Of a stretch of DNA of 64,000 nucleotides, positions 1 through 64,000 are shown piece after piece. The stretch lies in contig CAZDDW010000002.1 in NCBI GenBank assembly GCA_964504365.1, positions 53,246-117,245 of the forward strand, written 5' to 3'. The first letter of the stretch is position 1; the number at the start of each line of letters is the position of its first letter. This DNA comes from an uncultured Gammaproteobacteria bacterium. GTDB taxonomy: Bacteria; Patescibacteriota; Patescibacteriia; UBA9934; CAZDDW01. The position numbers and the translations under genes are program-made. The notes beneath the pieces were generated by a model, which was not told where the DNA came from, ran no database searches, and was given only the letters and a program-made list of their open reading frames with translations.

Positions 1-918
1 ATGAAGCCTGAGGACATGGTTGAGGCTGCAAAGAAAATCGCAAAGAATTCGAAAGGGAAGATTCGCGTCATTGTTAAGAACCGGGAACAATTAGAAAAGA
101 TGAAAGCTGGTGCGTTTTTGTCTATTGCCCAGGGTGCGGATTCAGAACCGTATTTGGTGCATCTAAAATATCATCCTGAAGGAGCTAAGAAAAAGATTGC
201 TCTTGTTGGAAAAGCTATCACTTTTGATTCAGGTGGTCTTCAACCAAAGCCTGGAATGTCGATGTATGAAATGGGAACAATGAAGATTGATATGGCCGGT
301 GGCGCAGCAGTACTCGGCGTTTTCTCTGCATTGGCAGAACTCGATATTAAAGTTGCAGTTGATGGAATTTTTGCTGCCTGTGAAAACATGTCTTCTAGTA
401 ACGCAATCAAGCCCGGAGACGTAGTCGCAGCCATGAACGGCAAGACGATTGAGATCGTTCACACAGACGCTGAAGGTCGGGTTACTCTAGCGGACAGCCT
501 AAGTTACGCTGCTCGACAAAAACCGGATGCAATAATCGATATGGCTACGCTAACCGGGGCAGTTCTTGTTGCTCTTGGTCAAGAGATCACCGGAGTTTTT
601 GGTAACAATGAAAAGATACTCGACAAAGTCTTCGAAGGAGCCGATCTTAGTGGTGAAAAAATGTGGGAATTACCGCTGGAGCAGGGGTATAAGAAGAAAA
701 TAAAATCCAAGGTCGCGGACATTAAGAATCTAGATAACAAATACGGAGAAGCAATTAATGCTGCCTTGTTCTTGGAAAACTTCGTTAACGATATACCGTG
801 GGTTCACATGGATATTGCCGGCCCAACCTTTGCTGAAAAACCAATGAGTGCCTACAACAAGTACGGGGCCACTGGAGTTGGGGTGCGGACCATGCTAGAA
901 TTGATAAGAAAATACTAA
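1..918 (+). CDS. pepA: Leucyl aminopeptidase (M17 family), 5'-truncated by the window edge
   Basis: Carries the M17 signature NTDAEGR(L/V)TLAD (here HTDAEGRVTLADSL). The ORF runs from the window start to a TAA stop at 916-918. Confidence 0.85.
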   Translation: MKPEDMVEAAKKIAKNSKGKIRVIVKNREQLEKMKAGAFLSIAQGADSEPYLVHLKYHPEGAKKKIALVGKAITFDSGGLQPKPGMSMYEMGTMKIDMAGGAAVLGVFSALAELDIKVAVDGIFAACENMSSSNAIKPGDVVAAMNGKTIEIVHTDAEGRVTLADSLSYAARQKPDAIIDMATLTGAVLVALGQEITGVFGNNEKILDKVFEGADLSGEKMWELPLEQGYKKKIKSKVADIKNLDNKYGEAINAALFLENFVNDIPWVHMDIAGPTFAEKPMSAYNKYGATGVGVRTMLELIRKY

Positions 919-919
919 G

Positions 920-1813
920 ATGAGGAAATACTTCCCGTACATATTGCTAATCGTCTTGCTTGGTGCAATTACTTATCATGAGTACCAAATACGGCGTGTT
1001 CCACCAACGCTCGAGCCAGAACCAGCTCGAGCTGGTGTTTCGTATTTGTTAGCTGAGCCAATTGTTGAAGAAGAGGCGAGTTATTTGGTTGACCGATTTG
1101 AATTGGTTTCTGGTGGGACCAACCGTGATTCAATTCCAGCCCTGATGAATCCTGATTATGAATCTGTTTACGCAGCGGATACACATCTCAGTGATGAGGG
1201 TGAGGGAATTTTTGTTGAGGTATCTGGCCAACCGTATTTTTATCCATTCGTGATCATGTCTTGGCATGAGATTGTTAATGACACTCTTGCAGGTAAACCG
1301 TTGTCGATTTCTTATTGTCCGATGTGCCGATCTTCTGTGGTTTATGAACGCACTTTTGAAGACCAGATTCTGGACTTTGGAACAACCGGATTGCTCTTAA
1401 ATAACAACTTAGTTATGTACGATCGGCAAAGTGAATCTCTTTGGCCACAGCTTTTGGGGACTGCTGTTGCTGGAGACATGATCGGACAAGAGCTAGTACA
1501 GTATCCAGCGCACCATATGACGTTTGGCGAGTTCAAAGACCAGTATTCATATGGACTAGTATTAAGTCGAAACACTGGTTACGAGCGAGATTACACCCAG
1601 GATACGTACTGGCAATATCATGAGACTGATGAGATCAAATTTATAGTTAGTAATTTTGATGGGCGCTTGATGGCAAAGCAGTTGATTTATGGTGTGCATA
1701 ATGGCACAGAATCAGCCATTGCTTACGAAAGTGAAACTGAGAATTCGATTCCGTCGTACTGGTTCTGCTGGGCCAATGCATATCCAGGGACCGAACTTGA
1801 AAGTGATTTATGA
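920..1813 (+). CDS. Hypothetical membrane-anchored protein (possibly DUF3179-like, CPMC motif)
   Basis: Complete 297-aa ORF with an N-terminal TM helix and a conserved-looking SISYCPMC motif. No SD site, as in other backbone genes. Its stop overlaps the thiI start (ATGA). Confidence 0.5.
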   Translation: MRKYFPYILLIVLLGAITYHEYQIRRVPPTLEPEPARAGVSYLLAEPIVEEEASYLVDRFELVSGGTNRDSIPALMNPDYESVYAADTHLSDEGEGIFVEVSGQPYFYPFVIMSWHEIVNDTLAGKPLSISYCPMCRSSVVYERTFEDQILDFGTTGLLLNNNLVMYDRQSESLWPQLLGTAVAGDMIGQELVQYPAHHMTFGEFKDQYSYGLVLSRNTGYERDYTQDTYWQYHETDEIKFIVSNFDGRLMAKQLIYGVHNGTESAIAYESETENSIPSYWFCWANAYPGTELESDL

Positions 1814-2976
1814 AATACACCCACATATTAATCCACTACGCTGAAATTGGTTTGAAAGGAAAGAACCGAGCACTTTTTGAACAGAAGTTAGTTCGTAATA
1901 TTAAGACAGCGCTGGAAGGCTGCGATATCAAAGGAGTTCGACGTACATTTGGTCGTATCATGGTTGAGTTAGATGAAACCAGAAAACTAGACAATAAGAT
2001 AACCAGACAACTTGAACGTGTTTTTGGAATTGCTTCGTTTTCACCAGTTGTTAGTGTAAAAAATGATTTTGATAAGATTCAAGAAACCGCTCTAGAATTA
2101 GCTCAAGCAAGCAAGGACTGGAAAACATTCAAAGTCGCCACTAAACGCAGTCAGAAGCTGTTTCCTGCGACCTCAATGGAGGTTAGTCGTGATGTTGGGG
2201 CTTATATCTTGGAAAACATGCCTGACAAGAAGGTTGATATTAAAAATCCAGACTTGATGGTTAGGATCGAGATCACTGAGAAAAAGACCCATGTGTTCAC
2301 AGACAAGATTCCTGGTGGAGGTGGTTTGCCTGTTGGATCTAGCGGGACTGTTGTTTCTTTGTTGTCTGGTGGGATTGACTCACCAGTTGCTTCTTGGCAG
2401 TTAATGAAGCGCGGTTGTCAGGTAATCTTTGTGCATTTTCATTCTGCGCCACAGACCAAAAAAGCAGCTATTGATAAAGTTGAGGAGCTAGCAAGCATAT
2501 TGTCTAAGTGGCAGATCAAAACAAAAGTGCACATGGTTCCGTTTTTGGATATTCAAAAAGAGATTGTAAAAGAGTGTCGTGGCGAGTATCGAGTAGTGTT
2601 GTATCGACGATTCATGGTTAAGATCGCTGAGCGGATTGCAAGAAAAGAGCGGGCCGGTGCTTTGATTACTGGTGAGTCTGTGGGGCAGGTTGCTTCACAA
2701 ACCATAGAGAATATCGCAGCAATTAATGATGCCATTACCATTCCAGTGTTACGACCATTGATCGGTGATGATAAAAATGAAATTATTGAAAAGGCAAAAC
2801 GAATCGACACTTATGAGACATCAATCATTCCACACGATGATTGTTGCTCATTGTTTGTGCCACGTCATCCAGTTACGAAAGCGAACATCGCCGTTGCTCG
2901 ATCCGAAGAAGGGAAGTTGGATGTAATAAAATTGATCGAGGAAGCGATTAATAAAACTGAAGTAATAGATTTATGA
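1810..2976 (+). CDS. thiI: tRNA 4-thiouridine synthase ThiI (THUMP + PP-loop ATPase)
   Basis: PP-loop motif SGGIDSPVA is present. The N-terminal region has THUMP-like architecture. Length is 388 aa. Confidence 0.85.
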   Translation: MKYTHILIHYAEIGLKGKNRALFEQKLVRNIKTALEGCDIKGVRRTFGRIMVELDETRKLDNKITRQLERVFGIASFSPVVSVKNDFDKIQETALELAQASKDWKTFKVATKRSQKLFPATSMEVSRDVGAYILENMPDKKVDIKNPDLMVRIEITEKKTHVFTDKIPGGGGLPVGSSGTVVSLLSGGIDSPVASWQLMKRGCQVIFVHFHSAPQTKKAAIDKVEELASILSKWQIKTKVHMVPFLDIQKEIVKECRGEYRVVLYRRFMVKIAERIARKERAGALITGESVGQVASQTIENIAAINDAITIPVLRPLIGDDKNEIIEKAKRIDTYETSIIPHDDCCSLFVPRHPVTKANIAVARSEEGKLDVIKLIEEAINKTEVIDL

Positions 2977-3647
2977 AACTATACATAGTCGCTACACCGA
3001 TTGGTAATTTAAGTGATGTATCTGAGCGCGTGCTTGAAACATTGCGTTCGGTTGACCTGATTCTTTGTGAAGATACACGTGTAACTGCGAAATTGTTAGC
3101 GAAGTTTGGAATCCAGAAACCTTTGCAAAGTTACCACCAACATTCAGATCAGAAAAAAGTGAATAAAATTCTGGATGAACTCAAGGAAGACAAAGACATT
3201 ACTCTGGTAACGGACGCTGGTACACCTGGCATATCTGATCCTGGCGGCATGCTTGTTGCCGAGGCGTTACATCGTTTTGAAGATCAGATCGAGATCATCC
3301 CGATTCCCGGACCGTCTGCAATCACTTCTGCATTATCGATCTCAGGATTCCCAGCTGATGAATTTTTATTCCTTGGGTTCCCGCCGCATAAGAAAGGGCG
3401 CAAAAAGTTTTTCGATCGTTTGTTCGACATTAAATCAACAATGGTTATCTTTGAATCAACCCACCGCATTGAAAAAACACTTAGCGAAATCGCAGAACGA
3501 ATTGAAAACCGTCCGATTGTGCTTTGTCGTGAACTAACTAAACTACACGAAACCATTTATCGCGGTACTGCGGCCAGTGTGACAGACAAGCTTAAAACTG
3601 GTAGTATTAAAGGCGAATTTGTAATCGTAATTGGTCCAACAAAATAA
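2973..3647 (+). CDS. rsmI: 16S rRNA (cytidine1402-2'-O)-methyltransferase RsmI
   Basis: N-terminus LYIVATPIGNLSDVSERVLETL...LCEDTR is typical of the RsmI/tetrapyrrole-methylase family. The start overlaps the thiI stop (ATGA). Confidence 0.85.
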   Translation: MKLYIVATPIGNLSDVSERVLETLRSVDLILCEDTRVTAKLLAKFGIQKPLQSYHQHSDQKKVNKILDELKEDKDITLVTDAGTPGISDPGGMLVAEALHRFEDQIEIIPIPGPSAITSALSISGFPADEFLFLGFPPHKKGRKKFFDRLFDIKSTMVIFESTHRIEKTLSEIAERIENRPIVLCRELTKLHETIYRGTAASVTDKLKTGSIKGEFVIVIGPTK

Positions 3648-3648
3648 T

Positions 3649-5148
3649 ATGGCAAAGTTCTACGTAACAACACCGATTTACTATGTTAACGACAAGCCGC
3701 ATATTGGCCACACGTATTCAACCGTGGCTGCGGATATTTTAGCTCGTTATAATCGAATGTTGGGCAAAGAGGTCATGTTTTTGACTGGGACTGATGAGAA
3801 CTCGCAAAAAGGAGTAGATGCGGCTGAGGCGCTTGGGAAAGATACAAAAGAATATATCGACGAGATGGCATCGCGCTGGCAGTCTACTTTTGATTCGCTT
3901 GGGTTTACTAATGATGACTTTATTCGCACCACAGAGGATCGACACGCGGCTGCTGCAACCAAGTTTTTCAAAAAGGTTTACGATAACGGTGATATTTACG
4001 AAGGTGAGTATAAGGGCTTGTACTGTGTTGGGTGTGAAGCGTTTTTAACTGAGGGCGATCTGGTTGATGGAAAGTGTCAGAATCACAAGAAAGCACCAGA
4101 ACAAATTAGTGAAAAAAATTATTTCTTTAAATTAACAAAGTATCGTGATGCTTTGCTTGAACACATTGAAAAAAATCCTGAATTCATAATGCCAGAATCA
4201 CGTCGCAATGAAGTAATTAGTTACATCGAAAAGTTCATGGACGATATTTCGATTTCACGATCAAGTATGAAATGGGGAATTCCTGTGCCAGTTGATGAGT
4301 CACAGCGAATTTATGTTTGGTTTGATGCGTTGATTAATTACATTAGCGCAATCGGTTACACTGAAGAAACTGAGCAATTTAAGAAATTTTGGCCAGCAGA
4401 TGTTCAAATCGTTGGAAAAGATATTATTAAGTTCCACTGTGCCTTGTGGCCCGCTATGTTAATGGCCGCAGATCTACCACTTCCAAAAACAGTATTTGCA
4501 CACGGATTCTTTACTATCAATGGTGAAAAAATTAGCAAGTCACTAGGTAACGCAGTTGATCCAGTTGAGATGACTGAAAAGTATGGGATCGATCCAGTGC
4601 GTTATTTCCTAATGAAAGAAATTCATTTTGGTGAGGATGGTGATTTTTCTGTAAAACGTTTGGAAGAACGGTACAACGGTGAATTGGCTAATGACCTTGG
4701 AAACTTATTGAGTCGTGTCTGTGCCATGACTGAAAAATATTTTGACGGCAAGGTTCCAGACAAGGCTGACGGGTTCCTGGCCAGTGCTTGGCCAAGTTAT
4801 CAAGAGGCAATGAATACACTGCGTTTTCACGATGCGCTTGAAGTTACTTGGTCTGTTATTCGCCAAGCAAACCAGTTTGTTGAACAACAAAAACCATGGG
4901 AACTAGCTAAGCTTGATGACAAAAAAACACTTAGTGATACTTTGTATGTACTGCTTGAGACGCTTCGGCACATTGCCTGGATGATTTATCCATTCATGCC
5001 TGAAACCGCAGAGAAGATGTTTGCACAACTCGGCTTAGAAGCGCCAAAAGAATTTTCACAATCATTTGAATCTGCCTGGGTTTGGGGTGAACTTGAGCCA
5101 GGTGGTAAAATAGAAAAAGGAGAAGCATTATTCCCTAAAATAGAATAA
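3649..5148 (+). CDS. metG: Methionyl-tRNA synthetase
   Basis: Class I signatures PIYYVN..HIGH (HIGHTYS) and KMSKS (KISKSLGN). The start is taken at MAKFYVTT immediately after the rsmI stop. Confidence 0.9.
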   Translation: MAKFYVTTPIYYVNDKPHIGHTYSTVAADILARYNRMLGKEVMFLTGTDENSQKGVDAAEALGKDTKEYIDEMASRWQSTFDSLGFTNDDFIRTTEDRHAAAATKFFKKVYDNGDIYEGEYKGLYCVGCEAFLTEGDLVDGKCQNHKKAPEQISEKNYFFKLTKYRDALLEHIEKNPEFIMPESRRNEVISYIEKFMDDISISRSSMKWGIPVPVDESQRIYVWFDALINYISAIGYTEETEQFKKFWPADVQIVGKDIIKFHCALWPAMLMAADLPLPKTVFAHGFFTINGEKISKSLGNAVDPVEMTEKYGIDPVRYFLMKEIHFGEDGDFSVKRLEERYNGELANDLGNLLSRVCAMTEKYFDGKVPDKADGFLASAWPSYQEAMNTLRFHDALEVTWSVIRQANQFVEQQKPWELAKLDDKKTLSDTLYVLLETLRHIAWMIYPFMPETAEKMFAQLGLEAPKEFSQSFESAWVWGELEPGGKIEKGEALFPKIE

Positions 5149-5149
5149 T

Positions 5150-5716
5150 ATGGAGGTAGCATTAGTTGACCTTATCTTGGTCATAATTATTGGCGGTTTT
5201 GTGTTTTATGGTGCGTTTTTCGGGTTTATCCACAGCCTAGGAAGTTTGATTGGTGCCATTATTGCCGCGATTATTACGAGTCGAATAATTGATACGGTTT
5301 TTGACTGGATTGGTTTTATTTTCGGCGGCGGACATTGGGGTCGGATTATTCTGTTTGTTATAATTTTCTTGATAATAACCAAAGTTGTTGGGATGCTATT
5401 TGCAATCGTTGATAAAATCTGGTCGGTTGTGCCATTTGGAAAATCATTAAATCGATTATTAGGACTGGTGTTTGGTTTTATCGAAGGTGTGATCGTGATC
5501 GGAATAGTTTTGTTCTATGCCATGCAATACCTACCAGAAGAAGGCGTGCGCTCAGTACTTGAAATGTCAGCAGTTGCAGATTATTTACTAATGGTTGCTG
5601 GTGTTGTTTCGATCTTGATGCCAGTTGCAATAGAACAAGCAACAGAAGCGGTTCAGAATATTGATGTGGATGTTCCTGACATTGATATTGATGTCCAGAT
5701 CACGCCGACTGAGTAG
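5150..5716 (+). CDS. CvpA-family membrane protein
   Basis: A 188-aa protein with four hydrophobic helices. The N-terminus resembles colicin V production protein CvpA. Confidence 0.55.
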   Translation: MEVALVDLILVIIIGGFVFYGAFFGFIHSLGSLIGAIIAAIITSRIIDTVFDWIGFIFGGGHWGRIILFVIIFLIITKVVGMLFAIVDKIWSVVPFGKSLNRLLGLVFGFIEGVIVIGIVLFYAMQYLPEEGVRSVLEMSAVADYLLMVAGVVSILMPVAIEQATEAVQNIDVDVPDIDIDVQITPTE

Positions 5717-5718
5717 CT

Positions 5719-6600
5719 ATGAAATTGATTGATACACACTGTCACGTTCACTTTAACGCATACAAAAAAGATTCAGATGAAGTCATCCGGCGTTCTTTGG
5801 ACGCCGGAATTTTGATGATAACTGTTGGCACACAAACAGATACCTCCCGCAAGGCTATTGAAGTGGCAAATAAATACGATGGTGTTTGGGCGACTGTTGG
5901 TTTGCACCCGAATCATTTGTGTGAGCAAGAGTTTATGGATCCAAACGAGATCGAAGAGATTTCTACAGTGAAGACGCGGTGTGAAAAGTTTAACCCTGAG
6001 GATTATCGGGAAATGGCCAAGGATCCAAAGGTTGTTGCCATTGGCGAGTTTGGTCTTGATTATTTTCACTTACCTGAACAACTGGACCGTGATCAGTTGA
6101 TAGCAGATCAGAAAGAATCAATGTTAGCAGAACTTGATTTCGCGGATGAGCTTGATTTGCCAGTGATCATTCACAGCCGTGATTCACACGATGACCAAAT
6201 TGCATTGTTAAAGGATTATATTGGAAAAGGGAAGTTGGCTCGCCGAGGTGTGGTTCATTGTTATACTGGAACACTAGAACAAGCTGAGAAATATTTCGAG
6301 CTAGGTTTTCTGATCTCGTTCACAGGTATCATTACCTTTCCGCCACGACGAAGTGAGATTAGTGCTGGGGTCGAACTGACTGAGATTCAAGAGGTTGTAA
6401 AAAAAGTTCCGCTTGATAAAATCATGGTTGAAACAGATGCACCATATTTATCACCAGTACCGCAACGTGGTAAACGGAACGAACCAGCTTACGTTCAACA
6501 TGTTGCAGAAAAGATTGCTGAGTTAAAGGGCATGTCATTGGAAGAGGTGATTGAAACAACTGGTAACAATGCGCAAAAACTTTTTAATATCAAATTTTGA
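5719..6600 (+). CDS. tatD: TatD-family metal-dependent DNase/hydrolase
   Basis: N-terminal LIDTHCHV motif and TatD-like length and architecture. Confidence 0.8.
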   Translation: MKLIDTHCHVHFNAYKKDSDEVIRRSLDAGILMITVGTQTDTSRKAIEVANKYDGVWATVGLHPNHLCEQEFMDPNEIEEISTVKTRCEKFNPEDYREMAKDPKVVAIGEFGLDYFHLPEQLDRDQLIADQKESMLAELDFADELDLPVIIHSRDSHDDQIALLKDYIGKGKLARRGVVHCYTGTLEQAEKYFELGFLISFTGIITFPPRRSEISAGVELTEIQEVVKKVPLDKIMVETDAPYLSPVPQRGKRNEPAYVQHVAEKIAELKGMSLEEVIETTGNNAQKLFNIKF

Positions 6601-6602
6601 TT

Positions 6603-6636
6603 TCTGACATTTGTCCTGATCAGGACAAATGTCAGA
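6603..6636. repeat. Perfect 34-bp palindrome (TCTGACATTTGTCCTGA|TCAGGACAAATGTCAGA)
   Basis: Read directly from the sequence; the two 17-nt arms are exact reverse complements. No T-run follows on either strand, so it is not a canonical intrinsic terminator. It lies right after tatD at the low-GC/high-GC junction. Confidence 0.9.
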
Positions 6637-6645
6637 AAATAAAGA

Positions 6646-6671
6646 AGACGCTCGAGTGAGCGTCTTTGTTA
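6646..6671 (+). terminator. Intrinsic terminator after tatD
   Basis: AGACGCTC-gagt-GAGCGTCT hairpin followed by TTTGTT. Confidence 0.6.
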
Positions 6672-6762
6672 TCTAGCAAGTCCGAGTACCTGATGCGCGC
6701 CAGCAAAAGTAAAAGACGCCACCCGCGGGGGTGACGTCGATGAGAAACGTGAAGGAACTGGT

Positions 6763-8517
6763 CTAGGCTTGGTCTGCCGGCTGTTCCGAACTGGCCTCGG
6801 CTTCCTTCTCGGCCGCAGGTGCCGGTTCGGAAGGCTTGGCCTCGGTCTCGGCACCACTGGAGTCCGGTGCTTCGGCCGCAGGCTTACGAGGCCTACGGGG
6901 CCGACGCCGACTTCGCTTGCGCGGTGCCGGCTCCTCGGAACCTTCCTCAGCCGCTGACTCGGCTTCGGCTTCGGCCCTGGCTTCCTGGATCCGATCGACC
7001 AGTTGGTCGACCTGTTCCGAATCCACCAGACACCTGGCCGCCTTGATCAAGACGGTCGCCCGGAAACCCATGATTCCGGGATGAACACGCCCAGCCCAAC
7101 CACCACGACGCACGGCCTTGTAGCCGGTGTCATGTCCGCGGTCGAGCTGATCGAAGCTCACACCGAGCATGAGCTCGAGCTTGGCCAGGATCGTATCGGC
7201 ATCGGCATCGTCCTCGAGACCCAGAACCGTCAAGGCCTGGTATCTCTCGGGAACGCCGCTACCACGAACACTGAAGAGGAATTCCCCCTTGCCAAGAGCC
7301 AGCTTGATCGCGATTGCCCGTGCTTCACGCAAGAGCGCCTTGCGCACCTTGCGTCCGTCGGACGAGCTCGGATCACCAGACCACCTTGCGCTGCGCATGG
7401 CCTGGAAAGCCACATCTGAGGCATGGTCTGCCTGAAGCTGCTCGGACTTGATGACCAGAGCCGCATCGAACAGATCAGCCACCTCACCCTTGCCAGCACT
7501 CATGGTCTTGCCGACCAGAGCCATGACGTAGATCTTCACACGACCGCCGTCAGGCTGGGGAATCCAAACCTGGTTGTTGTACTTGGTCAGACCTGTCATG
7601 ACCAGCTCACGCCGGGCATCCTCGATGACCTGCAAACGCTCTTTGCGCCCCTGGTCAGAACTCGGATCACCCGGGAAGCCAGCATTGATCATGACCTGGA
7701 AGACCGGATCGTCAGCGCCTGGATCTCGAACATCGCTCAAGGCCTTGGCCCGCGCATCGACTGCGTTCGAACTGGTCTTGTCCGATTCGGAATCGAGTCC
7801 GAACATTTCCCAGCAGCTCATGAACGTACCAGTGCGTGCCACGATCGATCCCGGGGGACAGATCAGGGCTTCGGCCTTGGACTCATCGATCTTGACCGTG
7901 CCATCGTTGAACTCGCCGGCATCGACCATCTGCGCAGTTGCCCGCGCAGTGGCGTGGATCAAGCCAGGGTGCATCACCTTGAACATGATCGGAACCTGGG
8001 AACGATCCTTGACCGCACCGGCCTCGATCTCGTCGTCGTAGTACGGGGCCTCGTTCTGAGGACCGCGCCAGAGAACCTCTGCACCACGGAAATCACCGAT
8101 CCAACGCTGACCCTTCTTGGTGAAAGCGACGTAAAGGAAGTTGCGGTCAACAACCTCACCATCCAGCGCACCCTCTTCGCCGAGCCAGGTATGCTCGAAC
8201 ATCGGCCACGCCAGACTGGTGTTCCCGCGCATCGCAGACGGCTTCACAGCCACGCAGATGATCGGCGCACCCAAGCGCACCAACAGCCTGGTCGGATCCG
8301 GAATGACCACCTCGAATGTCTGGCCGCCTTCCACAGGCGTGAACTGACCAAGCACTCTTCCGCGATACAATCCATCTTCTCCCGTGGTACCAGGACCGTC
8401 GCTGCCAAAGAAGACCTGACCGTAGGAAAGATCACTCTGCCGGAAACGGTGTCCCAGCGGATGAAAAACCTCTCTGTTGATCCTGATCATCTCTTGTCTG
8501 TACATTTCGTCACTCAT
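6763..8517 (-). CDS. Hypothetical 584-aa protein from high-GC islet 1, with an internal duplication and a Lys/Arg/Pro-rich C-terminal tail
   Basis: Long ORF in a ~62% GC region, with GGAGG 7 nt upstream of ATG. Two internal segments resemble each other (SDVRDPGADDPVFQVMINAGFPGDPSSDQGRKERL and SDVAFQAMRSARWSGDPSSSDGRKVRK). The C-terminus (PRKRSRRRPRRPRKPAAEAP, followed by an acidic stretch) looks like a histone-H1-like disordered tail. A hairpin plus TTTTACTTTTG terminator follows downstream on the minus strand (~6700-6740). Confidence 0.6.
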   Translation of the reverse strand: MSDEMYRQEMIRINREVFHPLGHRFRQSDLSYGQVFFGSDGPGTTGEDGLYRGRVLGQFTPVEGGQTFEVVIPDPTRLLVRLGAPIICVAVKPSAMRGNTSLAWPMFEHTWLGEEGALDGEVVDRNFLYVAFTKKGQRWIGDFRGAEVLWRGPQNEAPYYDDEIEAGAVKDRSQVPIMFKVMHPGLIHATARATAQMVDAGEFNDGTVKIDESKAEALICPPGSIVARTGTFMSCWEMFGLDSESDKTSSNAVDARAKALSDVRDPGADDPVFQVMINAGFPGDPSSDQGRKERLQVIEDARRELVMTGLTKYNNQVWIPQPDGGRVKIYVMALVGKTMSAGKGEVADLFDAALVIKSEQLQADHASDVAFQAMRSARWSGDPSSSDGRKVRKALLREARAIAIKLALGKGEFLFSVRGSGVPERYQALTVLGLEDDADADTILAKLELMLGVSFDQLDRGHDTGYKAVRRGGWAGRVHPGIMGFRATVLIKAARCLVDSEQVDQLVDRIQEARAEAEAESAAEEGSEEPAPRKRSRRRPRRPRKPAAEAPDSSGAETEAKPSEPAPAAEKEAEASSEQPADQA

Positions 8518-8624
8518 TGTTCGCCTCCATCTGCCTCTTGGGCAGTATTCGTGTTGTTCTGGTTAAAATGACCGTTGTCGTCCTTTTTATTAGACTGATC
8601 AGACTACCATAGTTTTTTGCCTTT

Positions 8625-8681
8625 GTCAAGCCTAAATAGCCTAATTAAGGCTTGACAGAACTGGTATTTTGTGTTAACTTA
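8625..8681. promoter_or_regulatory. Symmetric divergent promoter
   Basis: TGTCAAGCCT (8625-8634) and AGGCTTGACA (8648-8657) are reverse complements, and each arm contains a TTGACA -35 box. On the plus strand, TTGACA is followed by 18 nt and then TGtTAACTT. On the minus strand, TTGACA is followed by 17 nt and then TGgTAGTCT. Confidence 0.6.
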
Positions 8682-8722
8682 GGTTGTTATTAGCTCATTC
8701 ACACACTTACGGAGGACAGTAA

Positions 8723-9739
8723 ATGGTCCCTGCAGACGAACGAGAAACGATCGATGACGAGACTCAGATGGATATCAGGGTCGTAGAAGCGAGTATCAGC
8801 CCCTGGGTTGATGATCTACGAACCAATTTCCCTTACTGGCCGGATGAGGATGACGGTGAACAGCCACCAACGTTCACCCAGGCCAGGGAAGAGGACGCCG
8901 CGGATGAACGCTTCCGAGAGCTTTGCGATGATTCTGGTCTAGCTGCTGATCTGATCATCATCGTTCTGGAAGGGATCGATACGGACCTGGAAACCGATCC
9001 TGTGCCGGAAGACCTGTTCCAGGAAGCTCGGAATCGGATCGAGGCAGAAGACGACAGCCTCACCGTTCAGCTGATTGACATTGCTCTGCGCTACCTCTTG
9101 TACACGGATTCGAACAACGAAGACGACAACAGAAAACACGCAGCAGCAATCAAGGATGCCTTGAGTCAGCCGGAAGCATCAAAGGAGGCGAATGAACCTG
9201 CGAAAACCGCAGCTGAGCCGAAGACTCCGGCCAAGCCCGGGGTTCCACCCAAGCCTTCGATGCCTGGAGAAGGTGGTGCAGAAGGTGGTAGGCCCGGAGC
9301 TTTGCGGAAGACTGATGGTACGCAAGAGCAGCCTCCTCCTCCCGAGAAGACTCCACCGGAGGCAACTACTCGAACTACTCAGCCGGCAGAACCGCCACCA
9401 CCGACGCCCCCAGATGGCTCGAGCGATGACGACCTCAAGGCAGAGCCACGCTACGTAGAGCTGCTTGCAGCTGCACAGCGAAACATCACCAAAGCAAGAG
9501 CTGGAGAAGCTCCGGCTCAGCTCTGGCTGGATGTGACTGTGTCAGACTTGCGTAAGGGAACAGGCGTTGGTTCACGAACCCACCCCAACCCGATTTACGC
9601 AAGACTGGCTGCTGATGGGACGACCATCCGAACAGGCTTCGATCACAGGGACAAGAACGCCCGTGCCAGAAGCCTTCTGGTCCGAGAAATCCAGGCTCTG
9701 GTCACTCAGGCCGGCCTGAAGATCAACCGCCTGCGTTAG
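8723..9739 (+). CDS. Hypothetical acidic protein with a Pro-rich linker (islet 1)
   Basis: 338 aa with a GGAGGA SD site. The N-terminus is acidic, the middle has PPKP/PPPPTPP low-complexity sequence, and a C-terminal domain follows. A TGCCGCTCAGC...GCTGGGCGGCA hairpin lies downstream at ~9750-9780. Confidence 0.6.
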   Translation: MVPADERETIDDETQMDIRVVEASISPWVDDLRTNFPYWPDEDDGEQPPTFTQAREEDAADERFRELCDDSGLAADLIIIVLEGIDTDLETDPVPEDLFQEARNRIEAEDDSLTVQLIDIALRYLLYTDSNNEDDNRKHAAAIKDALSQPEASKEANEPAKTAAEPKTPAKPGVPPKPSMPGEGGAEGGRPGALRKTDGTQEQPPPPEKTPPEATTRTTQPAEPPPPTPPDGSSDDDLKAEPRYVELLAAAQRNITKARAGEAPAQLWLDVTVSDLRKGTGVGSRTHPNPIYARLAADGTTIRTGFDHRDKNARARSLLVREIQALVTQAGLKINRLR

Positions 9740-9868
9740 CAGGAACTCATTGCCGCTCAGCTCAGCTGGGCGGCATCTTAATTTCCATAAATTTTATACC
9801 CTTGATCTTTTTACGCCTTTGTTATACACTACGGGCGAAATTTTTAGGCTAGTGAATACATTTACTCT

Positions 9869-10195
9869 ATGAGTGAGGACGCAACCATATCGCAGATCCA
9901 AGATGCAGAAAAAGCTGCTGCAGATCGGATCCTTGAAGCAGAAAAAAGTGCTCAACAAACTATAAATCAGCTTGAGGACGGATATCAAGACAAGTTGTCA
10001 CAAGTGAAAGAAAGTCTTGATTCAGAACGAGGGCAAGTTGTAGAAAAAATCCAAAAACAAGCTACAGCCTTTAAAGAGGAGATTTGTGAACAATCAAAAA
10101 AAGAGATGACTGCGATGAAGAAGGATTCTGAAGGCAGAATCAGTTCAGCTGCTGGATACGTAAAAGATCAGTTTCTAGAATATGTCCGTCAGTAA
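9869..10195 (+). CDS. V/A-type ATP synthase peripheral-stalk subunit (G/H-like)
   Basis: A 108-aa charged coiled-coil protein that is the first gene of the V-type operon. Its size and position match ntpF/atpH. Confidence 0.5.
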   Translation: MSEDATISQIQDAEKAAADRILEAEKSAQQTINQLEDGYQDKLSQVKESLDSERGQVVEKIQKQATAFKEEICEQSKKEMTAMKKDSEGRISSAAGYVKDQFLEYVRQ

Positions 10196-12143
10196 AATGG
10201 CAAAAATCCGGTTGACTGCGGTAAAAGATGTTTATGATCAGGTGATCGACATCTTGCATTCTGATGGGGTAATCGAGATAGAACAGGTTGAGGCTGAAGA
10301 AAAGGACCTTTATCGTCCTGATTCAAAAGCTGAATATTGGCAAACTAACGTAAAGTTTGCCCTGGATTTGCTCAAGGACTATCAAGATGAAGAGAAAAAG
10401 AGCTTTTTAGACAAATTGAAAAGTGCAAAGCAGGAAGTTGATAATAGTGATATAGAGAAACTACTTTCTGAGTTTGATTACAAAAAAGTTGTTGCTGAAC
10501 TAGAAAATTTGGACAAAGAGCTTAACGCTGCTAAAAACAAGGTTTCTCAGTACAATAAAGAAAAGAAGTCGCTGCGCGAATGGCAAGGGCTGCCAAAATT
10601 AGAAACGCAAGATCTGCGTTTTGTTGTTTTTTATACCGGAACTGTGCCAGTGATTCATTTCGAAGCCTTTCAGAAAGCAGTGCTTGATCTTGGGACATCA
10701 GAATTGATTCGAATCAATGAAAGCGAGAATGAGATCCGTTTAGTTTTGATCGCTAGCAAAGATCTGGAAACCAAGCTAACAGAACTGTTCGAAACCCATG
10801 ACTTCAAGACGGTTGAGTTGGATCTAAACGGGGCAGGGGATATTGATCAGCGTTTGACTAAGCTGGATGAATTGATTGGGTTTGATCAGAAGGTGATGAC
10901 TGAAGTTCAGGACAAAATTAAAAAATTCGCACCGCATCTGAGCAAATTTCAGATCTTGTATGATTATTTAACATGGAAAAAAGAGCAGGATGACGCTTCT
11001 CGTAAAGCTTTGGTTACAGGCGAGACTGTTAGTTTGATTGGGTGGCTACCACAGAATAATATTGCAGATGTAAGTAAGCATATCGACACAGTAACCGATC
11101 AGTACATGATCGAGGAACTTGAGATCAAAGAAGATGAGAACATTCCAATCGTTCTGAGCAATCCAAAAGCAGTCACACCATTTGAATCTGTAACTGAAAT
11201 TTATGGCGCGCCATTATACAACGAACCGGATCCGACTATTTACTTAGCACCATTCTTTATTGTTTACTTTGCGCTTTGTTTAACTGACGCTGGATATGGA
11301 ATTTTGCTTTCGCTTCTTGCTTTCGCTGCTTTGAAACTAATGAAACCAAAAGGTTCAGCCAAGAAACTGATCCAGCTATTAATTGCTGGTGGAGTGGCCA
11401 CGTTTGTTGCTGGAGCGCTCTTCGGTGGTTGGTTTGGTATCGTAATTGCGGATCTGCCAAACGGTATAATCAAGGACGCGGTAAATGCAGTTCGTATCAT
11501 CGATCCTGTACAAAATCCAATGACCGTACTGATCATGTCACTGATTCTGGGTTTTATTCAGTTAGTTATTGGAAACTTGGTTGGTATGTTCTGGAAGATT
11601 CGTCATGGACAGGTCATGGATGGAATACTTGATAGTGGAGTCTGGGCTTTGTTCCTGCTGATGATTGGTTTCTGGATCACAGTTAAAGTCGAAGTCCTGC
11701 CAGTATCACTAATAACTTTTGCTAATGTTGTTCTACTGCTCGGAATCCTAATGCTGGTCGCAACACAAGGGCGTCAGCACAAGAACGTGTTCGTAAAAAT
11801 TGGAGCTGGTGTAGCAAGTTTGTATGGTCTGGTTGGATATTTAAGCGACGTGCTTAGTTACTCACGTTTGTTAGCACTTGGACTTTCAACCGGAATTATC
11901 GCCATGGTTGTTAACTTGGTTGCTGATCTGTTTGCTGGAATGATCCCGTTTGTTGGTTGGTTGGTCTGGATCCTGATTATTGTTGGCGGTCACTTATTTA
12001 ATTTGATTATCAATGTACTTGGAGCTTTTATTCACGCAGGACGTCTGCAGTATGTCGAATACTTCCCGAAATTCCTTGTCGGTGGTGGACGAAGATTCAA
12101 GCCGTTGGTAAAAGAAGCTAAATATATAACTATTAAAAGTTAA
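10182..12143 (+). CDS. ntpI: V/A-type ATP synthase subunit I (a-subunit)
   Basis: 653 aa. The N-terminal hydrophilic coiled-coil region is followed by ~7-8 TM helices. It is in operon context. Confidence 0.85.
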   Translation: MSVSKMAKIRLTAVKDVYDQVIDILHSDGVIEIEQVEAEEKDLYRPDSKAEYWQTNVKFALDLLKDYQDEEKKSFLDKLKSAKQEVDNSDIEKLLSEFDYKKVVAELENLDKELNAAKNKVSQYNKEKKSLREWQGLPKLETQDLRFVVFYTGTVPVIHFEAFQKAVLDLGTSELIRINESENEIRLVLIASKDLETKLTELFETHDFKTVELDLNGAGDIDQRLTKLDELIGFDQKVMTEVQDKIKKFAPHLSKFQILYDYLTWKKEQDDASRKALVTGETVSLIGWLPQNNIADVSKHIDTVTDQYMIEELEIKEDENIPIVLSNPKAVTPFESVTEIYGAPLYNEPDPTIYLAPFFIVYFALCLTDAGYGILLSLLAFAALKLMKPKGSAKKLIQLLIAGGVATFVAGALFGGWFGIVIADLPNGIIKDAVNAVRIIDPVQNPMTVLIMSLILGFIQLVIGNLVGMFWKIRHGQVMDGILDSGVWALFLLMIGFWITVKVEVLPVSLITFANVVLLLGILMLVATQGRQHKNVFVKIGAGVASLYGLVGYLSDVLSYSRLLALGLSTGIIAMVVNLVADLFAGMIPFVGWLVWILIIVGGHLFNLIINVLGAFIHAGRLQYVEYFPKFLVGGGRRFKPLVKEAKYITIKS

Positions 12144-12147
12144 AATT

Positions 12148-12621
12148 ATGGGATTAGGAATTGCTCTTGCGGTATGTGGTGCCGCATTAGCCATCGGTCT
12201 TGCCGGAGCTGGTTCAGCCCTAGGAATGGGTGCAGCTGGACAAGGTGCCGCTGGTGTTGTTTCTGAAGATCCAGAAAAGTTTGGTAAAGCATTGCTTTTC
12301 GAAGCTCTTCCAGGAACACAGGGAATCTACGGATTCTTGGCTGCGATCATGATCTTGCAGAAAATTGGTCTGCTTGGTGGTGAAGTTGTGGCAATAAGTC
12401 CAGAAACTGGTTGGGCCATTTTATTTGCTGGTTTACCAATCGCTATTACTGGTTTAAGTTCTGGTTGGATGCAGGGACGTGTATCTGCTGCAGGTATGGG
12501 TGTGCTAGCAAAACGACCAGGTGAAGCTGGAAAAGCAATCATTCTTTCAGCCATGGTAGAAACCTATGCTGTGCTTGGTTTGCTGATTACCATTCTCTTA
12601 GTCACTAGTATTTCCGTTTAA
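12148..12621 (+). CDS. ntpK: V/A-type ATP synthase proteolipid subunit K
   Basis: 157 aa with four TM helices and a Gly/Ala-rich proteolipid sequence (duplicated c-subunit type). Confidence 0.85.
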   Translation: MGLGIALAVCGAALAIGLAGAGSALGMGAAGQGAAGVVSEDPEKFGKALLFEALPGTQGIYGFLAAIMILQKIGLLGGEVVAISPETGWAILFAGLPIAITGLSSGWMQGRVSAAGMGVLAKRPGEAGKAIILSAMVETYAVLGLLITILLVTSISV

Positions 12622-12622
12622 T

Positions 12623-13186
12623 ATGGCATTGGCCGAAATTCAAAAACACATTCAAACCAAGGCCGATGAGCAGATCGCTAAGATTCAGGCTGCTTCAAGT
12701 AAGCAGGTTGAAGAGAGTAAAGAAGGGTGGGAAAAGAAGTTGGTTGATGAGCGCGAGCGAGTGCTGGCCGAGATCAATCGCAATGCTGATTCAAAGTTGA
12801 CTCAGGCAAAATTCAAGATCCGCGAGCGAATTAATGCTGAGAAGTTAAAAGCTAAGCAGGCTCAGATCAACGAAGTTTATAGCAAAGCCCTAGAAGCTTT
12901 GTCAGAATTATCAGATTCTGAATATACTGAGCTGATGGTTAAGCTGCTTAAAAGCCTAAAGGGAACCGAAGGCAGCCTGTCGACCTGTGCCAAACGCAAG
13001 GCTGAACTTGAACAAGCTTTGTCAAAAGCCGGCCTTAAAGTTGATATCAAAGATGACCTAGACTCTGTTGGTGGTTTTATCTTCCACACGGAAGCGACTG
13101 ATATCGACAATACATTTGAGACCTTGATTGACCAGACTAAGGAACAAACCTTAATTGATGTTCATGCAAAATTATTTAACACTTAG
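12623..13186 (+). CDS. ntpE: V/A-type ATP synthase subunit E
   Basis: 187 aa with an N-terminal coiled coil. It follows the K subunit, as expected from operon synteny. Confidence 0.75.
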   Translation: MALAEIQKHIQTKADEQIAKIQAASSKQVEESKEGWEKKLVDERERVLAEINRNADSKLTQAKFKIRERINAEKLKAKQAQINEVYSKALEALSELSDSEYTELMVKLLKSLKGTEGSLSTCAKRKAELEQALSKAGLKVDIKDDLDSVGGFIFHTEATDIDNTFETLIDQTKEQTLIDVHAKLFNT

Positions 13187-13191
13187 ACTCT

Positions 13192-14190
13192 GTGACTCAC
13201 GACGCCTACATCTACGCTAGCTCGAAGATTCGTTCGCTTGAACAGCACTTGCTTTCTGATTCGGACATGACACGTGTAATCGATGCCAAAACGCCAGACA
13301 TTGCTTTTAAGGCTTTTAATAGTCTTGATTATGCTGGTGAGCTTTTGGATTTAGAAGCCAAAGATTATCGTGTGGCAATGGATCGCAAAATGGCTCGGCT
13401 GAAAAAAGTGTTACATCATATTGTTCCTGACGAAGATCTTCATCGCTTGTTGTTCTTGGAGCGTGATTACTTTAATATTCGTTTCTTGTTAAAGACAAAG
13501 GCAGCAGGTGAAGATGCAAAGGATCTTTCAGAGCTATCACCTGGACTAGTTAAGGTAGATCAGCTCAAACGTTATATTATTGATGAACTGGAATCAGACA
13601 TCGACATTAAAGTTCAAGGTGATATCAATGATCTGCGATCTGAAATTGGGGAAGCAACTGATCCAGAAAAGATTGCCAACTTGGTTAACCAGAAAATGAA
13701 CAAACGCAATCGCGAACTAACCGAAAAGATTGACAATGCATTTATCACTGATCTTTATCGCTATCTTGCAGACATGAACAACATTCGCTTATTCCTGCGT
13801 GCTCGGCGTCTTGAAAAGAGTAAGGGTTGGTTTATGGAACGAGTTAATCAAACTGGAAATATTCCAGCGGATGTTTACGACAACATCTACGATAACAGTG
13901 ATGATGAGTCTTTACTAACACAGATGCGTGTTTTCTTGCCAGGTATTATCGAACCTGAGCTTGAAGAGTTTGCTAAGGACAAAGCTATCTGGCACATCGA
14001 GCTTGCACTACACAATGTGATTATCGAACACTTGCAAAAGGCAAAGATCATTGGTTATGGACCAGAAGTTGTGGTTGCTTACTTCTTTGCTAAGAAGTAC
14101 GCCATTCGCAACTTAAGTACAATCATGGCTCTTAAGTTCGGTGAGATTGAACCATTGGAAATCAGAAAACATTTAGTTAACGCTTACTAA
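13192..14190 (+). CDS. ntpC: V/A-type ATP synthase subunit C (V0 d)
   Basis: 332 aa and all-helical. It sits between E and F, as in characterised ntp/atp V-type operons. Confidence 0.75.
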   Translation: MTHDAYIYASSKIRSLEQHLLSDSDMTRVIDAKTPDIAFKAFNSLDYAGELLDLEAKDYRVAMDRKMARLKKVLHHIVPDEDLHRLLFLERDYFNIRFLLKTKAAGEDAKDLSELSPGLVKVDQLKRYIIDELESDIDIKVQGDINDLRSEIGEATDPEKIANLVNQKMNKRNRELTEKIDNAFITDLYRYLADMNNIRLFLRARRLEKSKGWFMERVNQTGNIPADVYDNIYDNSDDESLLTQMRVFLPGIIEPELEEFAKDKAIWHIELALHNVIIEHLQKAKIIGYGPEVVVAYFFAKKYAIRNLSTIMALKFGEIEPLEIRKHLVNAY

Positions 14191-14191
14191 T

Positions 14192-14518
14192 ATGCAGGAC
14201 TACAAAATAGGCATTATCGGAACCGAAGAGGCTGTGGCCGGATTTATGGCCTTGGGTGTTACTTGTTTTCCAATAACTGAAGACGATCAAATTAAAGAAA
14301 TCATTAATCAAATTAAAAACGACGCGTTTGCAGCAATCTTCATCACAGAAGACTGGGCAATTCGCGTTCGTGACCAAATAGATGAAGCTTTTCGGGATGC
14401 AGCTCTACCGGCCGTGGTGACTGTTCCGTCACCCGGAGGAGCCACTAAGGCTGGGCTCGAGAATCTGAAGAAAATTGTTGAGCAAGCTGTCGGAAGCGAC
14501 ATTCTATTTAACAAATAA
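14192..14518 (+). CDS. ntpF: V/A-type ATP synthase subunit F
   Basis: 108 aa; the N-terminus [19 protein letters not shown] is typical of subunit F. Confidence 0.8.
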
Positions 14519-14522
14519 TTAT

Positions 14523-16274
14523 ATGGAGCAAAAACAAGGAAGCATTATTAAAATCTCTGGACCATTAGTTGTTGCCAAGGACATGAACGAGGCTCGTATG
14601 TACGACGTGGTTAAAATCGGTGAACAAAAGCTGGTTGGAGAGATTATTAAACTTGAAGGCGATAAAGCTTCGATTCAGGTTTACGAAGAAACAACAGGGT
14701 TGAAGCCAGGTGATCCGGTTTTCATGACTGGTATGCCACTTTCTGTGGAGCTTGGTCCTGGAGTTTTGAAGTCAATTTACGACGGTGTGCAGCGTCCTTT
14801 AAAGGACATCGAAGCTGTAGCACAGTCACCATACATTACTAAAGGAATCGATGTTCCTGGAATCGACCGTACAAAAGAATGGGAATTCAAGGCTGAGATG
14901 AATGATGGTGAGCCGGTTAAAGAGGGCGACGTACTTGGAACTATTCAGGAAACAGAATTGATTGTTCACAAAGTAATGGTGCCACCTGGTGTTAATGGAA
15001 CTGTTTCAGGAATCAAGAGTGGTAAGTTCAAAGTCGAGGATGTTGTCGCAACAGTTGATGGTAAAGAAATTACTTTGCTGCAAAAATGGCCAATTCGTGT
15101 ACCACGTCCTTACAAAGAAAAACTTACACCAAAGACACCATTGATCACTGGAACCAGAATCTTTGATACATTTTTCCCAATCGTAAAAGGTGGTGCTGGT
15201 TGTATTCCTGGCCCTTTTGGAGCAGGAAAGACAGTTACTCAACAATCACTAGCCCGTCTTTGTGACGCGCAGATTATTGTTTACATTGGTTGTGGAGAGC
15301 GTGGAAACGAGATGACTGAGGTACTTGATGAGTTCCCAGAACTGATTGATCCTACTTCAGGAAAGCCTTTGATGGAACGAACTGTGCTAATCGCAAACAC
15401 CTCAAACATGCCCGTGGCTGCTCGAGAGGCGTCAATCTACACTGGTATCACAATTGCTGAATATTACCGTGATATGGGCTATAACGTGGCCCTGATGGCT
15501 GACTCAACATCACGTTGGGCTGAAGCTTTGCGTGAAATTTCTGGACGTCTTGAGGAAATGCCTGGTGAGGAAGGATACCCTGCATACCTTGGATCACGTA
15601 CTGCAGCTTTCTACGAACGTGCTGGTTACGTTGACTGTCTTGGAGAAGATGATCGTAAAGGATCGCTCACTGCGATTGGTGCGGTTAGTCCTCCGGGTGG
15701 TGACCTTTCAGAGCCTGTGACTCAGAACACATTGCGTGTGACTAAAGTTTTCTGGGGACTGGATGCCAAGCTGGCATATCGACGACACTTCCCAGCGATT
15801 AACTGGTTGAACAGCTACTCTTTGTACAATGACAACGTTGAAGATTTCTCACGTCAAAACTATGGTGAGGATTGGCCAGAGATGAAAACTCAGGCAATGG
15901 GAATTTTGCAAGAAGAGGCAAGTTTGCAAGAGATTGTAAAGCTGGTTGGACTTGATGCTTTGTCTAGCAAAGAGCAGGTTACACTTGATACTGCTAAGGC
16001 GTTGCGAGAAGACTACTTGCAGCAGTTTGCTTTTGATGAAGTTGATGGATACACACCTCCGAAACGCATGCACTTGATGTTAAAAGCAATTCTAACATTT
16101 CACGAAGCCGCTTCTGATGCTGTAGACAAAGGTGCATCAGTCAAAGATATTACGGCTCTTGATGTAAAAGATAAAATTGCACGTGCCAAGACTGAGACTG
16201 ATGAATCAAAGCTGGCTGCACTTCAAAAAGAATCGCAGGAGCAGATTAAGTCAACCATTAACGCTGCTGCATAA
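14523..16274 (+). CDS. ntpA: V/A-type ATP synthase catalytic subunit A
   Basis: Walker A motif GPFGAGKT is present. The start is taken at MEQKQG immediately after the F stop. Length is ~584 aa. Confidence 0.9.
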
Positions 16275-16278
16275 ACAT

Positions 16279-17661
16279 ATGGAAAAACGATACAAGACAA
16301 TCAAAGAAGTCCAAGGGCCGCTCGTTATCGTTGAGGGCATCGAGGACGTTATGTATGAGGAAATGGTTGAGGTAGAACTTGGTGATGGAAGCAAGCGCAA
16401 AGGACGTGTACTGGAAATTACTGACAAGCACGCTGTGGTTCAGATGTTTGAAGGAACCAGCGGAGTTGATGTTGATAACTCAACAGCCACATTCCTAGGT
16501 AAGACCATGCAAATCGGTGTTTCAACTGACATGCTTGGACGTGTGTTCTCAGGAATCGGTGCTGCTAAGGATGGCATGCCAGATGTGATTCCAGAAAAAT
16601 ACTTGGACATTAACGGTGCACCAATCAACCCGTACTCACGAGAAATGCCTAAAGACTTTTACCAGACTGGTATCTCAACTATCGATGGACTAAACACTTT
16701 GGTGCGTGGACAAAAGCTGCCAGTGTTCTCTGGTGCTGGACTTCCACACAACGAGATCGCGGCGCAGATTGCGCGTCAGGCCAAGGTGATTGAAGAGGGA
16801 ACTAATGAGGAAGATTTCGCTGTTGTGTTCGGAGCCATGGGTGTAACCTTTGAAGAATCAGAATTCTTTATTAACGAGTTTAAGAAAACTGGAGCCATCG
16901 AACGTGCCACTTTGTTTATCAACTTAGCTGATGATCCTGTTGTTGAACGAATCACGTTGCCGCGCCTAGCTCTGACAACCGCAGAATATCTAGCCTTTGA
17001 AAAAGGTAAGCACGTGTTGGTGATCCTGACTGACTTGACCAACTATTGTGAAGCCTTGCGTGAGGTTTCTGCTGCTCGAAAAGAAATTCCTGGACGACGT
17101 GGTTACCCTGGATACCTTTACACTGACCTTTCAACTATTTACGAACGAGCAGGAAAGATGAAAGGCCGAAAGGGAAGCGTGACCCAGATTCCTATTCTAA
17201 CCATGCCTGAAGACGATATCACTCACCCAATCCCTGACTTGACTGGATACATTACTGAGGGACAGATCATTGTTTCACGTGACCTGTACCGACAAGGAAT
17301 TTATCCTTGTGTAAACGTGTTACCATCCTTGTCACGTTTAATGAAAGCCGGAATCGGTGAAGGACAGACTCGTGGTGATCACTCTGGTGTTGCTAACCAG
17401 CTCTTCGCTGCATACGCCACCGGAAAAGAAGCTCGTGAGCTGGCTGTGATTCTTGGTGAATCTGCTTTATCAGATGCTGAGCGTGCATACATTAAGTTTG
17501 CTGACGCATTTGAGAAAGAGTTTGTAACACAGGGCAAGGACGAGGATCGTGGGATTGAAGAAACCTTGAAGCTTGGTTGGAAACTAATGTCAATCTTGCC
17601 AAAACGAGAATTGAAACGTGTTAAGGAAGAAGAAATCGACAAGTATTTACCGAAAAATTAA
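16279..17661 (+). CDS. ntpB: V/A-type ATP synthase subunit B
   Basis: Non-catalytic B-subunit homology (GAMGVTFEE...[14 protein letters not shown]). The start is reassigned to ATG 16279, right after the A stop. Confidence 0.9.
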
Positions 17662-17782
17662 AAATAACCAATGACCAAATCACAATGATCAAAAAAATGA
17701 CCAAATAACCAATGTTCGAAAATTAGATCATTGTTTATTATCTCGGTCATTGATTATTGATCATTGGTCATTCACTGCCCAT
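17662..17782. promoter_or_regulatory. Array of direct and inverted AATGACCAA/TTGGTCATT half-sites between ntpB and ntpD
   Basis: ACCAATGACCAAAT occurs twice in direct orientation (17666-17679 and 17701-17714). GGTCATTG (17745-17752) and ATCATTGGTCATT (17762-17774) lie in inverted orientation just before the ntpD ATG. Confidence 0.5.
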
Positions 17783-18415
17783 ATGGCTAACGCACTAGGC
17801 GTCAACCCAACCCGACAAGAACTGCTAAAACTCAAGGTTAAACTTAAAACCTCTGAGCGTGGTTATAAGTTACTCAAAGACAAGCGTGATGGTTTGATGA
17901 AACAGTTCATGGAGATCATTCGTGAAGCCAAGGATCTGCGTGAAAAAGTTGAAGCTGATCTGTCAGTTGGATTTCAAGCTTACTTGTTTGCTTCTGCTAA
18001 GACTTCGCCAGATCTGTTGAAAAGCGCTTTCTTATTGCCTTCGATGAAAACTTATCTGCAGGCTGACGTGAAGAATGTCATGTCTGTGAACGTGCCAGTA
18101 TTCGAGTACAAGGAAGAAGGCGACTTTTTGTCTTATGGATTCAGTTTTACAGCCTCAGAGCTTGATACGGCGCTGAAGAGTTTCTCAGAAAGCTTGAAAG
18201 ATATGGTTCGTCTCGCTGAGGTAGAGCATAGCGCCAAGTTGCTAGCAGAAGAGATCGAAAAAACACGTCGACGAGTAAACGCGCTTGAATACGTCTTCAT
18301 TCCAAAGATGAAAGAAACAATCAAATACATCCAGGCCAAGCTAGCAGAACAAGAACGCGGAACGATTATCACACTGATGAAGGTCAAGGATATGTTGGTA
18401 GAACAGGAGGGATAA
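17783..18415 (+). CDS. ntpD: V/A-type ATP synthase subunit D
   Basis: The N-terminus MANALGVNPTRQELLKLKVKLKTSERGYKLLKDKRDGL is typical of subunit D. This is the last gene of the operon. Confidence 0.85.
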   Translation: MANALGVNPTRQELLKLKVKLKTSERGYKLLKDKRDGLMKQFMEIIREAKDLREKVEADLSVGFQAYLFASAKTSPDLLKSAFLLPSMKTYLQADVKNVMSVNVPVFEYKEEGDFLSYGFSFTASELDTALKSFSESLKDMVRLAEVEHSAKLLAEEIEKTRRRVNALEYVFIPKMKETIKYIQAKLAEQERGTIITLMKVKDMLVEQEG

Positions 18416-18429
18416 AATAGATTAAATAG

Positions 18430-18468
18430 GCGGGGTCCCTTGACCCCGCTTTTTGTTTATGCTAAGTT
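18430..18468 (+). terminator. Intrinsic terminator of the ATPase operon, fused to an islet promoter
   Basis: GCGGGGTC-cctt-GACCCCGC hairpin followed by TTTTTG. The TTGACC inside the 3' arm, followed by 17 nt and TGcTAAGTT, forms a promoter for the downstream islet gene. Confidence 0.7.
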
Positions 18469-18496
18469 CTGGCCAGGACATTGAAAGGAGACACTT

Positions 18497-19162
18497 GTGA
18501 AAATCGACGGAAACGAATTCGTTGTTGCTTCTTCTGACATCGGACGCATCAGAGCTGGGTACATCTTCATGCGCCGGGCTGAGCGAGAGGGCTGCCGGGT
18601 CGAAGACCTGGACAAGCTTCAGGTTCGTTTCCAAAACGGACCCGAGACAAGCTCGTATACCCAGGTGGAACTCCAGCACCTGCTCGACCTGATGGGCCAA
18701 TCTTGCAGCGAAACCGACGTCCTGCGTGAACTCGGGATCGTGCCCGGTTACCGCGGGCATCTGCCCCCGGCCTGGAAGGCCGCCTACCTCTACCGCGGTG
18801 ACCAGGAGTTCCTGCTCGGTGACATCTGGCTCGACGAGTCTGCTGTTTGCCGAATCGCCCGGCGTCTGCACAGCATGCAGCAGGACGAAGAAGAGCACTG
18901 CGTGACCGTTGTCCTGCGCGAGACCTTGCCCGAAGAACTCTTCGACAAGCCGGACCAACTCACGCCCGAACAGGTACGTGAGCATGCCGCCATCGTCATC
19001 AGGCATGGCGAAATCATCTTCAGCGTCCCGTCCCACCGTGACGGCTGGGGCCCGCGTGGATTCGGTGAGCTGGCCATCAGTGCACTGAATGGCAGCTTCC
19101 TGGCCCTACTCGAACACGCCAAGTTCACCTCCACCCGCCTGCACACGCCGGCAAGCTCCTAG
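18497..19162 (+). CDS. Hypothetical protein, paralog 1 of an islet-2 pair (GTG start)
   Basis: 221 aa in high-GC sequence, with an AAAGGAG SD 7 nt before GTG. It shares domain order and motifs with the next gene (…F(Q/E)NGP…Y..V.LQ.LLD.M..SC.E.D(V/I)LR…(I)VPG(Y/F)…). A hairpin plus T7 terminator lies at 19169-19195. Confidence 0.65.
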   Translation: MKIDGNEFVVASSDIGRIRAGYIFMRRAEREGCRVEDLDKLQVRFQNGPETSSYTQVELQHLLDLMGQSCSETDVLRELGIVPGYRGHLPPAWKAAYLYRGDQEFLLGDIWLDESAVCRIARRLHSMQQDEEEHCVTVVLRETLPEELFDKPDQLTPEQVREHAAIVIRHGEIIFSVPSHRDGWGPRGFGELAISALNGSFLALLEHAKFTSTRLHTPASS

Positions 19163-19254
19163 CACTTCAGCGACCACACTGGTCGCTTTTTTTATATCTT
19201 GACATAGCACTTAGTCCATGCTAAGTTCTGCTCAGCACCTTGAAAGGAGCGAAG

Positions 19255-19911
19255 ATGGAACCCACGCCAAACGGAGTTCACATTCTCGATACTGACATCG
19301 GCAATGTTTCTGCGCTAGACGTTTTCCGTCTCGACGCCGAGACCGAGCGTGAGCGCGACCTGGAGCACCCGGATCACATCCTGGTCACCTTCGAAAACGG
19401 CCCTGGGCCAGCTGAGTACGACCGTGTTGCTCTTCAGCTTCTGCTCGATCGCATGAGCATGTCCTGTGGTGAGGGCGACATCCTGCGCAAGATCAAGATC
19501 GTTCCTGGCTTCATGGGCATAACGTTTCCAGCCCACTGGGAGGACGTGGTCCTGTTCGATGGTAATGGCAATTACCTGGTCCACCCTGTCTCGCTCGACG
19601 AGGTCGCTGTGGTCCTTATCGCCAAGAGTCTGCATGACGAAAAGCTGTTCGGTGAGCGCCATGCCGTAGTCGTACTGCGTCGCTCAGACCTGCCCGAGGA
19701 CTGGAAGCCCGGTGATTCGATCGAGGCCGAGTTCATGATGAACACAGCCACCATCGTCATCAACCACAACAACGTCTACCTGCTTTCGTCTGGTGCCCAA
19801 CACTACAAGGCGATCAGCTTCGGTGACGTTCACATGGCCAAGCGCCAACAGCGTGACTCGCACTCCTTCACCATGTACACCTCGACCCGTTTGCGGCCGC
19901 CGATGCCGTAA
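19255..19911 (+). CDS. Hypothetical protein, paralog 2 of an islet-2 pair
   Basis: 219 aa with an AAAGGAG SD. The upstream leader ATGCTAAGTTCTG…TTGAAAGGAG is nearly identical to that of paralog 1. A CCCGC…GCGGG+T5 terminator lies at 19920-19940. Confidence 0.65.
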   Translation: MEPTPNGVHILDTDIGNVSALDVFRLDAETERERDLEHPDHILVTFENGPGPAEYDRVALQLLLDRMSMSCGEGDILRKIKIVPGFMGITFPAHWEDVVLFDGNGNYLVHPVSLDEVAVVLIAKSLHDEKLFGERHAVVVLRRSDLPEDWKPGDSIEAEFMMNTATIVINHNNVYLLSSGAQHYKAISFGDVHMAKRQQRDSHSFTMYTSTRLRPPMP

Positions 19912-19979
19912 CGCACACACCCGCCTCAGCGCGGGTTTTTAATTCGTGGAAAAGATGGGGATATTAAAAACAAAAACCC

Positions 19980-20008
19980 TTGACACGAATGCCTAGGATC
20001 GATACGCT
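19980..20008 (+). promoter_or_regulatory. Sigma70-like promoter (TTGACA-17-TACGCT) with no ORF downstream
   Basis: TTGACA is at 19980-19985 and TACGCT at 20003-20008. No ORF of 60 aa or more follows on either strand before the terminator at ~20232. Confidence 0.5.
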
Positions 20009-20015
20009 GGAAGTG

Positions 20016-20262
20016 AGCCGGGGATCGCGCTAGTTTAGTTAAGTTCAAGAGGGTAGGACTGTGAAAACAGAAACCGATCTGCGGGAGGAACAAAGCACTG
20101 AAAGAGACGGGGATCGCATAGGAAGCTATAAAGTCACTGCAACTCTACGAGTGTCATGACCTGATAAGGTACAGCCTTTCAAAGGGGGAAGACCCTGAAG
20201 AACACCTGGATTGGAGAACTCGGCTCAAACAAAAAACTGACCCTGCGGTCGGTTTTTTGTAA
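20016..20262 (+). ncRNA. Candidate ~245-nt small RNA (unclassified)
   Basis: Bounded by the promoter above and by a hairpin terminator ACTGACC-ctgc-GGTCGGT+TTTTTTGT at 20234-20262. The complementary ends GAGCCG (20017-20022) and CGGCTC (~20222-20230) can close a long stem. No coding potential was found. Confidence 0.4.
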
Positions 20263-20265
20263 TCT
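20228..20265. terminator. Bidirectional intrinsic terminator (A-run/hairpin/T-run)
   Basis: CAAACAAAAAACTGACCctgcGGTCGGTTTTTTGT reads as a hairpin with a U-run on both strands. It would serve the plus-strand sRNA and the minus-strand gene 20294-20611. A second hairpin GACAGGC-gtaa-GCCTGTC lies at 20270-20288. Confidence 0.6.
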
Positions 20266-20293
20266 GAGGGACCGACAGGCGTAAGCCTGTCAT

Positions 20294-20611
20294 TTAAGTT
20301 CCTTGCTCGACTCGCTGCAATGCATGTAACTCAGCGTTGAGCTGCTGAACACCAGGATGCTGATCAGTATAACTATAGCCTTTTAGCAAATCTCGATCAC
20401 CTGTAATACTGCGTCGAGCATCTTCAATTTTAGCTTTTCGTGTAGCTCCTTCAAGGCCTTCAAATCGCTGTGCAAACACGATCATGGCCTGCTGAATGGC
20501 TGCGCTGTCTAGTGTATCAGCCGAAACCATGTCTGGTTGTGATTCAACCTCAGGCACCATGCTGGCCGCAGCTTCTTTTTGAGCTGCTCGTTTACCAAAA
20601 AATTCTAACAT
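20294..20611 (-). CDS. Hypothetical 105-aa protein (islet 2)
   Basis: ORF with an upstream TTGACA-17-TAAGAT promoter on the minus strand at ~20640-20670. Confidence 0.45.
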   Translation of the reverse strand: MLEFFGKRAAQKEAAASMVPEVESQPDMVSADTLDSAAIQQAMIVFAQRFEGLEGATRKAKIEDARRSITGDRDLLKGYSYTDQHPGVQQLNAELHALQRVEQGT

Positions 20612-20698
20612 AAAGTATCAGTTAATTTTTGTTTATCTTAGGCTGTTTGGGGTCAAGTGTCAAGGGTGACTAAGAAGGGAATGACACACTTCAGTGTG

Positions 20699-21052
20699 TC
20701 ATTTGACAGACTTACGTCTGTCAGTCCCACAAAGAAACAACACCCCAATCACCAGTAACGGCAATGTCGTGACAAGTAAAGAGAACAGCATTTCTTCAAG
20801 ATTGAACAGGAAAATCGGGAGCATAGCCAGCAGCACAAACATCCACCCGCCGATACCCGGTCGTATCCAAGAAACCCATAATGCGCCCAGGATCAATAAC
20901 GTCGGGACGTTGTGCATGAATAACGCAACAATCATCTCGTACCAGTGATAATCTTCTGCAAAAACATCGAGGGACATTAGGGCAAAGAAGACGGCGAGCA
21001 AGATAACCAGAACTCGCGGAAGCCATTTGAGAACTTTGTTTAGCATACTCAT
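20699..21052 (-). CDS. Hypothetical small membrane protein (3-4 TM helices), islet 2
   Basis: Hydrophobic ~117-aa ORF. The start is reassigned to MSMLNK so that the upstream palindrome and the TTGTGTCAAG…TGcTAGAAT promoter become non-coding. Two perfect hairpins, ATGACACAC-ttca-GTGTGTCAT and TGACAGAC-ttac-GTCTGTCA, sit at and within the 3' end (20681-20723). Confidence 0.55.
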   Translation of the reverse strand: MSMLNKVLKWLPRVLVILLAVFFALMSLDVFAEDYHWYEMIVALFMHNVPTLLILGALWVSWIRPGIGGWMFVLLAMLPIFLFNLEEMLFSLLVTTLPLLVIGVLFLCGTDRRKSVK

Positions 21053-21067
21053 ACATTCTAGCACACC

Positions 21068-21093
21068 TGTCACGTCGCTCGCGAGCGACGTGA
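21068..21093. promoter_or_regulatory. Perfect 26-bp palindrome GTCACGTCGCTCG|CGAGCGACGTGAC between the -35 and -10 elements (candidate operator)
   Basis: Exact reverse-complement symmetry, read directly. It lies between divergent genes 20699-21052(-) and 21160-21489(+). Confidence 0.7.
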
Positions 21094-21159
21094 CTTGACA
21101 CAATCAACTTTATCTGATAAGTTACTTCCTTCTCAACGAAGACAAAGGAGGGAAGTACT

Positions 21160-21489
21160 TTGGAACTCAGACATCGAGAATTGGTGAGAATAAACCTGGA
21201 AGGCGCCACGATCATCGAGCATCGTCCGGATTGCCCAGTGGCTGGCAAGATCGACACCGCAAGCTTGGCTGCTGTGATCGGGATGAGCTGGAGACACCTC
21301 GAAGACGGAACGTGGCGTGACACCGTGTTCACGACCGATTCCTGGCGATTCGAGCGACAGGGCGACGTGATCTTCTTCCACCGCACCGAACCCAACGATG
21401 TGTCACGTGGTTTCGATCAGCCCGACCTCACGACCGATCTGTACACCATCGTCCTGCCGAACACGCGGGAAGTCAGCCCTGGCTGGTAG
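21160..21489 (+). CDS. Hypothetical 109-aa protein (TTG start), islet 2
   Basis: AAGGAGG SD 7 nt before TTG, high-GC codon usage, and a terminator at 21514-21538. Confidence 0.55.
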   Translation: MELRHRELVRINLEGATIIEHRPDCPVAGKIDTASLAAVIGMSWRHLEDGTWRDTVFTTDSWRFERQGDVIFFHRTEPNDVSRGFDQPDLTTDLYTIVLPNTREVSPGW

Positions 21490-21513
21490 GACCGTTTACC
21501 TCAGACTCCACTT

Positions 21514-21570
21514 GACCCACCTCGGGTCTTTTTCTTTTGGGTTGACAATTTGTGTAGATTCAAATATATT
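21514..21570 (+). promoter_or_regulatory. Terminator-promoter module copy 1
   Basis: GACCCacctcGGGTC hairpin, then TTTTTCTTTTG, then TTGACA (21543-21548), 16 nt, and TATATT. Confidence 0.7.
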
Positions 21571-21605
21571 AACGCTGGTTCCTGAACAAAATTACAGGAG
21601 AAATC

Positions 21606-21944
21606 ATGCTTCCAGGCAACCGGCCAACAGGAAGAAGAATGACAAAACAAGGTCCGCAAGAAGCCAGAAGACTCCCGGACCAAGTCAGCGGCCCTCTGCT
21701 GTACTCGTATCTCCAAGGCATAGCCCGCGCCATGACTGACGGGGCAGTATTGATCAACAGTACGACAACCACTTTCTCGCGTGCCAGCGTCATTTCTGTT
21801 CTCAAGGCACAGAACATCCATGAGAGTGACATCGCCGAGGCCATCACGTACTGCTTGGATAATGATCTACTCATCGAAGAACACGATGGCTTCCACATGA
21901 CCACCTTCGGGCTGACCAGTACTCGCCCCAAGCGCCGGTTATAG
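21606..21944 (+). CDS. Hypothetical small protein, paralog 1 of a tandem islet-2 pair (possible winged-helix DNA-binding fold)
   Basis: 112 aa. Its C-terminal ~75 aa align with the next gene: LLYSYLQGIARAMTDG…FSRASVISVLKAQNIHESDIAEAITYCLDNDLLIEEHDGFHMT against SLYSRLWDVATAMSAG…FPRASIVAVLQSMGIREERVERAIQYCLRNGLLEERDDGFHLV. Confidence 0.6.
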   Translation: MLPGNRPTGRRMTKQGPQEARRLPDQVSGPLLYSYLQGIARAMTDGAVLINSTTTTFSRASVISVLKAQNIHESDIAEAITYCLDNDLLIEEHDGFHMTTFGLTSTRPKRRL

Positions 21945-21994
21945 CAAAACCAATGGACACACACTGGGCCTAGCCCCATCTAGACCTAAATCTC

Positions 21995-22054
21995 GACCCG
22001 TAAACTGGGTCTTTTTTCTTTTGGGTTGACAAAATACGTGGAAATTGGTTTACT
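21995..22054 (+). promoter_or_regulatory. Terminator-promoter module copy 2
   Basis: GACCCgtaaactGGGTC hairpin, then TTTTTTCTTTTGGGTTGACAA, 17 nt, and TTTACT. Confidence 0.7.
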
Positions 22055-22093
22055 TGTCCCAGAACGATCATTCATACACGAAAGGGGCAACAA

Positions 22094-22438
22094 ATGCTCT
22101 CAGACAACTATCCCAATGAATGCAGGGAACGGCAGCAACCGCGACGAGACCCTCGGCCCAGGGGTCCCATGGTCGACAGCTTCTCGCTGTACTCTCGGCT
22201 GTGGGACGTAGCCACGGCCATGTCCGCAGGCGGCAAGGGGTTCCCCAGGGGAACCGAGATCGCTTTCCCACGCGCCAGCATCGTGGCCGTGCTCCAGTCT
22301 ATGGGTATTCGTGAAGAGCGAGTCGAACGGGCCATCCAGTACTGTCTGCGCAACGGCCTGCTCGAGGAGCGTGATGATGGTTTCCACCTGGTCCAGAGCG
22401 AGCTGTCGTCCTTCCGCATGACGATGCGCCGCATCTAG
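22094..22438 (+). CDS. Hypothetical small protein, paralog 2 of the tandem pair
   Basis: 114 aa with an Arg/Pro-rich N-terminus. The C-terminal domain is paralogous to 21606-21944. Confidence 0.6.
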   Translation: MLSDNYPNECRERQQPRRDPRPRGPMVDSFSLYSRLWDVATAMSAGGKGFPRGTEIAFPRASIVAVLQSMGIREERVERAIQYCLRNGLLEERDDGFHLVQSELSSFRMTMRRI

Positions 22439-22450
22439 ACCACACACCTC

Positions 22451-22510
22451 GACCCAACCCTGGGTCTTTTTCTTTTGGGTTGACAAACCGCGAGATGGAA
22501 GGTAAGTTCT
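22451..22510 (+). promoter_or_regulatory. Terminator-promoter module copy 3
   Basis: GACCCaaccctGGGTC hairpin, then TTTTTCTTTTGGGTTGACAA, 17 nt, and TAAGTT. Confidence 0.7.
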
Positions 22511-22526
22511 AGACAAGGAGGCCCTC

Positions 22527-22736
22527 ATGAGAGAACCGCAACCTGCAAGCGTGCTCCGAGCCTGCTTAGCAGCAAATCAAGGCTGCAGAATCGAATACTT
22601 CGATGATGGAGGATCGATCGAACTTCAGCCTAGATTTGTCCTGGAGGACATGCATGTCCGCGGTCGTACGTGCAAGCGCGGAACGCGTGTATCTGTTCCT
22701 TTATTCGAACCGATCAAGGGCGTCACTCCTCTCTAG
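22527..22736 (+). CDS. Hypothetical 69-aa protein (islet 2)
   Basis: AAGGAGG SD 6 nt before ATG. A GAGTCTTTAAAGGCTC+TTTTTCTTTTG terminator follows, running into the TGgTATAAT extended -10 of the helicase gene (~22745-22780). Confidence 0.5.
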   Translation: MREPQPASVLRACLAANQGCRIEYFDDGGSIELQPRFVLEDMHVRGRTCKRGTRVSVPLFEPIKGVTPL

Positions 22737-22871
22737 CACCACACCTGAGTCTTTAAAGGCTCTTTTTCTTTTGTGGTATAATGGGGCCGGAAAATAAGCT
22801 TGTCGCACGTGGCACGTCGCATGTCGTCTCCAGAACGACGCGCGACCTCCGACGCGCGACGCACACCACAT

Positions 22872-25820
22872 ATGCCCGACAACCTACTTGAAAACCTAAA
22901 TGAAGAGCAACTCCAAGCTGCAATGCACAAGGAAGGACCTCTTATGATTATTGCTGGCGCAGGAACGGGGAAGACTACTGTGATTACACAGCGTGTGGCC
23001 TGGTTGATCGAGCAGAAGCTAGCAGAACCAGACGAGGTTTTAGCATTAACGTTCACGGAAAAGGCAGCCACTGAAATGGAAGAGCGTGTCGATCGTTTGC
23101 TACCCATGGGTTATGTTGATCTTTGGATCTCTACGTTCCATGCTTTTTGCGAACGAGTGCTTCGTGACTACGGAGTTGAGATCGGGCTGTCACGAAATTT
23201 TAAACTATTATCTGAAATTGATACCTGGCTGCTGATGCGCCAGAATTTTGATAGGTTCGAACTGGACTATTATCGGCCTTTGGGAAATCAGACAAAATAC
23301 TTGAAATCATTGCTTCAACATTTTTCTCGAGCCAAGGACGAAGTGATAACACCTGAAGAGTATCTGAGGTTTGCTGAGGAGCAGAAAGCGAGCCTGGATA
23401 CAAAGACATCAAACGACGAAGCAACGACTGAAGTAGCTCGGCTTGAAGAGCTGGCTAATGCGTATCACACGTACCAACAGATTTTGCTTGAGAATGACGC
23501 CATGGACTTTGGTGATCTGATAATGTACACATTGCACCTGCTTCAGAAGCGCCCGAAGATCCTAAAGGAACTTCGAGACAAATTTAAGTACGTGCTAGTA
23601 GATGAGTTTCAAGATACCAACTGGGCGCAATACGAATTAATCAAATTACTTGCTGCTCCGAAAAACAATGTTACGGTTGTTGGAGATGATGATCAGTCAA
23701 TTTATAAATTTCGTGGTGCTTCGCTGTCAAACATTCTGCAATTCGAAGTTGACTATCCAGACGCGACGCAGGTTGTGCTGACCAAGAACTACCGCACAGT
23801 GCAATCGATCTTGGACCATGCCTATAACTTTATTCAAAAAAACAATCCGAACCGACTCGAGACTCAACCGCGGGATAAACCGTTATCAAAGCAACTTGTG
23901 GCACATCGCGAAGAAGCTGGGCTAGTCGAGCACATGCACTTTAAAACTTTGGATCTGGAAGTTGAGGGTGTGGCTGATCGGATTCTTGAATTAAAAAAAC
24001 AATATCCAGATGCAGACTGGTCTGACTTTGGAATCCTGGTTCGAGCAAATGATAGCGCGAACAATTTCTTGTCTGCACTAGAACGCCGCGGTATTCCATA
24101 TCAGTTCCTGGCCCTGCGTGGTCTATACACGAAACCGATAGTTCTGGATCTTTTGTCATATATGCACGTAATCGACAATCCATACGATAGCCCTAGCTTT
24201 TATCGAATCCTAACGCATCCGATGCTGGATATCGCACACGAGGATCTAACGAAGATTAATTTCGAAGCATATAAAAAAGGCCGTTCAACTTTTGAGATCC
24301 TGCAGTCAGCAAAGTCAATCACAGGAATGAACGAGGAAACGTATCAGAAAATCGATGCTTTGTTATCACTACTTGCAGACCTAGCACAAGAAGCTAAGAC
24401 AAAGCCCGTGACCGAAATGGTCGTAACAATCATGCAAAAATCTGGGATATTAAAGTACGCGCAAACATTGCCAGAGCAAGATGAACACGATGCGTTTAGA
24501 TATTTACATCAGTTCTTTGAGCGAGTGAAACGATTCGAAGCACGGGCAGACCACAAGGCACTGAAAAACTTTTTGTTTGAGTTCAAGTTCGAACGCGATG
24601 CTGGAGAAGAGGGAAGTCTGCAGTTTGATATTGAGTCTGGACCGGACATGGTCAAGTTAATGACCGTGCATGGATCCAAAGGCCTGGAGTTTCGTTTCGT
24701 GTTCGTGGTCAACATGATTGATCAACGCTTCCCAACAATCCGTCGCAAGGATCCAATTCCATTACCTGACGATTTGGTTAAAGAAAAAGTTCCTGAAGGT
24801 GATGTCCACCTGGAAGAAGAGCGGCGTTTGTTTTATGTCGCGATCACGCGCGCCAAAGAAGGTTTGTTCTTAACTTCAGCCGAAGATTACGGCGGCGTGC
24901 GCAAACGCAAATTATCGCGCTTTATGCACGAGCTAGAAATTGTCGACGATAAAGCACTCACCCCAAACGAATCCGTCGGCCCATTCGAAGATAATCGGGA
25001 AAATGTACCGACCAGGACAAATGTCCGAAATGTTGTGTATACGATTCCGAAGCATTTTAGCTTTACGCAATTAGCTGCTTTTGCTACTTGTCCTTTGCAA
25101 TATAAGTTTGCTCATCTGCTCAAGATTCCTGTATTCGGTAAATACCAAATGTCGTATGGAAAAACCATGCACAATACATTGCAAGAGTTTTTCAGGGTTT
25201 GGATTGAACGACAGAATGCTCCGCAGCAGAATCTATTCGGAGACGCAGGTGATTCACCAATCGATCCTGTACCTGTATCATCAGATGAACTCACAAAAAT
25301 CTACGAAGAACAATGGATCGACGACTGGTATCCAAACAATAAGGTTCGCGAAGAATATAAACAAAAAGGACTAGATACGTTTAAGGACTACTGGAAGCAG
25401 CTCAAAACTGAACCGCCGAAACCTAATCAACTAGAAATAGGATTCACTCTCAAGATCGATGACCTGGTTCTTAAGGGTCGGATAGACCGCATCGATGATA
25501 TCGAGGGTGGGGTAGAGATTATCGACTACAAGACAGGAAAAGCAAAAGAGAAACTAAGCAAGGATGACAAAAGACAGCTCTTGATCTACCAGATCGCAGC
25601 TGTTGAATGTCTTGGTCTTGTTCCAAAAAAGTTGACTTATCACTACTTAGACAACAATACAACGGTCTCATTCTTGGGCACACCAAAAGAACTTGAAGGG
25701 TTGAAAACCGATCTGCTCGCAGCTTTAGAAAAAATCAAAGAAAGCAACTTCAACGCCACCCCAGGATTCAATTGCCGCTTCTGCGACTTCGCTGATATCT
25801 GTGAATTTAGGAAACTATAA
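22872..25820 (+). CDS. UvrD/PcrA-type SF1 helicase fused to a C-terminal Cas4/AddB-like Fe-S PD-(D/E)xK nuclease
   Basis: Walker A AGAGTGKT and helicase motifs (DEFQDTN, VGDDDQSIY, VHGSKGLEF). The C-terminus has a nuclease core (IDRIDD…IIDYKTGK…YQ) with a Cys set (C…CRFCDFADIC). The start is taken at MPDNLL, because the 72-nt GC-rich extension upstream has GACGCGCGAC direct repeats and looks like junction sequence. Confidence 0.85.
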   Translation: MPDNLLENLNEEQLQAAMHKEGPLMIIAGAGTGKTTVITQRVAWLIEQKLAEPDEVLALTFTEKAATEMEERVDRLLPMGYVDLWISTFHAFCERVLRDYGVEIGLSRNFKLLSEIDTWLLMRQNFDRFELDYYRPLGNQTKYLKSLLQHFSRAKDEVITPEEYLRFAEEQKASLDTKTSNDEATTEVARLEELANAYHTYQQILLENDAMDFGDLIMYTLHLLQKRPKILKELRDKFKYVLVDEFQDTNWAQYELIKLLAAPKNNVTVVGDDDQSIYKFRGASLSNILQFEVDYPDATQVVLTKNYRTVQSILDHAYNFIQKNNPNRLETQPRDKPLSKQLVAHREEAGLVEHMHFKTLDLEVEGVADRILELKKQYPDADWSDFGILVRANDSANNFLSALERRGIPYQFLALRGLYTKPIVLDLLSYMHVIDNPYDSPSFYRILTHPMLDIAHEDLTKINFEAYKKGRSTFEILQSAKSITGMNEETYQKIDALLSLLADLAQEAKTKPVTEMVVTIMQKSGILKYAQTLPEQDEHDAFRYLHQFFERVKRFEARADHKALKNFLFEFKFERDAGEEGSLQFDIESGPDMVKLMTVHGSKGLEFRFVFVVNMIDQRFPTIRRKDPIPLPDDLVKEKVPEGDVHLEEERRLFYVAITRAKEGLFLTSAEDYGGVRKRKLSRFMHELEIVDDKALTPNESVGPFEDNRENVPTRTNVRNVVYTIPKHFSFTQLAAFATCPLQYKFAHLLKIPVFGKYQMSYGKTMHNTLQEFFRVWIERQNAPQQNLFGDAGDSPIDPVPVSSDELTKIYEEQWIDDWYPNNKVREEYKQKGLDTFKDYWKQLKTEPPKPNQLEIGFTLKIDDLVLKGRIDRIDDIEGGVEIIDYKTGKAKEKLSKDDKRQLLIYQIAAVECLGLVPKKLTYHYLDNNTTVSFLGTPKELEGLKTDLLAALEKIKESNFNATPGFNCRFCDFADICEFRKL

Positions 25821-25868
25821 GCAGACCAAAAAACCCGCCTGAGAAATCAAGCGGGTTTTTTGATTATC

Positions 25869-27014
25869 TTATCGTGTCAACCAAAGTTTCTTGTAGCAGA
25901 CCTGAAGCAGGGAACCAAAGGCGATCAGGAAGAAGATGCAGTACAGTGCCCAACCAATGATCGGCACCAGGCAAACTATCTGAAGCACCAACACACCAAG
26001 CAATGCCCATTTCCAATCAATTCCAACCTTGCTCTTGGCCCACTTGGCAAACAAACCACCAAGAAGCATGCCTCCGTAAACTTTTGACAAAAGAATAAAG
26101 AAAGCATAGGCAAGCATTCCCAGGATACCAAAACCGATTCCAACAACAGTAAACATCAAGATCACAACAGCCACAGGAATCACGATTGCACAAACAAAAC
26201 CAGTTAAGAAACCGCGCCCTGGCTTAGTCAAACCTAATCGAACCACTTCTTTTGAATATTTCTTAAAGACCAATACTAGAACAACTGCACTGACCAAAAG
26301 CACTAGTAGTTTAACCAAATTCATTACTCCAACAAAAGCAGCCAAGGCAACACCAAACCCATCAGCATGATACTGAGCACGAGAAACTCTTTCATAAACA
26401 AACTCACCGTTCACAAAAGCACCCTCATCAATCACAGCCTCAGTCGAACCTTTATACAAAACATCACCGTCGATAACTGCACCACTGCCAATAGTCAACT
26501 TGGTCCCAGCTTCGATCATAACATCGCCCTGCAAAGTACCATTGATAACCACCTCATCGCCGTAGATCATTGTTTCACCCTCAACCAAACCGTCAAAGAC
26601 GATATAACCACCAGCGAGAACCATGTCTCCGGCAACAGTTGTGCCAGACAGGATCTGCAGCATCCCACCAGCTGCCATCAGTTCGTCGCCAACGACACTA
26701 TCGACCATTACCGTACCGCCGGCCACTCGCAGGTCATCAGCCACATCGTTGAGCACACTAACCGAGCCACCAGCTGTTAGTAAGTCATGGCCAACTGAGC
26801 CATTAATTAAAACATTGCTTCCAAAAGCAACTAAGTCTGCCAAAGCATCACCAGACACGGTAACGTTGGCTGCACCAACATATAGGTCATCATCGACCTC
26901 TGTGCCACTACCAAGCGAGTACATTTCACCACCGTCAAAAGTGGCAGCCATGGTTGTTGGAGCAAAGCTAAAAGCTAGCAAAAACAACATCAGGCCAAAA
27001 ACCGCTTTTTTCAT
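25869..27014 (-). CDS. Secreted/membrane protein with bactofilin-like beta-helical repeats and a C-terminal multi-TM domain
   Basis: N-terminal signal peptide and a repeated G-D-x-x-x-AGG-x-V motif spaced every ~18-20 aa (DUF583/bactofilin-like). Four or more TM helices lie at the C-terminus. Confidence 0.6.
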   Translation of the reverse strand: MKKAVFGLMLFLLAFSFAPTTMAATFDGGEMYSLGSGTEVDDDLYVGAANVTVSGDALADLVAFGSNVLINGSVGHDLLTAGGSVSVLNDVADDLRVAGGTVMVDSVVGDELMAAGGMLQILSGTTVAGDMVLAGGYIVFDGLVEGETMIYGDEVVINGTLQGDVMIEAGTKLTIGSGAVIDGDVLYKGSTEAVIDEGAFVNGEFVYERVSRAQYHADGFGVALAAFVGVMNLVKLLVLLVSAVVLVLVFKKYSKEVVRLGLTKPGRGFLTGFVCAIVIPVAVVILMFTVVGIGFGILGMLAYAFFILLSKVYGGMLLGGLFAKWAKSKVGIDWKWALLGVLVLQIVCLVPIIGWALYCIFFLIAFGSLLQVCYKKLWLTR

Positions 27015-27113
27015 ATTTTGAGTTTATTTAATAACAGATTCATTATAGCACTTTTCCGCAGGGTTGACACATTAGTCAGCCCCTACGCTCATCTGTGGTA
27101 TAATCTTGTCGAT

Positions 27114-27425
27114 ATGTTAAAACCAATGAGCGATATTATTCCCAACGCTGTAGGGCGGTCTGGGATCGGGCAATCCATGTATGCCGCAAATGTGGTTACT
27201 GTTGTAGTTGGTTTTTTTCAGCAGCTCCTGGGCGATGCCAGTAAGCAGTTTAAAGTAATCAGCTACAAGGACGGAGTACTGACCGTTGATTGCCTGAACA
27301 GCGTTATCGCTAACGAAATCGCACAGTCAGAAGACAAGTGCCGGGCGTTTCTTCGTAAAAAAGTACCGCGCGCAAAATTGAAAACAATTCGAACACGACT
27401 TACCGACGAGCTCGAGTCGTGGTAA
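27114..27425 (+). CDS. Small DUF721/DciA-like protein (tentative)
   Basis: A ~103-aa ORF that starts just after a TGgTATAAT extended -10 box (27099-27107). The size and sequence pattern resemble DUF721. The assignment is tentative. Confidence 0.4.
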   Translation: MLKPMSDIIPNAVGRSGIGQSMYAANVVTVVVGFFQQLLGDASKQFKVISYKDGVLTVDCLNSVIANEIAQSEDKCRAFLRKKVPRAKLKTIRTRLTDELESW

Positions 27426-27434
27426 AATACTTAC

Positions 27435-27833
27435 ATGACATTTCAGCAATACATAACTGTAATGCTAATTGGAACAGGCGGAGCATGGCTAGCCTGGTTG
27501 ATTACGCTTTTTATGACTGATCCAACAGAAACCTCAATCATCGGTTTCTTATTTTTCTATCTGACCCTGTTCATCGCACTAGTCGGCACGATCGCCATTA
27601 TCGGTTCAGCAATCCGTGTCCTGATCAAGAAGCCGGCTGTGATCGCTCGCCAAGTCTACATTGCTTTCCGCCATTCGATCCTGTTCAGCATCTTACTCAT
27701 CGGCTCTTTGATCCTGGTCTCGTTCGATATTCTGCGCTGGTGGTCGATCTTGTTGTTTATTGTTGTCCTGGCCTTTATCGAGCTATTTTTCCTAACCTCA
27801 AAACCCAGACCAACTCGTCCACCAGTTGAATAA
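27435..27833 (+). CDS. Hypothetical integral membrane protein (3 TM helices)
   Basis: A 132-aa hydrophobic ORF. Confidence 0.5.
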   Translation: MTFQQYITVMLIGTGGAWLAWLITLFMTDPTETSIIGFLFFYLTLFIALVGTIAIIGSAIRVLIKKPAVIARQVYIAFRHSILFSILLIGSLILVSFDILRWWSILLFIVVLAFIELFFLTSKPRPTRPPVE

Positions 27834-27908
27834 TATTTGTGTCCAATATAGGCTTGCACAGCAGGCCAGGATCGTATAAAATAGAGGCCCTGAAAGCCTT
27901 GCTTTTTT

Positions 27909-28961
27909 ATGCTCAACAAGTTACTTGGAAAATTCTCAAAGGATCTCGGAATTGACTTGGGTACAGCCAATACCCTTGTTTTTGTTGAAGAAAAGGGAAT
28001 CATCATTAACGAGCCTTCGGTTGTTGCTATTAACACTAGAACTGACCAGATTGTGGCTGTGGGTAAGGATGCCAAGGACATGCTTGGTAAAACTCCGCCG
28101 CACATAATTACTTCAAAACCGCTGCACCAAGGTGTAATTTCAGATTTTGAGGTCACTGAGAAAATGCTTAAGTACTTTATCGATAAGGTTCATCAAGAAT
28201 CATTTACGATCGTGCCGCGACCGCGTGTGGTTATGGGTGTGCCGTTGGAAATCACGGAAGTAGAACGCAAGGCTGCCGAGGATGCGGCCATCTCTGCAGG
28301 GGCCCGTAAAGTTTACTTGGTTGAAGAACCAATGCTGGCCGCAATTGGTGCACGGCTGCCAATCACTGATTCAGTTGGTTCAATGATTGTTGACATCGGT
28401 GGTGGTACAACAGAAATCGCTGTTATATCGCTAGCTGGAGTTGTTACCTGGAAGTCACTACCGATCGCTGGTGAAGAAATGAACAAAAATATCGTCCAGT
28501 ACGCACGAGAAAAATTTAATCTTTTACTAGGAGAACGTGTTGCTGAACAAGTGAAAACACGAATTGGATCTGCGCTGGAACTTGATGAGGAACTAGAAAT
28601 GCAAATGCGTGGACGAGACTTAATCACAGGGCTACCAAAAGAAATCATGGTCAACGACAGTCAAATGCGCGAAGCACTAACCCGGTCGATCAGAGTAATA
28701 ATCGAAAACGTTAAATCAACACTTGAAGTAACACCTCCGGAGTTAGTAGCAGATATATATGAACGTGGAATCGTAATGACTGGTGGAGGCTCGCTGCTAA
28801 AGGGAATTGATGTGGCAATTTCTCAAGCTGCAGAAATACCAGTTCGTATTGCTGAAGATCCACTAACATGTGTTGTCCGCGGTGCAGGTGCACTTCTAGA
28901 CAATCAAACTCTACTATCGGACATTGCTTTACCTTCAGCAACTGATGACAATACTTTATGA
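27909..28961 (+). CDS. mreB: Rod-shape determining actin homolog MreB
   Basis: GIDLGTANTLV phosphate-1 motif and DIGGGTTEIAVISL phosphate-2 motif. Length is 350 aa. Confidence 0.92.
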   Translation: MLNKLLGKFSKDLGIDLGTANTLVFVEEKGIIINEPSVVAINTRTDQIVAVGKDAKDMLGKTPPHIITSKPLHQGVISDFEVTEKMLKYFIDKVHQESFTIVPRPRVVMGVPLEITEVERKAAEDAAISAGARKVYLVEEPMLAAIGARLPITDSVGSMIVDIGGGTTEIAVISLAGVVTWKSLPIAGEEMNKNIVQYAREKFNLLLGERVAEQVKTRIGSALELDEELEMQMRGRDLITGLPKEIMVNDSQMREALTRSIRVIIENVKSTLEVTPPELVADIYERGIVMTGGGSLLKGIDVAISQAAEIPVRIAEDPLTCVVRGAGALLDNQTLLSDIALPSATDDNTL

Positions 28962-29743
28962 AACTGAAACGTGCGCTAACGACCCTAATCGTTGCCATCG
29001 CTATTCTCATTTTCATTATTATCCTAGGAGGATTTACCAGCCGGGCGCTTGCCATAATTCAGCGGCCGTTTTTGCAACTCGGCACTTGGGTCAGCACGAC
29101 TACGGATTCGTTTCGCTCACAATCTAGCTTGATCGCTGAAAACCAAGACCTACAAGACAAACTTGAGGCTTTGGCTGTTTTTGCATCTGAGTTGGAAACA
29201 TTGCGCGATGAAAACAGTAACTTACGTCTGCAACTTGGGTATATCAAAGAAACCGAATTAGTTAGTGTAACTGCGGCTGTAACCACACGAGCCATCACCC
29301 CGGCTAGCGCACTGATCACAATAGATCGTGGATCTGATGATGGAGTTGCTGTTGGGAATGCTGTGATTGTAGAAGAAGGAATTGTTATTGGTAAAATTAC
29401 AGAGCTCAGACAAAAGTCAGCCACGGTACGTTTGCTTTCAGATCGTAATAGCACTGTTGCAACAGCAATTCAAAATTCAGATCGTACACTTGGTGTAGTC
29501 GAGGGTTCAGGTGGTAGCTTGCTTAACTTTGGCTATATTCCACAGAATGTCGAAGTATCAGTCAATGATTTAGTAATCACTTCTGGACTTGAAGAGACGG
29601 TTCCGAACGGCCTGGTCATTGGTATGATCAACAATATAACCAGCAATGAAACCGACCCCTTTCAAAACGCGGTCATCGAACCGTTGGTTGACTATCGCTA
29701 CTATACATTTGTAAGCGTGATCACTGGCACAACAGAATTATGA
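28958..29743 (+). CDS. mreC: Rod-shape determining protein MreC
   Basis: N-terminal TM helix, a coiled coil, and then a beta-rich domain (…GIVIGKI…SAIQNSD…GVVEG). The ATGA overlaps the mreB stop. Confidence 0.8.
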   Translation: MKLKRALTTLIVAIAILIFIIILGGFTSRALAIIQRPFLQLGTWVSTTTDSFRSQSSLIAENQDLQDKLEALAVFASELETLRDENSNLRLQLGYIKETELVSVTAAVTTRAITPASALITIDRGSDDGVAVGNAVIVEEGIVIGKITELRQKSATVRLLSDRNSTVATAIQNSDRTLGVVEGSGGSLLNFGYIPQNVEVSVNDLVITSGLEETVPNGLVIGMINNITSNETDPFQNAVIEPLVDYRYYTFVSVITGTTEL

Positions 29744-30186
29744 TCAAATCAATCGTAATTATTGCCACCCTGATAATCGCGATTATTATCGAGACAAGCT
29801 TTGTTTCCTCACTAACTGGCCCGCTTTGCTGCATCCCATTGATTCTAGCTTTGGCTGTTTATCTGATCCAGTATCGCGGATCTAAGCTGGGAATCTGGTG
29901 GCTGGCTGGTTACGGCCTATATCTTGACTACATGCAAATCGGTATCTGGCCAGTTGAAACACTAATCTGGCTAACAATCGGTATTCTGTCCTGGCTGCTC
30001 TCACAACGCCTGTTTACTAACCGCTCGCTTTACGGCATTCTTGGCTGTGGCCTTTTTGCATTCTTCTTGTCAAATATCCTGCACCTAACCTTCTTCTGGC
30101 CACAAACCGCTTGGGAACTGTTATTCTTGATCCTCTTGCTGTCCGTGCTCTCATACCTTAGCGATAAAATCAAAAAGATAATCTAA
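29740..30186 (+). CDS. mreD: Rod-shape determining protein MreD
   Basis: A 148-aa polytopic membrane protein directly after mreC. Confidence 0.7.
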   Translation: MIKSIVIIATLIIAIIIETSFVSSLTGPLCCIPLILALAVYLIQYRGSKLGIWWLAGYGLYLDYMQIGIWPVETLIWLTIGILSWLLSQRLFTNRSLYGILGCGLFAFFLSNILHLTFFWPQTAWELLFLILLLSVLSYLSDKIKKII

Positions 30187-32103
30187 ATGTTTTTTCGTAA
30201 AAACAACAACGAACCTAACCCTTTTGGAATCGAGACCAGTCAATTTAAAAACCTTCAGATGGAAAACCTGGAGGACAAATCAACGATTTCTCAGACAGTG
30301 CTTGACCAAGAGGTTGGTGGTAAATCCGGGGGCTTTCTTGGATTAACTATTTCTTTGCGCAGAATGAAACTTTGTTTAATCCTGACCCTTTTTGTGATTG
30401 GAATTTTATTTGCTAAAGCAGCACACTTACAAATTATCCAAGGAAGTCAGTACCGCTCGCTAGCAGAAGGAAACCGGATACGAATTGAATCCATACAAGC
30501 AGCTCGTGGTGTTGTTTACGATCGCAACCAGAATCTACTTATAGAAAACGTGCCCGCATTTACTGTTACTTTGACAGATGGAGATATCCCGGATAGCGAA
30601 CGAGAGCAAGTGCTAGATGACCTGGCTGATATCTTGAACATGCCTCGTGGTGAAATAGAAGCCTTGCTTGAGGAATATAAGGACGTGCCTTATGAACCAG
30701 TACCAATTGCTCGTGGTGTTGGCCATGAGCGGGCAATGGCGATTGCTTCTCAGCAACAAACCTTACCAGGTACAGATCTGACTTTATCGACTTTGCGATC
30801 CTATGCAACTGATGCTGCCCGATCTTTGTCACATGTTCTAGGTTTCTTGGGCAAGATTTCACCAGATGAAATCGATACGCTGTCTGCTGAGTACCGTCGT
30901 ACGGACGAGATTGGTAAGCAGGGAATCGAGGAAGCTTATGAAACAGAGCTGCGTGGGCAATCCGGACAAAAGGTTGTTGAAGTTGATGCCCGTGGATTTG
31001 AAGCAGCTATTATTACAGAAAAAGCTCCTGTTGATGGAACAAATATTACTTTATCGATCGATGCAGACCTTCAGTCTTTCATAGAAATGCGCTTGTTGGA
31101 AAATCAAGAAACCTCAGGAGACAACAAAGCAGCTGTGGTAGCACTGGATCCGAATAACGGGGAAGTGTTGGCTTTGGTTAGTCTGCCTACTTTTGACAGC
31201 AATGATTTCTCAGGTGGAATTGATAGTGCTGCTTACGGTTTGTTGATCAATGATGAAAGCCAACCTTTATTTCCGAGGGCAATCTCGGGCGAATATCCTT
31301 CTGGTTCAACCTTCAAGCCGATCGTTGCTGCCGCAGCTTTGTCCGAAGGCCTGATTAGTGAGTACACCAGCTTTTTATCCGAAGGCGGGATTGCGATTTC
31401 TTCTTGGTTTTTCCCGGACTGGAAAGCTGGTGGGCATGGCATGACTGATGTGCGCAAGGCAATAGCTGAATCTGTTAATACCTTCTTTTACATTATCGGT
31501 GGTGGTCTGGATGATTTTGTTGGACTGGGCGTAGCTAGGATCACTAAGTATGCCGCCTACTTTGGACTAGGATCACTAACCGGTATTGAGATAGCTGGCG
31601 AAGCTGAAGGATTTTTGCCGTCAAAAGAATGGAAAATGGAATACAAGAACGAGCGCTGGTATGTTGGTGATACATATCATTTAGCTATTGGGCAGGGTGA
31701 TATCTTAGTTACACCGCTTCAGATTGCTAGCATGACTTCTGTTTTTGCAAATGGTGGTATGTTGTATCAGCCGCATTTGTTGCACGATGCTGAATCAGAA
31801 GGATCTAACGTAAACGAGAAGGTCGGTGCCGACTCAATCCGAATCGTCAGCGAGGGAATGCGACAAGCTGTTACTGAAGGATCGGCTCGCTATCTGCTAA
31901 CTGTGACTGAACCAGTGGCTGGCAAAACCGGAACCGCACAAACCGGAGGTGACAAAGATTATCACGCCTGGTTCACTGGCTTTGGCCCATACGAAGACCC
32001 AGAAATAGTTTTAACAATTCTAGTTGAGGAAGGCGGCGGCGGCTCAGAGGTCTCTGTACCAATCGCCCGAGATATATTCAACTGGTGGTTTGCTAATCGA
32101 TAG
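30187..32103 (+). CDS. mrdA: Penicillin-binding protein 2 (elongasome transpeptidase)
   Basis: All three active-site motifs are present: SxxK (SGSTFKP), SxN (ESVNTFF) and KTG (KTGTAQ). An N-terminal TM helix is present. It is in the mreBCD operon. Confidence 0.9.
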   Translation: MFFRKNNNEPNPFGIETSQFKNLQMENLEDKSTISQTVLDQEVGGKSGGFLGLTISLRRMKLCLILTLFVIGILFAKAAHLQIIQGSQYRSLAEGNRIRIESIQAARGVVYDRNQNLLIENVPAFTVTLTDGDIPDSEREQVLDDLADILNMPRGEIEALLEEYKDVPYEPVPIARGVGHERAMAIASQQQTLPGTDLTLSTLRSYATDAARSLSHVLGFLGKISPDEIDTLSAEYRRTDEIGKQGIEEAYETELRGQSGQKVVEVDARGFEAAIITEKAPVDGTNITLSIDADLQSFIEMRLLENQETSGDNKAAVVALDPNNGEVLALVSLPTFDSNDFSGGIDSAAYGLLINDESQPLFPRAISGEYPSGSTFKPIVAAAALSEGLISEYTSFLSEGGIAISSWFFPDWKAGGHGMTDVRKAIAESVNTFFYIIGGGLDDFVGLGVARITKYAAYFGLGSLTGIEIAGEAEGFLPSKEWKMEYKNERWYVGDTYHLAIGQGDILVTPLQIASMTSVFANGGMLYQPHLLHDAESEGSNVNEKVGADSIRIVSEGMRQAVTEGSARYLLTVTEPVAGKTGTAQTGGDKDYHAWFTGFGPYEDPEIVLTILVEEGGGGSEVSVPIARDIFNWWFANR

Positions 32104-32166
32104 CTTGACTTTTAAACTAAGGATTGGTAGTTTTTAACTACCGTACACTCAAACTGGGGGTTTGAA

Positions 32167-32754
32167 ATGACAGGGCAGAGAAGCCTTACTGACATGATTC
32201 GTGAAGACCTGGTGTGGGAACCGAGCGAGGATGAGTTGACCGAACTGATGGCCAACAGCGAACCGATCCGGATTGATCCCGTACGTCAGGCGGCTTTCGC
32301 ACAAAAGATGCGGCAGCGCTGCGAGCTTGCTCGTCAAGACCAACCACTACTCCAGCGAGCACGCCGGCTGTTGACCGAGTATCTGGACGATCTGACCCGC
32401 CCATTCGCGGAAATGACCTTTGTTAACTTCCTCGAGCTGCTCAGGCGCGATCTGGGGATAGATGACGAGCGTCTGGCTCGAGTGTTCCTTGCCAGCCCTG
32501 CACTGTTCGCAGAACTCAAGGAGCCGTACGTCTACGACATCCACGGCCTGGCCAACCTGCTCGGAGGTCTAGGCATGGATCCATGTGACTTCGAAACCTC
32601 GATGCGCATCCCGGATCGTATCGAGCACTGGGACCTGGCTCCACTGACCTGGATCACGAACCCGGAACCTCCGACCACATATCTCAACCGGCCGCACTGG
32701 CTGTATCAGCTCGAAGAGGTACTGCACCGTCGGCAGATGGAGCTTGCCTCATGA
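32167..32754 (+). CDS. Hypothetical 195-aa protein (islet 3)
   Basis: High-GC ORF with a GGGGG SD. Confidence 0.5.
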   Translation: MTGQRSLTDMIREDLVWEPSEDELTELMANSEPIRIDPVRQAAFAQKMRQRCELARQDQPLLQRARRLLTEYLDDLTRPFAEMTFVNFLELLRRDLGIDDERLARVFLASPALFAELKEPYVYDIHGLANLLGGLGMDPCDFETSMRIPDRIEHWDLAPLTWITNPEPPTTYLNRPHWLYQLEEVLHRRQMELAS

Positions 32755-32939
32755 CCAGGGGTGCACGACGACGTCCCACCCCAGACGAACTCGAAGAGCG
32801 CGAACGAACTGCTCGCGGCATCGAACGCTTTGTGGAACAGCTGCCACCTGGCAGAGCTCGTGACACGATTGCCAAGCTGGCTGATATCGCTCGCAGCAAG
32901 AACCGTCGCGCCTTGCATCCGCACAGCTGCTCTCACTGA
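32751..32939 (+). CDS. Hypothetical 62-aa Arg-rich protein, translationally coupled to the preceding gene (ATGA overlap)
   Basis: The start overlaps the stop of 32167-32754. A CCCCACAcctGTGGGG+CTTTTTCTTTT terminator follows at ~32943-32972. Confidence 0.4.
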   Translation: MTRGARRRPTPDELEERERTARGIERFVEQLPPGRARDTIAKLADIARSKNRRALHPHSCSH

Positions 32940-33018
32940 CACCCCACACCTGTGGGGCTTTTTCTTTTCACAAATTTATGCTAAGCTCAGCGTGCTGTTT
33001 TACAAAAGGGAGGACGCA

Positions 33019-33402
33019 ATGTTCGATTGGAAACAGGCAGAAAAAGTAGCCAAACGTCTGGAGCAAGAACCAGAGCACACCGAAAGCCTGACTTGGATGA
33101 CAAAATTCATTGCCGGTAGCACGGTAATGGAATGGCTCATCTGTGTCATGATGATGACCACACTCAGTTTTGGTGTCGCGAACATTGGTCAAACAGTTGG
33201 CCTCAACGAGCATATCAGTCTTGTACTGGTCTTCCTGATCGGACTGACCTGTCTGTACTGCTGGGGCTCTGTGGCCTTTAGTAAGTTCACTCTGGTCTTT
33301 TTCGATCTCAAGCGCTGGCGCTGGTCGTCTTCGTTCTTTCCCTTGGCTGCATACTGCCTGATCTTCGGTATTTTCATGTCTCTTAGAGAATCATCTGGAT
33401 AG
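33019..33402 (+). CDS. Hypothetical membrane protein (3-4 TM helices), islet 3
   Basis: AAGGGAGG SD 5 nt before ATG. An ATGCTAAGCT-type promoter lies upstream. Confidence 0.5.
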   Translation: MFDWKQAEKVAKRLEQEPEHTESLTWMTKFIAGSTVMEWLICVMMMTTLSFGVANIGQTVGLNEHISLVLVFLIGLTCLYCWGSVAFSKFTLVFFDLKRWRWSSSFFPLAAYCLIFGIFMSLRESSG

Positions 33403-33417
33403 CAGGAGATCTTCCAA

Positions 33418-33633
33418 ATGGAACTAACACCGACGCAAATCGTCTGTGGACTGATGCTTGTTGGGATTTTACTGTTCTGTGCTATCATCTGGCCTCGAGT
33501 CTGGGGCATCCGATCCAACGGAAAAACAACCGAACCAGAACTCCGTGTCGCTTCTCTTCATGATGATGAGCCTTCGGAAGAAGTGCTACGTGATCTCATG
33601 GAACGTCATGCTGATGACTTCAGGCAGCCCTGA
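33418..33633 (+). CDS. Hypothetical 71-aa single-TM protein (islet 3)
   Basis: AGGAG SD. A CCCCACaccactcGTGGGG+ATTTTATTTTCTG terminator lies at ~33640-33668. Confidence 0.45.
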   Translation: MELTPTQIVCGLMLVGILLFCAIIWPRVWGIRSNGKTTEPELRVASLHDDEPSEEVLRDLMERHADDFRQP

Positions 33634-33752
33634 CCCCCCACACCACTCGTGGGGATTTTATTTTCTGTGGATAACCTCTTGCGTGCAAAAAAGACAAATG
33701 TTATGATTTACGTACTCGTGATCCACAGGTCACGGGTTCTGATTTAAAACTA

Positions 33753-34217
33753 GTGCAGAATATGCCAACTTATTTATCACAAGCAAAGCTCGATGAGCTT
33801 AAAGAAGAGGTGGCTCATAGGCAGGGGCAAGGGCGCAAAGATATTGCCGGCAAGATTGAGCAAGCTAAAGAACTCGGAGATTTATCCGAGAATTTTGAAT
33901 ATCATGCTGCTAAAGAGGAACAGGCGCAAAATGAAACCAGGATCATGGAGCTTAAAGCAATGATCATCGACGCAGCCATTGTTGAAGAAAAAACAGGTGG
34001 TGACAACATTAGCTTGGGTACAAAATTTGTGGTTGATATTGGTGGGGAAGAAAAGACTTATGAAATGGTTGGTTCAACTGAAGCTGATCCAATTAGTGGT
34101 AAAATTAGCAACGAATCAGTTGTTGGAAATGCTTTGGTTGGCAAGGAAGTTGGTGAAGAAGTTGAGGTTGAGCTGCCTTCGGGTAAGTCAATTTACCGTG
34201 TCGTGAAGATCTTGTAG
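33753..34217 (+). CDS. greA: Transcription elongation factor GreA
   Basis: GDLSENFEYHAAKEEQA signature and ~154-aa length. Confidence 0.88.
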   Translation: MQNMPTYLSQAKLDELKEEVAHRQGQGRKDIAGKIEQAKELGDLSENFEYHAAKEEQAQNETRIMELKAMIIDAAIVEEKTGGDNISLGTKFVVDIGGEEKTYEMVGSTEADPISGKISNESVVGNALVGKEVGEEVEVELPSGKSIYRVVKIL

Positions 34218-34331
34218 AAAAAGACCAAAGGTTAAAAGAGTAAAGCCTAAAGCACGACGCAACATCAAGCGGCGTGTTTTTGACAATAAGCTAAAATACA
34301 AGTAAAATAAGCGTGTTTATAACTACAATTT

Positions 34332-36413
34332 ATGATTGAAGAAGAAGCTTATCGACGAGCCCGGCTAGACAAGACCCGTGAGCTCGGAGTTGACCCATAT
34401 CCAATTCAAGCTACTCGAACCCATACCATTGACCGGGTGCTTGATCTTTTTGATAACCTCCTCAAAGCCAAGGAGGTTTTAACTATTGTTGGCCGAATCC
34501 GTGGTTTGCGTAAGCACGGTGGCCTGACCTTTTTGCAGGTTGAAGACGCTCACGGCAAAATGCAGGTAGCCTTGAAAAAGGACGAAATAGGTTCTGAATT
34601 ATACGAACAATTTCAAGAAGTCTTTGATGTTGGTGACTTTATCCAATGCGAAGGAACTTTATTTCGGACCAAAACTGATGAGCAGACCCTGATGACCACC
34701 AAGTACCGCATGCTAACCAAAGCCTTGCTCCCGCTTCCGGAAAAATGGCATGGGTTGTCTGATACTGAAATTCGTTATCGCAAACGTTATCTTGATTTGA
34801 TTGCTAACCCGTCTGTTCGCCATAATTTTGTTTTGCGCAGCAAAATGATTCAGCTACTTCGCGAATTCATGCACGAGCGAAAATTCATGGAGGTTGAAAC
34901 TCCTATACTGCAGCATCTTCCGGGCGGAGCACTGGCAAAGCCGTTTAAAACTCACCACAATGCACTTGATGCTGATCTTTACTTGCGCGTTGCGCCTGAG
35001 TTATATCTCAAACGTTTGATAGTTGGGGGTTACGAACGAGTTTTTGAAATCGCCCGCTGTTTCCGCAATGAAGGAATCGACAACGAGCACAACCCTGAAT
35101 TTACTCAGATCGAATTCTACTGGGCTTATGCAGACTACAATGACATAATGTCTTTTATGGAAGAGCTGATTCCATATCTACTTGAAGGCATGGGCCTTGA
35201 TCTTAAAGTTAAGGTCGGTGATCAAACTGCTGATTTTACCCCACCATATCCAAGAGTGACCATGCGCGAGCTGATCAAGAAGTATGCCAAGCTGGATATC
35301 GAAAAGTATCAAGACACTGAAAAGCTTTACAAAAAGGCGGTCAAGATGGGAGTCGAGGATATAAAGCCTACAGATGGACGTGGAAAGTTAATCGATGAAA
35401 TTTATAAAACTTTTGCTCGACCAAAAATTATGGATCCAATCTTTATGATTGATCATCCGGTTGAGCTATCTCCACTAACCAAACGTAAGCCAGATGATCC
35501 TCGATATGTTGAACGAATGCAGATTGTTTGCGCTGGTGGAAATGAACTGTGTAATGCGTTTACAGAGCTTAACGATCCAATCGATCAAGAAGAGCGGTTC
35601 CAGGAGCAAGAAGAGTTGCGTGTTGCTGGAGATGAAGAGGCCCAGCGCTTTGACCAAGATTTTATTGACGCGCTCAAGCACGGCATGCCACCAACTGGTG
35701 GTATTGGAATCGGTCTTGATCGGTTGTTTAAAACTTTAGTCGGTGCACCAAATCTTAAGGAAGTAATTTTGTTCCCAACACTACGCCCAGAAAAACCAGC
35801 CAATGACTCGTCAACACTAAAAGACGAGGATGATTTTGAGGAAATCACCGGTAAGATCCCTGATCGCAAAGATGCGCTAAAACTACTTAAAAAACACATC
35901 AAAGAAGACAACTTGGTTAAGCATCACTTAGCAGCAGAAATGGTTATGCAAGCATTTGCTAAGCACTTCAAAAAGAACAAGGGTCTTTGGGGTATTACTG
36001 GTCTGCTCCACGATATCGACTGGAATGAGACAAAGGACCGAGCCGAAGAGCACGGTCTAATAAGTGCTGAGATCTTAGAGAAAGAGGGAATTGACTGCCG
36101 CATCGTTTATGCGATTAAAGCTCACAACGAAGAGCATGGGCTGCCAATGAATCTATTGCTTGATCGCGTCTTATTCTGTGTTGAAGAGCTAACTGGTTTG
36201 ATTACTGCGACAGCACTGGTTCAGAAAGACAAGAAGCTGGCTTCGGTCAGTGTTGCCTCGGTTCAGAAAAAGTTCAAGAAAAAAGAGTTTGCCAAGAACG
36301 TTGATCGAAAGATCATCTCGCGCTGTGAAGAGCTAATTGATCTACCGCTTGAGAAAGTGATTGAAATCTCACTCAAAGCAATGCAAAAGGGGGCCAAGGA
36401 TCTTGGCTTATGA
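34332..36413 (+). CDS. lysS: Lysyl-tRNA synthetase (class II) fused to a C-terminal HD-domain phosphohydrolase
   Basis: An N-terminal OB-fold plus the class II core (…FRNEGID…; GGIGIGLDRL motif 3) occupy ~500 aa. An extra ~190-aa C-terminal extension carries H…HD…D residues (KHHLAAEMV…LLHDIDW…). Confidence 0.85.
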   Translation: MIEEEAYRRARLDKTRELGVDPYPIQATRTHTIDRVLDLFDNLLKAKEVLTIVGRIRGLRKHGGLTFLQVEDAHGKMQVALKKDEIGSELYEQFQEVFDVGDFIQCEGTLFRTKTDEQTLMTTKYRMLTKALLPLPEKWHGLSDTEIRYRKRYLDLIANPSVRHNFVLRSKMIQLLREFMHERKFMEVETPILQHLPGGALAKPFKTHHNALDADLYLRVAPELYLKRLIVGGYERVFEIARCFRNEGIDNEHNPEFTQIEFYWAYADYNDIMSFMEELIPYLLEGMGLDLKVKVGDQTADFTPPYPRVTMRELIKKYAKLDIEKYQDTEKLYKKAVKMGVEDIKPTDGRGKLIDEIYKTFARPKIMDPIFMIDHPVELSPLTKRKPDDPRYVERMQIVCAGGNELCNAFTELNDPIDQEERFQEQEELRVAGDEEAQRFDQDFIDALKHGMPPTGGIGIGLDRLFKTLVGAPNLKEVILFPTLRPEKPANDSSTLKDEDDFEEITGKIPDRKDALKLLKKHIKEDNLVKHHLAAEMVMQAFAKHFKKNKGLWGITGLLHDIDWNETKDRAEEHGLISAEILEKEGIDCRIVYAIKAHNEEHGLPMNLLLDRVLFCVEELTGLITATALVQKDKKLASVSVASVQKKFKKKEFAKNVDRKIISRCEELIDLPLEKVIEISLKAMQKGAKDLGL

Positions 36414-36832
36414 AAATAGTAATGGTTTTTGGGACTTTTGATGGGATTCATCCTGGGCATGATTCGTTCTTGTCGCAGGCACGTGAACTAGGGGACCGGT
36501 TAGTTGTATCAGTCGCTTCTGACCAGTTTGTTCGAGAGCTAAAGAAACAAGAGCCGCTGCATGGTGAGCAAGATCGATTGCAAGCGATTCGGTCGAACGA
36601 GTTGGTTGACGATGCAATCGTCGGTGACCAAGTTATCGGAAACTTTGAAAGCGTGCAAAAGATTCAGCCAGATATTATCGCGCTTGGATATGACCAAGAA
36701 CAGTTGGCAGAAAAGCTTTCTGAGTGGATCACTGATACCGGATCAAAGATCAAAGTCATGACATTAAAACCACACAAACCTGAAAAATATAAATCTTCGA
36801 AATTGAGATATGTTGGACATACAAATAATTAG
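36410..36832 (+). CDS. HxGH-family nucleotidyltransferase (cytidylyl/adenylyltransferase-like)
   Basis: N-terminus VFGTFDGIHPGH (the (T/H)xGH motif). Length is 140 aa. Confidence 0.6.
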   Translation: MKIVMVFGTFDGIHPGHDSFLSQARELGDRLVVSVASDQFVRELKKQEPLHGEQDRLQAIRSNELVDDAIVGDQVIGNFESVQKIQPDIIALGYDQEQLAEKLSEWITDTGSKIKVMTLKPHKPEKYKSSKLRYVGHTNN

Positions 36833-38105
36833 AGATGACCCGAAGCTGGTCAAGAAAGTGGCCAAGGACAAGAACGTCGAGGTTGATATCGACAAGATTC
36901 TTGAATTGGATAAAAAGCGGAAAGACCTGCTTCAGAAAACTGAGAAATTAAACGCAGCCAAAAAGGAAACAGCCGCGAAAATGAAAGGTGCTTCAGACGC
37001 TGATAAAAAGAAGATTGCTTCAGAGGGAAAAAAGATTAAAGACGACTTGTCTAAGATCGAACCTGAATTACGTAAGGTTGCTGATGAGTTAGATCAGCTG
37101 ATGCTAGCCACACCAAACATTCCTTCAAACGACACACCGATTGGTGCTGATGAATCTGGGAATGTTGAAGTGAGTAAATGGGGAGAGCCAGCCAAGTTTG
37201 ATTTTGAGGCTAAAGATCATGTTGAACTGGCTGCTGATTTGAATCTACTTGATACTGAGAGAGGTGTAAAAGTTGCTGGGTTTAGAGGATATTTCCTTAA
37301 AAATGAGTTAATGATGATGCATATGGGGCTAATGATGTTGGCCTTGGGTCGATTGCGTGACAAAGGTTTTGAAGTCATGTCAGCACCAACCATAATCCGC
37401 GACATGGCCCTGGTCGGGTCTGGTCATTTTCCTGGTGAATCAGACGAGATCTTTGAAGTGCAAGATCATGCTGGGGAAGGGAAGAAAGAGACAAAATATC
37501 TTGCCGGAACCTCAGAACCGTCATTGTTGGCCTATCATGCAGACGAAATTCTTAACGAGGCTGATCTTCCAGTGAAGTCAGGTGGCTTTTCTTCATGCTA
37601 TCGCCGTGAAGTTGGTGGATACGGAAAAGACACGCGTGGAATTTATCGTGTACATGAGTTTTTGAAAGTTGAGCAGGTGATAATGTGTAAAAATGACGTT
37701 GAAGAAGGTTTGAAGTGGCTTGAGGAAATTCGTGAGAACTCTGAGCAATTACTTCAGGATTTAGAACTTCCATATCGCGTTATTCAAATGTGTACCGGTG
37801 ACATGGGTCAAGGCAAGTACAAGATGTACGACATAGAAACCTGGATGCCATCACGTAACGAGTATGGTGAAACACACTCTGCTTCTTACTTAACTGACTG
37901 GCAAGCACGTCGTGCTGGGATTCGCTATCGCACCAAAGACGGTGAGATCAAGTTCTGTCACACACTGAACAACACATTAGTCGCATCTCCACGAATCCTT
38001 ATCGCAATCTTGGAAAACAACCAGCAAAAAGACGGCTCAATCAAGATTCCAAAGATCTTGCAGCCGTACATGGGTAAACAGAAAGTGATCAAACCGGTTG
38101 CATGA
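36810..38105 (+). CDS. serS: Seryl-tRNA synthetase
   Basis: An N-terminal coiled-coil arm plus a class II core (…CYRREVG…, GDMGQGKY…). Length is 431 aa. Confidence 0.88.
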   Translation: MLDIQIIRDDPKLVKKVAKDKNVEVDIDKILELDKKRKDLLQKTEKLNAAKKETAAKMKGASDADKKKIASEGKKIKDDLSKIEPELRKVADELDQLMLATPNIPSNDTPIGADESGNVEVSKWGEPAKFDFEAKDHVELAADLNLLDTERGVKVAGFRGYFLKNELMMMHMGLMMLALGRLRDKGFEVMSAPTIIRDMALVGSGHFPGESDEIFEVQDHAGEGKKETKYLAGTSEPSLLAYHADEILNEADLPVKSGGFSSCYRREVGGYGKDTRGIYRVHEFLKVEQVIMCKNDVEEGLKWLEEIRENSEQLLQDLELPYRVIQMCTGDMGQGKYKMYDIETWMPSRNEYGETHSASYLTDWQARRAGIRYRTKDGEIKFCHTLNNTLVASPRILIAILENNQQKDGSIKIPKILQPYMGKQKVIKPVA

Positions 38106-39241
38106 CCAAACACCGAACATGGATTGAAATAAATGAACAAGCGCTACGGAAGAATATCCGGGCGCTTGGTTCTTTGTTATCTAAGAAGACCAGGTTCTGT
38201 GCCGTGGTTAAGTCGAATGCATACGGACACGGTGTAGAGCAGATTGTTTCGATCGCACTTGATGAAAACGTTGACGCGTTTGCAGTGGACAGTATCGACG
38301 AAGCGCTGGTTGTGCGCGAGCTCGCACCAGATGCTCTGATTCTGGTTCTTGGATACACAATGCATAATCGGCTCGATGATGTGGTTAAAAATAATATTGA
38401 GCTAACAGTCTACGATATTGATACAGTACGAACACTCGATGCGGTTGCATCGAAGCTGAACAAACAGGCGCATGTTCACCTTAAGATCGAAACTGGGACA
38501 AACCGTCAGGGAATCATGCCAACAGACCTGCCACGATTTCTAGAATCTCTGAAGGGAATGACACATTTTAGTGTGTCAGGTGTCTCAACCCACTTTGCAA
38601 ACATCGAAGACACGCCTGACCAAACTTATGCCATGAATCAACTCGAAGAATATCAGCAAGCAGTCGAGCAAATTCGAGAAGCCGGCTTTGATCCTGAGTA
38701 TCTGCACACCGCTTGCAGCGCAGCGATTCTCTTATATCCAAACACGCACGGCAACCTTGTGCGTGCTGGGATTAGCCTTTACGGACTCTGGTCGTCTGAG
38801 AGCACAAAACAGTCTGTACAAGCCAAAAATAAGGCTGTAGAGCTACATCCTGTGCTTAGCTGGAAAACACGCGTCGCCCAAATCAAAGAACTTCCGATCG
38901 GGACCGCCATTGGCTATGGTTTAACCGAAAGACTAAAACGCGACAGCCGAATCGGGATCATCCCAGTTGGCTATTGGGATGGCTTTGATAGAGGACTAAG
39001 CTCGAAAGGTGAGGTTCTTGTTGGTAGCACACTATGTAAAATAATCGGTCGGATTTGCATGAATATGTGTATGGTTGATCTGACAGATGTGCCAGAAGTA
39101 AGTCTTGAGGATGAGGTAGTGCTGATTGGAAAGCAGGGAAGTGGTATAATAAAAGCACAAGATCTTGCAAAGAAAATCGAAACAATTGATTACGAAATAG
39201 TGACACGAATAAATCCAAGATTACCACGGATAATCACATGA
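38102..39241 (+). CDS. alr: Alanine racemase
   Basis: PLP-binding signature AVVKSNAYGHG. Length is 379 aa. Confidence 0.9.
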   Translation: MTKHRTWIEINEQALRKNIRALGSLLSKKTRFCAVVKSNAYGHGVEQIVSIALDENVDAFAVDSIDEALVVRELAPDALILVLGYTMHNRLDDVVKNNIELTVYDIDTVRTLDAVASKLNKQAHVHLKIETGTNRQGIMPTDLPRFLESLKGMTHFSVSGVSTHFANIEDTPDQTYAMNQLEEYQQAVEQIREAGFDPEYLHTACSAAILLYPNTHGNLVRAGISLYGLWSSESTKQSVQAKNKAVELHPVLSWKTRVAQIKELPIGTAIGYGLTERLKRDSRIGIIPVGYWDGFDRGLSSKGEVLVGSTLCKIIGRICMNMCMVDLTDVPEVSLEDEVVLIGKQGSGIIKAQDLAKKIETIDYEIVTRINPRLPRIIT

Positions 39242-40074
39242 GGCGTCGACGACGAAACTTTTTTAAAAAACACCACCTAAAGCGATACGAGTCGCGGCGT
39301 TTTAATAATCCTTACTTTAAAAAACCAAAACGACAGATCAAAATCAAATGGCAAACGATTGCTGTCCTGGTAGCGATTATTTTTATAGTTGCGGTCCTGA
39401 TCTACTCTTCGTTATTCCGAATTGACAATGTTGATATTAAGGGAACTGAACACATTAGTCCTGATCAAATCACCCAAATCGCCCACGCTGAACTGGACCG
39501 TGGTCGATTCCTAATCTTTCCAAACAACAACCGTTTTTTCCTGCATGAAGAACGCATGCAAAGCAAACTTAACGAACAGTTTGTCTTTGACTCAATCGAA
39601 ATGGAAGTATCAGGACATACACTAACTATCACTGTCAAAGAGCGTGTTTCAACACTAATCTGGATCACTGCTGATCGTTATTACTTTGTTGATCTTTCCG
39701 GAACTATTATTCGTGAGTTGGCACAAGACGAGTTTGAAGAAGCGCCAGGATTTCCCAAATTTTTCGATGAAAATAACCATCAGGTAGCTGTTGGTCAAAC
39801 CGTCTTAGCCTCAGAAGCAATTCAAGGCAGTATTGATTTCTTGATCCTGGCTGAACAAGGTGGAATAACAATTGACTCATTTAGTTACGAAAGTGTTGAA
39901 AATGATTGGCTAGCAGCCAAATCAACAGAAGGTTATTGGATCTTATTTAAACCAACAGAAGACATAGAATCACAAGTAAATAATTTGTTGATTGTACTTC
40001 GTGAATCGATCGACAGTGTAAATTTGATTCAGTACATTGATCTGCGCTTTGGGGATCATGTATACTATAAGTAA
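39238..40074 (+). CDS. ftsQ: Cell division protein FtsQ/DivIB-like (POTRA domain)
   Basis: A basic N-terminus, one TM helix, and then a POTRA-like beta-alpha region. Confidence 0.6.
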   Translation: MRRRRRNFFKKHHLKRYESRRFNNPYFKKPKRQIKIKWQTIAVLVAIIFIVAVLIYSSLFRIDNVDIKGTEHISPDQITQIAHAELDRGRFLIFPNNNRFFLHEERMQSKLNEQFVFDSIEMEVSGHTLTITVKERVSTLIWITADRYYFVDLSGTIIRELAQDEFEEAPGFPKFFDENNHQVAVGQTVLASEAIQGSIDFLILAEQGGITIDSFSYESVENDWLAAKSTEGYWILFKPTEDIESQVNNLLIVLRESIDSVNLIQYIDLRFGDHVYYK

Positions 40075-40103
40075 ATCTCAAAAACCAATATCCAAATTCC
40101 AAT

Positions 40104-41393
40104 ATGAAATATCTTGAAACTGATTTTAAGAACATGATGCAGACCAGGGTTGGGTCGCGTGGAGCAACACAGAAAGAGCTAAAGAGTGTTGAAAACAAAT
40201 TAAAAAAGGCTCACAAGAAACTGACTCAGTTGCGAGAAACTGCTCAGCAAGGTTTTATGGATTTGCCATATGAAGCAGTAACAGTACGGCTGGTTAATAA
40301 ATTGGCTAAAGATGTAAAAAAGAATTTTGATAATTTGATTGTTGTTGGTGTTGGTGGAGCAGATCTTGGTACCAGAGTAATAAATGGTGCACTTGGTCAC
40401 ACTGGTGATGGGGTAAATTTATATTTTGCAGGCTCAAACACAGATCCTGATACACTATCAGCCCTGCTAGCAGAAGTTGATCTCAAAAAAACAGCTATAA
40501 ACGTAGTTTCAAAATCTGGATCAACCATGGAAACCATGTCTACATTCTTGATCTTGCGCGAAGCATTGATCAAAAAGGTTGGCAAAAAGAAACACACAAC
40601 ACACATTTATGTAACCACGGACATATCTAAAGGTACATTGCAATCAATAGCTGAAGGGGAAGGGTATACAATTATTCCACACCCTTTAAATGTTGGTGGC
40701 CGTTTCTCAGTTCTATCAACTGTTGGCTTGTTTCCAGCGGCCTGTGCTGGGATTTCAACTGCAAAAATATTAAGAGGTGCGCGCCAGATCGAAGATGAAC
40801 ATCGGGGTAGGGGACATCGGTCAAATGCAGCCAAATTTGCTGCTTTGCTTTATCTTGGCTACAAAAAACGTGGACAGCACATACATGTTTGCATGCCATA
40901 TGCTGACGGGTTGGAAGATTTTGGATTTTGGTTCTGCCAACTTTGGGCTGAATCACTAGGGAAGTCTGATGAAGTTGGACCAACTCCGATCGCCGCGCTC
41001 GGTGCCACAGATCAGCATTCAGAGTTACAACTGTATCTTGAAGGTCCGCCAAACAAAATTATTTCGTTGATAAAAGTGAAAAAGTTTGAAACCGACATGG
41101 TTGTTCCAAAGACATTTAAAAAATACGATGCCTTGAATTATTTCTCAGGTAAAAAAGTAAGTGTCTTGAACCATGCTGAGCTCGAGGCCACAGCGAAAGC
41201 TCTGACAAAGACTGATACGCCAAATACATTACTAACAATTCCGAAAATCAGTCCTGAAAGTTTGGGTGCACTATTCATGTTTTTTGAACTCGCCTGTGCT
41301 TACGCTGGTGAGTTATTCGGGGTCGATACCTACAACCAACCTGGAGTAAAACTTGAAAAGGACACAGCAAAGCGAATTTTAAGCTCAAAATAA
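40104..41393 (+). CDS. pgi: Glucose-6-phosphate isomerase
   Basis: The SIS-domain motif VVSKSGSTMETM is present. Length is 429 aa. Confidence 0.85.
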   Translation: MKYLETDFKNMMQTRVGSRGATQKELKSVENKLKKAHKKLTQLRETAQQGFMDLPYEAVTVRLVNKLAKDVKKNFDNLIVVGVGGADLGTRVINGALGHTGDGVNLYFAGSNTDPDTLSALLAEVDLKKTAINVVSKSGSTMETMSTFLILREALIKKVGKKKHTTHIYVTTDISKGTLQSIAEGEGYTIIPHPLNVGGRFSVLSTVGLFPAACAGISTAKILRGARQIEDEHRGRGHRSNAAKFAALLYLGYKKRGQHIHVCMPYADGLEDFGFWFCQLWAESLGKSDEVGPTPIAALGATDQHSELQLYLEGPPNKIISLIKVKKFETDMVVPKTFKKYDALNYFSGKKVSVLNHAELEATAKALTKTDTPNTLLTIPKISPESLGALFMFFELACAYAGELFGVDTYNQPGVKLEKDTAKRILSSK

Positions 41394-41488
41394 GGTCCTG
41401 TTCAGTGCCTTGACCTTATTTTGTTTTATTGCTATAATACAGGCGGTCTCTGAAAAGGCCGCTTAAGATTCTTAAGAATACCAAGGCT

Positions 41489-41674
41489 ATGTTTGACGAC
41501 TTCACACCAGCAGCTGATGATGCAGCTCCAGCAGATGATGCTGCACCTGCAACAGACGACGCTGCTACAGAAGAGGCTGCTCCTGAAGCACCAGCTGAGG
41601 AAGCTGCTGCTCCTACAGAGGAAGCTGCTGCTCCTGCTGAGGAAACTCCTGCAGAGGAGGCTCCAGCTGCATAA
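41489..41674 (+). CDS. Small acidic low-complexity protein (Ala/Glu/Pro/Asp repeats)
   Basis: A TATAAT box at 41432 precedes a 61-aa ORF of (D/E)AAPA-type repeats. The underlying DNA has ~18-bp tandem repeats (GAGGAAGCTGCTGCTCCT), and a GGGCctagaGCCC hairpin follows. Confidence 0.4.
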   Translation: MFDDFTPAADDAAPADDAAPATDDAATEEAAPEAPAEEAAAPTEEAAAPAEETPAEEAPAA

Positions 41675-41699
41675 GCAAGTCATCTCATAGGGCCTAGAG

Positions 41700-42330
41700 C
41701 CCGTTCAAAGAGTGTCACTTTATGTGACGCTTTTTGATTTAAAAAAGTGTAATATGTTTTACGACACATCAACATTAAAAAGCAACGTGGGGTAGAGAGG
41801 GACAAAAAGAAACAGTTACATCAGGTACCAAGTTACCTGTTTTTTCTTAAAACGTGTTACAACAAGTCAAAGTAGATTTAAAAACAACAAATATAAAAAA
41901 CACGAAATCGAAAACGGCTCTGTAACGATTTCACAGGTATCAAGACACCTATAGAATATATGTAAATTTAGAAATAAAACGCAGATAAACAAACAGCGGG
42001 GACCAAGCCACATTTTACGTACACAAACACGTATAACAGGCTGTTTGTGTCGTAACAATGTGGCTAATGTTAGACCGACACATAACCTTATGCCTTAAGC
42101 TTGGTTATGTGTCGTCTAACATATATTGTGCGACACACTATCTCGCTTAAATATACGATCCCCTACGTATTTCTTTTAACTTTTCATTACAAACAAATTG
42201 TTGCTTTTTATTTATCATTAATGCACTTATCTTGTTTCTTGAAAAGCAAACACGAATCAAAAAGAGGGTGCTTTTAACACCCTCCCTATTCTGAGCTCCT
42301 CTATCCCCCACTCTATGTGTCGCAAAACAT
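41700..42330. other. Unusually long (~630 bp) AT-rich non-coding region with a repeated TGTGTCG/CGACACA motif and several hairpins
   Basis: No ORF of 60 aa or more on either strand. There are five copies of TGTGTCG (42046, 42075 inverted, 42105, 42128 inverted, 42312). An imperfect 18-bp inverted repeat GTTAGACCGACACATAACC…GGTTATGTGTCGTCTAAC spans 42069-42122. A plus-strand terminator CAGGTAccaagtTACCTG+T6 lies at 41822-41850, and a minus-strand terminator hairpin GAGGGTG…CACCCTC at 42263-42285. Confidence 0.6.
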
Positions 42331-42542
42331 TATATGGTCAGTGGCATAAATAAATATCGAATGGCCAACATGACAGCACCGGCGATCATAACTCCAATCC
42401 CAACATTAATTAACGTGCTTACCGTTTGATCTTCTCTCTTCAAGTCCTTCATCATCATCACAGTTAAAAAAATAAATAGGATTCCTGGAAACAAGAAAAA
42501 AATAAATCCAAAAATGGTTAGCAACATGGCTATCTCTTCCAT
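42330..42542 (-). CDS. Hypothetical 70-aa two-TM membrane protein
   Basis: Hydrophobic ORF. Its start codon overlaps the upstream M23 peptidase gene. Confidence 0.45.
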   Translation of the reverse strand: MEEIAMLLTIFGFIFFLFPGILFIFLTVMMMKDLKREDQTVSTLINVGIGVMIAGAVMLAIRYLFMPLTI

Positions 42543-42543
42543 A

Positions 42544-43761
42544 TTAATAGTCTACTAAATAATTTAATGGGTTAACTGGAATACCGTTTAAACGGACTTC
42601 AAAATGAAGATGAGGTCCAGTTGAAAGACCGGCTCCTGAAGTTCCTGGCATTCCACCTGATAATGCAATTGTTTCTCCTCGCGAAATAAATTGATCAGCC
42701 GAGACCATTGGTTTTGACAAGTGAGCGTATAACGTGGCTATTCCATTCGTATGAATTACCATGATGTAATTCCCATAAAGCCGCCCTTGCTTAACCCAAG
42801 CTACGTATCCTGGGGCTGGGGCCGTGATTGGGGTCCCTTGCATTTGAGGAATATCGATACCTGAGTGCTCAAACAAATGACGGAATGGATAGGTTGGATC
42901 ATGATAATAGGCCGAGATACCACGATAATTTGGATCTAACGGCCAAGACAAAATCGTTGCGTCTCCATAGATATCAGAATCAAGAATCTTGTTCTCGATT
43001 TCGTTTTGCAGTGCTCCGATCTGCTGTTCAATATACTGTTCCTCCTGACTAAGTTCGTACAACAAAGAAGCAAACTGCGCTTCTGAGTAATTCACCTCAG
43101 CCACCAAAACCTCCTTGGCACTGACCTCGTTTTCAAGCAACATTATTTCCCTTTCTAGTTCTTCTTCTAAATCCACCAATCGCAACAAATTCTCTTCTTT
43201 AACAGTCTGCTGCTCTTCTAAACGATCCCGCATCCCTTTTGTATCATCTAGGGTCGCAGCCAAATCGCTGTTCACCTCTTCAAGATAACGCAACTGATCA
43301 AATAACTCAGAAAAGGAATCGGTTCCAAAAACCAACTCCAATAAACTATTTTCATCATATTGGTTCATGCGTCGTAAAATCGAGGCCAACAACTCTTTCT
43401 GTACTTCCAACTTTGCCTCAAGATCAAGGACCTCGGCTTCGATGGCATAAATTTCAAGCTCGGTTGTTTCCACTTCTAATTCTGTTGCTTCGATATCCAA
43501 ACCTGTTTTAGCAATTCTATTTTCTAAAATCGCAACCTCTGTTTCTAAAGAAATCGATTCAGCCTGCTTAGCGCTTATCTGCTCTTGATACGACTCAATC
43601 CGCCGATTTATCTGATCCAAATGAACTTTCTTTTCCTCAATCACCTCACTCAGCTCATTGACCTTCTCTGTTGTACCCTCCTCAGCAAAAACAAACTGCA
43701 TTGATCCCATTGGTAGGATCAATCCAGTTAAAATAACAAGCTGTATTAGTTTTTGTTTCAT
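42544..43761 (-). CDS. Coiled-coil M23/LytM-family peptidoglycan endopeptidase (EnvC-like)
   Basis: A signal or TM sequence, a ~250-aa coiled coil, and a C-terminal M23 domain with HxxxD…HLHFEVR motifs. Confidence 0.85.
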   Translation of the reverse strand: MKQKLIQLVILTGLILPMGSMQFVFAEEGTTEKVNELSEVIEEKKVHLDQINRRIESYQEQISAKQAESISLETEVAILENRIAKTGLDIEATELEVETTELEIYAIEAEVLDLEAKLEVQKELLASILRRMNQYDENSLLELVFGTDSFSELFDQLRYLEEVNSDLAATLDDTKGMRDRLEEQQTVKEENLLRLVDLEEELEREIMLLENEVSAKEVLVAEVNYSEAQFASLLYELSQEEQYIEQQIGALQNEIENKILDSDIYGDATILSWPLDPNYRGISAYYHDPTYPFRHLFEHSGIDIPQMQGTPITAPAPGYVAWVKQGRLYGNYIMVIHTNGIATLYAHLSKPMVSADQFISRGETIALSGGMPGTSGAGLSTGPHLHFEVRLNGIPVNPLNYLVDY

Positions 43762-45227
43762 TTAAGCGCTGTAAGAGCGTTTTTTAGACGTTTGAGCGTC
43801 TGTTCCCTCCCAAATACCCAAGCCAACTCAAATGGCCCAGGCGAAGCTTTCTGTCCGCTTAATGCAACACGCATAGGCCAGAGAACATTACCATTCGCTA
43901 GCCCCTTACTATCAATATACCCTTTTATCGCCTTCTCGACCAGTTCAACCGAGGCAAAATCCCCTTCTTCAAGTGATTCAATCAATTCAATCACACCCTT
44001 AAGATTTTGCACCGCATCATTTTTGTCTGCTTTTTTCCAAATCAAGATCTCAGGGTCCTCAAGCTTTAAATCTTCAACATACATATCAACCATATCAACG
44101 ACCTCATCCAGACGAACCATACGTTCTTGTTCAATTGACACTATCTTTTTCAACACCTCGGAATCAACACTCTTCCCTGCTCTTTCCAAAAACGGCTGAC
44201 ACAATTCAACTAACTGCTCAACACTTTTTTGACGAATATAATGCCCGTTCATCCAGTTCAACTTATCGATATCAAAAACCGCGCCTGAAGCGTTAACCTT
44301 TGAGAGGTCAAACAACTGAATCAATTCATCAAGTTCGTAAATTTCTTGATCTCCTTTTGGATTATATCCAAGCAAGGCCATGAAGTTCAACAGTGCTTCT
44401 GGTAAGTAACCCTTAGCCAAATAATCCTCTGCAGCAACATCACCCTGGCGTTTGGACAATTTTGACTTGTCTGGATTCAACACCATTGGCAAATGGGCAA
44501 ACACTGGCAATTCCCATCCGAACATCTGGTACAGCATGACGTGTTTCGGTGTTGAGCTAATCCATTCCTCTGCACGAATAATGTGAGAAATCTGCATCAA
44601 ATAATCATCAACAACAACTGCCAAATGATATGTTGGAAATCCATCCGACTTCATCAACACCTGATCATCAACCTCAGAATTATCGATTGTAACAGCACCA
44701 CGGACAACATCCTTAAAAGTTGTCTTCCCTTCTGGAACTTTCATGCGCACAACAAAAGCTTCACCAGCATCAACTTTCTTCTGAACCTCATCATCTGTTA
44801 GATCGCAACAATGCCGATCATACTTGGTTGGCATCTTTGCAATCTGTTGCTGCTTACGCATTTCATCCAAACGTTCCTTGGTACAAAAACAACGATATGC
44901 ATGGCCTTGCTCAAGAAGCTGATCTACATGCTGCTGATACAGCTCACTTCGCTCAGATTGAATATACGGCCCAAGATCACCACGCTGAACAATTTTATCT
45001 CCATCCAAAAACACACCCTCGTCGTAATCAACACCAAAGGTCTTTAAAATATTAACCAAATTCTCCATCGCACCCTCTACAAACCGCTCACGGTCAGTAT
45101 CTTCGATACGCAAAACCATTTGCCCTCCCTGATTTTTTGCGAATAAATAAGCATAAAGAGCACTTCGAAGGTTTCCAAGATGCAGATATCCTGTTGGCGA
45201 TGGTGCAAAACGAGTTCTTACTTTCAT
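43758..45227 (-). CDS. gltX: Glutamyl-tRNA synthetase
   Basis: RFAPSPTGYLHLGN (HIGH region) and KLSKRQG (KMSKS). Confidence 0.9.
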   Translation of the reverse strand: MKVRTRFAPSPTGYLHLGNLRSALYAYLFAKNQGGQMVLRIEDTDRERFVEGAMENLVNILKTFGVDYDEGVFLDGDKIVQRGDLGPYIQSERSELYQQHVDQLLEQGHAYRCFCTKERLDEMRKQQQIAKMPTKYDRHCCDLTDDEVQKKVDAGEAFVVRMKVPEGKTTFKDVVRGAVTIDNSEVDDQVLMKSDGFPTYHLAVVVDDYLMQISHIIRAEEWISSTPKHVMLYQMFGWELPVFAHLPMVLNPDKSKLSKRQGDVAAEDYLAKGYLPEALLNFMALLGYNPKGDQEIYELDELIQLFDLSKVNASGAVFDIDKLNWMNGHYIRQKSVEQLVELCQPFLERAGKSVDSEVLKKIVSIEQERMVRLDEVVDMVDMYVEDLKLEDPEILIWKKADKNDAVQNLKGVIELIESLEEGDFASVELVEKAIKGYIDSKGLANGNVLWPMRVALSGQKASPGPFELAWVFGREQTLKRLKNALTALK

Positions 45228-45970
45228 ACTGGCCTTATTTTACTCTTAATTACCAAATATGGGAAGACCACGACCGCGGTCCAGATGCGCTTGATCCGAC
45301 TTGGTTGTTTGATCAAACGGTAAAACCACTCTAAGCCCAAGCGGCGCATCAGACGCGGTGCGCGAGGCACATTGCCAGATAAGTAGTCAAAAGCACCTCC
45401 AATACCAGCGGCAACGCGTACGCTTGGCAAATGTTTTAGAAACGAAATGATCCAGCGCTCCTGTTTTCCATGCCCAAGAGCCACGAGTAAGACAGCGGGT
45501 TGAAAATTGATTATATCCCGTGGCACAGCTGGATTCATACTCCATTCCCCGTCCTTGAAAAATATCGGTCCGCCTGCATTTGCTCGAATCTTCAAAGTAG
45601 GATACTTGTCTTTTAGGATCGCTGCTGCTTTTTCGGCAGACTGATCAGATCCTCCGAGCAGAAACATTGACTGACTACGCTCAGCACAAATCTGAGCCAA
45701 CATCTGCATCAGATCGTTCCCAGTAATCCGTGGCAATGCTTCGTCACCCTGAAAGCGAGCAGCGAACTGTAGTCCCACCCCGTCGCAAATAGCCAGGTCT
45801 GCCTCGTTGATTATTGCCAAAAAGTCCTCTTGTTTCTGCGCAGCAACCACAAATTCCGGATTCGGCGTAACCACATAATGCTGTCGATCAGAATCCAAAT
45901 AAGACCGCAACGCCTCGATTACGCCCTTTTTGTCAATATTGCTGATTTTTACCCCAAGTATCTTAGTCAT
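45224..45970 (-). CDS. WecG/TagA/CpsF-family glycosyltransferase
   Basis: 248 aa; the N-terminal third matches the WecG/TagA family. Confidence 0.7.
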   Translation of the reverse strand: MTKILGVKISNIDKKGVIEALRSYLDSDRQHYVVTPNPEFVVAAQKQEDFLAIINEADLAICDGVGLQFAARFQGDEALPRITGNDLMQMLAQICAERSQSMFLLGGSDQSAEKAAAILKDKYPTLKIRANAGGPIFFKDGEWSMNPAVPRDIINFQPAVLLVALGHGKQERWIISFLKHLPSVRVAAGIGGAFDYLSGNVPRAPRLMRRLGLEWFYRLIKQPSRIKRIWTAVVVFPYLVIKSKIRPV

Positions 45971-46032
45971 AAGCTTAAGTATACAAAAAACCGTCCAATA
46001 GGTCGAATCTACTGGACGGCCAATGTTCTTTA

Positions 46033-46647
46033 TTATTCGACAACATCTTCAACCAGCTCTTCAACGTCAGGATTATCAATTGAAACTGTTGTGTCATCAG
46101 TAACACTGTCAGCACCTGCATCTTCTGTTTCTGTAACCGCTTCTTCAACTTCCTCAGCCATCACCTCTAACAACTCGATTGTCCAAAGTGTTGCACCACC
46201 AACTTCTGTGGTTTCAACTTTTCCAATACGAAGCGTTGCTTCTCCGGCAAATTCTAGACTCTCTTCATAATCAAGTAAATCAGCACTTGTTCCTAAGCAG
46301 TAATGTTCTAGGTCTCCGCCAGTGGCTTCAGGCAGCTTTGTTACCTCCTCTTCACTTAAATCTAGAAGTACGCAACCAAGATGAAAATCATAAGTATACT
46401 TGGCCTCTAGCATTTGCTGACCACCATAAACCATTCCAGTACTTGATTCTTCGTCACCATCAAACACGCGTGGTGTTCCTTCATCATAACCAAGAGCAAA
46501 AACAGGCTCTTCGATAGAATCTTCTTGAACGTCAGAAGCCTCATCAGCTTCTTGCTTATCAAGCTCCTCAACCTCCAAAGTTGAAACACACCCAGCACCG
46601 ACCAAGGCAAATGCGGCCACCAGGGCTAAAAGAGAAATCTTTCTCAT
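46033..46647 (-). CDS. Acidic secreted lipoprotein, hypothetical
   Basis: A signal peptide with lipobox LVGAGC. The mature protein is highly acidic. Confidence 0.55.
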   Translation of the reverse strand: MRKISLLALVAAFALVGAGCVSTLEVEELDKQEADEASDVQEDSIEEPVFALGYDEGTPRVFDGDEESSTGMVYGGQQMLEAKYTYDFHLGCVLLDLSEEEVTKLPEATGGDLEHYCLGTSADLLDYEESLEFAGEATLRIGKVETTEVGGATLWTIELLEVMAEEVEEAVTETEDAGADSVTDDTTVSIDNPDVEELVEDVVE

Positions 46648-46648
46648 A

Positions 46649-47886
46649 TTATTTTGTCTTTAAAATTTTATATAATTTATCACCGTGGCGCACGCGCTCA
46701 TCCACCTTAAAAGTAAGCACCTCGCCTTGCTTAGCCACTGTAACTGGTTTTTCATCAACGATCAAGTTCTTGGCACAGGTTCTATACACACCAGTATTTT
46801 TGCCTAAAAATACGACTTCTGTTCCCTCTTCAAGCTCTGATGCCTGGACTGTAACCTCAGCCACAGAAATCTTTGGATAAAACTTTGTAACTGGCCCAAC
46901 GAATTCTTTTGTCTCGCTTGCTTGAGATCCGTATGAACCACACCAGTATTTGAAAGCCTTGCCACGATAGAATCCATCAGACAGTCCGCGATGATACACG
47001 GTACCCAGCTCTTTATTCCAGCGATCAATCTTTTCTTTTGAATATGTACCATCTGCGATCGATTCCAGTGCCTCGCGGTAAGTTCGGACAACACGGTCGA
47101 CATAGTCAGCAGCACGACCACGTCCTTCGATCTTTAAGCAAACCACACCAGACTTCACGATTTCATCGAGCAAACCGATTGTACACAGATCCTCTGGACT
47201 CATAACAAATTCGTTATCGATCTTCATCGCTTTACCTGTTTGTGGATCAGATACTTGATATGCACGTCGACATGGCTGAAAACACATGCCACGATTCGCA
47301 GAAGTGTTATGACAGTAAAGGCTCATGCCGCAACGACCAGACACTGACACACACATTGCACCATGAATAAATATCTCGATCTCAATCAAACGTCCAGATG
47401 GTCCACGAACGTCTTGCTTCTTGATCTCATCAACGATCTCACGAATCTGTTCTAAAGTTAACTCACGGGCCAAAACCATTCGATCTGCCCATTGCGAGAA
47501 AAACTTAACAGCTTCGATATTCGAGATCGAATGCTGGGTAGACATGTGCACCTCAACACCAACAGATCGCGCGTACTCAATCACACTTGGGTCAAAACAA
47601 ATCACAGCGTCGATCTTTGCCTTTTTCACTGCATCAATTACCTGTTTGATCTTCTCAAGCTCATCCCCGTAAACCAAAACATTGAGTGCTAAATAGCACT
47701 TCACATTAGCCTCGTGACACTGCTTAGCAATATCTACCAGATCATCAACAGTAAACTTCTGCGCGGTGTTCGCCCGCATATTCAACTCAGCCACACCAAA
47801 ATAAACCGCATCAGCTCCTGCCTTAATTGCAGCGGTTAAAGACGCTTGAGACCCAGCCGGGGCCAATAGTTCAGGTAATTTCATAG
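46649..47886 (-). CDS. Peptidase U32 family protein (collagenase-like; RNA-hydroxylation-associated family)
   Basis: The N-terminus MKLPELLAPAGS… is typical of the U32 family. The start is taken at MKLPELL rather than the longer in-frame extension. Confidence 0.8.
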
Positions 47887-47977
47887 ATAAGAATAATACA
47901 TCAGACTGCCTGTTTGGACAAGAAACACACTGACCCGAACAAAAACACACACTCTCAACACTCGACTCAATAAATAA

Positions 47978-47997
47978 CCGATCGGTTAGTTAGTGAA
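47978..47997. promoter_or_regulatory. Copy 1 of a 20-bp direct repeat, CCGATCGGTTAGTTAGTGAA, upstream of the U32 peptidase gene
   Basis: Exact 20-mer shared with 48600-48619. With flanks (ATA(A/G)CCGATCGG…), 23 of 24 nt match. It contains the palindrome CCGATCGG. Confidence 0.75.
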
Positions 47998-48009
47998 GTG
48001 CACTTAATT

Positions 48010-48561
48010 TTATTCTTCGGCTAAATAAACTTTGACCCAATCTTCAGCGTCTATTTCTTTAACTAAGGCGCGTAGATCGTTGACAACATCTTTTTTACTA
48101 CGCCACAGACTAAGATGAACAATCTCGAACTCGGCCTCTTTGAGCAAGTTCCTAATCACCCAACGAATATTTCTCACATGTTCTGGAATATCATACGAGA
48201 CCAAACAACACTTACCTTTAGATAATTCCTTTTTGGTGTCGATCACCTTCTGTTTTAAAACTTCGATCCGACCGCGGTCAGTCAATGAAACCAGGATCTT
48301 ATCGCCCTTGTCATCTAATTTAATTAACTCCTGTTCCACTAAACGTTTCTGTGCCTGCAGTTTTGCTTTTCTTTCCAGGCGCCTAGCTTGAATATTGGCT
48401 CCTCGCATCTGTCCCCTGACCAAACCGTAAGCTCCGCTCAACATATTTTTCTCTATTTGCGACGGCTGATCAAGCAAGTGTAATTTCCGATTCAATTCCC
48501 CGAGTTCATTTCTAGTTTTTGATCTTTTATATGTTGTTCTTCTCTTTTGCTCTTCAGACAT
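48010..48561 (-). CDS. Hypothetical basic protein with a C-terminal Cas2/VapD-like sequence pattern
   Basis: 183 aa. The N-terminal half is Lys/Arg-rich coiled coil. The C-terminal LVSYDIPEHVRNIRWVIRNLLKEAEFEIVHLSLWRS follows the Cas2 core pattern (hhhhYD[IV]…R…+.L…G.R.Q.S[VL]). The assignment is uncertain. Confidence 0.5.
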   Translation of the reverse strand: MSEEQKRRTTYKRSKTRNELGELNRKLHLLDQPSQIEKNMLSGAYGLVRGQMRGANIQARRLERKAKLQAQKRLVEQELIKLDDKGDKILVSLTDRGRIEVLKQKVIDTKKELSKGKCCLVSYDIPEHVRNIRWVIRNLLKEAEFEIVHLSLWRSKKDVVNDLRALVKEIDAEDWVKVYLAEE

Positions 48562-48599
48562 ACAAAAATATCATATCACAGATCTGATTCACTAGATAG

Positions 48600-48619
48600 C
48601 CGATCGGTTAGTTAGTGAA
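48600..48619. promoter_or_regulatory. Copy 2 of the 20-bp direct repeat, ~40 bp upstream of the 48561 start
   Basis: Exact 20-mer CCGATCGGTTAGTTAGTGAA. Confidence 0.75.
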
Positions 48620-48690
48620 TCATTGTATTTTGTGTCTTGGGTTTAATCTCTGTATATATTTCCACAAGTGATAAAGAAAAAAGGCCAGGA

Positions 48691-49080
48691 TCAAGTCCTG
48701 GCCGGAGAAGTCCGAACCCGGGCACGGTGCCGATCGCTGAAGTGTTCAGCAATCTTGCGCACCCAGAACCAGTTGTCAGTTTGTGTACCGTCTTGAAGGA
48801 AGGCCCTATTGCCTTCAAAGAGCAAGTGCCCATGCTCGGCACAGAATTCCACCAGCTCGGTCAGCATGGCCATACCCGGCTCATTGGCCCTAATCGTGAA
48901 AGCGTCGACAAGCACTGCCTCGTCGGTTGGCAAACTCTCCAGCCGTCCGTTCCAGCGCTGGAAATCGAACTCGGCCTGCACTCGGTGCATGGCCGCGCAG
49001 ACCCGTGAGGATCGCTCACCCAAGTTGATCACGTAGCCGGTGTAAAAAATCTTGACTTTGGTTTTTTTGTCGTCGCTCAT
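48691..49080 (-). CDS. Hypothetical 129-aa protein (islet 4)
   Basis: High-GC ORF with an AGGGGGA SD. A downstream minus-strand terminator GGCCAGGA…TCCTGGCC+TTTTTTCTTT lies at ~48655-48690. Confidence 0.5.
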   Translation of the reverse strand: MSDDKKTKVKIFYTGYVINLGERSSRVCAAMHRVQAEFDFQRWNGRLESLPTDEAVLVDAFTIRANEPGMAMLTELVEFCAEHGHLLFEGNRAFLQDGTQTDNWFWVRKIAEHFSDRHRARVRTSPART

Positions 49081-49176
49081 TTAATCCCCCTAAAAGAACC
49101 AGTTTTGGTTTTACCATTAATAAACGCGCCTGTCAACCCATGTTGCAATATGCTAAACTGGATCAGAGGAGGAGTC

Positions 49177-49671
49177 ATGGTAACAACCACTAAACGAGAA
49201 GCTGTACGAGAATCTCTCGGGCCTCTGGAACGTGCTCAACAAGCGAAGCAGGAACAACTTGCTCGTGTAAGAGCAGTATACGGTAAAGACGTTTCACATA
49301 TGGCCGAAGCGGCGGCAACAGATGTGTGGTACACGGCACTACTGAAGTTGAAGATGGTTGGTCCGTTCAGACGGATTGTGTTCGATGCTCTGAGGAGAAA
49401 CGATCCAAGACCAACAAAGGTTGTGGTCACAGGCAATTTCGGTGATGTGGTGATCACGTTATCTGATGACGAAGTTCGTTTCCAATACTACGGCGACCTG
49501 GAATTCCTCAAGCTTTCGTTCTTTCAAAAGACCTACCTACACAAACCAGGTCCTGAACGACCCTTGCGGATCGACTTCTCGGTTCCGGTCAAACCGTATC
49601 TTGACACAATCCATGACAACGATTTCGGTCGCGCCATGGACAGACTCAACAGCGGACACTGTCCTATCTAG
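49177..49671 (+). CDS. Hypothetical 164-aa protein (islet 4)
   Basis: AGGAGG SD 6 nt before ATG. An upstream TGTCAAC…TGcTAAACT promoter lies at ~49126-49155. A CCAGCTCAccTGAGCTGG+T6 terminator lies at 49675-49699. Confidence 0.55.
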   Translation: MVTTTKREAVRESLGPLERAQQAKQEQLARVRAVYGKDVSHMAEAAATDVWYTALLKLKMVGPFRRIVFDALRRNDPRPTKVVVTGNFGDVVITLSDDEVRFQYYGDLEFLKLSFFQKTYLHKPGPERPLRIDFSVPVKPYLDTIHDNDFGRAMDRLNSGHCPI

Positions 49672-49699
49672 CTACCAGCTCACCTGAGCTGGTTTTTTC

Positions 49700-49728
49700 T
49701 TGACTCAATCCCGTTAGCACTCTATAAT
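49700..49728 (+). promoter_or_regulatory. clpB promoter: TTGACT-17-TATAAT
   Basis: TTGACT at 49700-49705 and TATAAT at 49723-49728. Confidence 0.75.
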
Positions 49729-49740
49729 ACAGAGTGCTAA
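49714..49740. promoter_or_regulatory. Perfect CIRCE element (HrcA operator) overlapping the clpB -10 box
   Basis: TTAGCACTC-N9-GAGTGCTAA is an exact match to the CIRCE consensus, read directly. clpB starts 13 bp downstream. Confidence 0.85.
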
Positions 49741-49752
49741 TTTAAGCCTATT

Positions 49753-52395
49753 ATGTTACCAAACAACTTTACACACAAATCTCAAGAAGCTATTCAAAAT
49801 GCGCATAACCTAGCTGTTGAAAACGGTCAGGCAGCGATCGAGCCGATTCACTTACTCGCTTCCCTGCTCTCTCAGGACGACGGCGTGGTTATTTCTATTT
49901 TTGACAAAATGAATCTTGATATCGCCACCTTGCGGGGCGAGGTCGACACAATTCTGGATACGCTACCTAAGCAAGAAGCCATGGGTGGTGGCGGTATTGG
50001 CCAGGTTTACTTGTCACAACCAATGGCTCGTGTTTTTGCTACAGCCAACAAAATTGCCAAACAGTTCAAGGACGAATACATTTCAACTGAACACCTGTTC
50101 CTTGGTTTAATGGTCGACAAGAATGTTAAAGGTTTGTTGGAACGTTCTGGTGTAGTTGAGGCTGAGGTGTTAAAAGTTTTAAAAAAAATTCGAGGAAATC
50201 AGAAAGTGGATTCACCAGAACCAGAGTCTAAGTATCAGGCGCTGGAAAAATATTCAATGAACCTGACTGAAATGGCGCGACAAGAAAAACTGGATCCAAT
50301 TATTGGGCGCGACAAAGAAACTCGTCGTCTGATGCAGATCCTGACTCGCCGAACCAAGAACAACCCGGTCCTGATTGGTGAAGCAGGTGTTGGTAAAACT
50401 GCGATTGCCGAAGGTCTTGCTCAGCGAATTGTTGCTGGTGACGTTCCTGAGTCATTGAAGAATAAAGAACTAGTCGCTTTGGATCTTGGTGGTATGGTTG
50501 CTGGAACAAAATATCGTGGTGAGTTTGAGGATCGTTTGAAAGCCGTGATTAAAGAGATCGAAGAATCTGAAGGACAAATTCTGTTATTTATCGATGAGCT
50601 ACATACTTTAGTTGGAGCTGGAACTACAGAAGGCGGATCGCTTGATGCATCTAATTTACTCAAACCCGCTCTGGCTCGTGGAAAGCTGCGTACCATTGGC
50701 GCGACCACGCTCAAGGAATATCAGCGGCACATTGAAAAAGACCCAGCATTTGAACGTCGCTTCCAACCAGTGTTAGTTGAAGAACCTTCTATCGAGGATA
50801 CGATTGCTATTCTGCGTGGAATCAAAGACCGCTATGAACTGCATCACGGAATCCGCATTGCTGACGCAGCCATTATCGCTGCAGCTGAACTGTCCGCCCG
50901 CTACATTACTGACCGCTTTTTACCGGACAAAGCCGTTGACCTGATCGACGAGGCTGGCTCTGCTTTGCGTATGGAGATTGATTCCATGCCTGAGGAGCTT
51001 GACCATTACAAACGTGATGCTATGCGTCTTGAGATCGAGCGTGAGGCTTTGAAAAAAGAAGAAGACAAGGATTCTAAAGCTCGACTTGAAGAGATCGAAA
51101 AGCAACTAGCGGATCTGAACGAACAGTCTCGTGAACTGGAAATGAAATGGAAGAATGAGAAAGATAAGATCGCCGAAATCCGAGCCATTAAAAAAGCCAC
51201 TGATGAACTTCGAGCAATGGCTGACATTGAGGAACGTCGCGGCAACCTGCAGAAAGTTGCTGAAATCCGCTACAGCAAGATCCCGGCGCAGGAAGAAAAA
51301 CTGAAAAAGACAGAGGCCGAACTAGTTAACATGCAAAAAGATCGCGGTTTACTGAAAGAAGTTGTTCAGGATGAAGATATCGCCACAGTAGTATCCCGCT
51401 GGACCAACATTCCTGTTTCAAAAATGCTTGAATCAGAACTGACTAAACTGACGCGCATGGAAGAAGTGTTGTCAAAACGAGTTATTGGTCAGTCTGAAGC
51501 GATTGAAGCCGTCTCAAACGCTCTACGTCGCTCTCGAGCCGGTATTGCTGAAGAAGGCCGCCCAATCGGATCATTCCTGTTTTTAGGACCTACCGGAGTC
51601 GGAAAGACCGAACTTGCGAGAACTTTGGCCGACTTCATGTTCAACGACGAAAGCGCATTGGTACGTATCGACATGTCTGAGTACATGGAAAAGCATGCTA
51701 CTTCGAAAATTATTGGATCGCCTCCAGGTTATGTTGGATATGAAGAAGGCGGACAGCTAACTGAGATCGTTCGGCGCCGACCGTACAGTGTTATCTTGTT
51801 TGACGAGATTGAAAAAGCTCACCCAGATGCGTTTAACATGTTGCTTCAGATTTTGGACGAGGGGCACCTGACAGACGCCAAGGGTCGCAAGGTAAACTTC
51901 AAAAATACTGTTATCATCATGACTTCAAACATTGGATCTGACGCGATCTTAGAAATGACTACCAAAGGTGGCGGCGAGCTTGGGTTCGAATCAGATCGCA
52001 GCGATTCACCAGAACGCGATGAGGAGCGTATGCGCGAACGAGTGATGGGTATGCTCACAGAACACTTCCGCCCTGAATTCCTGAACCGGCTAGATGAAAT
52101 TACTATCTTCCACTCATTGTCTGAAGATAACATCAAACATATTGTTGAACTGCAGCTTGATCGGGTAGCCAAGCGCTTGCAAGAGCGGCGCAAGATCAAG
52201 ATCAAGATTACTGATGCGGCCAAAAAGCTGCTGGCAGAAAAGGGCTACGATCCCGCATTCGGTGCTCGCCCACTCAAACGCGTCATCCAAACTGAGATCT
52301 TAGATGCCCTGGCCAAGAGAATCATCGCCTCTGAGATCGAAGAAGAATCGACGATCACAATCGATGCGAGGAAAGAACAGATCACTATTTCATAA
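49753..52395 (+). CDS. clpB: Chaperone ClpB (AAA+ disaggregase)
   Basis: Two AAA+ modules ([15 protein letters not shown] and [11 protein letters not shown]), a middle coiled-coil domain, and an N-terminal Clp-N repeat. Length is 880 aa. Confidence 0.95.
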
Positions 52396-52405
52396 ATAAG
52401 GATAT

Positions 52406-52438
52406 TAAAAATCCGCAGGTGTGTACCACTTGCGGGTT
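52406..52438. terminator. Bidirectional intrinsic terminator between clpB and the minus-strand islet-5 gene
   Basis: AAAAATCCGCAGGTGtgtaccCACTTGCGGGTTTT. The hairpin has A/T runs on both sides. Confidence 0.6.
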
Positions 52439-52813
52439 TTAGATTCCGGACTTGAACTCGACCGGGACCTGGAAGACGTGGTTGGGCTCGATGTCGCGAG
52501 CTTCCATCCAAGCCTTGAGGGCTCTGAGCTGCAACCTGACAGGGTCATGGCCGCAATAGTAAGTCGTATCGCCTCTTACCTGAACCTCGCAGTCCATTGT
52601 CAGAACTAATTCCAGATCTCCATTGGATCGACGAACATGTACCACACCTTCTGGTCGTTTATCTTCGTCAACGATGAGCTGAAAACTCAGACCATGCTCT
52701 CGCACTCCCGCTTCACTGACTGGAATGATGGCTAGTCCAGTTTGCTCGGTCAAGTCACCCTTGGCCTCGGGTGAAAACACGATAGCCACGAAACCGATTT
52801 TCTCAACAGTCAC
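52439..52813 (-). CDS. Hypothetical 124-aa protein (GTG start), islet 5
   Basis: AAAGGA SD before GTG; high GC. Confidence 0.5.
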   Translation of the reverse strand: MTVEKIGFVAIVFSPEAKGDLTEQTGLAIIPVSEAGVREHGLSFQLIVDEDKRPEGVVHVRRSNGDLELVLTMDCEVQVRGDTTYYCGHDPVRLQLRALKAWMEARDIEPNHVFQVPVEFKSGI

Positions 52814-52919
52814 AGTGTTTCCTTTCTCTGTGGATTGTAATGGTTCAATGAATTAGACCTTAACAATCCTGTTCAGACTTGTCAAAATAAAAGACTCCGC
52901 AGTGATGCGGAGTTTTGAG

Positions 52920-53771
52920 TTACTCCTCCTCGCCGTTGTCGTCTTCTTCATCCGGATCCGGCTGTTGCTGGATCGGTCCTTCTGGCTGAACAAAGAAGAC
53001 TGGCCTGGCTTCTAGCTCGGTCGCCGGAATCCCTTCGTCCTGCAACAACTTTAGTAAAGCCGATTCGAACTCACCGAAAGTTGCGTGCACAAATTTGGGA
53101 CGAAAGCGCTCCTCAACGGAGTCAAAGAACTCCAGATGATCCCAAATATCTCCTGCCGGAAACATGTATGAGAACCGCGGATGACTACTTGTCCCTATAC
53201 CAGCACTAAATCGCACTGGCACTGTCTGGATCAACAGGCGGGCCACCGGTTCATCAATCCCACCTCCTGAGAACTGGGGGTACTTTAAATCAACGATTAG
53301 TTGTCTGCCCCCTGCCAGGAAACAGCGCAAATCAAATTTGACACCGGAAAGCAATATTGAGAAAAAGGACATTCTCCTGTCATCTTCATAATCAGGACTG
53401 CACCTATCCGATATGACGTAACGACCTCGTTCCCTGCTCAGTGATGGTAAGCGGAGCTCGTTCCTTTCGACACGCTTCCCGTAATACCCACGCAACGTTT
53501 TACGGTTTCGATCAAGTAGCGCTTGTGCCACCTGATCTTTATAGGTTGGCCGACCCTTGGCAGCCACACCCTTATTCATCCAACGCCAATCAGCTTGTAG
53601 CTGCTTGAAATCAGGTGGCAAGAGTCGACAGTCGGCTGGCACAAAATCAGGATCAGCATGCATCCTTTTCAGGTGCTCAACGCTTCGCGACAGCAAGAGC
53701 AACTTCTCGTAGAAGTCACGCATACCACACTGCGCGATATCGCGCCAAAGTTCGGAAGTAAAAAGAGCCAT
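52920..53771 (-). CDS. Hypothetical 283-aa protein with an acidic C-terminal tail (islet 5)
   Basis: GGAGATG SD. A terminator ACTCCGCA…TGCGGAGT+TCTTTTATTTTGACAAG lies downstream on the minus strand. Confidence 0.55.
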   Translation of the reverse strand: MALFTSELWRDIAQCGMRDFYEKLLLLSRSVEHLKRMHADPDFVPADCRLLPPDFKQLQADWRWMNKGVAAKGRPTYKDQVAQALLDRNRKTLRGYYGKRVERNELRLPSLSRERGRYVISDRCSPDYEDDRRMSFFSILLSGVKFDLRCFLAGGRQLIVDLKYPQFSGGGIDEPVARLLIQTVPVRFSAGIGTSSHPRFSYMFPAGDIWDHLEFFDSVEERFRPKFVHATFGEFESALLKLLQDEGIPATELEARPVFFVQPEGPIQQQPDPDEEDDNGEEE

Positions 53772-54049
53772 TTCATCTCCAGGCTTGTTGGAATTATCAC
53801 CGGTCTTTTTTCAAAGACGCATTGCCCTACTAGCCAAGCAGGATCGGGACACCCCAAGCTCCATTTCAGAGCTACATCCGGGGAGGTTCCTACAGCCCAC
53901 CTCTATTTCAGAGGTGTTGTCACATGCACCACGCACCAAGCTGTATTCTGCACTTTTCAGCACATCTCTTCTGGATGACATGAAGAGGACTTTCACCTTA
54001 ACAACCCAAACCTATTTCGTCAAAAAAAATCTCCGCATGGGTTGCGGAG

Positions 54050-54340
54050 TTAGAGTGCGTTGCTCGGGGTCTCGCCGGCGCGGCCGAGCTTGAGGCGACT
54101 TGCCGGCGGACCGGTACGTGGCGGACGCAGGTCGTCCTGTCCGATCTGCAGGCTCATTGCCTGAGCTGCACGATAGCCCGTGAAGACGATGTGGTCACGC
54201 TCACTCCGGATAGTGATCTGCTTGACGTGTCCGTCATGCTGAGCCTGGCTAGCCTGGAGCTGGGCCTGACCAACACTCTCGTCCTCAGTAACGGTCGGGT
54301 TGTTATCACCAAAACGGTAGGTCTCGATTCTATATCCCAT
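54050..54340 (-). CDS. Hypothetical 96-aa protein (islet 5); its start overlaps the stop of the upstream gene by 11 nt
   Basis: Coupled to the 170-aa ORF. A terminator CTCCGCA…TGCGGAG+T8 followed by GACGAA lies downstream. Confidence 0.5.
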   Translation of the reverse strand: MGYRIETYRFGDNNPTVTEDESVGQAQLQASQAQHDGHVKQITIRSERDHIVFTGYRAAQAMSLQIGQDDLRPPRTGPPASRLKLGRAGETPSNAL

Positions 54341-54842
54341 CTTCCCTCTCCTGCTCGTCCGTCATGGAAACGAGTTGTGGTGTGATGCTGAGTACCTCAG
54401 TCAGCTCCTCAGCGGTGCGTGTGATCGGTGATGGCTCACCGAGCTTGGTCTTGAGCTGCTGGATGATCCAGGCAAGCATATCGCTGGTCTGTGGCAGACA
54501 GAAATCGACTATCACACCTGATTCAAGTTGAACCGGCCTGGATGCACGGACCTGGAAATGGCGTTCTTTCTGTATCAAGACAACAACCAGATCATGGTCA
54601 GAATATTCGAGCACACCGATGACGATCGGGATGGCCGAGGTACGACCATTCTCTTCGATCTGGTCAACTTGTAGGTACGGCACGTCCATCAACTGCCAGG
54701 TTCGAATCATGTCTTCTCTCCAAGCCAGACGCACCATGAGCGACTCGGTGATCGCCCCTAGGGGCACCGGCTGATCAGTCTTTGGAAGTGTTCCTGGGAA
54801 CATGATCGCTCCTTGTGAAGGTTCGGATGAATAGCATGCCAC
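54330..54842 (-). CDS. Hypothetical 170-aa protein (islet 5)
   Basis: High-GC ORF and the first gene of an overlapping pair. Its start may lie at an internal Met. Confidence 0.5.
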   Translation of the reverse strand: MACYSSEPSQGAIMFPGTLPKTDQPVPLGAITESLMVRLAWREDMIRTWQLMDVPYLQVDQIEENGRTSAIPIVIGVLEYSDHDLVVVLIQKERHFQVRASRPVQLESGVIVDFCLPQTSDMLAWIIQQLKTKLGEPSPITRTAEELTEVLSITPQLVSMTDEQEREDGI

Positions 54843-55059
54843 AGATTTTCCAGGTTGTCAACAGGCCGGCCACTGGATGACTCAGGGTTTTGTTTGTGGA
54901 AGCGTTCGGCCCATTCGTGGTTAAGTCTTGGTTGGTGTCAGGCCTCACTCGGCGTCGGCCGGAACATTTAAGGTTAAGGGGTACGTTATATGACAGGCCT
55001 GATAGTCCGGCCTCCGATCGTTCCACAAATCAAAACCCTTCGTCATAATATTCTGTCGG

Positions 55060-55275
55060 TCAAAAAAAGTGGCCGGCCATAAACAAAGGACGAGGATATT
55101 CTTTTTGTGAGAACACGTGGAGCCGGGCCCACATCTTGCCATCAATAACTACCATTGGTTCTGGTCCCGGCGGAACATCGAGCGAGGCCCAGAGACTATT
55201 CTCTTTTTTCAACAACGTTCTGGCCGAGCGCTTCTCACAAAAATAATGTCCGAGTCCCCCATGGCCGGCCAGCAT
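55060..55275 (-). CDS. Possible small 71-aa ORF at the islet-5 edge
   Basis: High-GC ORF with weak support. GGCCGGCC octamers occur at 54869, 55070 and 55263. Confidence 0.25.
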   Translation of the reverse strand: MLAGHGGLGHYFCEKRSARTLLKKENSLWASLDVPPGPEPMVVIDGKMWARLHVFSQKEYPRPLFMAGHFF

Positions 55276-55324
55276 GTTATATCAACTGGCCTAAACAGCT
55301 AAAATCTGTTAGCATTTAAGCACT

Positions 55325-56719
55325 ATGAAACAAATACTAACAGGAATCATTTCGCTAACTTTAGCGTTTTCACCCTTGGCTCCGGCGTTAGCCAGCACAG
55401 ATTTTAACGCCAATTTTTTAATTTCTGATGACGAACTAACGGATGCTTTTTCCATGGACCGCAATGACATTCAACGCATTCTCGACAAAGGCGGACTAGC
55501 TGATTACTTCACCGAGGACATTGATGGACGAACACGCCACATTGCTGACATCATCTGGTGGACAGCACAGATGCGCGGAATCAGTCCAAAAGTATTACTA
55601 GTAATGCTACAAAAAGAGCAGAGTCTGATCGAAGACCCAACACCTTCGCAGGACCAACTAGATTGGGCCTTAGGCTATGGAGTTTGTGATGACTGTACAC
55701 ACGATGATCCTGACATCCAACGCTGGAGCGGAATTTCAAAACAACTTAATTCTGCTGCTTTGCAGTTGAACGAGGGCTACCTGCAGGACATTGAAGATGA
55801 TGGTTACACAGTAATGGGTTATGGCCCAGGTTTGACCAGCAGGATTGATGATGAGTATGTCACTTTTGCTAACGCAGCCACAGCAGCACTGTACACCTAC
55901 ACACCACACATTCACGGCAACGAGTTATTTGTCACTATTTGGAATCGATATTTTGGAATCTACTATCCATCTGGATCTCTTTTGCAAGACAACACTACTG
56001 GCGGTGTTTACTTAATTAAATTCGACGAGAAGCGACCGATCACCTCACAGACCGCCCTGCTTTCTCGATATAACTCGGATCTGATTATCTCAGTTGACCC
56101 AACAGTACTCCAGACTTATGCTGATGGCGCGCCAATTTCTCATGCCAACTATTCCCTACTTCAGACACCAACTGGTGGCATTTATCTTCTAGTGGACGAC
56201 GTTATCAGACCAATCGCTAGCCAGGAAGCTTTTCGTTCTATTGGTTTTAATCCTGATGAAGTGATCGCTGTTGAATGGGAGGATTTGGCAGCCTACAGTG
56301 AAGGTGAAACGATTACTGAAGACAGTGCTTATCCAATCGGCACTTTGCTACAAAACTCAACCACAGGTGGTGTTTATTTTGTTGAGAATGGAATTAAACA
56401 ACCACTGATGTCACGTGATGTTTTAGATAATCGTTTCGCTGGTTGGGCTATTGTTCCTATGTCTCCAGAAGAATTAGATGAATTCGAAACCGGTGATGCA
56501 GCCAAGTTCTTTGACGGGACATTGGTGAAGGGTCCAGATCCAGATGTATATGTAATCTCCGAAGGCGAGCGTCGACCAATCCCAAGCGAAGAAGTCTTCC
56601 TTGGACTTGGTTGGAAATGGGAAAACATTATCGTCACTGACGAACGAACTCTTGAGCTACACCCGCTTGGTGAAACGGTCTATATGAGTACTGACGAAAT
56701 TGAAGCTGCTTCGAATTAA
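55325..56719 (+). CDS. Secreted protein with four tandem ~45-aa repeats
   Basis: A signal peptide is present. The repeats are LLQ(D/T/N)xTTGG(V/I)Y(L/F)(I/V)…(K/R)(R/Q)PI.S…F…G(F/W), at ~aa 215-260, 265-310, 335-380 and 400-445. Confidence 0.65.
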   Translation: MKQILTGIISLTLAFSPLAPALASTDFNANFLISDDELTDAFSMDRNDIQRILDKGGLADYFTEDIDGRTRHIADIIWWTAQMRGISPKVLLVMLQKEQSLIEDPTPSQDQLDWALGYGVCDDCTHDDPDIQRWSGISKQLNSAALQLNEGYLQDIEDDGYTVMGYGPGLTSRIDDEYVTFANAATAALYTYTPHIHGNELFVTIWNRYFGIYYPSGSLLQDNTTGGVYLIKFDEKRPITSQTALLSRYNSDLIISVDPTVLQTYADGAPISHANYSLLQTPTGGIYLLVDDVIRPIASQEAFRSIGFNPDEVIAVEWEDLAAYSEGETITEDSAYPIGTLLQNSTTGGVYFVENGIKQPLMSRDVLDNRFAGWAIVPMSPEELDEFETGDAAKFFDGTLVKGPDPDVYVISEGERRPIPSEEVFLGLGWKWENIIVTDERTLELHPLGETVYMSTDEIEAASN

Positions 56720-56720
56720 T

Positions 56721-57512
56721 ATGTTAGTCTTTGCCGCCTTTACTCCACACACACCTTTACTCCTGCCGAGTATTGGTAAAGACAACCTAAAAAAGCTTCA
56801 GAAAACCTCTGACTCAATGCAACAATTGGCAGACGAACTTTATGCTGCCCGACCAGATACGATCGTTGTTATTTCTGGCCATAGTCATTCATATACTGAT
56901 GCGTTTGCTATCAACTTTAACGATCCATACAAAATCGACCTGACCAAACTGGGTGATCTTGATGTTACACGTGATTATCACCCTGATCTACGACTGATCG
57001 ATAAAGCACAGCGGCAGTTGCGCCGTGACGAAGTCCCTTTTACCCTTCACCCTGAAGACGCGCTTGACTATGGTTCAGCTGTGCCACTTTTGCTCTTAGC
57101 TGAAAAGTTGAAAGACATTAAGATTGTTCCGGTTTCGGTTTCTGACCTTGCGCCAAAAGAGCACTTTCATTTTGGACAGGCTCTGAAAGAACAGATTGTG
57201 AACACAACGCAACGTGTGGCAGTGATTGCTACTGGTGACCTATCGCACACGTTAACAACAGAATCTCCAGCTGGTTTTCATAAGAGCGGTCCAAAATTCG
57301 ACAAGAAGATCCAAGAACTGATTGCTGAACACAATGCTGCTGGGTTGATTAAGATAAAGCCAGAAATAGTTCAAGAAGCCAAGCAATGTGGATACCGCGC
57401 TTTGTTGATCTTGTTTGGAATATTAGATAAACAAAACATCAAAACAAACATCTTGTCTTATGAAGCCCCGCTTGGCGTGGGCTACCTGACCGCCAATTTT
57501 GAGCTTGCCTAA
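56721..57512 (+). CDS. LigB/MEMO1-family (class III extradiol dioxygenase-like) protein
   Basis: N-terminus AAFTPHTPLLL and …VISGHSH… match the LigB/AmmeMemoRadiSam-B family. Length is ~263 aa. Confidence 0.55.
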   Translation: MLVFAAFTPHTPLLLPSIGKDNLKKLQKTSDSMQQLADELYAARPDTIVVISGHSHSYTDAFAINFNDPYKIDLTKLGDLDVTRDYHPDLRLIDKAQRQLRRDEVPFTLHPEDALDYGSAVPLLLLAEKLKDIKIVPVSVSDLAPKEHFHFGQALKEQIVNTTQRVAVIATGDLSHTLTTESPAGFHKSGPKFDKKIQELIAEHNAAGLIKIKPEIVQEAKQCGYRALLILFGILDKQNIKTNILSYEAPLGVGYLTANFELA

Positions 57513-57513
57513 T

Positions 57514-59160
57514 ATGATCGCTGAAGTTTATTTGATAAAGCGACTGCCGCGCCAGATGGCGTTTTTTGATTATAGGATCCCAGATGAAATGGAAGTGCAA
57601 CGAGGGGCCTTGGTTAATGTGCCGTTTCGCAATCAAACTGTACGCGGGATTGTGGCTGGCATAAAAAAAGAATCTGAGCACGCTAATATCAAGGCTGTTG
57701 GCGAATTGATTGATCCAGAATTCCTAAGCAACGCAGAGCTTGCTGTTTACGAGAGCGTGGCTGAAAAGATCGTACAATCTGTGCCAGCCATCCTTGATAC
57801 GGCTTTTTTACCTCCACGTAAGCGCGCTTCAACAATCGAACACACTAAACCAACATCGATCACAAACAAAGTTCGCGAGCAGGAAGTAGAACATATCCGT
57901 TCAACAATCGAATTACTAAATAATGGCGGGGATCATTTTATCCAATCAACAGACATTGTTCAAAGCACAGCCGTGATCGAAACCTGGTTGCGTAAGAATG
58001 AATCGAATAAACAATGCTTGATCTTGTTATCCCACGTCCATGATGCAGACATGATCGCTGCCGCACTATCAGGAATCGATCCAACCATGACTGTTCTAGA
58101 TAGCCGATCTACCAAACCACAGCGTGCAGATATTGCTAAAGCTTGGCGCAAGGGCGAAATAAAAACATTAATTGCCACCAGGATCGGGTCAGTCTTGCCA
58201 GCCAAAGATCTGGGCTCCATCTTTGTTGTTCGCTCTGGATCTGATGAACATGCTCAGTACGATCGCAATCCTCGCTATGATGCGCGTGACTTTGCTTGGC
58301 ATTGGCATCAAGCCACGGGCGCAACTCTAGCATTTTTCGACGTGGTTCCTCGTGTCAGCGATGTCGTACTCTTGAACTCAAAACCTGCAACTCAAAGCCC
58401 GCAACTTTTAGCCGACACGACCGTTCTTGATCTTAAAGAAGAACGTCAAAAAACCGACACCCCAATCCTATCTGACCCCTTAATCAAGGCAATGGACATG
58501 GCTTTACAAAACAAACAAAAAGTGATACTCTCCTTTAATCTTAAAGAAAGCCAAGAGCTTGGGCTGATGTTGGCAAAACGCTTTCCCCACGCAAAGATTT
58601 CTAGAATTCATAAAGACATAGACAAACCTGAATCTGTTGATTACGATATAATGCTTGCTACCCAATACTATTTCGAAAACATCTTTGATCCTTTCCGCGA
58701 TCGTAACATCGGATTAGTTGCTGAGCTGAACGTAGACTTGGGTCTGCGCGAACCATTTTACACTGCCACCGAAAATACATTGATTCGACTTTTAGAACTA
58801 CGTGGAATCGCATTCAGACAAAGATGCAAGTTTATCGTTCAGACCTGGTCAAGTAATCTCGTCAAACAAATGTTGGATAATCCTTGGACAATCTTGAAAG
58901 CCGAAGACGACGTGCGCAAACAGTTTGCTTATCCGCCACATGGCCGGATCTGGCGTGTGTTTTCTAGGGGGGCTGAAAAAATTGAATTCGTTAAAGAAAA
59001 AATAGAATCTGCAATTCCTAAGATTAAGATGACCCAGTCTGACCAAATCCTAGACATCCGATCTGAGCTTAAATACACTGAAAAAATCAACAACATCTTA
59101 AAAACTCTGCCAGATTCGTATATAATAGAAATTGACCCAGAACGGGTTAGAAAACTATGA
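57514..59160 (+). CDS. priA: Primosomal protein N' (PriA) homolog with degenerate Walker A/B motifs and no Cys-rich zinc region
   Basis: The N-terminal 3'-DNA-binding domain is PriA-like (FFDYRIPDEMEVQRGALVNVPFRNQTVRGIV). Helicase-domain homology follows (…KAWRKGEIKTLIATRIGSVLPAKDLGSIFVVRSGSDEHAQYD…RYDARDFA…). GxGKT is absent, DEEH is replaced by SDEH, and there are no CxxC clusters. The gene order priA-def-fmt is conserved. Confidence 0.7.
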   Translation: MIAEVYLIKRLPRQMAFFDYRIPDEMEVQRGALVNVPFRNQTVRGIVAGIKKESEHANIKAVGELIDPEFLSNAELAVYESVAEKIVQSVPAILDTAFLPPRKRASTIEHTKPTSITNKVREQEVEHIRSTIELLNNGGDHFIQSTDIVQSTAVIETWLRKNESNKQCLILLSHVHDADMIAAALSGIDPTMTVLDSRSTKPQRADIAKAWRKGEIKTLIATRIGSVLPAKDLGSIFVVRSGSDEHAQYDRNPRYDARDFAWHWHQATGATLAFFDVVPRVSDVVLLNSKPATQSPQLLADTTVLDLKEERQKTDTPILSDPLIKAMDMALQNKQKVILSFNLKESQELGLMLAKRFPHAKISRIHKDIDKPESVDYDIMLATQYYFENIFDPFRDRNIGLVAELNVDLGLREPFYTATENTLIRLLELRGIAFRQRCKFIVQTWSSNLVKQMLDNPWTILKAEDDVRKQFAYPPHGRIWRVFSRGAEKIEFVKEKIESAIPKIKMTQSDQILDIRSELKYTEKINNILKTLPDSYIIEIDPERVRKL

Positions 59161-59630
59161 TCAAACCAATCTTAACTGAACCCAATCACGATCTACGCCT
59201 TAAGTCAGATAAGGTCCATCTTCGTCATATTGAAAAAGAAGAAACCCAAGAACTCATTGATGACATGATTGAAACCATGAACCACGCAGACGGGATTGGT
59301 TTGGCTGCACCACAGATTGGTGTGCTAAAACGAATTATAATTGTTGATACAAAGAAAAAAGGACCACAAGCTTTTATTAATCCAAAAGTGGCTAGTCGTT
59401 CTTTGTTGCGCGTTCAGGCTGAAGAAGGTTGCTTGTCAGTACCAGGGATTTTTGGAATCGTTAAACGATATCGTAAAGTCACTATCAAGGCCCTTGATCG
59501 GCATGGTTGTAAAGTTAAGTTTCGAATTGGTGGCATGGAAGCAGTCATTTTTCAACATGAGATCGATCATTTGAATGGCATGTTGTTTACTGACCGAGCT
59601 CATCATTTCACAAATCCACCAAAGATGTAA
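59157..59630 (+). CDS. def: Peptide deformylase
   Basis: All three motifs are present: GIGLAAPQIG, EGCLSVPG and HEIDHLNG. Confidence 0.92.
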   Translation: MIKPILTEPNHDLRLKSDKVHLRHIEKEETQELIDDMIETMNHADGIGLAAPQIGVLKRIIIVDTKKKGPQAFINPKVASRSLLRVQAEEGCLSVPGIFGIVKRYRKVTIKALDRHGCKVKFRIGGMEAVIFQHEIDHLNGMLFTDRAHHFTNPPKM

Positions 59631-59631
59631 T

Positions 59632-60468
59632 ATGACCCGGGTTGTTTTTTTTGGCACACCAGATATTGCAGTCCCTTTTCTCGATGCCCTAAATACGGCA
59701 TCGAATTTTGATATTGTTGGCGTGGTTACGCAGCCAGACAAACCAGTTGGTCGTAAGCAAGTATTAACCCCGTCACCAGTAAAGGTTCGCGCTGAAGAGC
59801 TTGGACTTAATGTTTTAGAACTGAAAAACCTGAAGTCAGATCGTGCAAACTCAAAACTCAAAACTCTTAACCCACAACTTTTCGTAGTCTTTGCCTACGG
59901 CAAGATCATTCCGCAGAGCGTACTTGATCTTGCGCCAACACTGAATGTTCACCCTTCCCTTTTACCAAAATATCGCGGACCATCACCAATGCAGTCTGCG
60001 ATTCTGAATGGCGAGACCGAAACCGGAATCTCAATTATGCTATTGGACGCAGGCATGGACAGTGGCCCTATTTTATCGCAAGAAAAGCTCAAGCTAACGG
60101 ATTACGAAACAGCTGAAACTTTGGAACAAAGAGTTTGTGATGTTGGACCAAAGTTGTTGCTCAATGCAATTCAAGGATATTTGGACGACGCAATCAAACC
60201 AGTGGCACAAGATGATTCGCAAGCAACAACTTGTCACATGCTTGAACGCGCTGATGCTGAGATTACATTGAATGAAACTCTACAGGAGATTGATCGTAAG
60301 ATCCGCGCTTTTACCCCATGGCCTGGAACTTATTTCGAACACGATGAAAAGCGCGTTAAAATTCTAAAAGCCCGACTCGACGAGTCAGGCTTGAATCTGC
60401 TTGAGGTTCAACCAGCTGGTAAAAAACCAATGAGCATCGACCAATTCATCAACGGCTATCTGTCGTAG
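59632..60468 (+). CDS. fmt: Methionyl-tRNA formyltransferase
   Basis: N-terminus VVFFGTPDIAVPFLDAL…, a formyltransferase core (HPSLLPKYRGPSP), and a C-terminal domain. The start is taken at ATG 59632. Confidence 0.88.
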   Translation: MTRVVFFGTPDIAVPFLDALNTASNFDIVGVVTQPDKPVGRKQVLTPSPVKVRAEELGLNVLELKNLKSDRANSKLKTLNPQLFVVFAYGKIIPQSVLDLAPTLNVHPSLLPKYRGPSPMQSAILNGETETGISIMLLDAGMDSGPILSQEKLKLTDYETAETLEQRVCDVGPKLLLNAIQGYLDDAIKPVAQDDSQATTCHMLERADAEITLNETLQEIDRKIRAFTPWPGTYFEHDEKRVKILKARLDESGLNLLEVQPAGKKPMSIDQFINGYLS

Positions 60469-61999
60469 AGGTCATGGCTGGTGTAGCTTGCGCAGTTGGT
60501 TTTTTTGTTTTCATTTTTTCTTTAACTGCTTCCAAAGACAGTTTTGCTTCGCTTGGAGTTAAGAACGGGATAAGGAAGATCAAAAAACCAAGTCCGATCG
60601 GATGATTCAAAAACGGTGTGAACACATGCAATACAAACAAAGCAACCACACTGCGCAAGAAAGCAACCATTAACCAACCAGCATCACCTTTCTTGGCTGA
60701 ATTCCAAAGCGATAGAACATAAAAAACAAACAACCAGACAAAAGCCAGGATTCCAAGAAACCCCATTTTCAACCAAACATCCAACCAACCCCATTCAAAC
60801 GCATAGGTCTCAGCCGTGCCGCCAGTTGCAACCATTCTCGGATCCTCACTCTCATACTCAATAACAGTTCCGAATCCACTTCCAGTAAACGGAAGTTTTT
60901 TTATCTGCAGCATCATTGGCTCAACCAGATTCCAGCGGCTGCGTGCTGCAGCTTCATCAAGTTCTGTTGCCCGGTCTGCAAGCAGTGACCCAAACCCACC
61001 AGCACCTAGATTATCTGGAAACGGAAAAGCAACAATACCAAAGAGTAATACTATCGAAACAATGGCTGCTGAACAAACAATCATGATTCGTCCAACAAAA
61101 GATTTCCATGCTGGTATGAATTTGAATTTCTTTTTGTTAAACAAGAAAGCCAAGGCCGCCAGGATTCCAATAAATACACCGAGCCAGAAACTACGTGACA
61201 TACTAATCACGATCGTGGCCATGGATCCAACAAGGCCGAGATAGACTAGCCAGCGATCCTGCTTTCTTTGCCAAAGCAGGACGCAGAGCGAAACCAAAAC
61301 AAACAACCCAACAATGACCCAGAACTGTGATTGCAAGAAAACACGAAAGATATCGCCGCTAACCCGAGTCAGCTCTGCAATCCGCGCATCACGGAAGAAC
61401 GTATACAAGACCTCTTCTAAACCTTCACTAGCATGTGAGAAAACATAAAGCAAAGCCAGGGTCTCGACAATTAACCAGGTTACACCTGCAGACAGAACCT
61501 GAAGTAGCTGTCGTCTCTTTGTTGCCACCCAGTTGACACTGAGCATTGGCAAAAGATACAAAGCATAAAAATATGCATTCATGTCGTTAAACACGTTCAT
61601 GAGATCATTTCCTCGTGCCCAGCCGATCACACCCCCGACAACCACAGCTAACCCTAGCAGCAACCATGGATACAACCGCGCATCATCATATCGATACTGT
61701 GACTTCTTCAAGGCCACTCGAACAACCCAAGCCAGCATGACTGCTACAAAAATACCCATCCTGATCGAGAATGAGTCAAACGAAAATAAATGCCCGTGTG
61801 AGCCAACCATTAACTCAGTAAACGCAACCAGAAGCCCAAGCTCAAGCTTCCAGATCGACAATGCCAAGACAACCAAACTAATCAGAATGACGATCACCGC
61901 CTCAATTGGCGTATCTAAAACAAAAAATGCCACCAGATGCGCTAGCGCGATCCCTAACAAACACCACCAAAAAGTTTTCCCAAAAAATTGTTCTTTCAT
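60449..61999 (-). CDS. O-antigen ligase/polymerase-like (Wzy_C family) polytopic membrane protein
   Basis: 516 aa with ~12 TM helices and a central periplasmic loop. The family assignment is tentative. Confidence 0.5.
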   Translation of the reverse strand: MKEQFFGKTFWWCLLGIALAHLVAFFVLDTPIEAVIVILISLVVLALSIWKLELGLLVAFTELMVGSHGHLFSFDSFSIRMGIFVAVMLAWVVRVALKKSQYRYDDARLYPWLLLGLAVVVGGVIGWARGNDLMNVFNDMNAYFYALYLLPMLSVNWVATKRRQLLQVLSAGVTWLIVETLALLYVFSHASEGLEEVLYTFFRDARIAELTRVSGDIFRVFLQSQFWVIVGLFVLVSLCVLLWQRKQDRWLVYLGLVGSMATIVISMSRSFWLGVFIGILAALAFLFNKKKFKFIPAWKSFVGRIMIVCSAAIVSIVLLFGIVAFPFPDNLGAGGFGSLLADRATELDEAAARSRWNLVEPMMLQIKKLPFTGSGFGTVIEYESEDPRMVATGGTAETYAFEWGWLDVWLKMGFLGILAFVWLFVFYVLSLWNSAKKGDAGWLMVAFLRSVVALFVLHVFTPFLNHPIGLGFLIFLIPFLTPSEAKLSLEAVKEKMKTKKPTAQATPAMTSTTDSR

Positions 62000-62458
62000 T
62001 TAGTTGCTGTTATTCAAGAAAACCTGGTCCGGGGTGACCCACTTAGAAACCTCAAGCGCGTTACAAGCAATGGCTTGGTATCCTGCCTCTTCAACAGAAA
62101 TCGGTTGCCCGCCGTAAGTATAAGACCAGGCAATTGTCTCTGTTATTGTCCCTGGCGTGGTCTGACAACCGCCTAAAGTTGAATAAGGACAAGTGTTATC
62201 AGAATAAACCCCAACCCCCTGACAATTCAACGCCTTAACCTCAGGTGTGTCCCAGTACGAACCAATATAGTCAACACAAGTACTCTTTTCAGCAATCACG
62301 TTACATGACCCGCGAACACGATAATCTTCTTCGATCTCTTCAATCAACTCCTCAACATCTTCATATTCAATTTGTTGATCTTCGGGTAGTCCCTGAGAAC
62401 AACCGCCGCCGACCAAAACCAAAACCAATGGCAAAATAAAATATTTTGTTTTATTCAT
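62000..62458 (-). CDS. Cys-rich secreted lipoprotein, hypothetical
   Basis: A signal peptide with lipobox LVGGGC and eight or more Cys residues in the mature part. Confidence 0.5.
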   Translation of the reverse strand: MNKTKYFILPLVLVLVGGGCSQGLPEDQQIEYEDVEELIEEIEEDYRVRGSCNVIAEKSTCVDYIGSYWDTPEVKALNCQGVGVYSDNTCPYSTLGGCQTTPGTITETIAWSYTYGGQPISVEEAGYQAIACNALEVSKWVTPDQVFLNNSN

Positions 62459-62999
62459 ATATGTCTATACATTCAGTGAATTCCCATTCAAGGAAGTCAG
62501 CTGATTGCTCAGCCTCGTCCCAAGTATATGTTGCCCAAAAACCACAGTCCCCTAACCCGCGTGACTTTTCTTGCCGAATAAAGGTCTGGTCTTCCGGAAG
62601 ATACGAGAGGCCAATCGGGGTCTGTGTTGTTTGCCATCCGTCTTCTTCTGAATCGTCTGGAATGTCAAAACTCAAAATCTCATTCCCATCGTTGTGCACG
62701 TAAATAGCAACGTAATTATTCTGATAAGCAAAGTAGTCGCATGGCAGGACGATTAATTGTCCGATCTCAACTTGGTAATCAAAGTAACCTTGAAAATCTT
62801 CTGGCCAATACCCTTCTATCGGACCGCGACAATCCAACCCGGCCTCGTTGACCAGATTCAACCAATAATCAGAACTCTTGACTAGTGGCCGCTCATGCTG
62901 CACTGGCAGACTACTCAGGAACGTGTACAATCCCAAAACAACAACAACCGCGATCAGGATCAATGGGATTTTACTTTTCAGTGCCATACTATATTTCAA
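62451..62999 (-). CDS. Membrane-anchored hypothetical protein
   Basis: An N-terminal TM helix followed by a hydrophilic 150-aa domain. Confidence 0.5.
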   Translation of the reverse strand: MKYSMALKSKIPLILIAVVVVLGLYTFLSSLPVQHERPLVKSSDYWLNLVNEAGLDCRGPIEGYWPEDFQGYFDYQVEIGQLIVLPCDYFAYQNNYVAIYVHNDGNEILSFDIPDDSEEDGWQTTQTPIGLSYLPEDQTFIRQEKSRGLGDCGFWATYTWDEAEQSADFLEWEFTECIDIYE

Positions 63000-63486
63000 T
63001 TCCTAAGTAAGCACGAATTAGGTAACCGATCGCAAATGACACCAAAGCCACACCCAAACTAATGCCTGCCATTTCTAAAAAGCGAGCTGGGAATGATAGT
63101 TTATTGGCTCGGGCTATGTAATAGTTAAACACGGCGATAATAAACAATGCAATCAACACCGTTAGTCCAAGACACAAAAAATGATTAGTGAAAATAAAAA
63201 ACGGTGCAATTAGCAAAAGCACAGTTACAATATAAGAAGATCCAGTGTAAATACCTGACCGAATCGGACGGTGTCCGTGATTCTCAGTCTTCACAGCAAG
63301 ATACTGCGAAGCGGCCATAGACATGGCTGCTGCCACCCCAGTGATCAAACCAACTACAGCAATTAAACGTGTATTTTGCAAAGCTAATGTATAACCAGCC
63401 AAGGCGCCTGTTAGCTCAACCAGAGCATCATTTAATCCAAGCACAATCGAACCTGTGTACTTTAAATGTCTACGTCGAAATATCAT
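62989..63486 (-). CDS. VIT1/CCC1-family membrane domain protein (short form)
   Basis: LGLNDALVELTGALAGYTLA matches the VIT-family motif (G-NDGLVS…G). The start is taken at MIFRRR. Confidence 0.55.
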   Translation of the reverse strand: MIFRRRHLKYTGSIVLGLNDALVELTGALAGYTLALQNTRLIAVVGLITGVAAAMSMAASQYLAVKTENHGHRPIRSGIYTGSSYIVTVLLLIAPFFIFTNHFLCLGLTVLIALFIIAVFNYYIARANKLSFPARFLEMAGISLGVALVSFAIGYLIRAYLGIEI

Positions 63487-63524
63487 ACCTATACATTCTA
63501 TCAAATGTGGTATAATCCAGCCAA

Positions 63525-64000
63525 TATGGATAACATTGAATGTGAAATCAGGGCTATTATAAAGAAAAAAGATATTCCGGCCTTGCGACGACAATTAAAA
63601 AAACGCGGCAAGCTTACTAGTAAAGATCGCCGCTTGTCAGTCATGTTATTTCGCTGTGACCCAGAAGCAGATCTTGATCTACGCATTCGCGTGACCAACG
63701 GAGAGTGTGAAATGGTTATGAAACGAGGCGATCATCATTCATCTGATCGTGTTGAAACGGCACAGGAAATTGAGCCTGGCCAATTTGTTGGCATGACAAA
63801 ATTATTCCTTCAATTCGACTGGAACTGGACTAAGGTTGGCGCACGTGATTCTGAAAATTATGATCTTGGTCATGGAGTGATCGCTACTATTGCCTCAGCT
63901 GGTGAATATCGATACTTGGAGCTTGAAAAAATGGCTAGCAAAAAAACACTGTCTAAAATTCAAAAAGAGCTCGAAGCGCTTGCTAACGAGCTCGGGGTTG
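63525..64000 (+). CDS. CYTH-domain protein (class IV adenylyl cyclase/triphosphatase-like), 3'-truncated by the window edge
   Basis: The N-terminal ExExK motif (ECEIRA) is present. A TGtGGTATAAT extended -10 box lies at ~63503-63513. The ORF continues past the window end. Confidence 0.55.

Follow-up and report, generated by a model that had tools for sequence, protein, structure and literature searches.

The window analysed here is a 64-kb stretch (64,000 nucleotides) of the genome of an ultra-small Patescibacteria (CPR) bacterium with Uhrbacteria-like relatives. A 150-bp GC scan of the window reveals five to six GC-rich pockets (48-61% GC) within a 42-44% GC backbone (38-47% in the scan), flanked by genes for TatD, V-ATPase, a UvrD-like helicase, PBP2, GreA and ClpB (Table 1); one more (L001 15900-18000), the sixth, is found immediately outside its left edge. 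The contrast between GC-rich islets and a lower-GC backbone, first proposed from inspection of the sequence, was borne out by sliding GC and GC3 calculation. The GC-rich segments listed at that time are real, except that the second is in fact two pockets (18416-20290 and 21095-22790) and the fourth, a gene pair that does carry pocket signals, has a weak GC excess (~48%). Because pocket 1 and its flanks are 100% identical across the six independently assembled contigs compared, with seven such contigs carrying the 584-aa protein, the pocket sequence is no assembly artefact.

Table 1. Features of the GC-rich pockets (window positions)
Feature	Coordinates	Strand	Composition and signals
GC scan run	6626-9801		57.3% GC
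GC scan run	18451-20126		56.7% GC
GC scan run	21126-23101		53.6% GC
GC scan run	31776-33676		52.6% GC
Broader merged run near ClpB	48676-51026		48% GC
Broader merged run near ClpB	51451-55301		50.6% GC
Pocket 1, TatD (5719-6600) to first V-ATPase gene (9869)	6601-9868		GC 0.55-0.61
Two hairpin-plus-T-run terminators 3' of gene A	6645-6738	-	stems 6666-6645, 6738-6715
Gene A, 584-aa orphan	6763-8517	-	SD GGAGG; GC3 0.68
Putative divergent A/B promoter block (sequence motifs)	8601-8680		minus: TTGACA(8629)...TGGTAGTCT; plus: TTGACA(8652)-17-TGTTAACTT
Gene B, 338-aa acidic, proline-rich orphan	8723-9739	+	SD GGAGGA
Gene B terminator	9751-9775	+	hairpin-plus-T-run
Pocket 2, cassette with 221-aa gene (18497-19162)	18428-19162	+	TTGACC-17-TGCTAAGTT; SD AAAGGAG; terminator overlaps -35
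Tandem paralogue cassette, gene 19255-19911 (218 aa from ATG)	19169-19936	+	TTGACA(19199)-17-TGCTAAGTT; SD AAAGGAG; terminators 19169-19187, 19919-19936
Candidate ncRNA, ORF-less transcript of ~250 nt	19981-20270	+	promoter TTGACA-17-TACGCT; strong terminator at end
Two backbone-type genes: 105-aa gene, DUF7670 membrane protein (20699-21103)	20294-21103	-	no SD; GC 0.46-0.47
Pocket 2b, four single-gene cassettes	21095-22790	+	each with TTGACA, SD, hairpin-TTTTTCTTTT terminator
Pocket 2b gene, 109 aa	21160-21489	+	terminator 21514
Pocket 2b gene, 112 aa	21606-21944	+	terminator 21995
Pocket 2b gene, 114 aa	22094-22438	+	terminator 22451
Pocket 2b gene, 69 aa	22527-22736	+	terminator 22747
Pocket 3, four genes	32104-33752	+	
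Pocket 3 gene, 195 aa	32167-32754	+	
Pocket 3 gene, 62 aa	32751-32939	+	start overlaps preceding gene
Pocket 3 gene, 127 aa, membrane	33019-33402	+	
Pocket 3 gene, 71 aa, one TM	33418-33633	+	
Pocket 3 terminators	32943, ~33637	+	TTTTTCTTTT at 32943
Pocket 3 internal -10 box	32979	+	TGCTAAGCT
Pocket 4, divergent pair	48562-49752		
Pocket 4 gene, 129 aa	48691-49080	-	terminator ~48670-48703
Pocket 4 gene, 164 aa	49177-49671	+	SD GAGGAGG; -10 box TGCTAAACT; terminator 49676-49699
Pocket 5, cassettes	52396-55324	-	
Pocket 5 gene, 124 aa	52439-52813	-	
Pocket 5 gene, 283 aa	52920-53771	-	
Pocket 5 gene, 96 aa	54050-54340	-	
Pocket 5 gene, 170 aa	54330-54842	-	
Pocket 5 terminator-promoter fusion	52885	-	TTTTATTTTGACA...TGTTAAGGT
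Pocket 5 terminator-promoter fusion	~54023	-	TTTTTTTTGACG...TGTTAAGGT

The pocket proteins are largely without relatives. Gene A, which ends in a charged, low-complexity C-terminal tail, matches only itself among 5.8e9 proteins, and its AF2 model (pLDDT 37) is unusable. The 221-aa protein of pocket 2 belongs to a family with 13 members in 1.84e9 representatives, and is 36% identical (E=1e-32) to the product of the adjoining cassette; the 112- and 114-aa proteins of pocket 2b are likewise paralogues (38% identity, E=1e-16) with self matches only in the protein database search. These are the only tandem paralogue pairs among pocket proteins (36-38% identity), and no one protein family is common to the pockets. 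That no encoded protein can be placed in a known family is correct for pocket-type genes; the exception, inside the second islet, is a backbone-type protein matched by Pfam DUF7670 (E=7.8e-23; 81.5 bits, gathering cut-off 29). The candidate ncRNA between the paralogues and these backbone-type genes has a predicted fold of -84 kcal/mol (z=-3.75) and no Rfam match.

Signals for expression also separate pocket from backbone. With a Shine-Dalgarno (SD) site defined as GGAG, GAGG or AGGA within 20 nt of the start, 13/17 pocket genes have one, as against 1/39 backbone genes (Fisher p=1.6e-8), and three further pocket genes have GGGG variants; the contrast originally described was confirmed. The backbones of four relatives (L090, L092, L093, L133) lack SD sites too. 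Promoter-like TTGAC[ACT]-16-18-TA[AT]nnT sequences reach a density of 0.67 per kb in pocket intervals against 0.10 in backbone, and the TGnTAAG[TGC]T -10 box in seven pocket and three backbone copies (0.52 versus 0.06 per kb, ~9-fold). What is peculiar to the pockets is only the kind of -10 box and how densely promoters occur; sigma-70-like promoters as such are found also before ClpB (TTGACT-17-TATAAT), before UvrD (TGTGGTATAAT) and at 41410 (TTGACC-17-TGCTATAAT). The GC-hairpin terminators were confirmed, the TTTTTCTTTT tail being confined to pockets (five copies versus none in the backbone of the window), and the best hairpin-plus-T-run sites fall at pocket gene ends. Pocket junctions are ordinary terminators and promoters: the last pocket 2b terminator adjoins the UvrD promoter, and the plus-strand terminator of pocket 4 continues into the ClpB -35 (TTGACT at 49700). 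At the level of sequence, the proposal of autonomous cassettes with promoter, SD, gene and terminator is supported. The exact terminator-promoter module is local to one tandem-duplicated gene pair, which its three copies flank (a public metagenome scan for it gave 39 matches, all unrelated), and tandem duplication accounts for part of the shared motifs.

It might be argued that the GC excess is a by-product, either of disordered proteins rich in Ala, Pro, Arg and Gly or of the translational selection usual for genes with high expression. Pocket proteins do contain more Pro (6.4% versus 3.7%) and Arg (8.7% versus 4.6%) than backbone proteins, GC1 and GC2 are slightly higher in pocket genes, and C-ending two-fold codons are likewise favoured by V-ATPase and ClpB. 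However, the shift is greatest at synonymous positions (GC3 +0.20, GC4 up to +0.5), with mean GC3 of 0.60+-0.11 (maximum 0.76) in pocket genes versus 0.40+-0.055 in 47 backbone genes, and by GC3 and GC4 this explanation is already contradicted. Core genes of putative high expression favour NNT and shun NNG, CCC and TCC, whereas in four-fold families pocket genes use G- and C-ending codons so avoided; the codon preferences of the two gene sets are opposite. Pocket non-coding DNA is GC-richer as well (0.45 versus 0.36 for backbone non-coding). A by-product of this kind is scarcely credible.

Pockets 1 and 2 were compared with the corresponding loci of relatives, in which V-ATPase proteins are 60-95% identical and pocket proteins just 24-50%. 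For pocket 1, the order TatD, A(-), B(+), V-ATPase is common to L090, L092 and L087 (the last known from a short contig that does not include the TatD side), with V-ATPase I 60-71% identical. In all three the A and B genes have GC3 of 0.62-0.90 versus 0.31-0.55 for their backbones, an SD on both, and promoter blocks in which TTTGTCAAGCC and GGCTTGACA...TTTnTGyTAnnTT are kept. Gene A gives a weak colinear match to its 453-aa positional counterpart in L090 (E=1.6e-5 to 0.012), and gene B is colinear with a 275-aa L090 protein at 24% identity (E=3e-6); position, orientation, promoter block and this weak protein similarity together suggest that the A/B genes are orthologous.

For pocket 2, the order in L133/L134 is V-ATPase D, two 221-family genes, ..., DUF7670, ..., UvrD, with orthologous 221/223-aa genes at the syntenic site, and P0126, too, sits immediately after V-ATPase D. 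In L133 the 221-aa gene has an orthologue of 44% identity, the 218-aa paralogue is 50% identical to the product of 7156-7791, and DUF7670 is 59-60% identical. Core proteins of the window and L133/L134 are 89-95% identical versus 44-50% for the 221 family. In contrast to the proteins, the promoter/5'UTR/SD segment CTTGAC...TGCTAAGTTC...TTGAAAGGAG is near-invariant in both species and both paralogues. Comparison of the window with L133 gives just 42-51% identity at four-fold sites of core genes, i.e., near saturation, and GC4 is 0.49-0.72 in the 221 family versus 0.17-0.24 in V-ATPase A/B. High GC3 and GC4 have stayed in several AT-rich lineages despite near-saturated core synonymous divergence. 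Synteny and shared regulatory sequence show pockets 1 and 2 to be old and inherited vertically across genera, with their expression signals conserved.

These comparisons bear directly on the original prediction of a common foreign source, which was not upheld. In its strongest form it would have all pockets recently acquired from one GC-rich, SD-using donor, with composition and signals not yet ameliorated; GC, codon usage and SD sites are indeed all atypical for the genome, and the proteins are orphans. But the syntenic relatives have pockets 1 and 2 at the same chromosomal sites with conserved regulatory DNA, where core synonymous sites are saturated. No donor-like homologues occur among 5.8e9 proteins, pocket 1 is present in 7/7 retrieved contigs (the six compared being identical), and no integrase, tRNA or repeat boundary was seen. 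The stated absence of integrase, transposase and tRNA was correct: no integrase or recombinase was found in any pocket protein by Pfam, PHROGs or PADLOC, and no tRNA, tmRNA or Rfam family in the 64-kb window. For pockets 1-2 a single donor is largely refuted, and for the pockets as a whole it is very improbable.

A less easily dismissed alternative, though still an unlikely one, is that the pockets are moron-like cassettes from a clade-specific mobile pool (~55-65% GC), repeatedly dropped into, or swapped at, a small number of permissive intergenic hot spots, with replenishment from CPR phages or plasmids, or from GC-rich sister lineages such as L093, keeping GC high. All units combine promoter, gene and terminator and deviate in composition, with codon usage non-optimal for the host, and pocket 1 is not present in L088 or the P0126 contig. 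No counterpart of the small pocket 2b cassettes, wholly different in the window and L133, was detected at the L133 site though the core is ~90% identical, which is consistent with gain and loss, possibly by transfer. Pocket GC is ~0.5-0.66 irrespective of backbone GC, and similar in 43%-GC and 60%-GC genomes (L093 being the latter), which is also compatible with a shared external gene pool. Against this, PHROGs, INPHARED and IMG/VR gave no phage match, PLSDB no plasmid match and PADLOC no defence match; no recombinase or att-like repeat was seen; and in the relatives the A/B pair and 221 family keep the same place, orientation and regulatory sequences, their divergence scaling with that of the core.

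The reading favoured here, at a probability of roughly 70%, is that the pockets represent a lineage-conserved gene class, traced for pockets 1 and 2 by synteny, rather than recent foreign inserts; on the best reading their composition is decoupled from genome mutation bias. Core genes are AT-rich, operon-packed and SD-less, with TATAAT-type -10 boxes. Pocket genes contrast on every count: they are single-gene units in which a strong TTGACA -35 is paired with an extended TGnTAAGnT -10, the leader is short and conserved and carries a strong SD, and the hairpin-plus-T-run terminator is often fused to the following -35. On this reading whole cassettes multiply through tandem duplication, and the encoded proteins are clade-restricted, partly turned over and evolve at least 10 times as fast as those of the core; they may serve fast-changing interactions, e.g., with host or phage. 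Points against it are a dinucleotide signature that departs moderately from that of the backbone (delta*=72), along with the patchy presence of pockets 1 and 2b and the backbone-independent pocket GC noted above. A locus-specific force probably holds GC high, candidates being GC-biased gene conversion and selection on mRNA or DNA. A functional anti-SD presumably reads the pocket SDs, which would make pocket genes a translation class of their own, dependent on the SD in a cell that otherwise initiates without it; the conservation of these SDs across relatives is an indirect hint of such reading, and the window and the loci compared contain no rRNA or r-protein gene.

A parallel is SD-poor translation with a few SD-led genes in Bacteroidetes/Flavobacteria, where bS21/bS18/bS6 reportedly sequester the anti-SD (Jha et al. 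2021, via PMC9723584). As there, an SD-less backbone is accompanied by a smaller set of genes whose SDs are strong and conserved, which implies two initiation modes in one cell; the phylum is another, however, and here it is orphan cassettes rather than rpsU that carry the SD. The CCTCCT motif is missing in about half of Parcubacteria (PMC9297842). A bolder extension of the lineage-conserved reading, rather unlikely at present, is that this CPR clade has a compositionally insulated second gene compartment of clade-specific, rapidly evolving genes, with locus-specific high GC and a switchable, separate expression regime. GC would be held by some locus-specific process, e.g., GC-biased gene conversion, targeted mutagenesis or intense selection on mRNA, and the TAAGnT-type extended -10 and SD-dependent initiation would be switched apart from the SD-less core, e.g., via control of anti-SD accessibility. 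If true, genes for symbiosis or conflict would have an expression channel to themselves.

Among known systems, phage morons (the Juhala/Hendrix concept) are autonomous promoter-gene-terminator units of deviant composition between phage genes. Pocket orphans resemble them as single genes with putative sigma-70-type promoter and intrinsic terminator, differing in composition from the intact conserved genes around them, but lie among housekeeping operons of a cellular chromosome, not a prophage; no phage homologues were found, and pockets 1 and 2 are conserved vertically across genera. With genomic islands and ORFan regions the pockets share deviant composition and lineage-restricted, fast-evolving genes in core-gene gaps; unlike islands they are small (1-4 kb), have no integrase or tRNA target, and in the case of pockets 1 and 2 sit at the same site in diverged relatives (L087, L090, L092, L133) rather than sporadically. 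Bacterial ORFans are reportedly AT-richer as a rule (Daubin & Ochman 2004), whereas the pockets are GC-richer than the genome. Unlike integron gene cassettes, every pocket cassette has its own predicted promoter, and no IntI-type integrase was found. Borrelia vls is a GC-rich antigenic-variation locus in an AT-rich genome. The pockets differ from it in having no near-identical silent cassette arrays (paralogues are only 36-38% identical) and no population variation in the six identical contigs, but, like vls, they combine a local rise in GC with quickly evolving tandem paralogues against an AT-rich background, features that make gene conversion a candidate force.

Scans of GC content and of third codon positions (GC3) confirmed that GC-rich islets, here called pockets, stand out from a backbone of 42-44% GC, with GC3 at 0.60 +- 0.11 (maximum 0.76) in 19 pocket genes and 0.40 +- 0.055 in 47 backbone genes. 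The second islet of the original prediction held up at its GC-rich ends, between which lie two backbone-type genes of lower GC lacking Shine-Dalgarno (SD) sites. Codon usage differs throughout, with codon fractions in pockets versus backbone of 0.82 versus 0.34 for TTC, 0.79 versus 0.41 for ATC and 0.77 versus 0.42 for AAG, and with CTC, CCC and TCC almost missing from the backbone. Non-coding GC is 0.45 in pockets versus 0.36 in the backbone, and the dinucleotide distance delta* between them is 72, with noise of 20-65. In four-fold families, core genes with putatively high expression (V-ATPase A/B/c, ClpB, GreA) favor NNT, whereas pocket genes use the NNG, CCC and TCC codons that these core genes avoid; ordinary translational codon selection therefore fails to explain the GC shift, as does an artefact of amino-acid composition, which was rejected on codon evidence together with GC at four-fold sites (GC4). 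Contig L001, which overlaps the window and extends past its left edge, has a sixth pocket (52-61% GC) at 15900-18000; its four orphan genes are flanked by an M17 peptidase gene and a second GreA gene.

GC-rich intervals of the window and backbone-type genes within the second islet
Feature	Coordinates	GC	SD	Source
Pocket 1	6626-9801	57%		
Pocket 2, first interval	18451-20126	57%		
Backbone-type gene in islet 2	20294-20611	46-47%	none	
DUF7670 gene, backbone-type, in islet 2	20699-21103	46-47%	none	Pfam
Pocket 2, second interval	21126-23101	54%		
Pocket 3	~32100-33680	53%		
Pocket 4	~48600-49700	48%		
Pocket 5	~52400-55300	51%		

The 584-aa protein of pocket 1 was recovered from seven independently assembled metagenome contigs, and the six contigs compared with the window are 100% identical to it; an assembly chimera was rejected on this identical repetition of pocket 1. 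Among the six, only the CvpA (colicin V production) gene differs: a 48-bp indel at window ~5697-5701 versus contig L003 makes its protein 188 or 203 aa long. The source organism is a Patescibacteria/CPR bacterium: ClpB has its best match, at 63% identity, in a Patescibacteria MAG among GTDB species representatives, and homologues of V-ATPase subunit I, through which the relatives' neighborhoods were fetched, are named Uhrbacteria or Patescibacteria.

The pockets also differ from the backbone in expression signals. In the 20 nt before the start, an SD motif (GGAG, GAGG or AGGA) is found in 13 of 17 pocket genes but in just one of the 39 backbone genes scored (Fisher p=1.6e-8), in agreement with what had been predicted, and the shared terminator tail TTTTTCTTTT was likewise upheld, with five copies in pockets and none in the backbone; the top sites of a hairpin plus T-run are ends of pocket genes. 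The proposed promoter pattern stood in part. The -10 subtype TGnTAAG[TGC]T occurs seven times in pockets (0.52 per kb) versus three times in the backbone (0.06 per kb), whereas TGnTATAAT is a backbone feature (six copies there; a further one, the UvrD promoter, sits at the edge of a pocket). Since sigma-70-like promoters are found in the backbone too, what is pocket-specific is the -10 subtype and the provision of one promoter per gene. Taken as sequence signals, promoter, SD and terminator agree with the predicted autonomous cassettes.

The window contains no tRNA, Rfam family, integrase or transposase, as had been predicted for integrase, transposase and tRNA target; ARAGORN and Rfam searches (at gathering threshold over the whole window and in E-value mode over 18400-22900 and 41300-42650) gave nothing relevant. 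Pfam, PHROGs and PADLOC matched no pocket-type protein, their sole match inside the pockets being the backbone-type DUF7670 gene, so that the claim that no islet protein belongs to a known family stands for pocket-type proteins and fails for that one gene. The 584-aa protein and a profile of the paralogous 112- and 114-aa proteins of pocket 2 matched only themselves in a word-indexed homology search of 5.8 billion proteins, and AF2 run without an alignment gave the former a pLDDT of 37. Tblastn against phages and plasmids, and a scan of IMG/VR with a profile of the paralogous 221- and 223-aa proteins of pocket 2, found no matches. An integron was rejected for lack of an integrase in the window, and a prophage on the negative phage, PHROGs and IMG/VR searches.

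Tandem duplication explains part of the shared pattern. The only paralogue pairs among pocket proteins are both tandem (221/223 aa, 36% identity; 112/114 aa, 38%), and the three exact copies of the module hairpin-TTTTTCTTTTGGGTTGACAA border the duplicated 112/114 cassettes. A search of other DNA for the terminator-promoter module, suggested earlier, brought no related cassettes: scanning public metagenomes with TTTTTCTTTTGGGTTGACA gave 39 single matches, unrelated and without tblastx similarity to the window, and the module is not a widely distributed element.

The predicted foreign source is not upheld for pockets 1 and 2, which are syntenic, with conserved regulatory DNA, in relatives. Pocket 1 holds a divergent orphan pair, A (minus strand, 584 aa) and B (plus strand, 338 aa). 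In L090 (GCA_054038955.1) the gene order DUF3179-ThiI-methylase-MetRS-CvpA-TatD is that of the window, and TatD is followed by orphans of 453 aa (minus) and 275 aa (plus), then by the V-ATPase operon; both orphans have an SD, at 58-66% GC (GC3 0.87 and 0.69) against a backbone of 43-47%. The pair recurs in L087 (GC3 0.85/0.69) and L092 (0.90/0.62), giving A a GC3 of 0.68-0.90 across four lineages. All four genomes keep the divergent promoter block, whose two sides read TTTGTCAAGCC and GGCTTGACA...TTTnTGyTAnnTT, while the proteins are barely alignable (B with the 275-aa protein colinear at 24% identity, E=3e-6; A with the 453-aa protein at E=0.012 to 1.6e-5), V-ATPase I being 60-71% identical. 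An inverted repeat of ~60 bp (GACGCCCTTCCGGGCGTCACTCCTTTCGAT...), spotted by eye at 6480-6560 and 8230-8290 of L090 around its A orthologue, adds ~250 bp between the divergent promoters and could be MITE-like or an invertible segment.

For pocket 2, an exhaustive profile search gave 13 members of the 221/223 family, one of them (P0126) directly 3' of V-ATPase D in another relative. L133 and L134 are syntenic across the whole interval: V-ATPase D, two 221-family genes, small SD-led orphans, an SD-less low-GC block with DUF7670, further small SD-led orphans and the UvrD-like helicase. Between L133 and the window, core proteins are 89-95% identical and 221-family orthologues 44-50%, and the stretch of promoter, leader and SD (CTTGAC...TGCTAAGTTC...AGnACnTTGAAAGGAG) is near-invariant in both species and both paralogues. 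The SDs of pocket genes are probably functional, because they are kept while coding sequences decay. In L133, no counterpart of the small pocket 2b cassettes could be detected, so turnover occurs besides descent; for pockets 4 and 5, a ClpB search of GTDB species representatives gave no syntenic relative.

Pocket GC is maintained rather than left over. Compared with L133, its closest relative, the window shows only 42-51% identity at the four-fold sites of V-ATPase A/B and UvrD, which are thus near saturation. Even so, the 221-family genes of the window have a GC4 of 0.66-0.72 and those of L133 one of 0.49-0.65, with V-ATPase A/B at 0.17-0.24. L093 (JGI Ga0611991_0019, a 1.5-Mb contig) is 60% GC overall (GC3 ~0.83), so that genome GC in the clade spans about 20 points; its V-ATPase proteins are 58-86% identical to those of the window and its core genes are SD-less. 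Three SD-led orphans 5' of its V-ATPase have 57-62% GC, which places pocket-type genes near 50-66% GC whatever the backbone. A locus-specific force, biased gene conversion or selection, presumably keeps pocket GC up.

The best-supported reading is that the pockets hold orphan cassettes of a lineage-conserved class, which are autonomous, SD-led, GC-enriched and fast-evolving and occupy a few intergenic sites. Within an SD-less, AT-rich genome, such cassettes would descend vertically, multiply through tandem duplication and turn over in part. In the main rival, an unseen mobile pool specific to the clade would replenish the pockets. This would fit both the turnover and a pocket GC independent of the backbone, but it is at odds with the conservation of pocket positions and regulatory DNA, and none of the mobile-element searches gave a signal in its favor. 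According to PMC9297842, the anti-SD motif is missing from about half of Parcubacteria. ORFans that are GC-richer than their genome, carry their own expression grammar and are stable across genera are unusual, and no description of such GC-rich, SD-led cassettes was found in the literature searched. Odd GC, odd codons and orphan proteins are usually read as recent horizontal transfer; in at least two pockets this signature belongs instead to old, vertically inherited genes, and since it outlasts saturation of synonymous sites, standard composition-based calls of transfer would be wrong for this lineage. One minimal genome with two regimes of transcription and translation initiation is a concrete, testable case, in which an SD-less core beside SD-led cassettes makes start-site choice by CPR ribosomes directly addressable. 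The pocket proteins, fast-evolving and presumably strongly expressed, may act in rapidly changing interactions; for uncultured ultra-small bacteria, they are candidate factors in interaction with a host or phage.

Several smaller features accompany these loci. A gene-poor backbone gap of ~1 kb (41394-42330) has a consensus promoter (TTGACC-17-TGCTATAAT) at 41410, followed by an ORF (41489-41674) for an acidic 61-aa protein of Ala/Pro/Glu repeats, with no credible Rfam match. The 5'UTR of the UvrD-like helicase (22800-22871) is GC-rich with two direct copies of CGACGCGCGAC, a stretch missing from the otherwise conserved L133 leader. CCACAC or CACAC lies between stop codon and hairpin at six pocket terminators (19165, 19915, 22441, 22735, 32937 and 33631) and not at that of TatD. 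In pocket 2, at 19981-20270 (+), a TTGACA-17-TACGCT promoter leads into ~250 ORF-less nt and a strong terminator. This candidate small RNA has no Rfam match and a predicted fold of -84 kcal/mol (z=-3.75 versus shuffles).

Follow-up and report, generated by a model that had tools for sequence, protein, structure and literature searches.

A tandem pair of paralogous orphan genes in putative single-gene cassettes beside a V-type ATPase operon

Here we describe two adjacent genes that directly follow the V-type ATPase gene atpD in a 64-kb stretch of bacterial DNA (the window), and that, judged by their expression signals, are each an autonomous single-gene expression cassette. The two encode distant paralogues of a protein family that is confined to one clade of roughly 1-Mb genomes, probably Patescibacteria/CPR. 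We give a probability of roughly 45% to the reading as a whole, in which an ancient A/B cassette pair would supply strongly expressed cytosolic accessory proteins that are not parts of the V-ATPase. Within it, the cassette architecture and the ancient paralogy of the two genes are very probable, and it is likely that the proteins are accessory and not V-ATPase components. As it stands, the locus is an uncharacterised accessory family with no new mechanism.

Expression signals around the two genes

The features that carry the argument are listed here by position in the window; promoters, leaders and terminators are predictions.

18420..22790, unstranded: GC-rich (53%) hypervariable island of single-gene cassettes, from atpD to a UvrD/PD-(D/E)XK helicase gene
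18428..18451, + strand: intrinsic terminator of the V-ATPase operon, 10-bp stem with 7 G-C pairs, then a T-run
18440..18468, + strand: gene 1 promoter, -35 TTGACC at 18440-18445, 17-nt T-rich spacer, extended -10 TGcTAAGTT at 18460-18468
18466..18496, + strand: gene 1 dyad and leader, imperfect dyad GTTCTGG/CCAGGAC at 18466-18479, TTGAAAGGAG at 18481-18490
18497-19162, + strand: gene 1, A-type family member, 221 aa, GTG start, pI 5.4
19169..19197, + strand: gene 1 intrinsic terminator, 8-bp stem and T7
19199..19227, + strand: gene 2 promoter, -35 TTGACA at 19199-19204, 17-nt spacer, extended -10 TGcTAAGTT at 19219-19227
19225..19254, + strand: gene 2 dyad and leader, imperfect dyad GTTCTG..CAGCAC at 19225-19238, TTGAAAGGAG at 19240-19249
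19255-19911, + strand: gene 2, B-type family member, 218 aa, ATG start, pI 5.2
19919..19946, + strand: gene 2 intrinsic terminator, stem-loop and T-run

Both open reading frames lie where the initial annotation had placed them, and public assemblies hold identical gene calls (P0001, P0011). That annotation had also ascribed to each gene a near-identical promoter and leader and a private terminator. Indeed, the upstream repeats align with 77% identity over 52 nt (18439-18490 against 19198-19249), and a stem-loop with a T-run lies 3' of gene 1, at 19169-19187, and of gene 2, at 19919-19936. Each of TGCTAAGTTC and TTGAAAGGAG has two copies in the window, solely at these two promoters and at a spacing of 12 nt both times. 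We took a TTGACA-like -35, a 17-nt spacer and a TATAAT-like (extended) -10 to define a sigma-70 promoter, and a G+C-rich hairpin followed by a T-run to define a terminator; by this definition the -35 elements match at 5/6 (gene 1) and 6/6 (gene 2) positions, the spacers are 17 nt, and the -10 elements combine TGn with TAAGTT (4/6). The gene 1 promoter went unlisted in a strict automated scan because TAAGTT is the weaker -10 match.

The -35 of gene 1 had been described as embedded in the ATPase terminator, and the 3' arm of that hairpin (18440-18451) does contain TTGACC. This overlap of hairpin and -35 recurs in three relatives (L007, L098 and L009), with differing stem sequences. The full module, TTGAC-17 nt-TGyTAAGTT-~12 nt-TTGAARGGAG, is kept in nine cassettes from five lineages; it precedes family members in three lineages besides this one, and in relatives unrelated island genes carry it too. 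Since it persists despite near-saturated synonymous sites between genomes, its retention is more than chance and points to signals under constraint. When metagenome contigs were scanned for exact copies of the promoter-leader pattern, four chance matches in unrelated contexts came up.

The gene 1 dyad (18466-18479) spans the -10 and the start site, which spacing places near 18475 and which gives a leader of about 22 nt that includes TTGAAAGGAG. We considered whether the dyad might be a LexA-type SOS box and rejected this; the exact GTTC-N6-GAAC occurs once elsewhere in the window, a chance level, and the arrangement is unlike known LexA boxes. Similarly, the winged-helix-like proteins of orf112 and orf114 were set aside as regulators of the module, being without homologues in the module-bearing L007, L009 and L098.

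Taken together, these signals suggest how the locus might work. Transcription of the V-ATPase operon would stop at the hairpin at 18428-18451, and the 3' arm of the same hairpin would supply RNA polymerase with a -35 (TTGACC), with the terminator's T-tract doubling as the 17-nt spacer ahead of the extended -10 TGcTAAGTT. Initiation near 18475 would then yield the short leader with its strong Shine-Dalgarno (TTGAAAGGAG), the coding sequence and the private terminator; gene 2 would follow the same design, with its promoter right after the gene 1 terminator. Both proteins would thereby be abundant and made independently of the ATPase, although high expression of the two, read from the strength of these signals, is about an even chance.

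An old pair of paralogues and its neighbours

Alignment of the two products confirms that they are tandem paralogues, as had been proposed, with 36% identity over 225 columns (BLASTP, E=4e-34), and the motifs quoted in the initial annotation are found in it. The family as a whole divides into two subfamilies, A-type and B-type. Gene 1 shares 44-48% identity with A-type proteins of other genomes and only 38% with its neighbour gene 2, which in turn shares 52-53% with B-type proteins elsewhere; the A clade has 62% bootstrap support in the family tree. Furthermore, the same pair recurs in other genomes, where the initial annotation had advised looking for it. Tandem A,B pairs lie directly 3' of atpD in both the window and L098, L007/L008 carry the pair 3' of atpD in swapped order (B,A), and a fourth lineage (JGI 3300072015 contig) probably has it as P0004 and an unnamed 284-aa gene. 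Judging by this distribution, the A/B duplication is evidently old. That the family repeatedly sits beside atpD, in three and probably four lineages, we put down to a hot spot inherited from a common ancestor.

The extent of the family is narrow. A search of 5.8 billion clusters found 8 family proteins, and among 1.84 billion representatives there were 14 matches at E<=0.001; 12 of these belong to the family (E<=1e-10). The other two, which matched least well (P0018 and P0019), are ~1000-aa repeat proteins that matched only through a short 'LLDQAVEAY..LEV..K.DLPQDW' repeat, and we judged them unrelated. Our alignment comprises 14 members, with P0003, P0005 and P0011 added to the 12. No homologue beyond this clade was found among about 15 billion proteins, and scans of genomes and metagenomes with back-translated family patterns returned no relatives. 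The family had been called unknown, and profile and PDB sequence searches without a match agree with this: no Pfam-A or NCBIfam match reached its curated cut-off and no family recurred across the 14 members, the best match being DUF3006 in a single member (E=0.019; 15.6 bits, where the cut-off is 32.3). A literature search on DUF7670 returned nothing. PADLOC-DB gave no defence family at E<=1 for gene 1, gene 2 or six other island ORFs, and PHROGs no usable match (best E=0.053, over a short stretch); tblastn found no match to gene 1 in phage records or to gene 2 in plasmid records, and IMG/VR viral contigs showed no relatives.

Could such isolated ORFs be non-coding artefacts of high GC? Long antisense ORFs do occur here on the minus strand (18422-19036 and 19315-19662), so GC-rich DNA does yield spurious ORFs. 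The conservation pattern refutes this for the two genes: 14 divergent members are conserved at the protein level with invariant motifs, and orthologue differences rank third > first > second codon position, as in coding sequence. With correctly spaced Shine-Dalgarno sites and a confident AlphaFold model besides, the chance that the ORFs are artefacts is practically nil.

The position of the genes suggests a different role, as clade-specific accessory or regulatory parts of the V-type ATPase, such as peripheral subunits or factors for its assembly. In the window, L007/L008, L098 and probably the JGI 3300072015 contig, atpD is followed immediately by family genes that share its strand. There is precedent in Enterococcus hirae, in which ntpH and ntpJ follow ntpD as extra genes at the 3' end of the V/A-type ATPase operon; the family genes likewise follow the D-subunit gene directly and share its strand, but they have no homology to ntpH or ntpJ and differ in codon usage and evolutionary rate. 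A component of the operon should be co-transcribed, co-occur and co-evolve with it. Here, however, atpD is cut off from gene 1 by a strong predicted terminator, and both genes of the pair have putative promoters of their own, so that the family genes would not be co-transcribed with the atp genes, from which their codon usage also departs sharply. Nor do they travel together: the closest reference genomes (L014-L016) keep the atp operon with no family gene within 10 kb of atpB, the A-type gene of L011, the only family type there, adjoins lepA with no ATPase genes in the 8 kb of upstream sequence that this locus covers, and in L009, which has a B-type gene only, other genes separate it from atpD. 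Finally, the family retains 28-53% identity where atpB retains 95-96%, and because the parts of one machine are expected to evolve at similar rates, this gap counts against an ATPase role, which we consider highly unlikely.

Predicted fold, invariant residues and divergence

Structure prediction, a check that the initial annotation had recommended, gave a confident AlphaFold model for gene 2 (pLDDT 86.9, pTM 0.75), and the gene 1 model has its secondary-structure elements in the same order. Both products are predicted to be acidic, cytosolic, two-domain alpha/beta proteins of the same topology. In agreement, 13 of the 14 members have a pI of 4.7-6.4 and negative hydropathy, and neither hydropathy nor N-termini read by eye gave an obvious signal peptide or membrane segment. 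Foldseek gave no usable match, with best E-values of 0.4-0.8 (PDB) and 0.37 (BFVD); its suggestions of CBS domains, beta-grasp proteins and the ricin A chain were dismissed as noise (probability <=0.33, TM <0.2).

Six residues are invariant in all 14 members (E72, L124, H125, E132, H134 and G190, gene 1 numbering), which gives a signature Glu...Leu-His-x6-9-Glu-x-His kept by both paralogues, and the C-terminal tail (S)TR(L)RP is conserved. This revises an earlier hint of metal binding from conserved Cys and His residues. The cysteine part falls away: several members have another residue in place of C70 in SCxExD, and the 'HC' cysteine is mostly confined to the A subfamily, so we reject Cys-based metal binding. 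The histidine part stands, with H125 and H134 invariant throughout. The His/Glu pattern would be in keeping with a site for metal binding or catalysis but is no proof of one, and we put forward such a site only tentatively; these invariant His and Glu residues may have a purely structural role.

Outside these residues the proteins have changed rapidly. Between lineages, atpB retains 95-96% and atpD 89-95% identity, and the helicase 89% in a comparison with L007 alone; family members share 28-53%. At conserved codons, atpB/atpD show synonymous differences of 0.39-0.48 and the family 0.43-0.62, or 0.43-0.55 in its closer orthologue pairs. At second codon positions, atpB/atpD differ by 0.01-0.04 and the family genes by 0.29-0.43. 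Since synonymous sites between genomes are near saturation, dN/dS is not properly measurable; the best reading of these figures is that the family proteins are weakly constrained or diversifying. Hypermutation of the DGR type was rejected as a source because the divergence spans the whole protein and there is no reverse transcriptase.

In the preferred reading, the proteins would act as an A+B hetero-oligomer around a His/Glu metal or catalytic centre, in a lineage-specific accessory role with a changing partner, whether host cell, phage or competitor. A changing partner would account for very fast protein divergence under constant expression signals. The partnership of A and B is a possibility we hold loosely; L009 with B only and L011 with A only make an obligate A+B complex doubtful. 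A role in conflict or host interaction is rather unlikely, and the fast divergence may reflect relaxed constraint in place of an arms race.

Rapid divergence in a hypervariable island might also be expected of a small array of immunity-type proteins directed against toxins of hosts or competitors. Polymorphic toxin systems reportedly include tandem paralogous immunity genes (work of Zhang, Iyer, Aravind and colleagues, 2011-2012), and the resemblance is tangible: the genes here are small, acidic, cytosolic tandem paralogues in a variable region, each with a seemingly constitutive promoter. Such an array is defined by an adjacent toxin and an immunity family, yet among the neighbours in four lineages we found no toxin gene or domain, and none of the 14 members matched an immunity family in Pfam. 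Moreover, His and Glu residues invariant in both subfamilies resemble a binding or catalytic site more than a variable interface, and the family consists of just two old subfamilies with stable orthology, not of open-ended arrays. We regard an immunity array as very unlikely.

The GC-rich island and its known counterparts

The gene pair stands out in composition, with 57-61% GC in a genome of 44-45% and a GC3 of 0.72-0.74 against 0.28-0.47 in neighbouring genes. The codon shift is a general GC shift that extends beyond C-ending codons alone, and all the GC-rich patches of the window are orphan genes without a Pfam match. In relatives, the gap between atpD and the helicase gene ranges from 0.8 to 7.5 kb and differs in content; the island cassettes have mixed orientation. 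A conserved, structured RNA gene of ~235 nt neighbours the pair.

Such composition and variability would fit foreign DNA, that is, a pair which together with the rest of the island came from a high-GC donor or an unsampled mobile element and is now passive or ameliorating, with no role tied to the locus. Against this stand the lack of any homologue outside the clade among the proteins searched and of any match in the phage, plasmid and viral collections. Furthermore, no integrase or transposase domain occurs among the island ORFs and no repeats flank them, nor did the flanking ORFs scanned include an integrase. Conserved promoters typical of the lineage likewise speak against a foreign origin, and the family is syntenic in several lineages, with synonymous divergence between closer orthologues similar to that of flanking genes, so that any acquisition predates the lineage split. 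Foreign DNA is thus an unlikely account of the locus, though the genes may stem from an ancient acquisition with incomplete amelioration. The high GC3 falls outside what the cassette and accessory reading explains.

A more ambitious proposal would take in this composition as well: the A/B pair would be a new fold with a His/Glu metal or catalytic centre, encoded in co-regulated, high-expression island cassettes that mediate host or phage interaction and maintain their GC3. We think this quite unlikely. If true, cassettes across the island, including an undescribed structured ~235-nt RNA, would have in common a promoter embedded in a terminator and an operator-like dyad, GTTCT-N4-AGAAC, and the high GC3 would be kept by selection or biased conversion and would not be a relic of transfer.

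The preferred reading, an accessory cassette pair, has its own uses. Ultra-small, probably episymbiotic bacteria have genomes rich in unannotated genes whose expression is little understood, and the fused terminator-promoter-leader module may help to pick out, within this clade, transcription units and genes that are likely to be highly expressed. The family is small and tractable, with a confident predicted structure that has no known relative, and its invariant His/Glu motif offers an experimental handle. A hot spot in which fast-evolving accessory genes build up beside a strongly conserved operon is also a site where functions in host or phage interaction would be expected.

Two known kinds of gene organisation invite comparison with the island. 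As in integron cassette arrays, short and mostly unannotated ORFs are divided by a recurring boundary sequence that contains a hairpin. An integron cassette, however, is a promoterless ORF with an attC site and a nearby integron integrase, whereas the cassettes here appear to carry their own promoters and have mixed orientation, T-runs after the hairpins mark these as terminators, and neither the island ORFs nor the flanking ORFs scanned yielded an integrase. The likeness to orphan cassettes in genomic hot spots extends to boundaries set by conserved genes (atpD and the UvrD-like helicase gene, or lepA), content and length that vary among close relatives, atypical composition and genes without annotation. 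Unlike those, this island has no mobility genes, tRNA gene or flanking repeats; it holds instead a stable orthologous A/B pair across lineages, in which each gene appears to form a separate promoter-terminator cassette.

Two paralogous cassettes and their promoter-leader modules

Both ORFs of the initial annotation were found at its positions and are called identically in public assemblies. Their proposed paralogy is borne out by an end-to-end protein alignment (36% identity, E=4e-34) that contains the motifs quoted at the time, and the conservation pattern across the family excludes a reading of the two as spurious ORFs. Each gene is a cassette, a single gene with its own promoter and terminator, composed as follows (-35 hexamers as read from the sequence):

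18428-18451, 19169-19187 and 19919-19936, +, terminator-like hairpins with T-runs, flanking genes 1 and 2
18440, +, -35 of gene 1, TTGACC
18497-19162, +, gene 1 (A-type), GTG start, 221 aa
19199, +, -35 of gene 2, TTGACA
19255-19911, +, gene 2 (B-type), ATG start, 218 aa

The upstream likeness noted between the genes takes the form of a 52-nt repeat (18439-18490 against 19198-19249, 77% identity), whose exact blocks TGCTAAGTTC and TTGAAAGGAG are unique to these two sites within the 64-kb window and lie 12 nt apart at both. In each promoter we read a 17-nt spacer followed by an extended -10, TGcTAAGTT, with GGAG 5-6 nt ahead of the start codon. The -35 of gene 1 does sit inside the ATPase operon terminator, as had been claimed, within the 3' arm of the hairpin at 18428-18451. 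This promoter-leader module (consensus CTTGACCTnGTTTTTTnTTTnTGCTAAGTTCTnTnCAGAACATTGAAAGGAG) is kept in nine cassettes from five lineages despite near-saturated synonymous sites; six of these have a -35 that overlaps the 3' arm of the hairpin terminating the preceding unit, with the T-tract as spacer. Outer stem bases of the hairpins vary among lineages with pairing preserved, and in the related locus L011, where the upstream gene is divergent, the hairpin is absent and the promoter still present. In another related locus, L009, the module also precedes an 85-aa gene unrelated to the family, and it therefore belongs to the island or clade rather than to the family specifically.

With these signals, both genes would be expressed strongly, independently and probably constitutively. 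Five of eight family promoters carry a dyad of 14 bp, GTTCT-N4-AGAAC, that overlaps both the -10 and the presumed start site (window 18466-18479 and 19225-19238; L007 7126-7139 and 7972-7985; L098 3771-3784); it is perfect in L007 and L098 and carries one mismatch per window copy. Exact GTTC-N6-GAAC occurs elsewhere in the window no more than at chance level; the dyad could be an operator, a candidacy that rests on a small sample of eight promoters.

A hypervariable, GC-rich island

A complete V/A-type ATPase operon (order I, K, E, C, F, A, B, D; 10182-18415) lies upstream of gene 1, and a UvrD-type helicase with a PD-(D/E)XK nuclease domain is encoded downstream of the pair. In the operon of L007, a related locus with both family genes, intergenic gaps are wider and a 23S_rRNA_IVP-family (four-helix-bundle) gene is inserted between atpF and atpA (2354-2731). 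By V-ATPase B (86-87% identity), the nearest reference genomes are the MAGs L014 (CAZIDX010000001.1), L015 (CAYVLY010000001.1) and L016 (OZ246408.1), all of which bear the label 'uncultured Gammaproteobacteria' and one of which has a chromosome of 1.0 Mb; Patescibacteria are the next matches (71-73%). Judged by these matches, the source organism is probably a CPR-type bacterium and the label of the three MAGs probably wrong. V-ATPase genes are prone to transfer, which makes the assignment uncertain.

The island between atpD and the helicase gene (~18420-22790) has a GC content of 53% overall and 61% at its peak, against 40-46% in the flanks. GC3 is 0.74 in gene 1 and 0.72 in gene 2, compared with 0.28-0.47 in housekeeping genes, and the codon shift of the pair is a general GC shift (fractions in the pair against housekeeping genes: C at two-fold Y-ending codons, 0.82 against 0.42; G at two-fold R-ending codons, 0.66 against 0.42; A at four-fold sites, 0.09 against 0.30). 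The island divides into no fewer than nine transcription units, all with promoter-like and terminator-like sites of their own. Genes 1 and 2 are followed by a non-coding RNA gene, a 105-aa ORF (-), a DUF7670 membrane protein (-), a 109-aa ORF, the paralogous pair orf112/orf114 and a 69-aa ORF. The atpD-helicase gap measures 0.8 kb in L015, 2.6 in L016, 4.5 in the window, 4.8 in L014 and 7.5 in L007, and its content differs from one to the next; this interval is a hypervariable hot spot. In the related locus L098, lepA takes the place of the helicase as the next conserved gene. Where the family lies upstream of lepA, opposite-strand ORFs of 69-77 aa are seen (L098 4791-5003, -; L011 7344-7885, -), that of L098 encoding a Cys-rich peptide, zinc-ribbon-like by eye.

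The DUF7670 protein (20699-21103, -; Pfam E=8e-23) is the sole island protein beyond the A/B pair shared with L007 (11772-12128, -; 59-62% identity); a literature search for the domain found nothing. The pair orf112/orf114 (21606-21944, 112 aa, and 22094-22438, 114 aa; both +) is a second tandem paralogous pair (38% identity, E=2e-18), each member preceded by a repeated terminator-plus-promoter unit, GGGTCTTTTTCTTTTGGGTTGACAA; repeats of this region lie at 21516-21548, 22000-22032 and 22454-22486. Their C-terminal half has a winged-helix look, with only weak MCM5_C and UBA matches, and the related loci yielded no homologue of either.

Each of the remaining GC-rich patches of the window (6763-8517, -; 8723-9739, +; 32167-33402, +; 52439-54842, -; GC 0.51-0.60, GC3 0.52-0.68) likewise corresponds to an ORF without a Pfam match. 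That GC-rich genes are orphans looks like a genome-wide rule in the source organism, for which old transfer, biased conversion and selection are possible origins.

A candidate structured RNA gene

The most notable by-product of the analysis is a candidate new structured RNA gene of ~235 nt within the island, whose transcription converges on the 105-aa ORF:

19980 and 20003, +, promoter, TTGACA and TACGCT
20014-20262, +, RNA gene (19980-20262 with promoter)
20229-20260, +, intrinsic terminator

Its nucleotide sequence is conserved in L009 (8171-8420), L007/L008 (L007 11184-11470) and L016 (13192-13464), where neighbouring proteins are 30-60% identical. The RNA folds better than shuffles (z = -3.9), and its consensus structure has 78 pairs with 92% of cells paired; both partners have changed in 19 pairs, compared with 7.1 +/- 2.0 pairs in shuffles (0/500) and a maximum of 6 in slid controls. 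A 32-aa ORF within it (20061-20159) is broken by a 23-nt insertion in L007, making coding unlikely. Rfam has nothing matching the RNA at E<=1, and it is not obviously a 6S, SRP, RNase P or tmRNA; among 39 loci, its covariance model matches in only four lineages (window, L009, L007/L008 and L016).

History and possible role of the family

The family is unclassified and narrowly distributed. A profile of the two proteins retrieved no more than 8 proteins from 5.8 billion clusters, and an exhaustive HMMER search of 1.84 billion representatives gave 12 true members; two further matches were spurious repeat proteins. No match was found in Pfam, NCBIfam, PHROGs, PADLOC, PDB sequences, phage and plasmid records or viral contigs. 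Two subfamilies are recognized by motif, A-type (YRGDQE...LTPEQVR; NJ bootstrap 62%) and B-type (FDGNGNYLVH): gene 1 is 44-48% identical to A-type proteins elsewhere and 38% to gene 2, and gene 2 is 52-53% identical to B-type proteins elsewhere.

Order and position of A-type and B-type genes
Immediately 3' of atpD: window (A, B); L098 (A, B); L007/L008 (B, A); JGI 3300072015 (A, which is P0004, and a 284-aa gene that is probably B)
L009: B only; two other genes between atpD and the family gene
L011: A only; adjoins lepA

This distribution places the duplication before the split of these lineages. Between lineages, protein identity is 95-96% for atpB, 89-95% for atpD and 28-53% for the family (against L007 only, helicase 89% and DUF7670 62%). 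Synonymous differences at conserved codons are 0.39-0.48 in flanking genes and 0.43-0.62 in the family (0.43-0.55 in closer pairs), and second-position differences 0.01-0.04 and 0.29-0.43, with synonymous saturation barring a true dN/dS estimate for the family. Similar synonymous yet unlike protein divergence indicates a family about as old as its flanks and far less constrained, or under diversifying selection. Weak protein constraint goes together with conserved expression signals.

These rates, unlike those of the ATPase genes, contradict an accessory role of the pair in the V-ATPase, as do the terminator between operon and gene 1, the differing codon usage and the absence of the family within 10 kb of atpB in the closest genomes, which retain the operon. 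Passive foreign DNA is likewise contradicted, since the family is syntenic, is about the age of its flanks and has no donor that we could find. The pair may descend from an ancient transfer with incomplete amelioration; the accessory role favoured below does not account for the high GC3.

AlphaFold models of gene 1 (pLDDT 74.5; 8 sequences) and gene 2 (pLDDT 86.9, pTM 0.75; 14 sequences) share their element order, with an N-terminal beta-beta-alpha-beta-beta-alpha-alpha unit and a C-terminal unit of many beta-hairpins. Across 14 members, Glu72, Leu124-His125, Glu132, His134 and Gly190 (gene 1 numbering) are invariant, Leu-Pro 144-145 and the Thr-Arg of a C-terminal (S)TR(L)RP nearly so, and cysteines are not constant; the His and Glu residues might form a metal or catalytic centre. 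The proteins are mostly acidic (pI 4.7-5.4 in 12 members, 6.3-6.4 in 2), and inspection by eye revealed no signal peptide or membrane segment, consistent with both proteins being cytosolic; A and B could assemble with each other. An immunity array lacks support, with no toxin present and no immunity-family signal. We favour an accessory role for the pair, perhaps directed toward a changing partner. The locus belongs to a known type of genome architecture, in which accessory orphan cassettes occupy a hot spot; what sets it apart from known hot-spot cassettes is the tidy fusion of terminator and promoter together with a stable A/B pair.

Follow-up and report, generated by a model that had tools for sequence, protein, structure and literature searches.

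A candidate structured RNA family beside the V-type ATPase operon of Uhrbacteria-like Patescibacteria

Positions 20015-20260 (plus strand) of the window, by which we mean the whole 64-kb stretch of DNA that was analysed, very probably encode a structured non-coding RNA whose family is missing from Rfam. As the best explanation of the data we propose, with a probability of roughly 0.6, a stand-alone structured non-coding RNA of a new family which would act in trans as an accessory folded particle binding a partner. The more specific part of this proposal, namely a trans-acting mechanism through protein or ligand binding, is drawn from analogy and is tentative, at somewhat less than even odds. 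What we regard as the decisive evidence beyond chance is the conservation of the element, with covariation, in four other genomes. The original prediction of a stand-alone small RNA of ~245 nt agrees with the sequence comparison: promoter, closing stem and terminator are conserved in five genomes, the predicted fold covaries, and the coordinates given were correct within a few bases.

Results

Genomic setting and homologues of the RNA

The window has a GC content of ~44% and carries a V-type ATPase operon along with genes for a UvrD/PD-(D/E)XK helicase, MreBC and PBP2. For its V-ATPase D (94% identity) and for a neighbouring island protein family, the closest relatives with a name come from metagenome-assembled genomes labelled Candidatus Uhrbacteria, which places the window in the CPR/Patescibacteria. 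Between V-ATPase D and the helicase lies an island (18420-22800) with a GC content of 52-56% as compared to ~44%. It contains the RNA gene and is made up of small orphan genes that each have a terminator and a TTGACA promoter of their own.

Relatives of V-ATPase D and of the 218-aa protein encoded next to the RNA served to gather contigs, which were searched by nhmmer and with a covariance model. Four homologues were detected with nhmmer E-values of 1e-24 to 1e-112; covariance-model scores ranged from 213 to 267 bits in the five genomes. The genomes that carry the homologues are uncultivated, Uhrbacteria-like Patescibacteria. The relevant loci are as follows.

L021, 14030-14300, strand of the V-ATPase operon: homologue (nhmmer, covariance model)
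L025, 8171-8418, strand of the V-ATPase operon: homologue (nhmmer, covariance model)
L032 (GCA_054038955.1), 11158-11414, strand of the V-ATPase operon: homologue (nhmmer, covariance model)
L034 (GCA_965231015.1), 11717-11973, strand of the V-ATPase operon: homologue (nhmmer, covariance model)
L027 (Candidatus Uhrbacteria GCA_043811105.1), 9860-10000: site of the RNA deletion, with the upstream GGATAT box and the terminator hairpin retained
L021, 12711-13919; L025, 6854-8062; L027, 10001-11200: gene for a protein of 399-402 aa (72-85% identity, weak HD-domain signal)

The position of the RNA is the same in all five genomes, 3' of V-ATPase D, on the operon strand and before the UvrD/PD-(D/E)XK helicase, and a covariance-model search returned one copy in the window. 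Near-identical contigs (at least 99.7%) were present in several marine metagenomes, among them Cariaco-type anoxic samples such as JGI 3300009374 and SCRA20/SUTE22; the RNA region of these same-strain copies was 100% identical, so that no variation was gained from exact-protein look-ups.

L027, with 94% identity in subunit D, precisely lacks the stretch that runs from the -35 element to the start of the terminator. This clean loss indicates that the RNA is dispensable, or at least not fixed at the V-ATPase locus, and its occurrence in a close relative argues against an essential housekeeping role. A filter-free covariance-model search of L027, L038, L039 and L041 gave nothing above 13 bits, and the RNA is absent near the V-ATPase operon in the latter three.

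DNA patterns representing the invariant blocks had zero matches in viral contigs, metagenome contigs and genome contigs. A search of GTDB species representatives with two invariant blocks gave no further members, although such exact patterns would miss diverged copies. Four 19-mer matches in genome contigs from unrelated phyla were close to chance expectation by estimate and were rejected by the covariance model, and BLASTN found no match to the RNA in phage genomes or plasmids. The distribution known so far is five genomes of one CPR clade.

Predicted promoter and terminators

The features of the RNA unit in the window, in order of position, are listed here.

19919-19945, plus strand: intrinsic terminator of the upstream gene (stem 19919-19936, then TTTTT), ending the 218-aa gene
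19947-19964, plus strand: upstream box TGGA-N6-TGGGGATAT, ~15-30 nt 5' of the -35 element
19980-20008, plus strand: predicted promoter of the small RNA (-35 TTGACA at 19980-19985, 17-nt spacer, -10 TACGCT at 20003-20008)
20014-20054, plus strand: 5' strands of P1 (P1a 20014-20023, P1b 20030-20039, P1c 20043-20046, P1d 20050-20054)
20015-20227, plus strand: predicted structured RNA core of ~213 nt with the P1a-d rod, P2, P3, P4 and P5 (covariance-model matches of 213-267 bits in five genomes)
20056-20075, plus strand: P2 hairpin (CUGU/ACAG stem, 20059-20062 with 20067-20070; GAAA tetraloop 20063-20066)
20061-20159, plus strand: 32-codon GTG ORF inside the RNA, rejected as a gene
20078-20088, plus strand: 5' strand of P3, pairing with 20175-20185
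20095-20154, plus strand: P4, a long irregular hairpin of 22 pairs, 11 of them with double changes
20157-20173, plus strand: P5, a short hairpin with double changes in three of six pairs
20175-20227, plus strand: 3' strands of P3 and P1d-a, containing the nearly invariant ACAGCCUU...AAGGGRGAARAC
20229-20260, unstranded: intrinsic terminator of the small RNA (A-tract, stem, U-tract; from a repeat search)

We infer from the conserved promoter and terminator signals that the RNA is transcribed. The predicted sigma-70-type promoter at 19980-20008 would start a transcript at ~20015-20016, with GAGCCGGGGAUCGC as first bases, and the intrinsic terminator at 20229-20260 would end it. The promoter, which had been described as a consensus promoter, was found at the coordinates claimed; its -35 TTGACA is indeed perfect, but the -10 TACGCT is weak and matches TATAAT at only three of six positions. 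This poor match explains why the promoter is absent from the list of a generic promoter scan. In the alignment, TTGAC of the -35 element is invariant and the TA...T of the -10 element is kept in all five sequences. The -10 hexamers of the homologues match TATAAT at three or four of six positions, and a TGG extended -10 motif is present in three of the five sequences.

On its 5' side the unit is preceded by the terminator of the 218-aa gene (19919-19945), which together with the small RNA's own terminator insulates it on both sides. The TGGA-N6-TGGGGATAT box is kept in the window, L021 and L025, i.e., in the three closest genomes, and also in L027, which lacks the RNA; the alignment did not show it to be clearly conserved in L032 or L034. 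The box may serve to bind a regulator of the RNA promoter, or may be an UP-like element.

The arms of the small RNA's terminator (20229-20242 and 20247-20260) are 93% complementary, enclose a 4-nt loop and are flanked by A6 before and T6 after. It thereby has the GC-containing hairpin, the U-run and the upstream A-run of an intrinsic terminator. The hairpin is conserved in the five genomes, with double changes in five of 13 pairs. As the original prediction had held, the A-tract before and the U-tract after the stem would enable it to work in both directions, and in the window it is shared with a convergent 105-aa gene (20294-20611, minus strand). A perfect 7-bp hairpin, GACAGGCGTAAGCCTGTC, is located at 20274-20291, between the stop codon of the 105-aa gene and the shared terminator. 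A 21-nt complementarity of the RNA 3' end with 18450-18470 was dismissed as chance; it is rich in A/T runs and lies in a promoter, not in a transcript.

Secondary structure and invariant nucleotides

The ~213-nt core is predicted to fold into a rod (P1a-d) that leads to a junction with P2 and then to a second junction with P3, P4 and P5. P1, a long and irregular rod, consists of four segments and is closed by pairing of the RNA's 5' and 3' ends: 20014-20023 pairs with 20218-20227 (P1a), 20030-20039 with 20205-20214 (P1b), 20043-20046 with 20200-20203 (P1c) and 20050-20054 with 20192-20196 (P1d). Its outer end corresponds to the closing stem recognized initially, in which GAGCCG (20015-20020, claimed to start at 20017) is complementary to CGGCTC (20221-20226), and this complementarity is conserved in the five genomes. 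The 3' strand CUCGGCUC (20219-20226) thus pairs with the transcript 5' end at a distance of ~200 nt.

The first three-way junction carries P2, a hairpin whose length differs among the genomes. Its sequence is CUGU-GAAA-ACAG in the window, CUAC-GUAA-GUAG in L025, CGAUG-GAAA-CAUCG in L032 and CAGUA-GAAA-UACUG in L034, while a 23-nt insertion extends the hairpin stem in L021. In four of the five sequences a GNRA tetraloop caps P2 (GAAA in three, GUAA in one). P3 leads to the second three-way junction with P4 and P5.

All five sequences share, without any change, UGAGCCGGGGAUCGC in the 5' strand and the first internal loop. Further invariant clusters are CCGAUCU after P2, GGAAYAAAGC before P4 and ACAGCCUU...AAGGGRGAARAC on the return strand. 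Invariant nucleotides are concentrated in internal loops and junction strands, a pattern characteristic of RNAs that adopt a defined tertiary structure and offer a surface for binding, and not of antisense small RNAs with a linear seed. By analogy, the GNRA tetraloop and the invariant loops and junctions would be hallmarks of such a tertiary fold.

A repeat search found GGGGATCGC twice, inside a 14-nt repeat at 20015-20028 and 20104-20117. The repeated motif that had been pointed out is therefore present in the window; its second copy, however, is specific to this genome, and only the first is kept in the homologues.

Covariation and selection

Covariation was evaluated on a model-based alignment of five sequences with 87 pairs; controls consisted of registers in which the 3' partners were slid by one to three columns, and of 500 shuffles. 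Standard pairs occupied 91.6% of the pair cells as compared to 31-48% in the slid registers, and compensatory changes on both sides were seen in 28 of the 87 pairs, as opposed to one to eight. The observed covariation score was reached by none of the 500 shuffles. The five distinct sequences belong to one clade, and shared ancestry can inflate such counts, an effect against which the slid-register control argues. Compensatory pairs were present in every helix except P1a, which varies on the 3' side only, and the invariant 2-bp base of P2.

With the terminator included, the fold had a z-score of -4.1 on the plus strand and -1.2 on the minus strand; the value for the core without terminator was -2.3. 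The check proposed at the outset, folding and a search for covariation in homologues, hence came out in favour of the element, as homologues do exist, their helices carry compensatory changes and the plus strand folds with z = -4.1. G-U pairs make up about one in ten paired cells (hand count of the pair table). The RNA was assigned to the plus strand since promoter and terminator are conserved in this orientation, the fold is asymmetric between the strands and the G-U pairs would be A-C mismatches on the minus strand.

Core identity between the genomes was 62-93%. The corresponding values for the V-ATPase D gene were 70-83% at the nucleotide level and 40-59% at third codon positions. The core is thus about as conserved as V-ATPase D and well above third codon positions, which indicates purifying selection on the RNA.

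Neighbouring genes and readings tied to them

The gap between V-ATPase D and the helicase is hypervariable in its cargo: L032 has Fic, methyltransferases, Laminin_G_3 and a tyrosine integrase there, and L039 a single gene. In the window, the RNA is neighboured by the 221/218-aa paralogues upstream and by the convergent 105-aa gene and a DUF7670 gene downstream. Its neighbour is a divergent gene for a 402-aa protein in L021 and L025, an HhH-GPD gene in L032 and a methyltransferase gene in L034. Downstream of the RNA, the next gene has the opposite orientation in four of the five genomes, and the genes found there are unrelated. No protein family was common to four RNA-bearing loci (L025 being too short) and at the same time missing from all RNA-less loci. 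A linkage of the RNA to the 402-aa protein with the weak HD signal was discarded, since L027 encodes this protein but has no RNA, and the window, L032 and L034 have no copy of its gene; for the 399-402-aa protein, the protein database yielded four relatives only. A link to the 218-aa family was likewise discarded, this family being absent in L032 and L034. Scans of the island proteins with Pfam, PADLOC and PHROG were uninformative except for DUF7670.

Several features of the island were noted in passing. It contains two sets of tandem paralogous orphans, 18497-19162/19255-19911 (221/218 aa, 36% identity) and 21606-21944/22094-22438 (112/114 aa, ~43% identity). The ~215-aa family has five detectable relatives among 5.8 billion proteins, at 40-51% identity, while the core genes of these relatives are at 93-95%; judged by these sequence identities, the family's proteins are evolving very fast. 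A terminator-plus-promoter module, GGGTCTTTTTCTTTTGGGTTGACAA, precedes successive island genes (21516-21548, 22000-22032 and 22454-22486, and also 22758-22773), and a 52-nt promoter/5'-UTR module ending in TTGAAAGGAG occurs at 18439-18490 and 19198-19249. Three near-exact copies of the repeated modules compare with 0.02 expected by chance, and the repetition of the terminator-plus-promoter modules suggests duplication or shuffling of cassettes. GC-rich patches (53-60%) whose proteins lack a Pfam match are also found at 6700-9900, 32100-33400 and 52900-54900; it seems that the genome has several islands in which orphan genes are richer in GC. Genes for 23S_rRNA_IVP proteins (PF05635, four-helix bundle) were seen inside the V-ATPase operon of L021, between F and A (5199-5576), and directly 3' of the RNA in L035 (11975-12118).

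The arrangement of neighbouring genes bears on three alternative readings of the RNA. It could be an orphan riboswitch or ligand-sensing leader, with the core as aptamer and the terminator as expression platform for a downstream gene. The terminator begins 2-3 nt past the P1 3' strand, the two three-way junctions with their conserved junction purines resemble large aptamers, and in L032 the HhH-GPD gene (11520-12155) is on the same strand, ~100 nt downstream of the RNA. In its architecture, a compact P1-closed core followed by an intrinsic terminator, with two three-helix junctions and purine-rich strands, the element is also like SreA, EutX/Rli55 and ydaO-type aptamers. Unlike these, it has no consistent downstream gene, given the opposite orientation in four of five genomes and the unrelated functions, and no Rfam riboswitch match: no riboswitch family appeared at E≤10 for the window copy and three homologues. 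Inspection revealed no antiterminator pairing of the core with the terminator arms, and what we take to be a resemblance of the core to ydaO motifs failed the covariance-model test. We consider a riboswitch unlikely.

Somewhat more improbable still is a regulator of the antisense or type I antitoxin kind, directed against the convergent small protein gene. Such regulators are likewise convergent with a small gene, and in three of the five genomes, the window, L021 and L025, a small gene (for 105, 87 and 102 aa, respectively) converges with the RNA on the shared bidirectional terminator; the three proteins are weakly alike, with best BLASTP E-values of 0.003 to 0.05. However, any overlap of the transcripts would be limited to the terminator hairpin, and L032 and L034 bear the RNA without a convergent small gene, so the partner is missing in two RNA-bearing genomes. 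The RNA is also far larger and more structured than typical type I antitoxin RNAs, and antisense action does not require so elaborate and conserved a fold.

We give equally little credence to the RNA being part of a mobile or defence element, be it a guide or scaffold (omega-RNA, bridge RNA, retron ncRNA) or an integration target. Its location in a GC-richer hypervariable island would suit this reading, as would the tyrosine integrase 6 kb from the RNA in L032 and the end-pairing stem, which recalls the a1/a2 repeats of retron ncRNA. Yet at none of the five loci is the RNA adjoined by a gene for a reverse transcriptase, IscB/TnpB, an IS110 recombinase or Cas, the neighbours gave no PADLOC or convincing PHROG matches, and viral contigs, phage records and plasmids held no match to the RNA. 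More specifically, a retron ncRNA (msr-msd) was rejected because, in spite of the terminal pairing, the neighbours have no RT domain and no PADLOC match. An OMEGA or bridge guide RNA was rejected with no nuclease or recombinase beside the RNA in five loci and a single copy in the window, and an att site with no repeat of the RNA 3' end in the L032 island.

Comparison with known RNA families

No match at the Rfam 15 gathering level was obtained in the whole 64-kb window. At E≤10, scans of four members (the window copy, L021, L032 and L034) returned only unrelated, non-recurring matches at chance level, and among them no 6S, RNase P, SRP, tmRNA, group II intron or riboswitch family (including ydaO-yuaA and cobalamin). 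The original prediction had seen no housekeeping RNA in the element, and the Rfam scan for which it had asked accords with this, having given no match in the window copy or the three homologues. ARAGORN found no tRNA or tmRNA gene in the 64-kb window.

It is nevertheless conceivable, albeit very unlikely, that the RNA is a divergent 6S, RNase P, SRP or tmRNA which the standard models miss in CPR bacteria, whose RNAs are often atypical. With ~215 nt and with 5' and 3' ends that pair, the RNA resembles 6S and RNase P RNA, and a loss such as that in L027 would be compatible with the non-essential nature of 6S RNA. The resemblance goes furthest for 6S RNA (SsrS), to which the core is similar in its ~200 nt, its ends paired in a long irregular stem, its own promoter and terminator and its dispensability. 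It differs from 6S RNA in having two three-way junctions supported by covariation, with covarying P2, P4 and P5, in place of the rod with a single large bubble at its centre, and in being lost in a close relative; there was no match to RF00013 and related models. RNase P RNA was rejected for want of an Rfam match, on account of the deletion in L027 and because inspection of the core showed no CR-I/CR-V pair, neither GAGGAAAGUCC nor ACAGAA..GGCUUA. For SRP RNA (4.5S or 6S-type), the SRP covariance models gave no match, and helix-8 motifs were absent from the core on inspection. A tmRNA was rejected in view of the zero ARAGORN genes in the window and the lack of an Rfam match. Absence of the RNA near the V-ATPase operon of L038, L039 and L041 adds to the case against a housekeeping RNA.

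Coding potential

The element had been described as free of ORFs longer than 15 codons. This does not hold when bacterial start codons are allowed, as a 32-codon GTG ORF then spans 20061-20159. Its non-coding character nonetheless stands: a conserved small ORF had been named as contrary evidence, and no ORF is common in frame or extent to the five homologues. A small protein gene, either this ORF or one on the minus strand, with the structure being incidental, is extremely improbable: although purine-rich AGAGGG lies ~7 nt 5' of the GTG ORF and ORFs of 18-82 codons occur on both strands of the homologues, the GTG start, located inside the P2 stem, is replaced in L025, the frame is interrupted by the 23-nt insertion in L021, the ORFs on either strand of the five sequences differ in frame, start and length, indels of 1, 2 and 23 nt in the aligned core break all reading frames, and substitutions are compensatory, not codon-periodic.

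Discussion

The stand-alone structured RNA favoured here would work as follows. Transcribed from its own promoter and released at its own terminator, the RNA would adopt the two-junction fold and act in trans as a folded particle. The invariant internal-loop and junction nucleotides would bind a putative partner; this would most likely be a protein, though a small ligand is also conceivable. Its action is probably not exerted via coding, via cis-regulation of a neighbour or via simple antisense pairing, and it would be accessory, not essential.

Orphan structured small RNAs with their own promoter and terminator are a known kind of feature; the family itself is undescribed and was not found in the literature searched. 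Among orphan non-coding RNAs, the raiA motif RNA (~200 nt) offers a close parallel. It is alike in being a stand-alone unit, in size, in a covarying multi-junction fold with conserved junction nucleotides, in having no coding potential and in a function that cannot be deduced from the neighbours. The present RNA differs from such orphan RNAs in that it has no match to an Rfam model, belongs to a CPR phylum, is known from five genomes only and is located in a hypervariable island.

A bolder proposal, which we regard as doubtful, is that the RNA founds a CPR-specific functional class. Its two-junction fold would sense a metabolite or ion in trans, or it would form a new ribonucleoprotein or a ribozyme, as an accessory module in a V-ATPase-adjacent, hypervariable and possibly host-interaction island.

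The narrow distribution, five genomes of one clade, limits the immediate impact of the finding. It does illustrate that RNA genes missed by Rfam can be recovered when raw sequence is read with an eye to promoter, closing stem and terminator. CPR/Patescibacteria have tiny genomes and have not yet been grown alone, and to our knowledge almost no regulatory RNAs have been described in them. Selection on an RNA of ~215 nt that is as strong as on a core ATPase gene, amid turnover of the neighbouring genes, implies that it must do something specific. The RNA presents a new fold to solve and may provide a handle on regulation, or on a ribonucleoprotein, in these episymbiotic bacteria.

Follow-up and report, generated by a model that had tools for sequence, protein, structure and literature searches.

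A recurrent predicted terminator-promoter junction in a variable array of winged-helix-like paralogues and other small genes upstream of a helicase gene in an uncultured Patescibacteria bacterium

In compact bacterial and phage genomes, intrinsic terminators and sigma-70-type promoters may adjoin: a GC-rich stem-loop and U-tract 10 to 50 nt past a stop codon give way to TTGACA, which a 17-nt spacer separates from a TAnnnT or extended -10 element, and then come a Shine-Dalgarno (SD) sequence and ATG. The locus described here has the same order of elements but departs from the usual terminators in its unusually short stems (5 to 6 bp, -5 to -8 kcal/mol) and from the usual fusions in that a single junction sequence appears three to four times within 1.3 kb, and also in related species, with a T-tract that stops just 3 nt before the -35 box, in the position of an UP element. 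Two other known systems resemble it in part. Phage morons, which are autonomous units of promoter, gene, and terminator lodged among conserved genes, are, like the units of this array, self-contained single genes of deviant composition whose presence varies between relatives; unlike morons, the array is chromosomal rather than part of a prophage, has no PHROG matches, and consists of units that share one junction sequence. In integron cassette arrays, as here, short genes on one strand are split by a repeated imperfect palindrome and gene content varies. Integron cassettes, however, are mostly promoterless and carry attC repeats of 60 to 140 nt, whereas in this array the repeat is about 35 nt, each unit carries a -35 box and a predicted promoter, RYYYAAC/GTTRRRY cores are lacking, and no integrase was found among the open reading frames (ORFs) scanned. 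To our knowledge, transcription signals in Patescibacteria have hardly been studied by experiment, and a literature search on terminators and promoters of this group found nothing.

The window, meaning the whole 64-kb stretch of DNA that was analyzed, is a chromosome piece of an uncultured, Uhrbacteria-like Patescibacteria bacterium. The array sits in a 4.4-kb GC-rich stretch (the backbone has 43% GC) that extends from a V-type ATPase operon to a helicase gene, and its flanks, with the genes for the V-ATPase, the helicase, MreBC, and PBP2, are in conserved synteny. The genes lying between conserved junctions vary: the window holds ORF109, g1, g2, and g3, while the related contig L118 holds g3 and a 74-amino-acid (aa) Cys-rich gene. 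As a lineage-variable stretch made of predicted single-gene transcription units, the locus has an ordinary gene organization.

All genes of the array lie on the forward strand. The first unit, ORF109 (21160 to 21489; third-position GC content, 0.71), begins with a TTG codon 7 nt past AAAGGAGGG; neither a homologue nor a family was found for it, and it may be dispensable, being frameshifted by a 19-nt deletion (21340 to 21358) in one population contig, L125. The genes g1 (21606 to 21944; SD AGGAG 5 nt before the ATG) and g2 (22094 to 22438) encode winged-helix-like orphan proteins of 112 and 114 aa, respectively, of which g1 is the more diverged paralogue and g2 is the orthologue of P0004 and P0027 in a syntenic relative. 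The long start of g2 is backed by the N terminus MLxxNxP, common to g1, g2, and P0027. The gene g3 (22527 to 22736), with a strong SD, AAGGAGG, 6 nt before its ATG, encodes a 69-aa orphan unrelated to g1 and g2; public contigs from the same population have it annotated as a gene, and its homologue P0033 is 80% identical. A 14-nt match equidistant from the start codons had raised the possibility that g3 is a frameshifted third paralogue, which was rejected, as the family profile had no match in any frame of 22487 to 22760. Nor is g3 similar to the gene immediately downstream of the winged-helix gene in the related contig L116. Downstream of the array is a conserved gene for a UvrD-type helicase with a C-terminal PD-(D/E)XK nuclease (22872 to 25820, forward strand; Pfam), whose start, ATG 22872, was set by alignment to relatives and is preceded by a GC-rich leader of about 89 nt.

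A shared module, GACCC-loop-GGGTC followed by TTTTTCTTTTGGG and TTGACAA, occurs on the forward strand at 21514 to 21548, 21995 to 22032, and 22451 to 22486, and the repeat search returned it as a 33-nt family at 21516 to 21548, 22000 to 22032 (with one additional T), and 22454 to 22486. Copy 1 comprises the hairpin GACCC-ACCTC-GGGTC (21514 to 21528), the T-tract plus GGG (21529 to 21541), and a predicted promoter with -35 TTGACA at 21542 to 21547 and -10 TATATT at 21565 to 21570. In copy 2, the hairpin GACCCG-TAAAC-TGGGTC (21995 to 22011) and a T-tract with one extra T and GGG are followed by TTGACA at 22026 to 22031 and an extended -10 element, TGgTTTACT, at 22046 to 22054. Copy 3 has the hairpin GACCCA-ACCC-TGGGTC (22451 to 22466), the T-tract plus GGG, TTGACA at 22480 to 22485, and TAAGTT at 22503 to 22508. 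A degenerate copy 4 (22747 to 22782, forward strand) consists of the hairpin GAGTCT-TTAA-AGGCTC (22747 to 22762) and the T-tract TTTTTCTTTTG (22763 to 22773) and continues into TGGTATAAT upstream of the helicase gene, which its extended -10 element TGgTATAAT (22774 to 22782), lacking a -35 box, is predicted to serve. The 16-nt core of the module is GGGTCTTTTTCTTTTG, which in the fourth copy (22758 to 22773) reads GGCTCTTTTTCTTTTG. The 25-mer GGGTCTTTTTCTTTTGGGTTGACAA has three matches at up to 3 mismatches, compared with 0.00 expected from 100 shuffles, and no further copy elsewhere in the 64-kb window. The original prediction, made from the letters alone, had named three near-identical modules, their anatomy of a GACCC...GGGTC hairpin and T-tract fused to a -35 box, a different 69-aa gene after the third, and a degenerate fourth feeding the helicase promoter; the follow-up analysis confirmed all of these, and within the 64 kb the module did not prove to be common in the backbone.

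A terminator scan recovered all four hairpin-plus-T-tract sites (21514 to 21528, 21995 to 22011, 22451 to 22466, and 22747 to 22762), each with 5 to 6 pairs, 3 to 4 of them G-C, followed by TTTTTCTTTT. The hairpins lie 24, 50, 12, and 10 nt past the codirectional stop codons of ORF109, g1, g2, and g3, respectively. Their energies are -7.0 kcal/mol for copy 1 and -7.2 for copy 2, within a four-site range of -5.2 to -8.2; these are weak hairpins, and shuffled sequences fold about equally well for copies 1 to 3 (z, -0.3 to -1.0). Loops vary in sequence and in length (5 to 7 nt) while the stems stay intact, and in copy 4 stem pairing is preserved by a C-G to G-C swap and one G-U pair. The variable loops, the intact stems, the compensatory change in copy 4, and the different stem of its L118 counterpart fit conserved pairing, as in an RNA hairpin, better than the conserved sequence of an operator. 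The minimum-free-energy folds of copies 2 and 3 also contain an outer pairing, TCGACCC/GGGTTGA, that is possible only once the U-tract has been transcribed and that has no counterpart of the same form in copy 4; it was regarded as incidental. No Rfam family reached its gathering score in the window, and between 21000 and 23000 the search at E of 1 or below gave just one chance match, to s2m.

The promoter scan scored TTGACA-17-TATATT of copy 1 (21542 to 21570) at 11/12, and by sequence reading and pattern matching copies 2 and 3 have TTGACA-17-TTTACT with TGg and TTGACA-17-TAAGTT. The -35, spacer, and -10 elements of a sigma-70-type promoter are thus present in these three copies, and at each of the four sites the hairpin, T-tract, and promoter element are followed by an SD sequence and ATG. 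Homologues in other genomes have TTGAAA-17-TAGGTT or TAGTTT. The pattern TTGAC-N18-TAAGTT has four matches compared with 0.04 expected, all four inside the variable region; a promoter-like site upstream of ORF109, TTGACA-N17-TAAGTT (21095 to 21123, forward strand), is adjoined by a 26-bp perfect palindrome (21069 to 21094) found in the repeat search. The fused terminator/-35 arrangement recurs at the adjacent units 18428 to 18468 and 19169 to 19227. The module copies are probably intrinsic terminators fused to sigma-70-type promoters.

The same conserved elements could be read as DNA-binding sites. Under that reading, the module is mainly an operator or activator site through which g1 and g2 would coregulate g3 and the helicase as well as themselves, the candidate site being either the inverted GACCC/GGGTC or a direct GGGTC-N10-GGGTT just 5' of the -35 box. 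The stem sequence is identical in six copies from three species, the T-tract plus GGG is exactly kept beyond the needs of a generic terminator, g1 and g2 have a predicted DNA-binding-type fold with basic tails, and the site, at about -40 to -70, has the position typical of class I activator binding. The half-site spacing, however, differs among copies (5, 7, and 6 nt), and dimeric winged-helix binders rarely accept variable spacing, whereas RNA hairpins do. Moreover, L118 has two junction copies on a contig without a winged-helix gene, the hairpin in L116 is not adjacent to a -35 box, and no module-like motif was found upstream of three other family members, L002, L111, and L114. We consider a primarily operator role unlikely.

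The original prediction had interpreted the array as a recent tandem duplication of an entire gene-plus-regulatory cassette, in which the modules would be alike merely through youth. The tandem layout, with a period of 454 to 484 nt between module copies, and the paralogy of the flanked genes agree with this proposal. The homology of g1 and g2 was borne out and is broader than the C-terminal ~75 aa first proposed, as the proteins align over essentially their whole length (38% aa identity over 108 aa; E, 2e-18). Their DNA, however, is only 51% identical in coding sequence and 44% at third codon positions (dS, ~1.2 to 1.5; dN, ~0.65), and the 5' leaders, spacers, -10 boxes, hairpin loops, and 3' untranslated regions of the two units cannot be aligned, so that about 35 nt per unit is the sole conserved stretch between them. 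A self dot-plot of 21400 to 22900 (k = 9) gave the anticipated off-diagonal signal at the modules, but elsewhere only scattered single 9-mers at about chance number. In addition, the BLOSUM local score of g2 is 210 with its orthologue from another species but 125 with g1, which places g2 nearer to the orthologue. Divergence of all but the junction rules out a recent duplication, to which we give almost no weight. Given the divergence of their DNA outside the junction, g1 and g2 are, by sequence comparison, old tandem paralogues, and the ~35-nt junction was retained or homogenized afterwards.

Relatives of the locus bear on the descent of the junction. In L116, whose DUF7670 gene has 72% nucleotide identity and whose single-copy g2 orthologue has 68.5%, the stop codon of the g2 orthologue is immediately followed by GACCCAAACTGGGTCTTTTTCTTTT, a 24/26-nt match to copy 3; this hairpin plus T-tract is the predicted native terminator of the g2 orthologue. 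In L118, from another species, fused junction copies flank the g3 homologue among different genes, and the counterpart of copy 4 has an unlike stem, GGGGTG...CACCCC, in the same layout and with the same T-tract, -10 box, and TGGTATAATGGGGCCG. Since the terminator half follows the g2 orthologue in L116 and the fused junction accompanies the g3 homologue in L118, the junction is not private to g1 and g2. Copies 1 and 3 have no differences over 25 nt, while copy 3 and its L118 orthologue have 2/25. Two features of this pattern are not readily accounted for by selection on a generic terminator and promoter: the identical interrupting C and GGG of copies 1 to 3, and the closer likeness of copies 1 and 3 within one genome than of copy 3 and its L118 orthologue.

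That within-genome copies are more alike than orthologous ones would be expected if the junction were a recombination substrate at which homologous recombination or gene conversion duplicates, removes, or swaps units, in effect an array of promoter-equipped cassettes arranged like an integron yet lacking an integrase. The set of genes delimited by conserved junctions also differs among the window, L118, and the P0004 contig of JGI 3300072015 (in the order DUF7670 on the reverse strand, one winged-helix gene, a 157-aa gene, helicase, MreB, and MreC), and a second tandem paralogue pair is adjacent to the array. On the other hand, homologous recombination may not be efficient over an identical core as short as ~25 to 35 nt; the neighboring ORFs scanned around the array yielded no recombinase domain; and, as read from the sequence, the module has no attC-type core sites. 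A genome scan of 80 related helicase loci revealed neither a winged-helix gene nor the module. Contigs of the same population (L122 to L129) are at least 99.97% identical, except for L125 with its 19-nt deletion, and are clonal with a constant number of units; they hold no polymorphism able to separate selection from gene conversion. This population is present in the JGI data sets 3300009374, 3300009375, 3300008625, 3300009008, and 3300007510 and in ENA ERZ23499xxx, and contigs of 127 and 59 kb belong to the same metagenome-assembled genome as the window. Recombination as the main role of the junction is, on balance, distinctly improbable.

A dispersed small repeat of the REP or MITE type, or a piece of a prophage or other mobile element with moron-like units, would likewise show the promoter-gene-terminator layout of phage morons and units that are GC rich relative to the 43% GC backbone, and the 20-mer TTTTTCTTTTGGGTTGACAA is present in 23 metagenomic and 2 viral contigs. 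These 25 contigs, however, are all unrelated in context and gene content, including a CsoR-type repressor/P-type ATPase junction, a TnpB element end, and coding repeats, and none has a homologue of any window protein; a widespread mobile element is therefore rejected. No module copy was found outside 21514 to 22782 within the 64 kb, which is not the distribution of a dispersed repeat, and the exact 25-mer had no match in 185,579 species genomes. PHROGs gave no matches for eight local proteins, and the array is bordered by housekeeping genes whose synteny is conserved. We regard a dispersed or mobile origin as very improbable.

The original suggestion of a winged-helix fold for g1 and g2 is in line with the AlphaFold2 model, built from a 25-sequence alignment (pLDDT, 83.7), which has the topology H1-b-H2-H3-b-hairpin-H4 (helices at residues 29 to 43, 60 to 69, 74 to 86, and 101 to 113, a b bridge at residue 58, and strands at 90 to 93 and 96 to 99). 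Nearly all of the best 50 Foldseek matches in the PDB are winged-helix domains, with probabilities of up to 0.99 but with scores below significance (E of at least 0.026; TM, 0.3 to 0.47). Small winged-helix domains of matching topology, namely, the N-terminal domains of MarR, GntR, and DtxR, the DNA-binding domain of CggR, RuvB domain III, and the RecX repeats, are the best, although weak, structural neighbors of the predicted fold. In contrast to these, the g1/g2 domain stands alone, with a disordered basic N-terminal tail and one additional C-terminal helix, and its family is confined to about 26 clusters and matches none of these domains significantly by sequence or profile. Searches of Pfam, NCBIfam, and PDB sequences gave nothing above threshold, and subthreshold Pfam matches were scattered (MarR_2, RecX_HTH1, MCM5_C, and HemN_C). 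As modeled, g1 and g2 are small basic-tailed winged-helix proteins that may bind DNA. With 26 representatives among 1.84 billion proteins, one of them labeled Patescibacteria, theirs is a rare, unnamed, lineage-restricted orphan family, so far found only on Patescibacteria-type contigs.

We propose, with a confidence of roughly 70% in the explanation as a whole, that the module is the junction between consecutive single-gene units. The 5- to 6-bp GC-rich RNA hairpin and the interrupted U-tract would end the upstream transcript as an intrinsic terminator, and the TTGACA hexamer beginning 3 nt past the T-tract would be the -35 box of the next sigma-70-type promoter, for which the T-rich tract may double as an UP-like element. 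Under this proposal, g2 would be the older copy, from whose terminator the hairpin plus T-tract descends. Near-identity of the junction amid diverged surroundings could then arise if hardly any single substitution is tolerated in a 5-bp stem, a U-tract, or a -35 box. The conserved junction would thus be maintained by selection, with gene conversion between junction copies possibly contributing to its near-identity.

Identical regulatory repeats flanking paralogues therefore need not signal a recent duplication, a misreading that is easily made. The locus also defines a new family of small, predicted winged-helix proteins in a variable site adjoining a conserved helicase-nuclease. It is a long shot that the junction instead either delimits the units of a cassette array driven by recombination at a fixed chromosomal hot spot of Patescibacteria or serves as the shared operator of the winged-helix paralogues. 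If the former were true, self-promoted small-gene units would be duplicated, lost, and exchanged via identical junctions at a hot spot between the ATPase operon and the helicase; if the latter, the winged-helix paralogues would coregulate the array and the downstream helicase-nuclease. The four related junctions, together with the others nearby, form a compact natural set varying in loops, spacers, and -10 types, which for the uncultured Patescibacteria is directly testable in reporters or readable in metatranscriptomes.

A 33-nt direct repeat occurs three times in the array, at 21516-21548, 22000-22032, and 22454-22486, and its 16-nt core is found a fourth time, at 22758-22773. With up to three mismatches allowed, the 25-mer GGGTCTTTTTCTTTTGGGTTGACAA has three matches (0.00 expected from 100 shuffles) and no match elsewhere in the 64 kb. 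Copies 1 and 3 are identical over this 25-mer, and copy 2 has one T more; TCTTTTTCTTTTG as a query picks up copy 4 as well. A consensus scan found a hairpin with a T-run at all four sites, at 21514-21528 (GACCC-ACCTC-GGGTC), 21995-22011, 22451-22466, and 22747-22762 (GAGTCT-TTAA-AGGCTC), all on the + strand. Each copy lies 10 to 50 nt downstream of the stop codon of a + strand open reading frame (ORF). On the 3' side follow a -10 element, 17 nt past TTGACA, a Shine-Dalgarno sequence, and a start codon. The -10 elements are TATATT for copy 1 (scanned as TTGACA-17-TATATT at 21542-21570), TGg-TTTACT for copy 2, TAAGTT for copy 3, and, for copy 4, an extended TGgTATAAT without a -35 box. The original prediction of a repeated hairpin, T-tract, and -35 module with a fourth, degenerate copy was thus correct in its anatomy.

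The loops of copies 1 to 3 are 5, 7, and 6 nt long and differ in sequence, and the GACCC/GGGTC stem around them is unbroken; the copy 4 stem, GAGTC/GGCTC, still pairs through a C-G to G-C swap and one G-U pair. The counterpart of copy 4 in L118, a contig of a relative, has a wholly different stem (GGGGTG-GTGCAG-CACCCC), after which come ATTTTTTATTTG and a TGGTATAATGGGGCCG identical to that of copy 4. Because the loops vary, pairing is kept in copy 4, and the L118 stem differs, we favor an RNA hairpin over a duplex DNA site. The hairpin energies are weak (-5.2 to -8.2 kcal/mol), and copies 1 to 3 in their 41- to 44-nt contexts fold no better than shuffles; the hairpins would be minimal terminators at best, with an activity that we infer. 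The module is best read as a putative intrinsic terminator fused to a σ70-type promoter. An operator for the winged-helix proteins encoded between the copies is an attractive reading, as the stem sequence is unchanged in six copies from three species, but it is weakened by the varying half-site spacing, by junction copies in L118 without a winged-helix gene, and by the upstream sequences of other family members, which lack the motif.

An exhaustive profile search over 1.84 billion proteins recovered 26 representatives of the winged-helix family, of about 90 to 125 amino acids save for one weak match, a 674-amino-acid protein. The AlphaFold2 model (25-sequence alignment; pLDDT, 83.7) consists of a disordered basic N-terminal tail of about 28 residues, H1, a short strand, H2, H3, a β-hairpin, and a C-terminal helix, a predicted winged-helix topology. 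Nearly all Foldseek neighbors in the PDB were winged-helix domains, among them RuvB domain III, the CggR DNA-binding domain, PrfA/Clr, DtxR/MntR, and GntR, every match being weak (E ≥ 0.026), and a viral structure library gave generic neighbors of the same kind. The model fits the earlier guess at this fold. Searches of Pfam, NCBIfam, PHROG, and PDB sequences with the family returned no match at threshold. In other genomes, family members stand alone in chromosomal surroundings, as predicted separate transcription units, beside the gene for ribosomal protein S9 (L002) or between an oxidoreductase and an epimerase (L111 to L115), and one is labeled Patescibacteria group bacterium. From modeled fold and charge, DNA binding by the family is a reasonable inference.

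The two paralogues, g1 (21606-21944; 112 amino acids) and g2 (22094-22438; 114 amino acids), align end to end with 38% identity (E = 2e-18). The proposed recent duplication of a whole gene-plus-module cassette is refuted. The codon alignment has 51% DNA identity and 44% at third positions, with a dS of 1.2 to 1.5 and a dN of about 0.65 (Nei-Gojobori, LWL85), and in pairwise comparison of the four intergenic regions the alignment breaks down just ahead of the hairpin, within its loop, and directly past TTGACAA. A self dot-plot (k = 9; 21400-22900) placed the modules off the diagonal, as predicted, and returned no further similarity beyond isolated 9-mers, in a number close to that expected by chance in 1.5 kb. 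The duplication is old. By our estimate, 25 nt evolving neutrally to a dS of about 1.3 would have a chance on the order of 1e-10 of remaining identical, and the junction is therefore under selection or homogenized rather than young. What still puzzles is why the interrupted T-tract and the GGG match exactly from copy to copy; selection or gene conversion may be the cause.

The branch closest to the window's winged-helix genes (P0004 and P0027) comes from another genome, where the locus is syntenic and has the order DUF7670 (-), one winged-helix gene, a 157-amino-acid gene, the UvrD/PD-(D/E)XK helicase, two small genes, MreB, and MreC. On L116, a 1,085-bp contig of this branch, the DUF7670 and winged-helix genes are 72% and 68.5% identical to those of the window, and the winged-helix protein is nearer g2 than g1 (local BLOSUM score, 210 versus 125). 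Its gene is followed, straight after the stop codon, by GACCCAAACTGGGTCTTTTTCTTTTT, 24/26 identical to copy 3, so that hairpin and T-tract go back to the putative terminator that g2 had ancestrally; 23 nt separate this sequence from the next TTGACA, which is unfused. In a second relative (L118 to L121), a homologue of the 69-amino-acid orphan gene g3 (22527-22736; 80% amino acid and 81% nucleotide identity) has GACCCAGTCCTGGGTCTTTTTCATTTAGGTTGACAA-N17-TAAGTT on its 5' side and GACCCAACTCGGGTCTTTTTTCTTGACT-N17-TATAGT on its 3' side. The gene upstream is a 74-amino-acid Cys-rich ORF, and no winged-helix gene was found on the contig of the g3 homologue. The junction is therefore a building block of the locus throughout the lineage rather than a by-product of the g1/g2 duplication. 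Separately, L118 carries three copies (10-60, 955-1008, and 2178-2230; two at contig ends) of a double-hairpin repeat of about 55 nt, ACACCCTTTAGGGTGTTACCGCGATAACGACCTAAAGGTCGTCATTCCTACAA. The window has no copy of this repeat, which resembles a dispersed intergenic element of that genome.

Gene content between conserved junctions differs in three genomes, and copy 3 matches copy 1 exactly but differs from its L118 orthologue at 2/25 positions; both would fit a substrate for recombination or cassette exchange, with gene conversion. Against this, the repeat is short, no recombinase lies nearby, and the population contigs are clonal and do not vary in unit number. A dispersed repeat or mobile element finds no support, given the single locus of the 25-mer in the 64 kb and the absence of module and family members from all 80 related helicase loci (0/80). 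The 20-mer TTTTTCTTTTGGGTTGACAA does recur, in unrelated contexts (L103:12025, L102:4075, L088:1465, and others), such as between CsoR-type repressor and P-type ATPase genes, with TATAAT 17 nt downstream, or at the end of a TnpB element. Since these hairpin/promoter junctions are unrelated, T-run, GGG, and TTGACAA form a convergent junction and no marker of the window's module.

The window is chromosomal, with a V-type ATPase operon and genes for MetRS, ThiI, MreB, PBP2, and an Asp/Asn-type tRNA synthetase. The helicase (22872-25820) is 69% identical to that of the metagenome-assembled chromosome OZ246408.1 and 60 to 61% to those of "Candidatus Uhrbacteria" metagenome-assembled genomes; the other matches are from Patescibacteria/Parcubacteria. 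The helicase-related genomes keep ATP synthase, helicase, mreB, and mreC in this order, and the stretch from ATPase to helicase is not conserved. In the window, this variable stretch (18416-22871) has a GC content of 52 to 56% in 1-kb windows, up to 62% in g2, versus about 43% elsewhere, and consists of single-gene units sharing one design. Five GC-rich islands (50 to 60%; backbone, about 43%) lie at 6600-10000, 18400-20000, 21100-22870, 32100-33400, and 52400-55300. Their larger ORFs, where scanned, matched no Pfam family, the scan of 21100-22870 covering small ORFs only (109 to 114 and 69 amino acids). TTGACA-type promoter-like sites are frequent at the island ORFs (e.g., TTGACA-17-TAACTT at 8652), and in a relative (L006), too, a GC-rich gene precedes the helicase.

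The variable stretch contains another tandem pair of orphan paralogues (18497-19162 and 19240-19911, +; 221 and 223 amino acids; 36% identity over 225 amino acids), with no Pfam, PHROG, or NCBIfam match. Each gene has its own hairpin and T-run, which are fused to a -35 box or overlap it, with a TAAGTT -10 element, and the leaders have ATGCTAAGTTCTG...TTGAAAGGAG in common. TTGAC-N18-TAAGTT occurs four times in the window (0.04 expected), at 18440, 19199, 21095, and 22480 (+), all inside the variable stretch, within 4 kb on one strand, and each before an ORF with a strong Shine-Dalgarno sequence. Promoter-like sites of winged-helix family members in other genomes read TTGAAA-17-TAGGTT or TAGTTT, which suggests a putative TAnnTT -10 box in this lineage.

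A conserved noncoding unit of about 250 to 290 nt is found in the variable locus of three species (window 19975-20265, +; L118:1093-1383; L012:8562-8819), in the window with a TTGACA promoter-like site at 19980 and a terminal hairpin and T-run at 20238-20262. RNAalifold on the three sequences gave 74 pairs, 16 with compensatory changes, and a long closing stem, GAGCCGGG/CUCGGCUC; L118 has a 43-nt insertion in one terminal loop. Rfam gave no match at gathering score or E ≤ 10, and the unit is possibly an unannotated structured RNA. A perfect, loopless 26-bp palindrome (21069-21094; GTCACGTCGCTCG and CGAGCGACGTGAC) between the divergent DUF7670 gene and ORF109 (21160-21489), the first + strand unit, abuts the -35 TTGACA of the latter and is a candidate operator. 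One contig of the same population (L125:6291) has a 19-nt frameshift deletion within ORF109 (window 21340-21358), so that ORF109 may be dispensable or no real gene. The helicase leader (22783-22871; about 89 nt, 64% GC) has a direct repeat, CGACGCGCGAC, at 22836 and 22850, with no Shine-Dalgarno sequence evident ahead of the ATG at 22872, and is missing in the closest relative, L012. CCNGAAC(G/A)A occurs in the 5' leaders of g1 (21582), g2 (22058), the helicase (22829), and the g2 orthologue P0027 (L116:495); this motif is short enough for chance, about four chance 9-mer repeats being expected in 1.5 kb.

The small winged-helix family is new, and the module adds a new case to known kinds of elements. 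Here, a fused terminator-promoter would be reused as the junction between the units of a small single-gene array in a variable locus of Patescibacteria.
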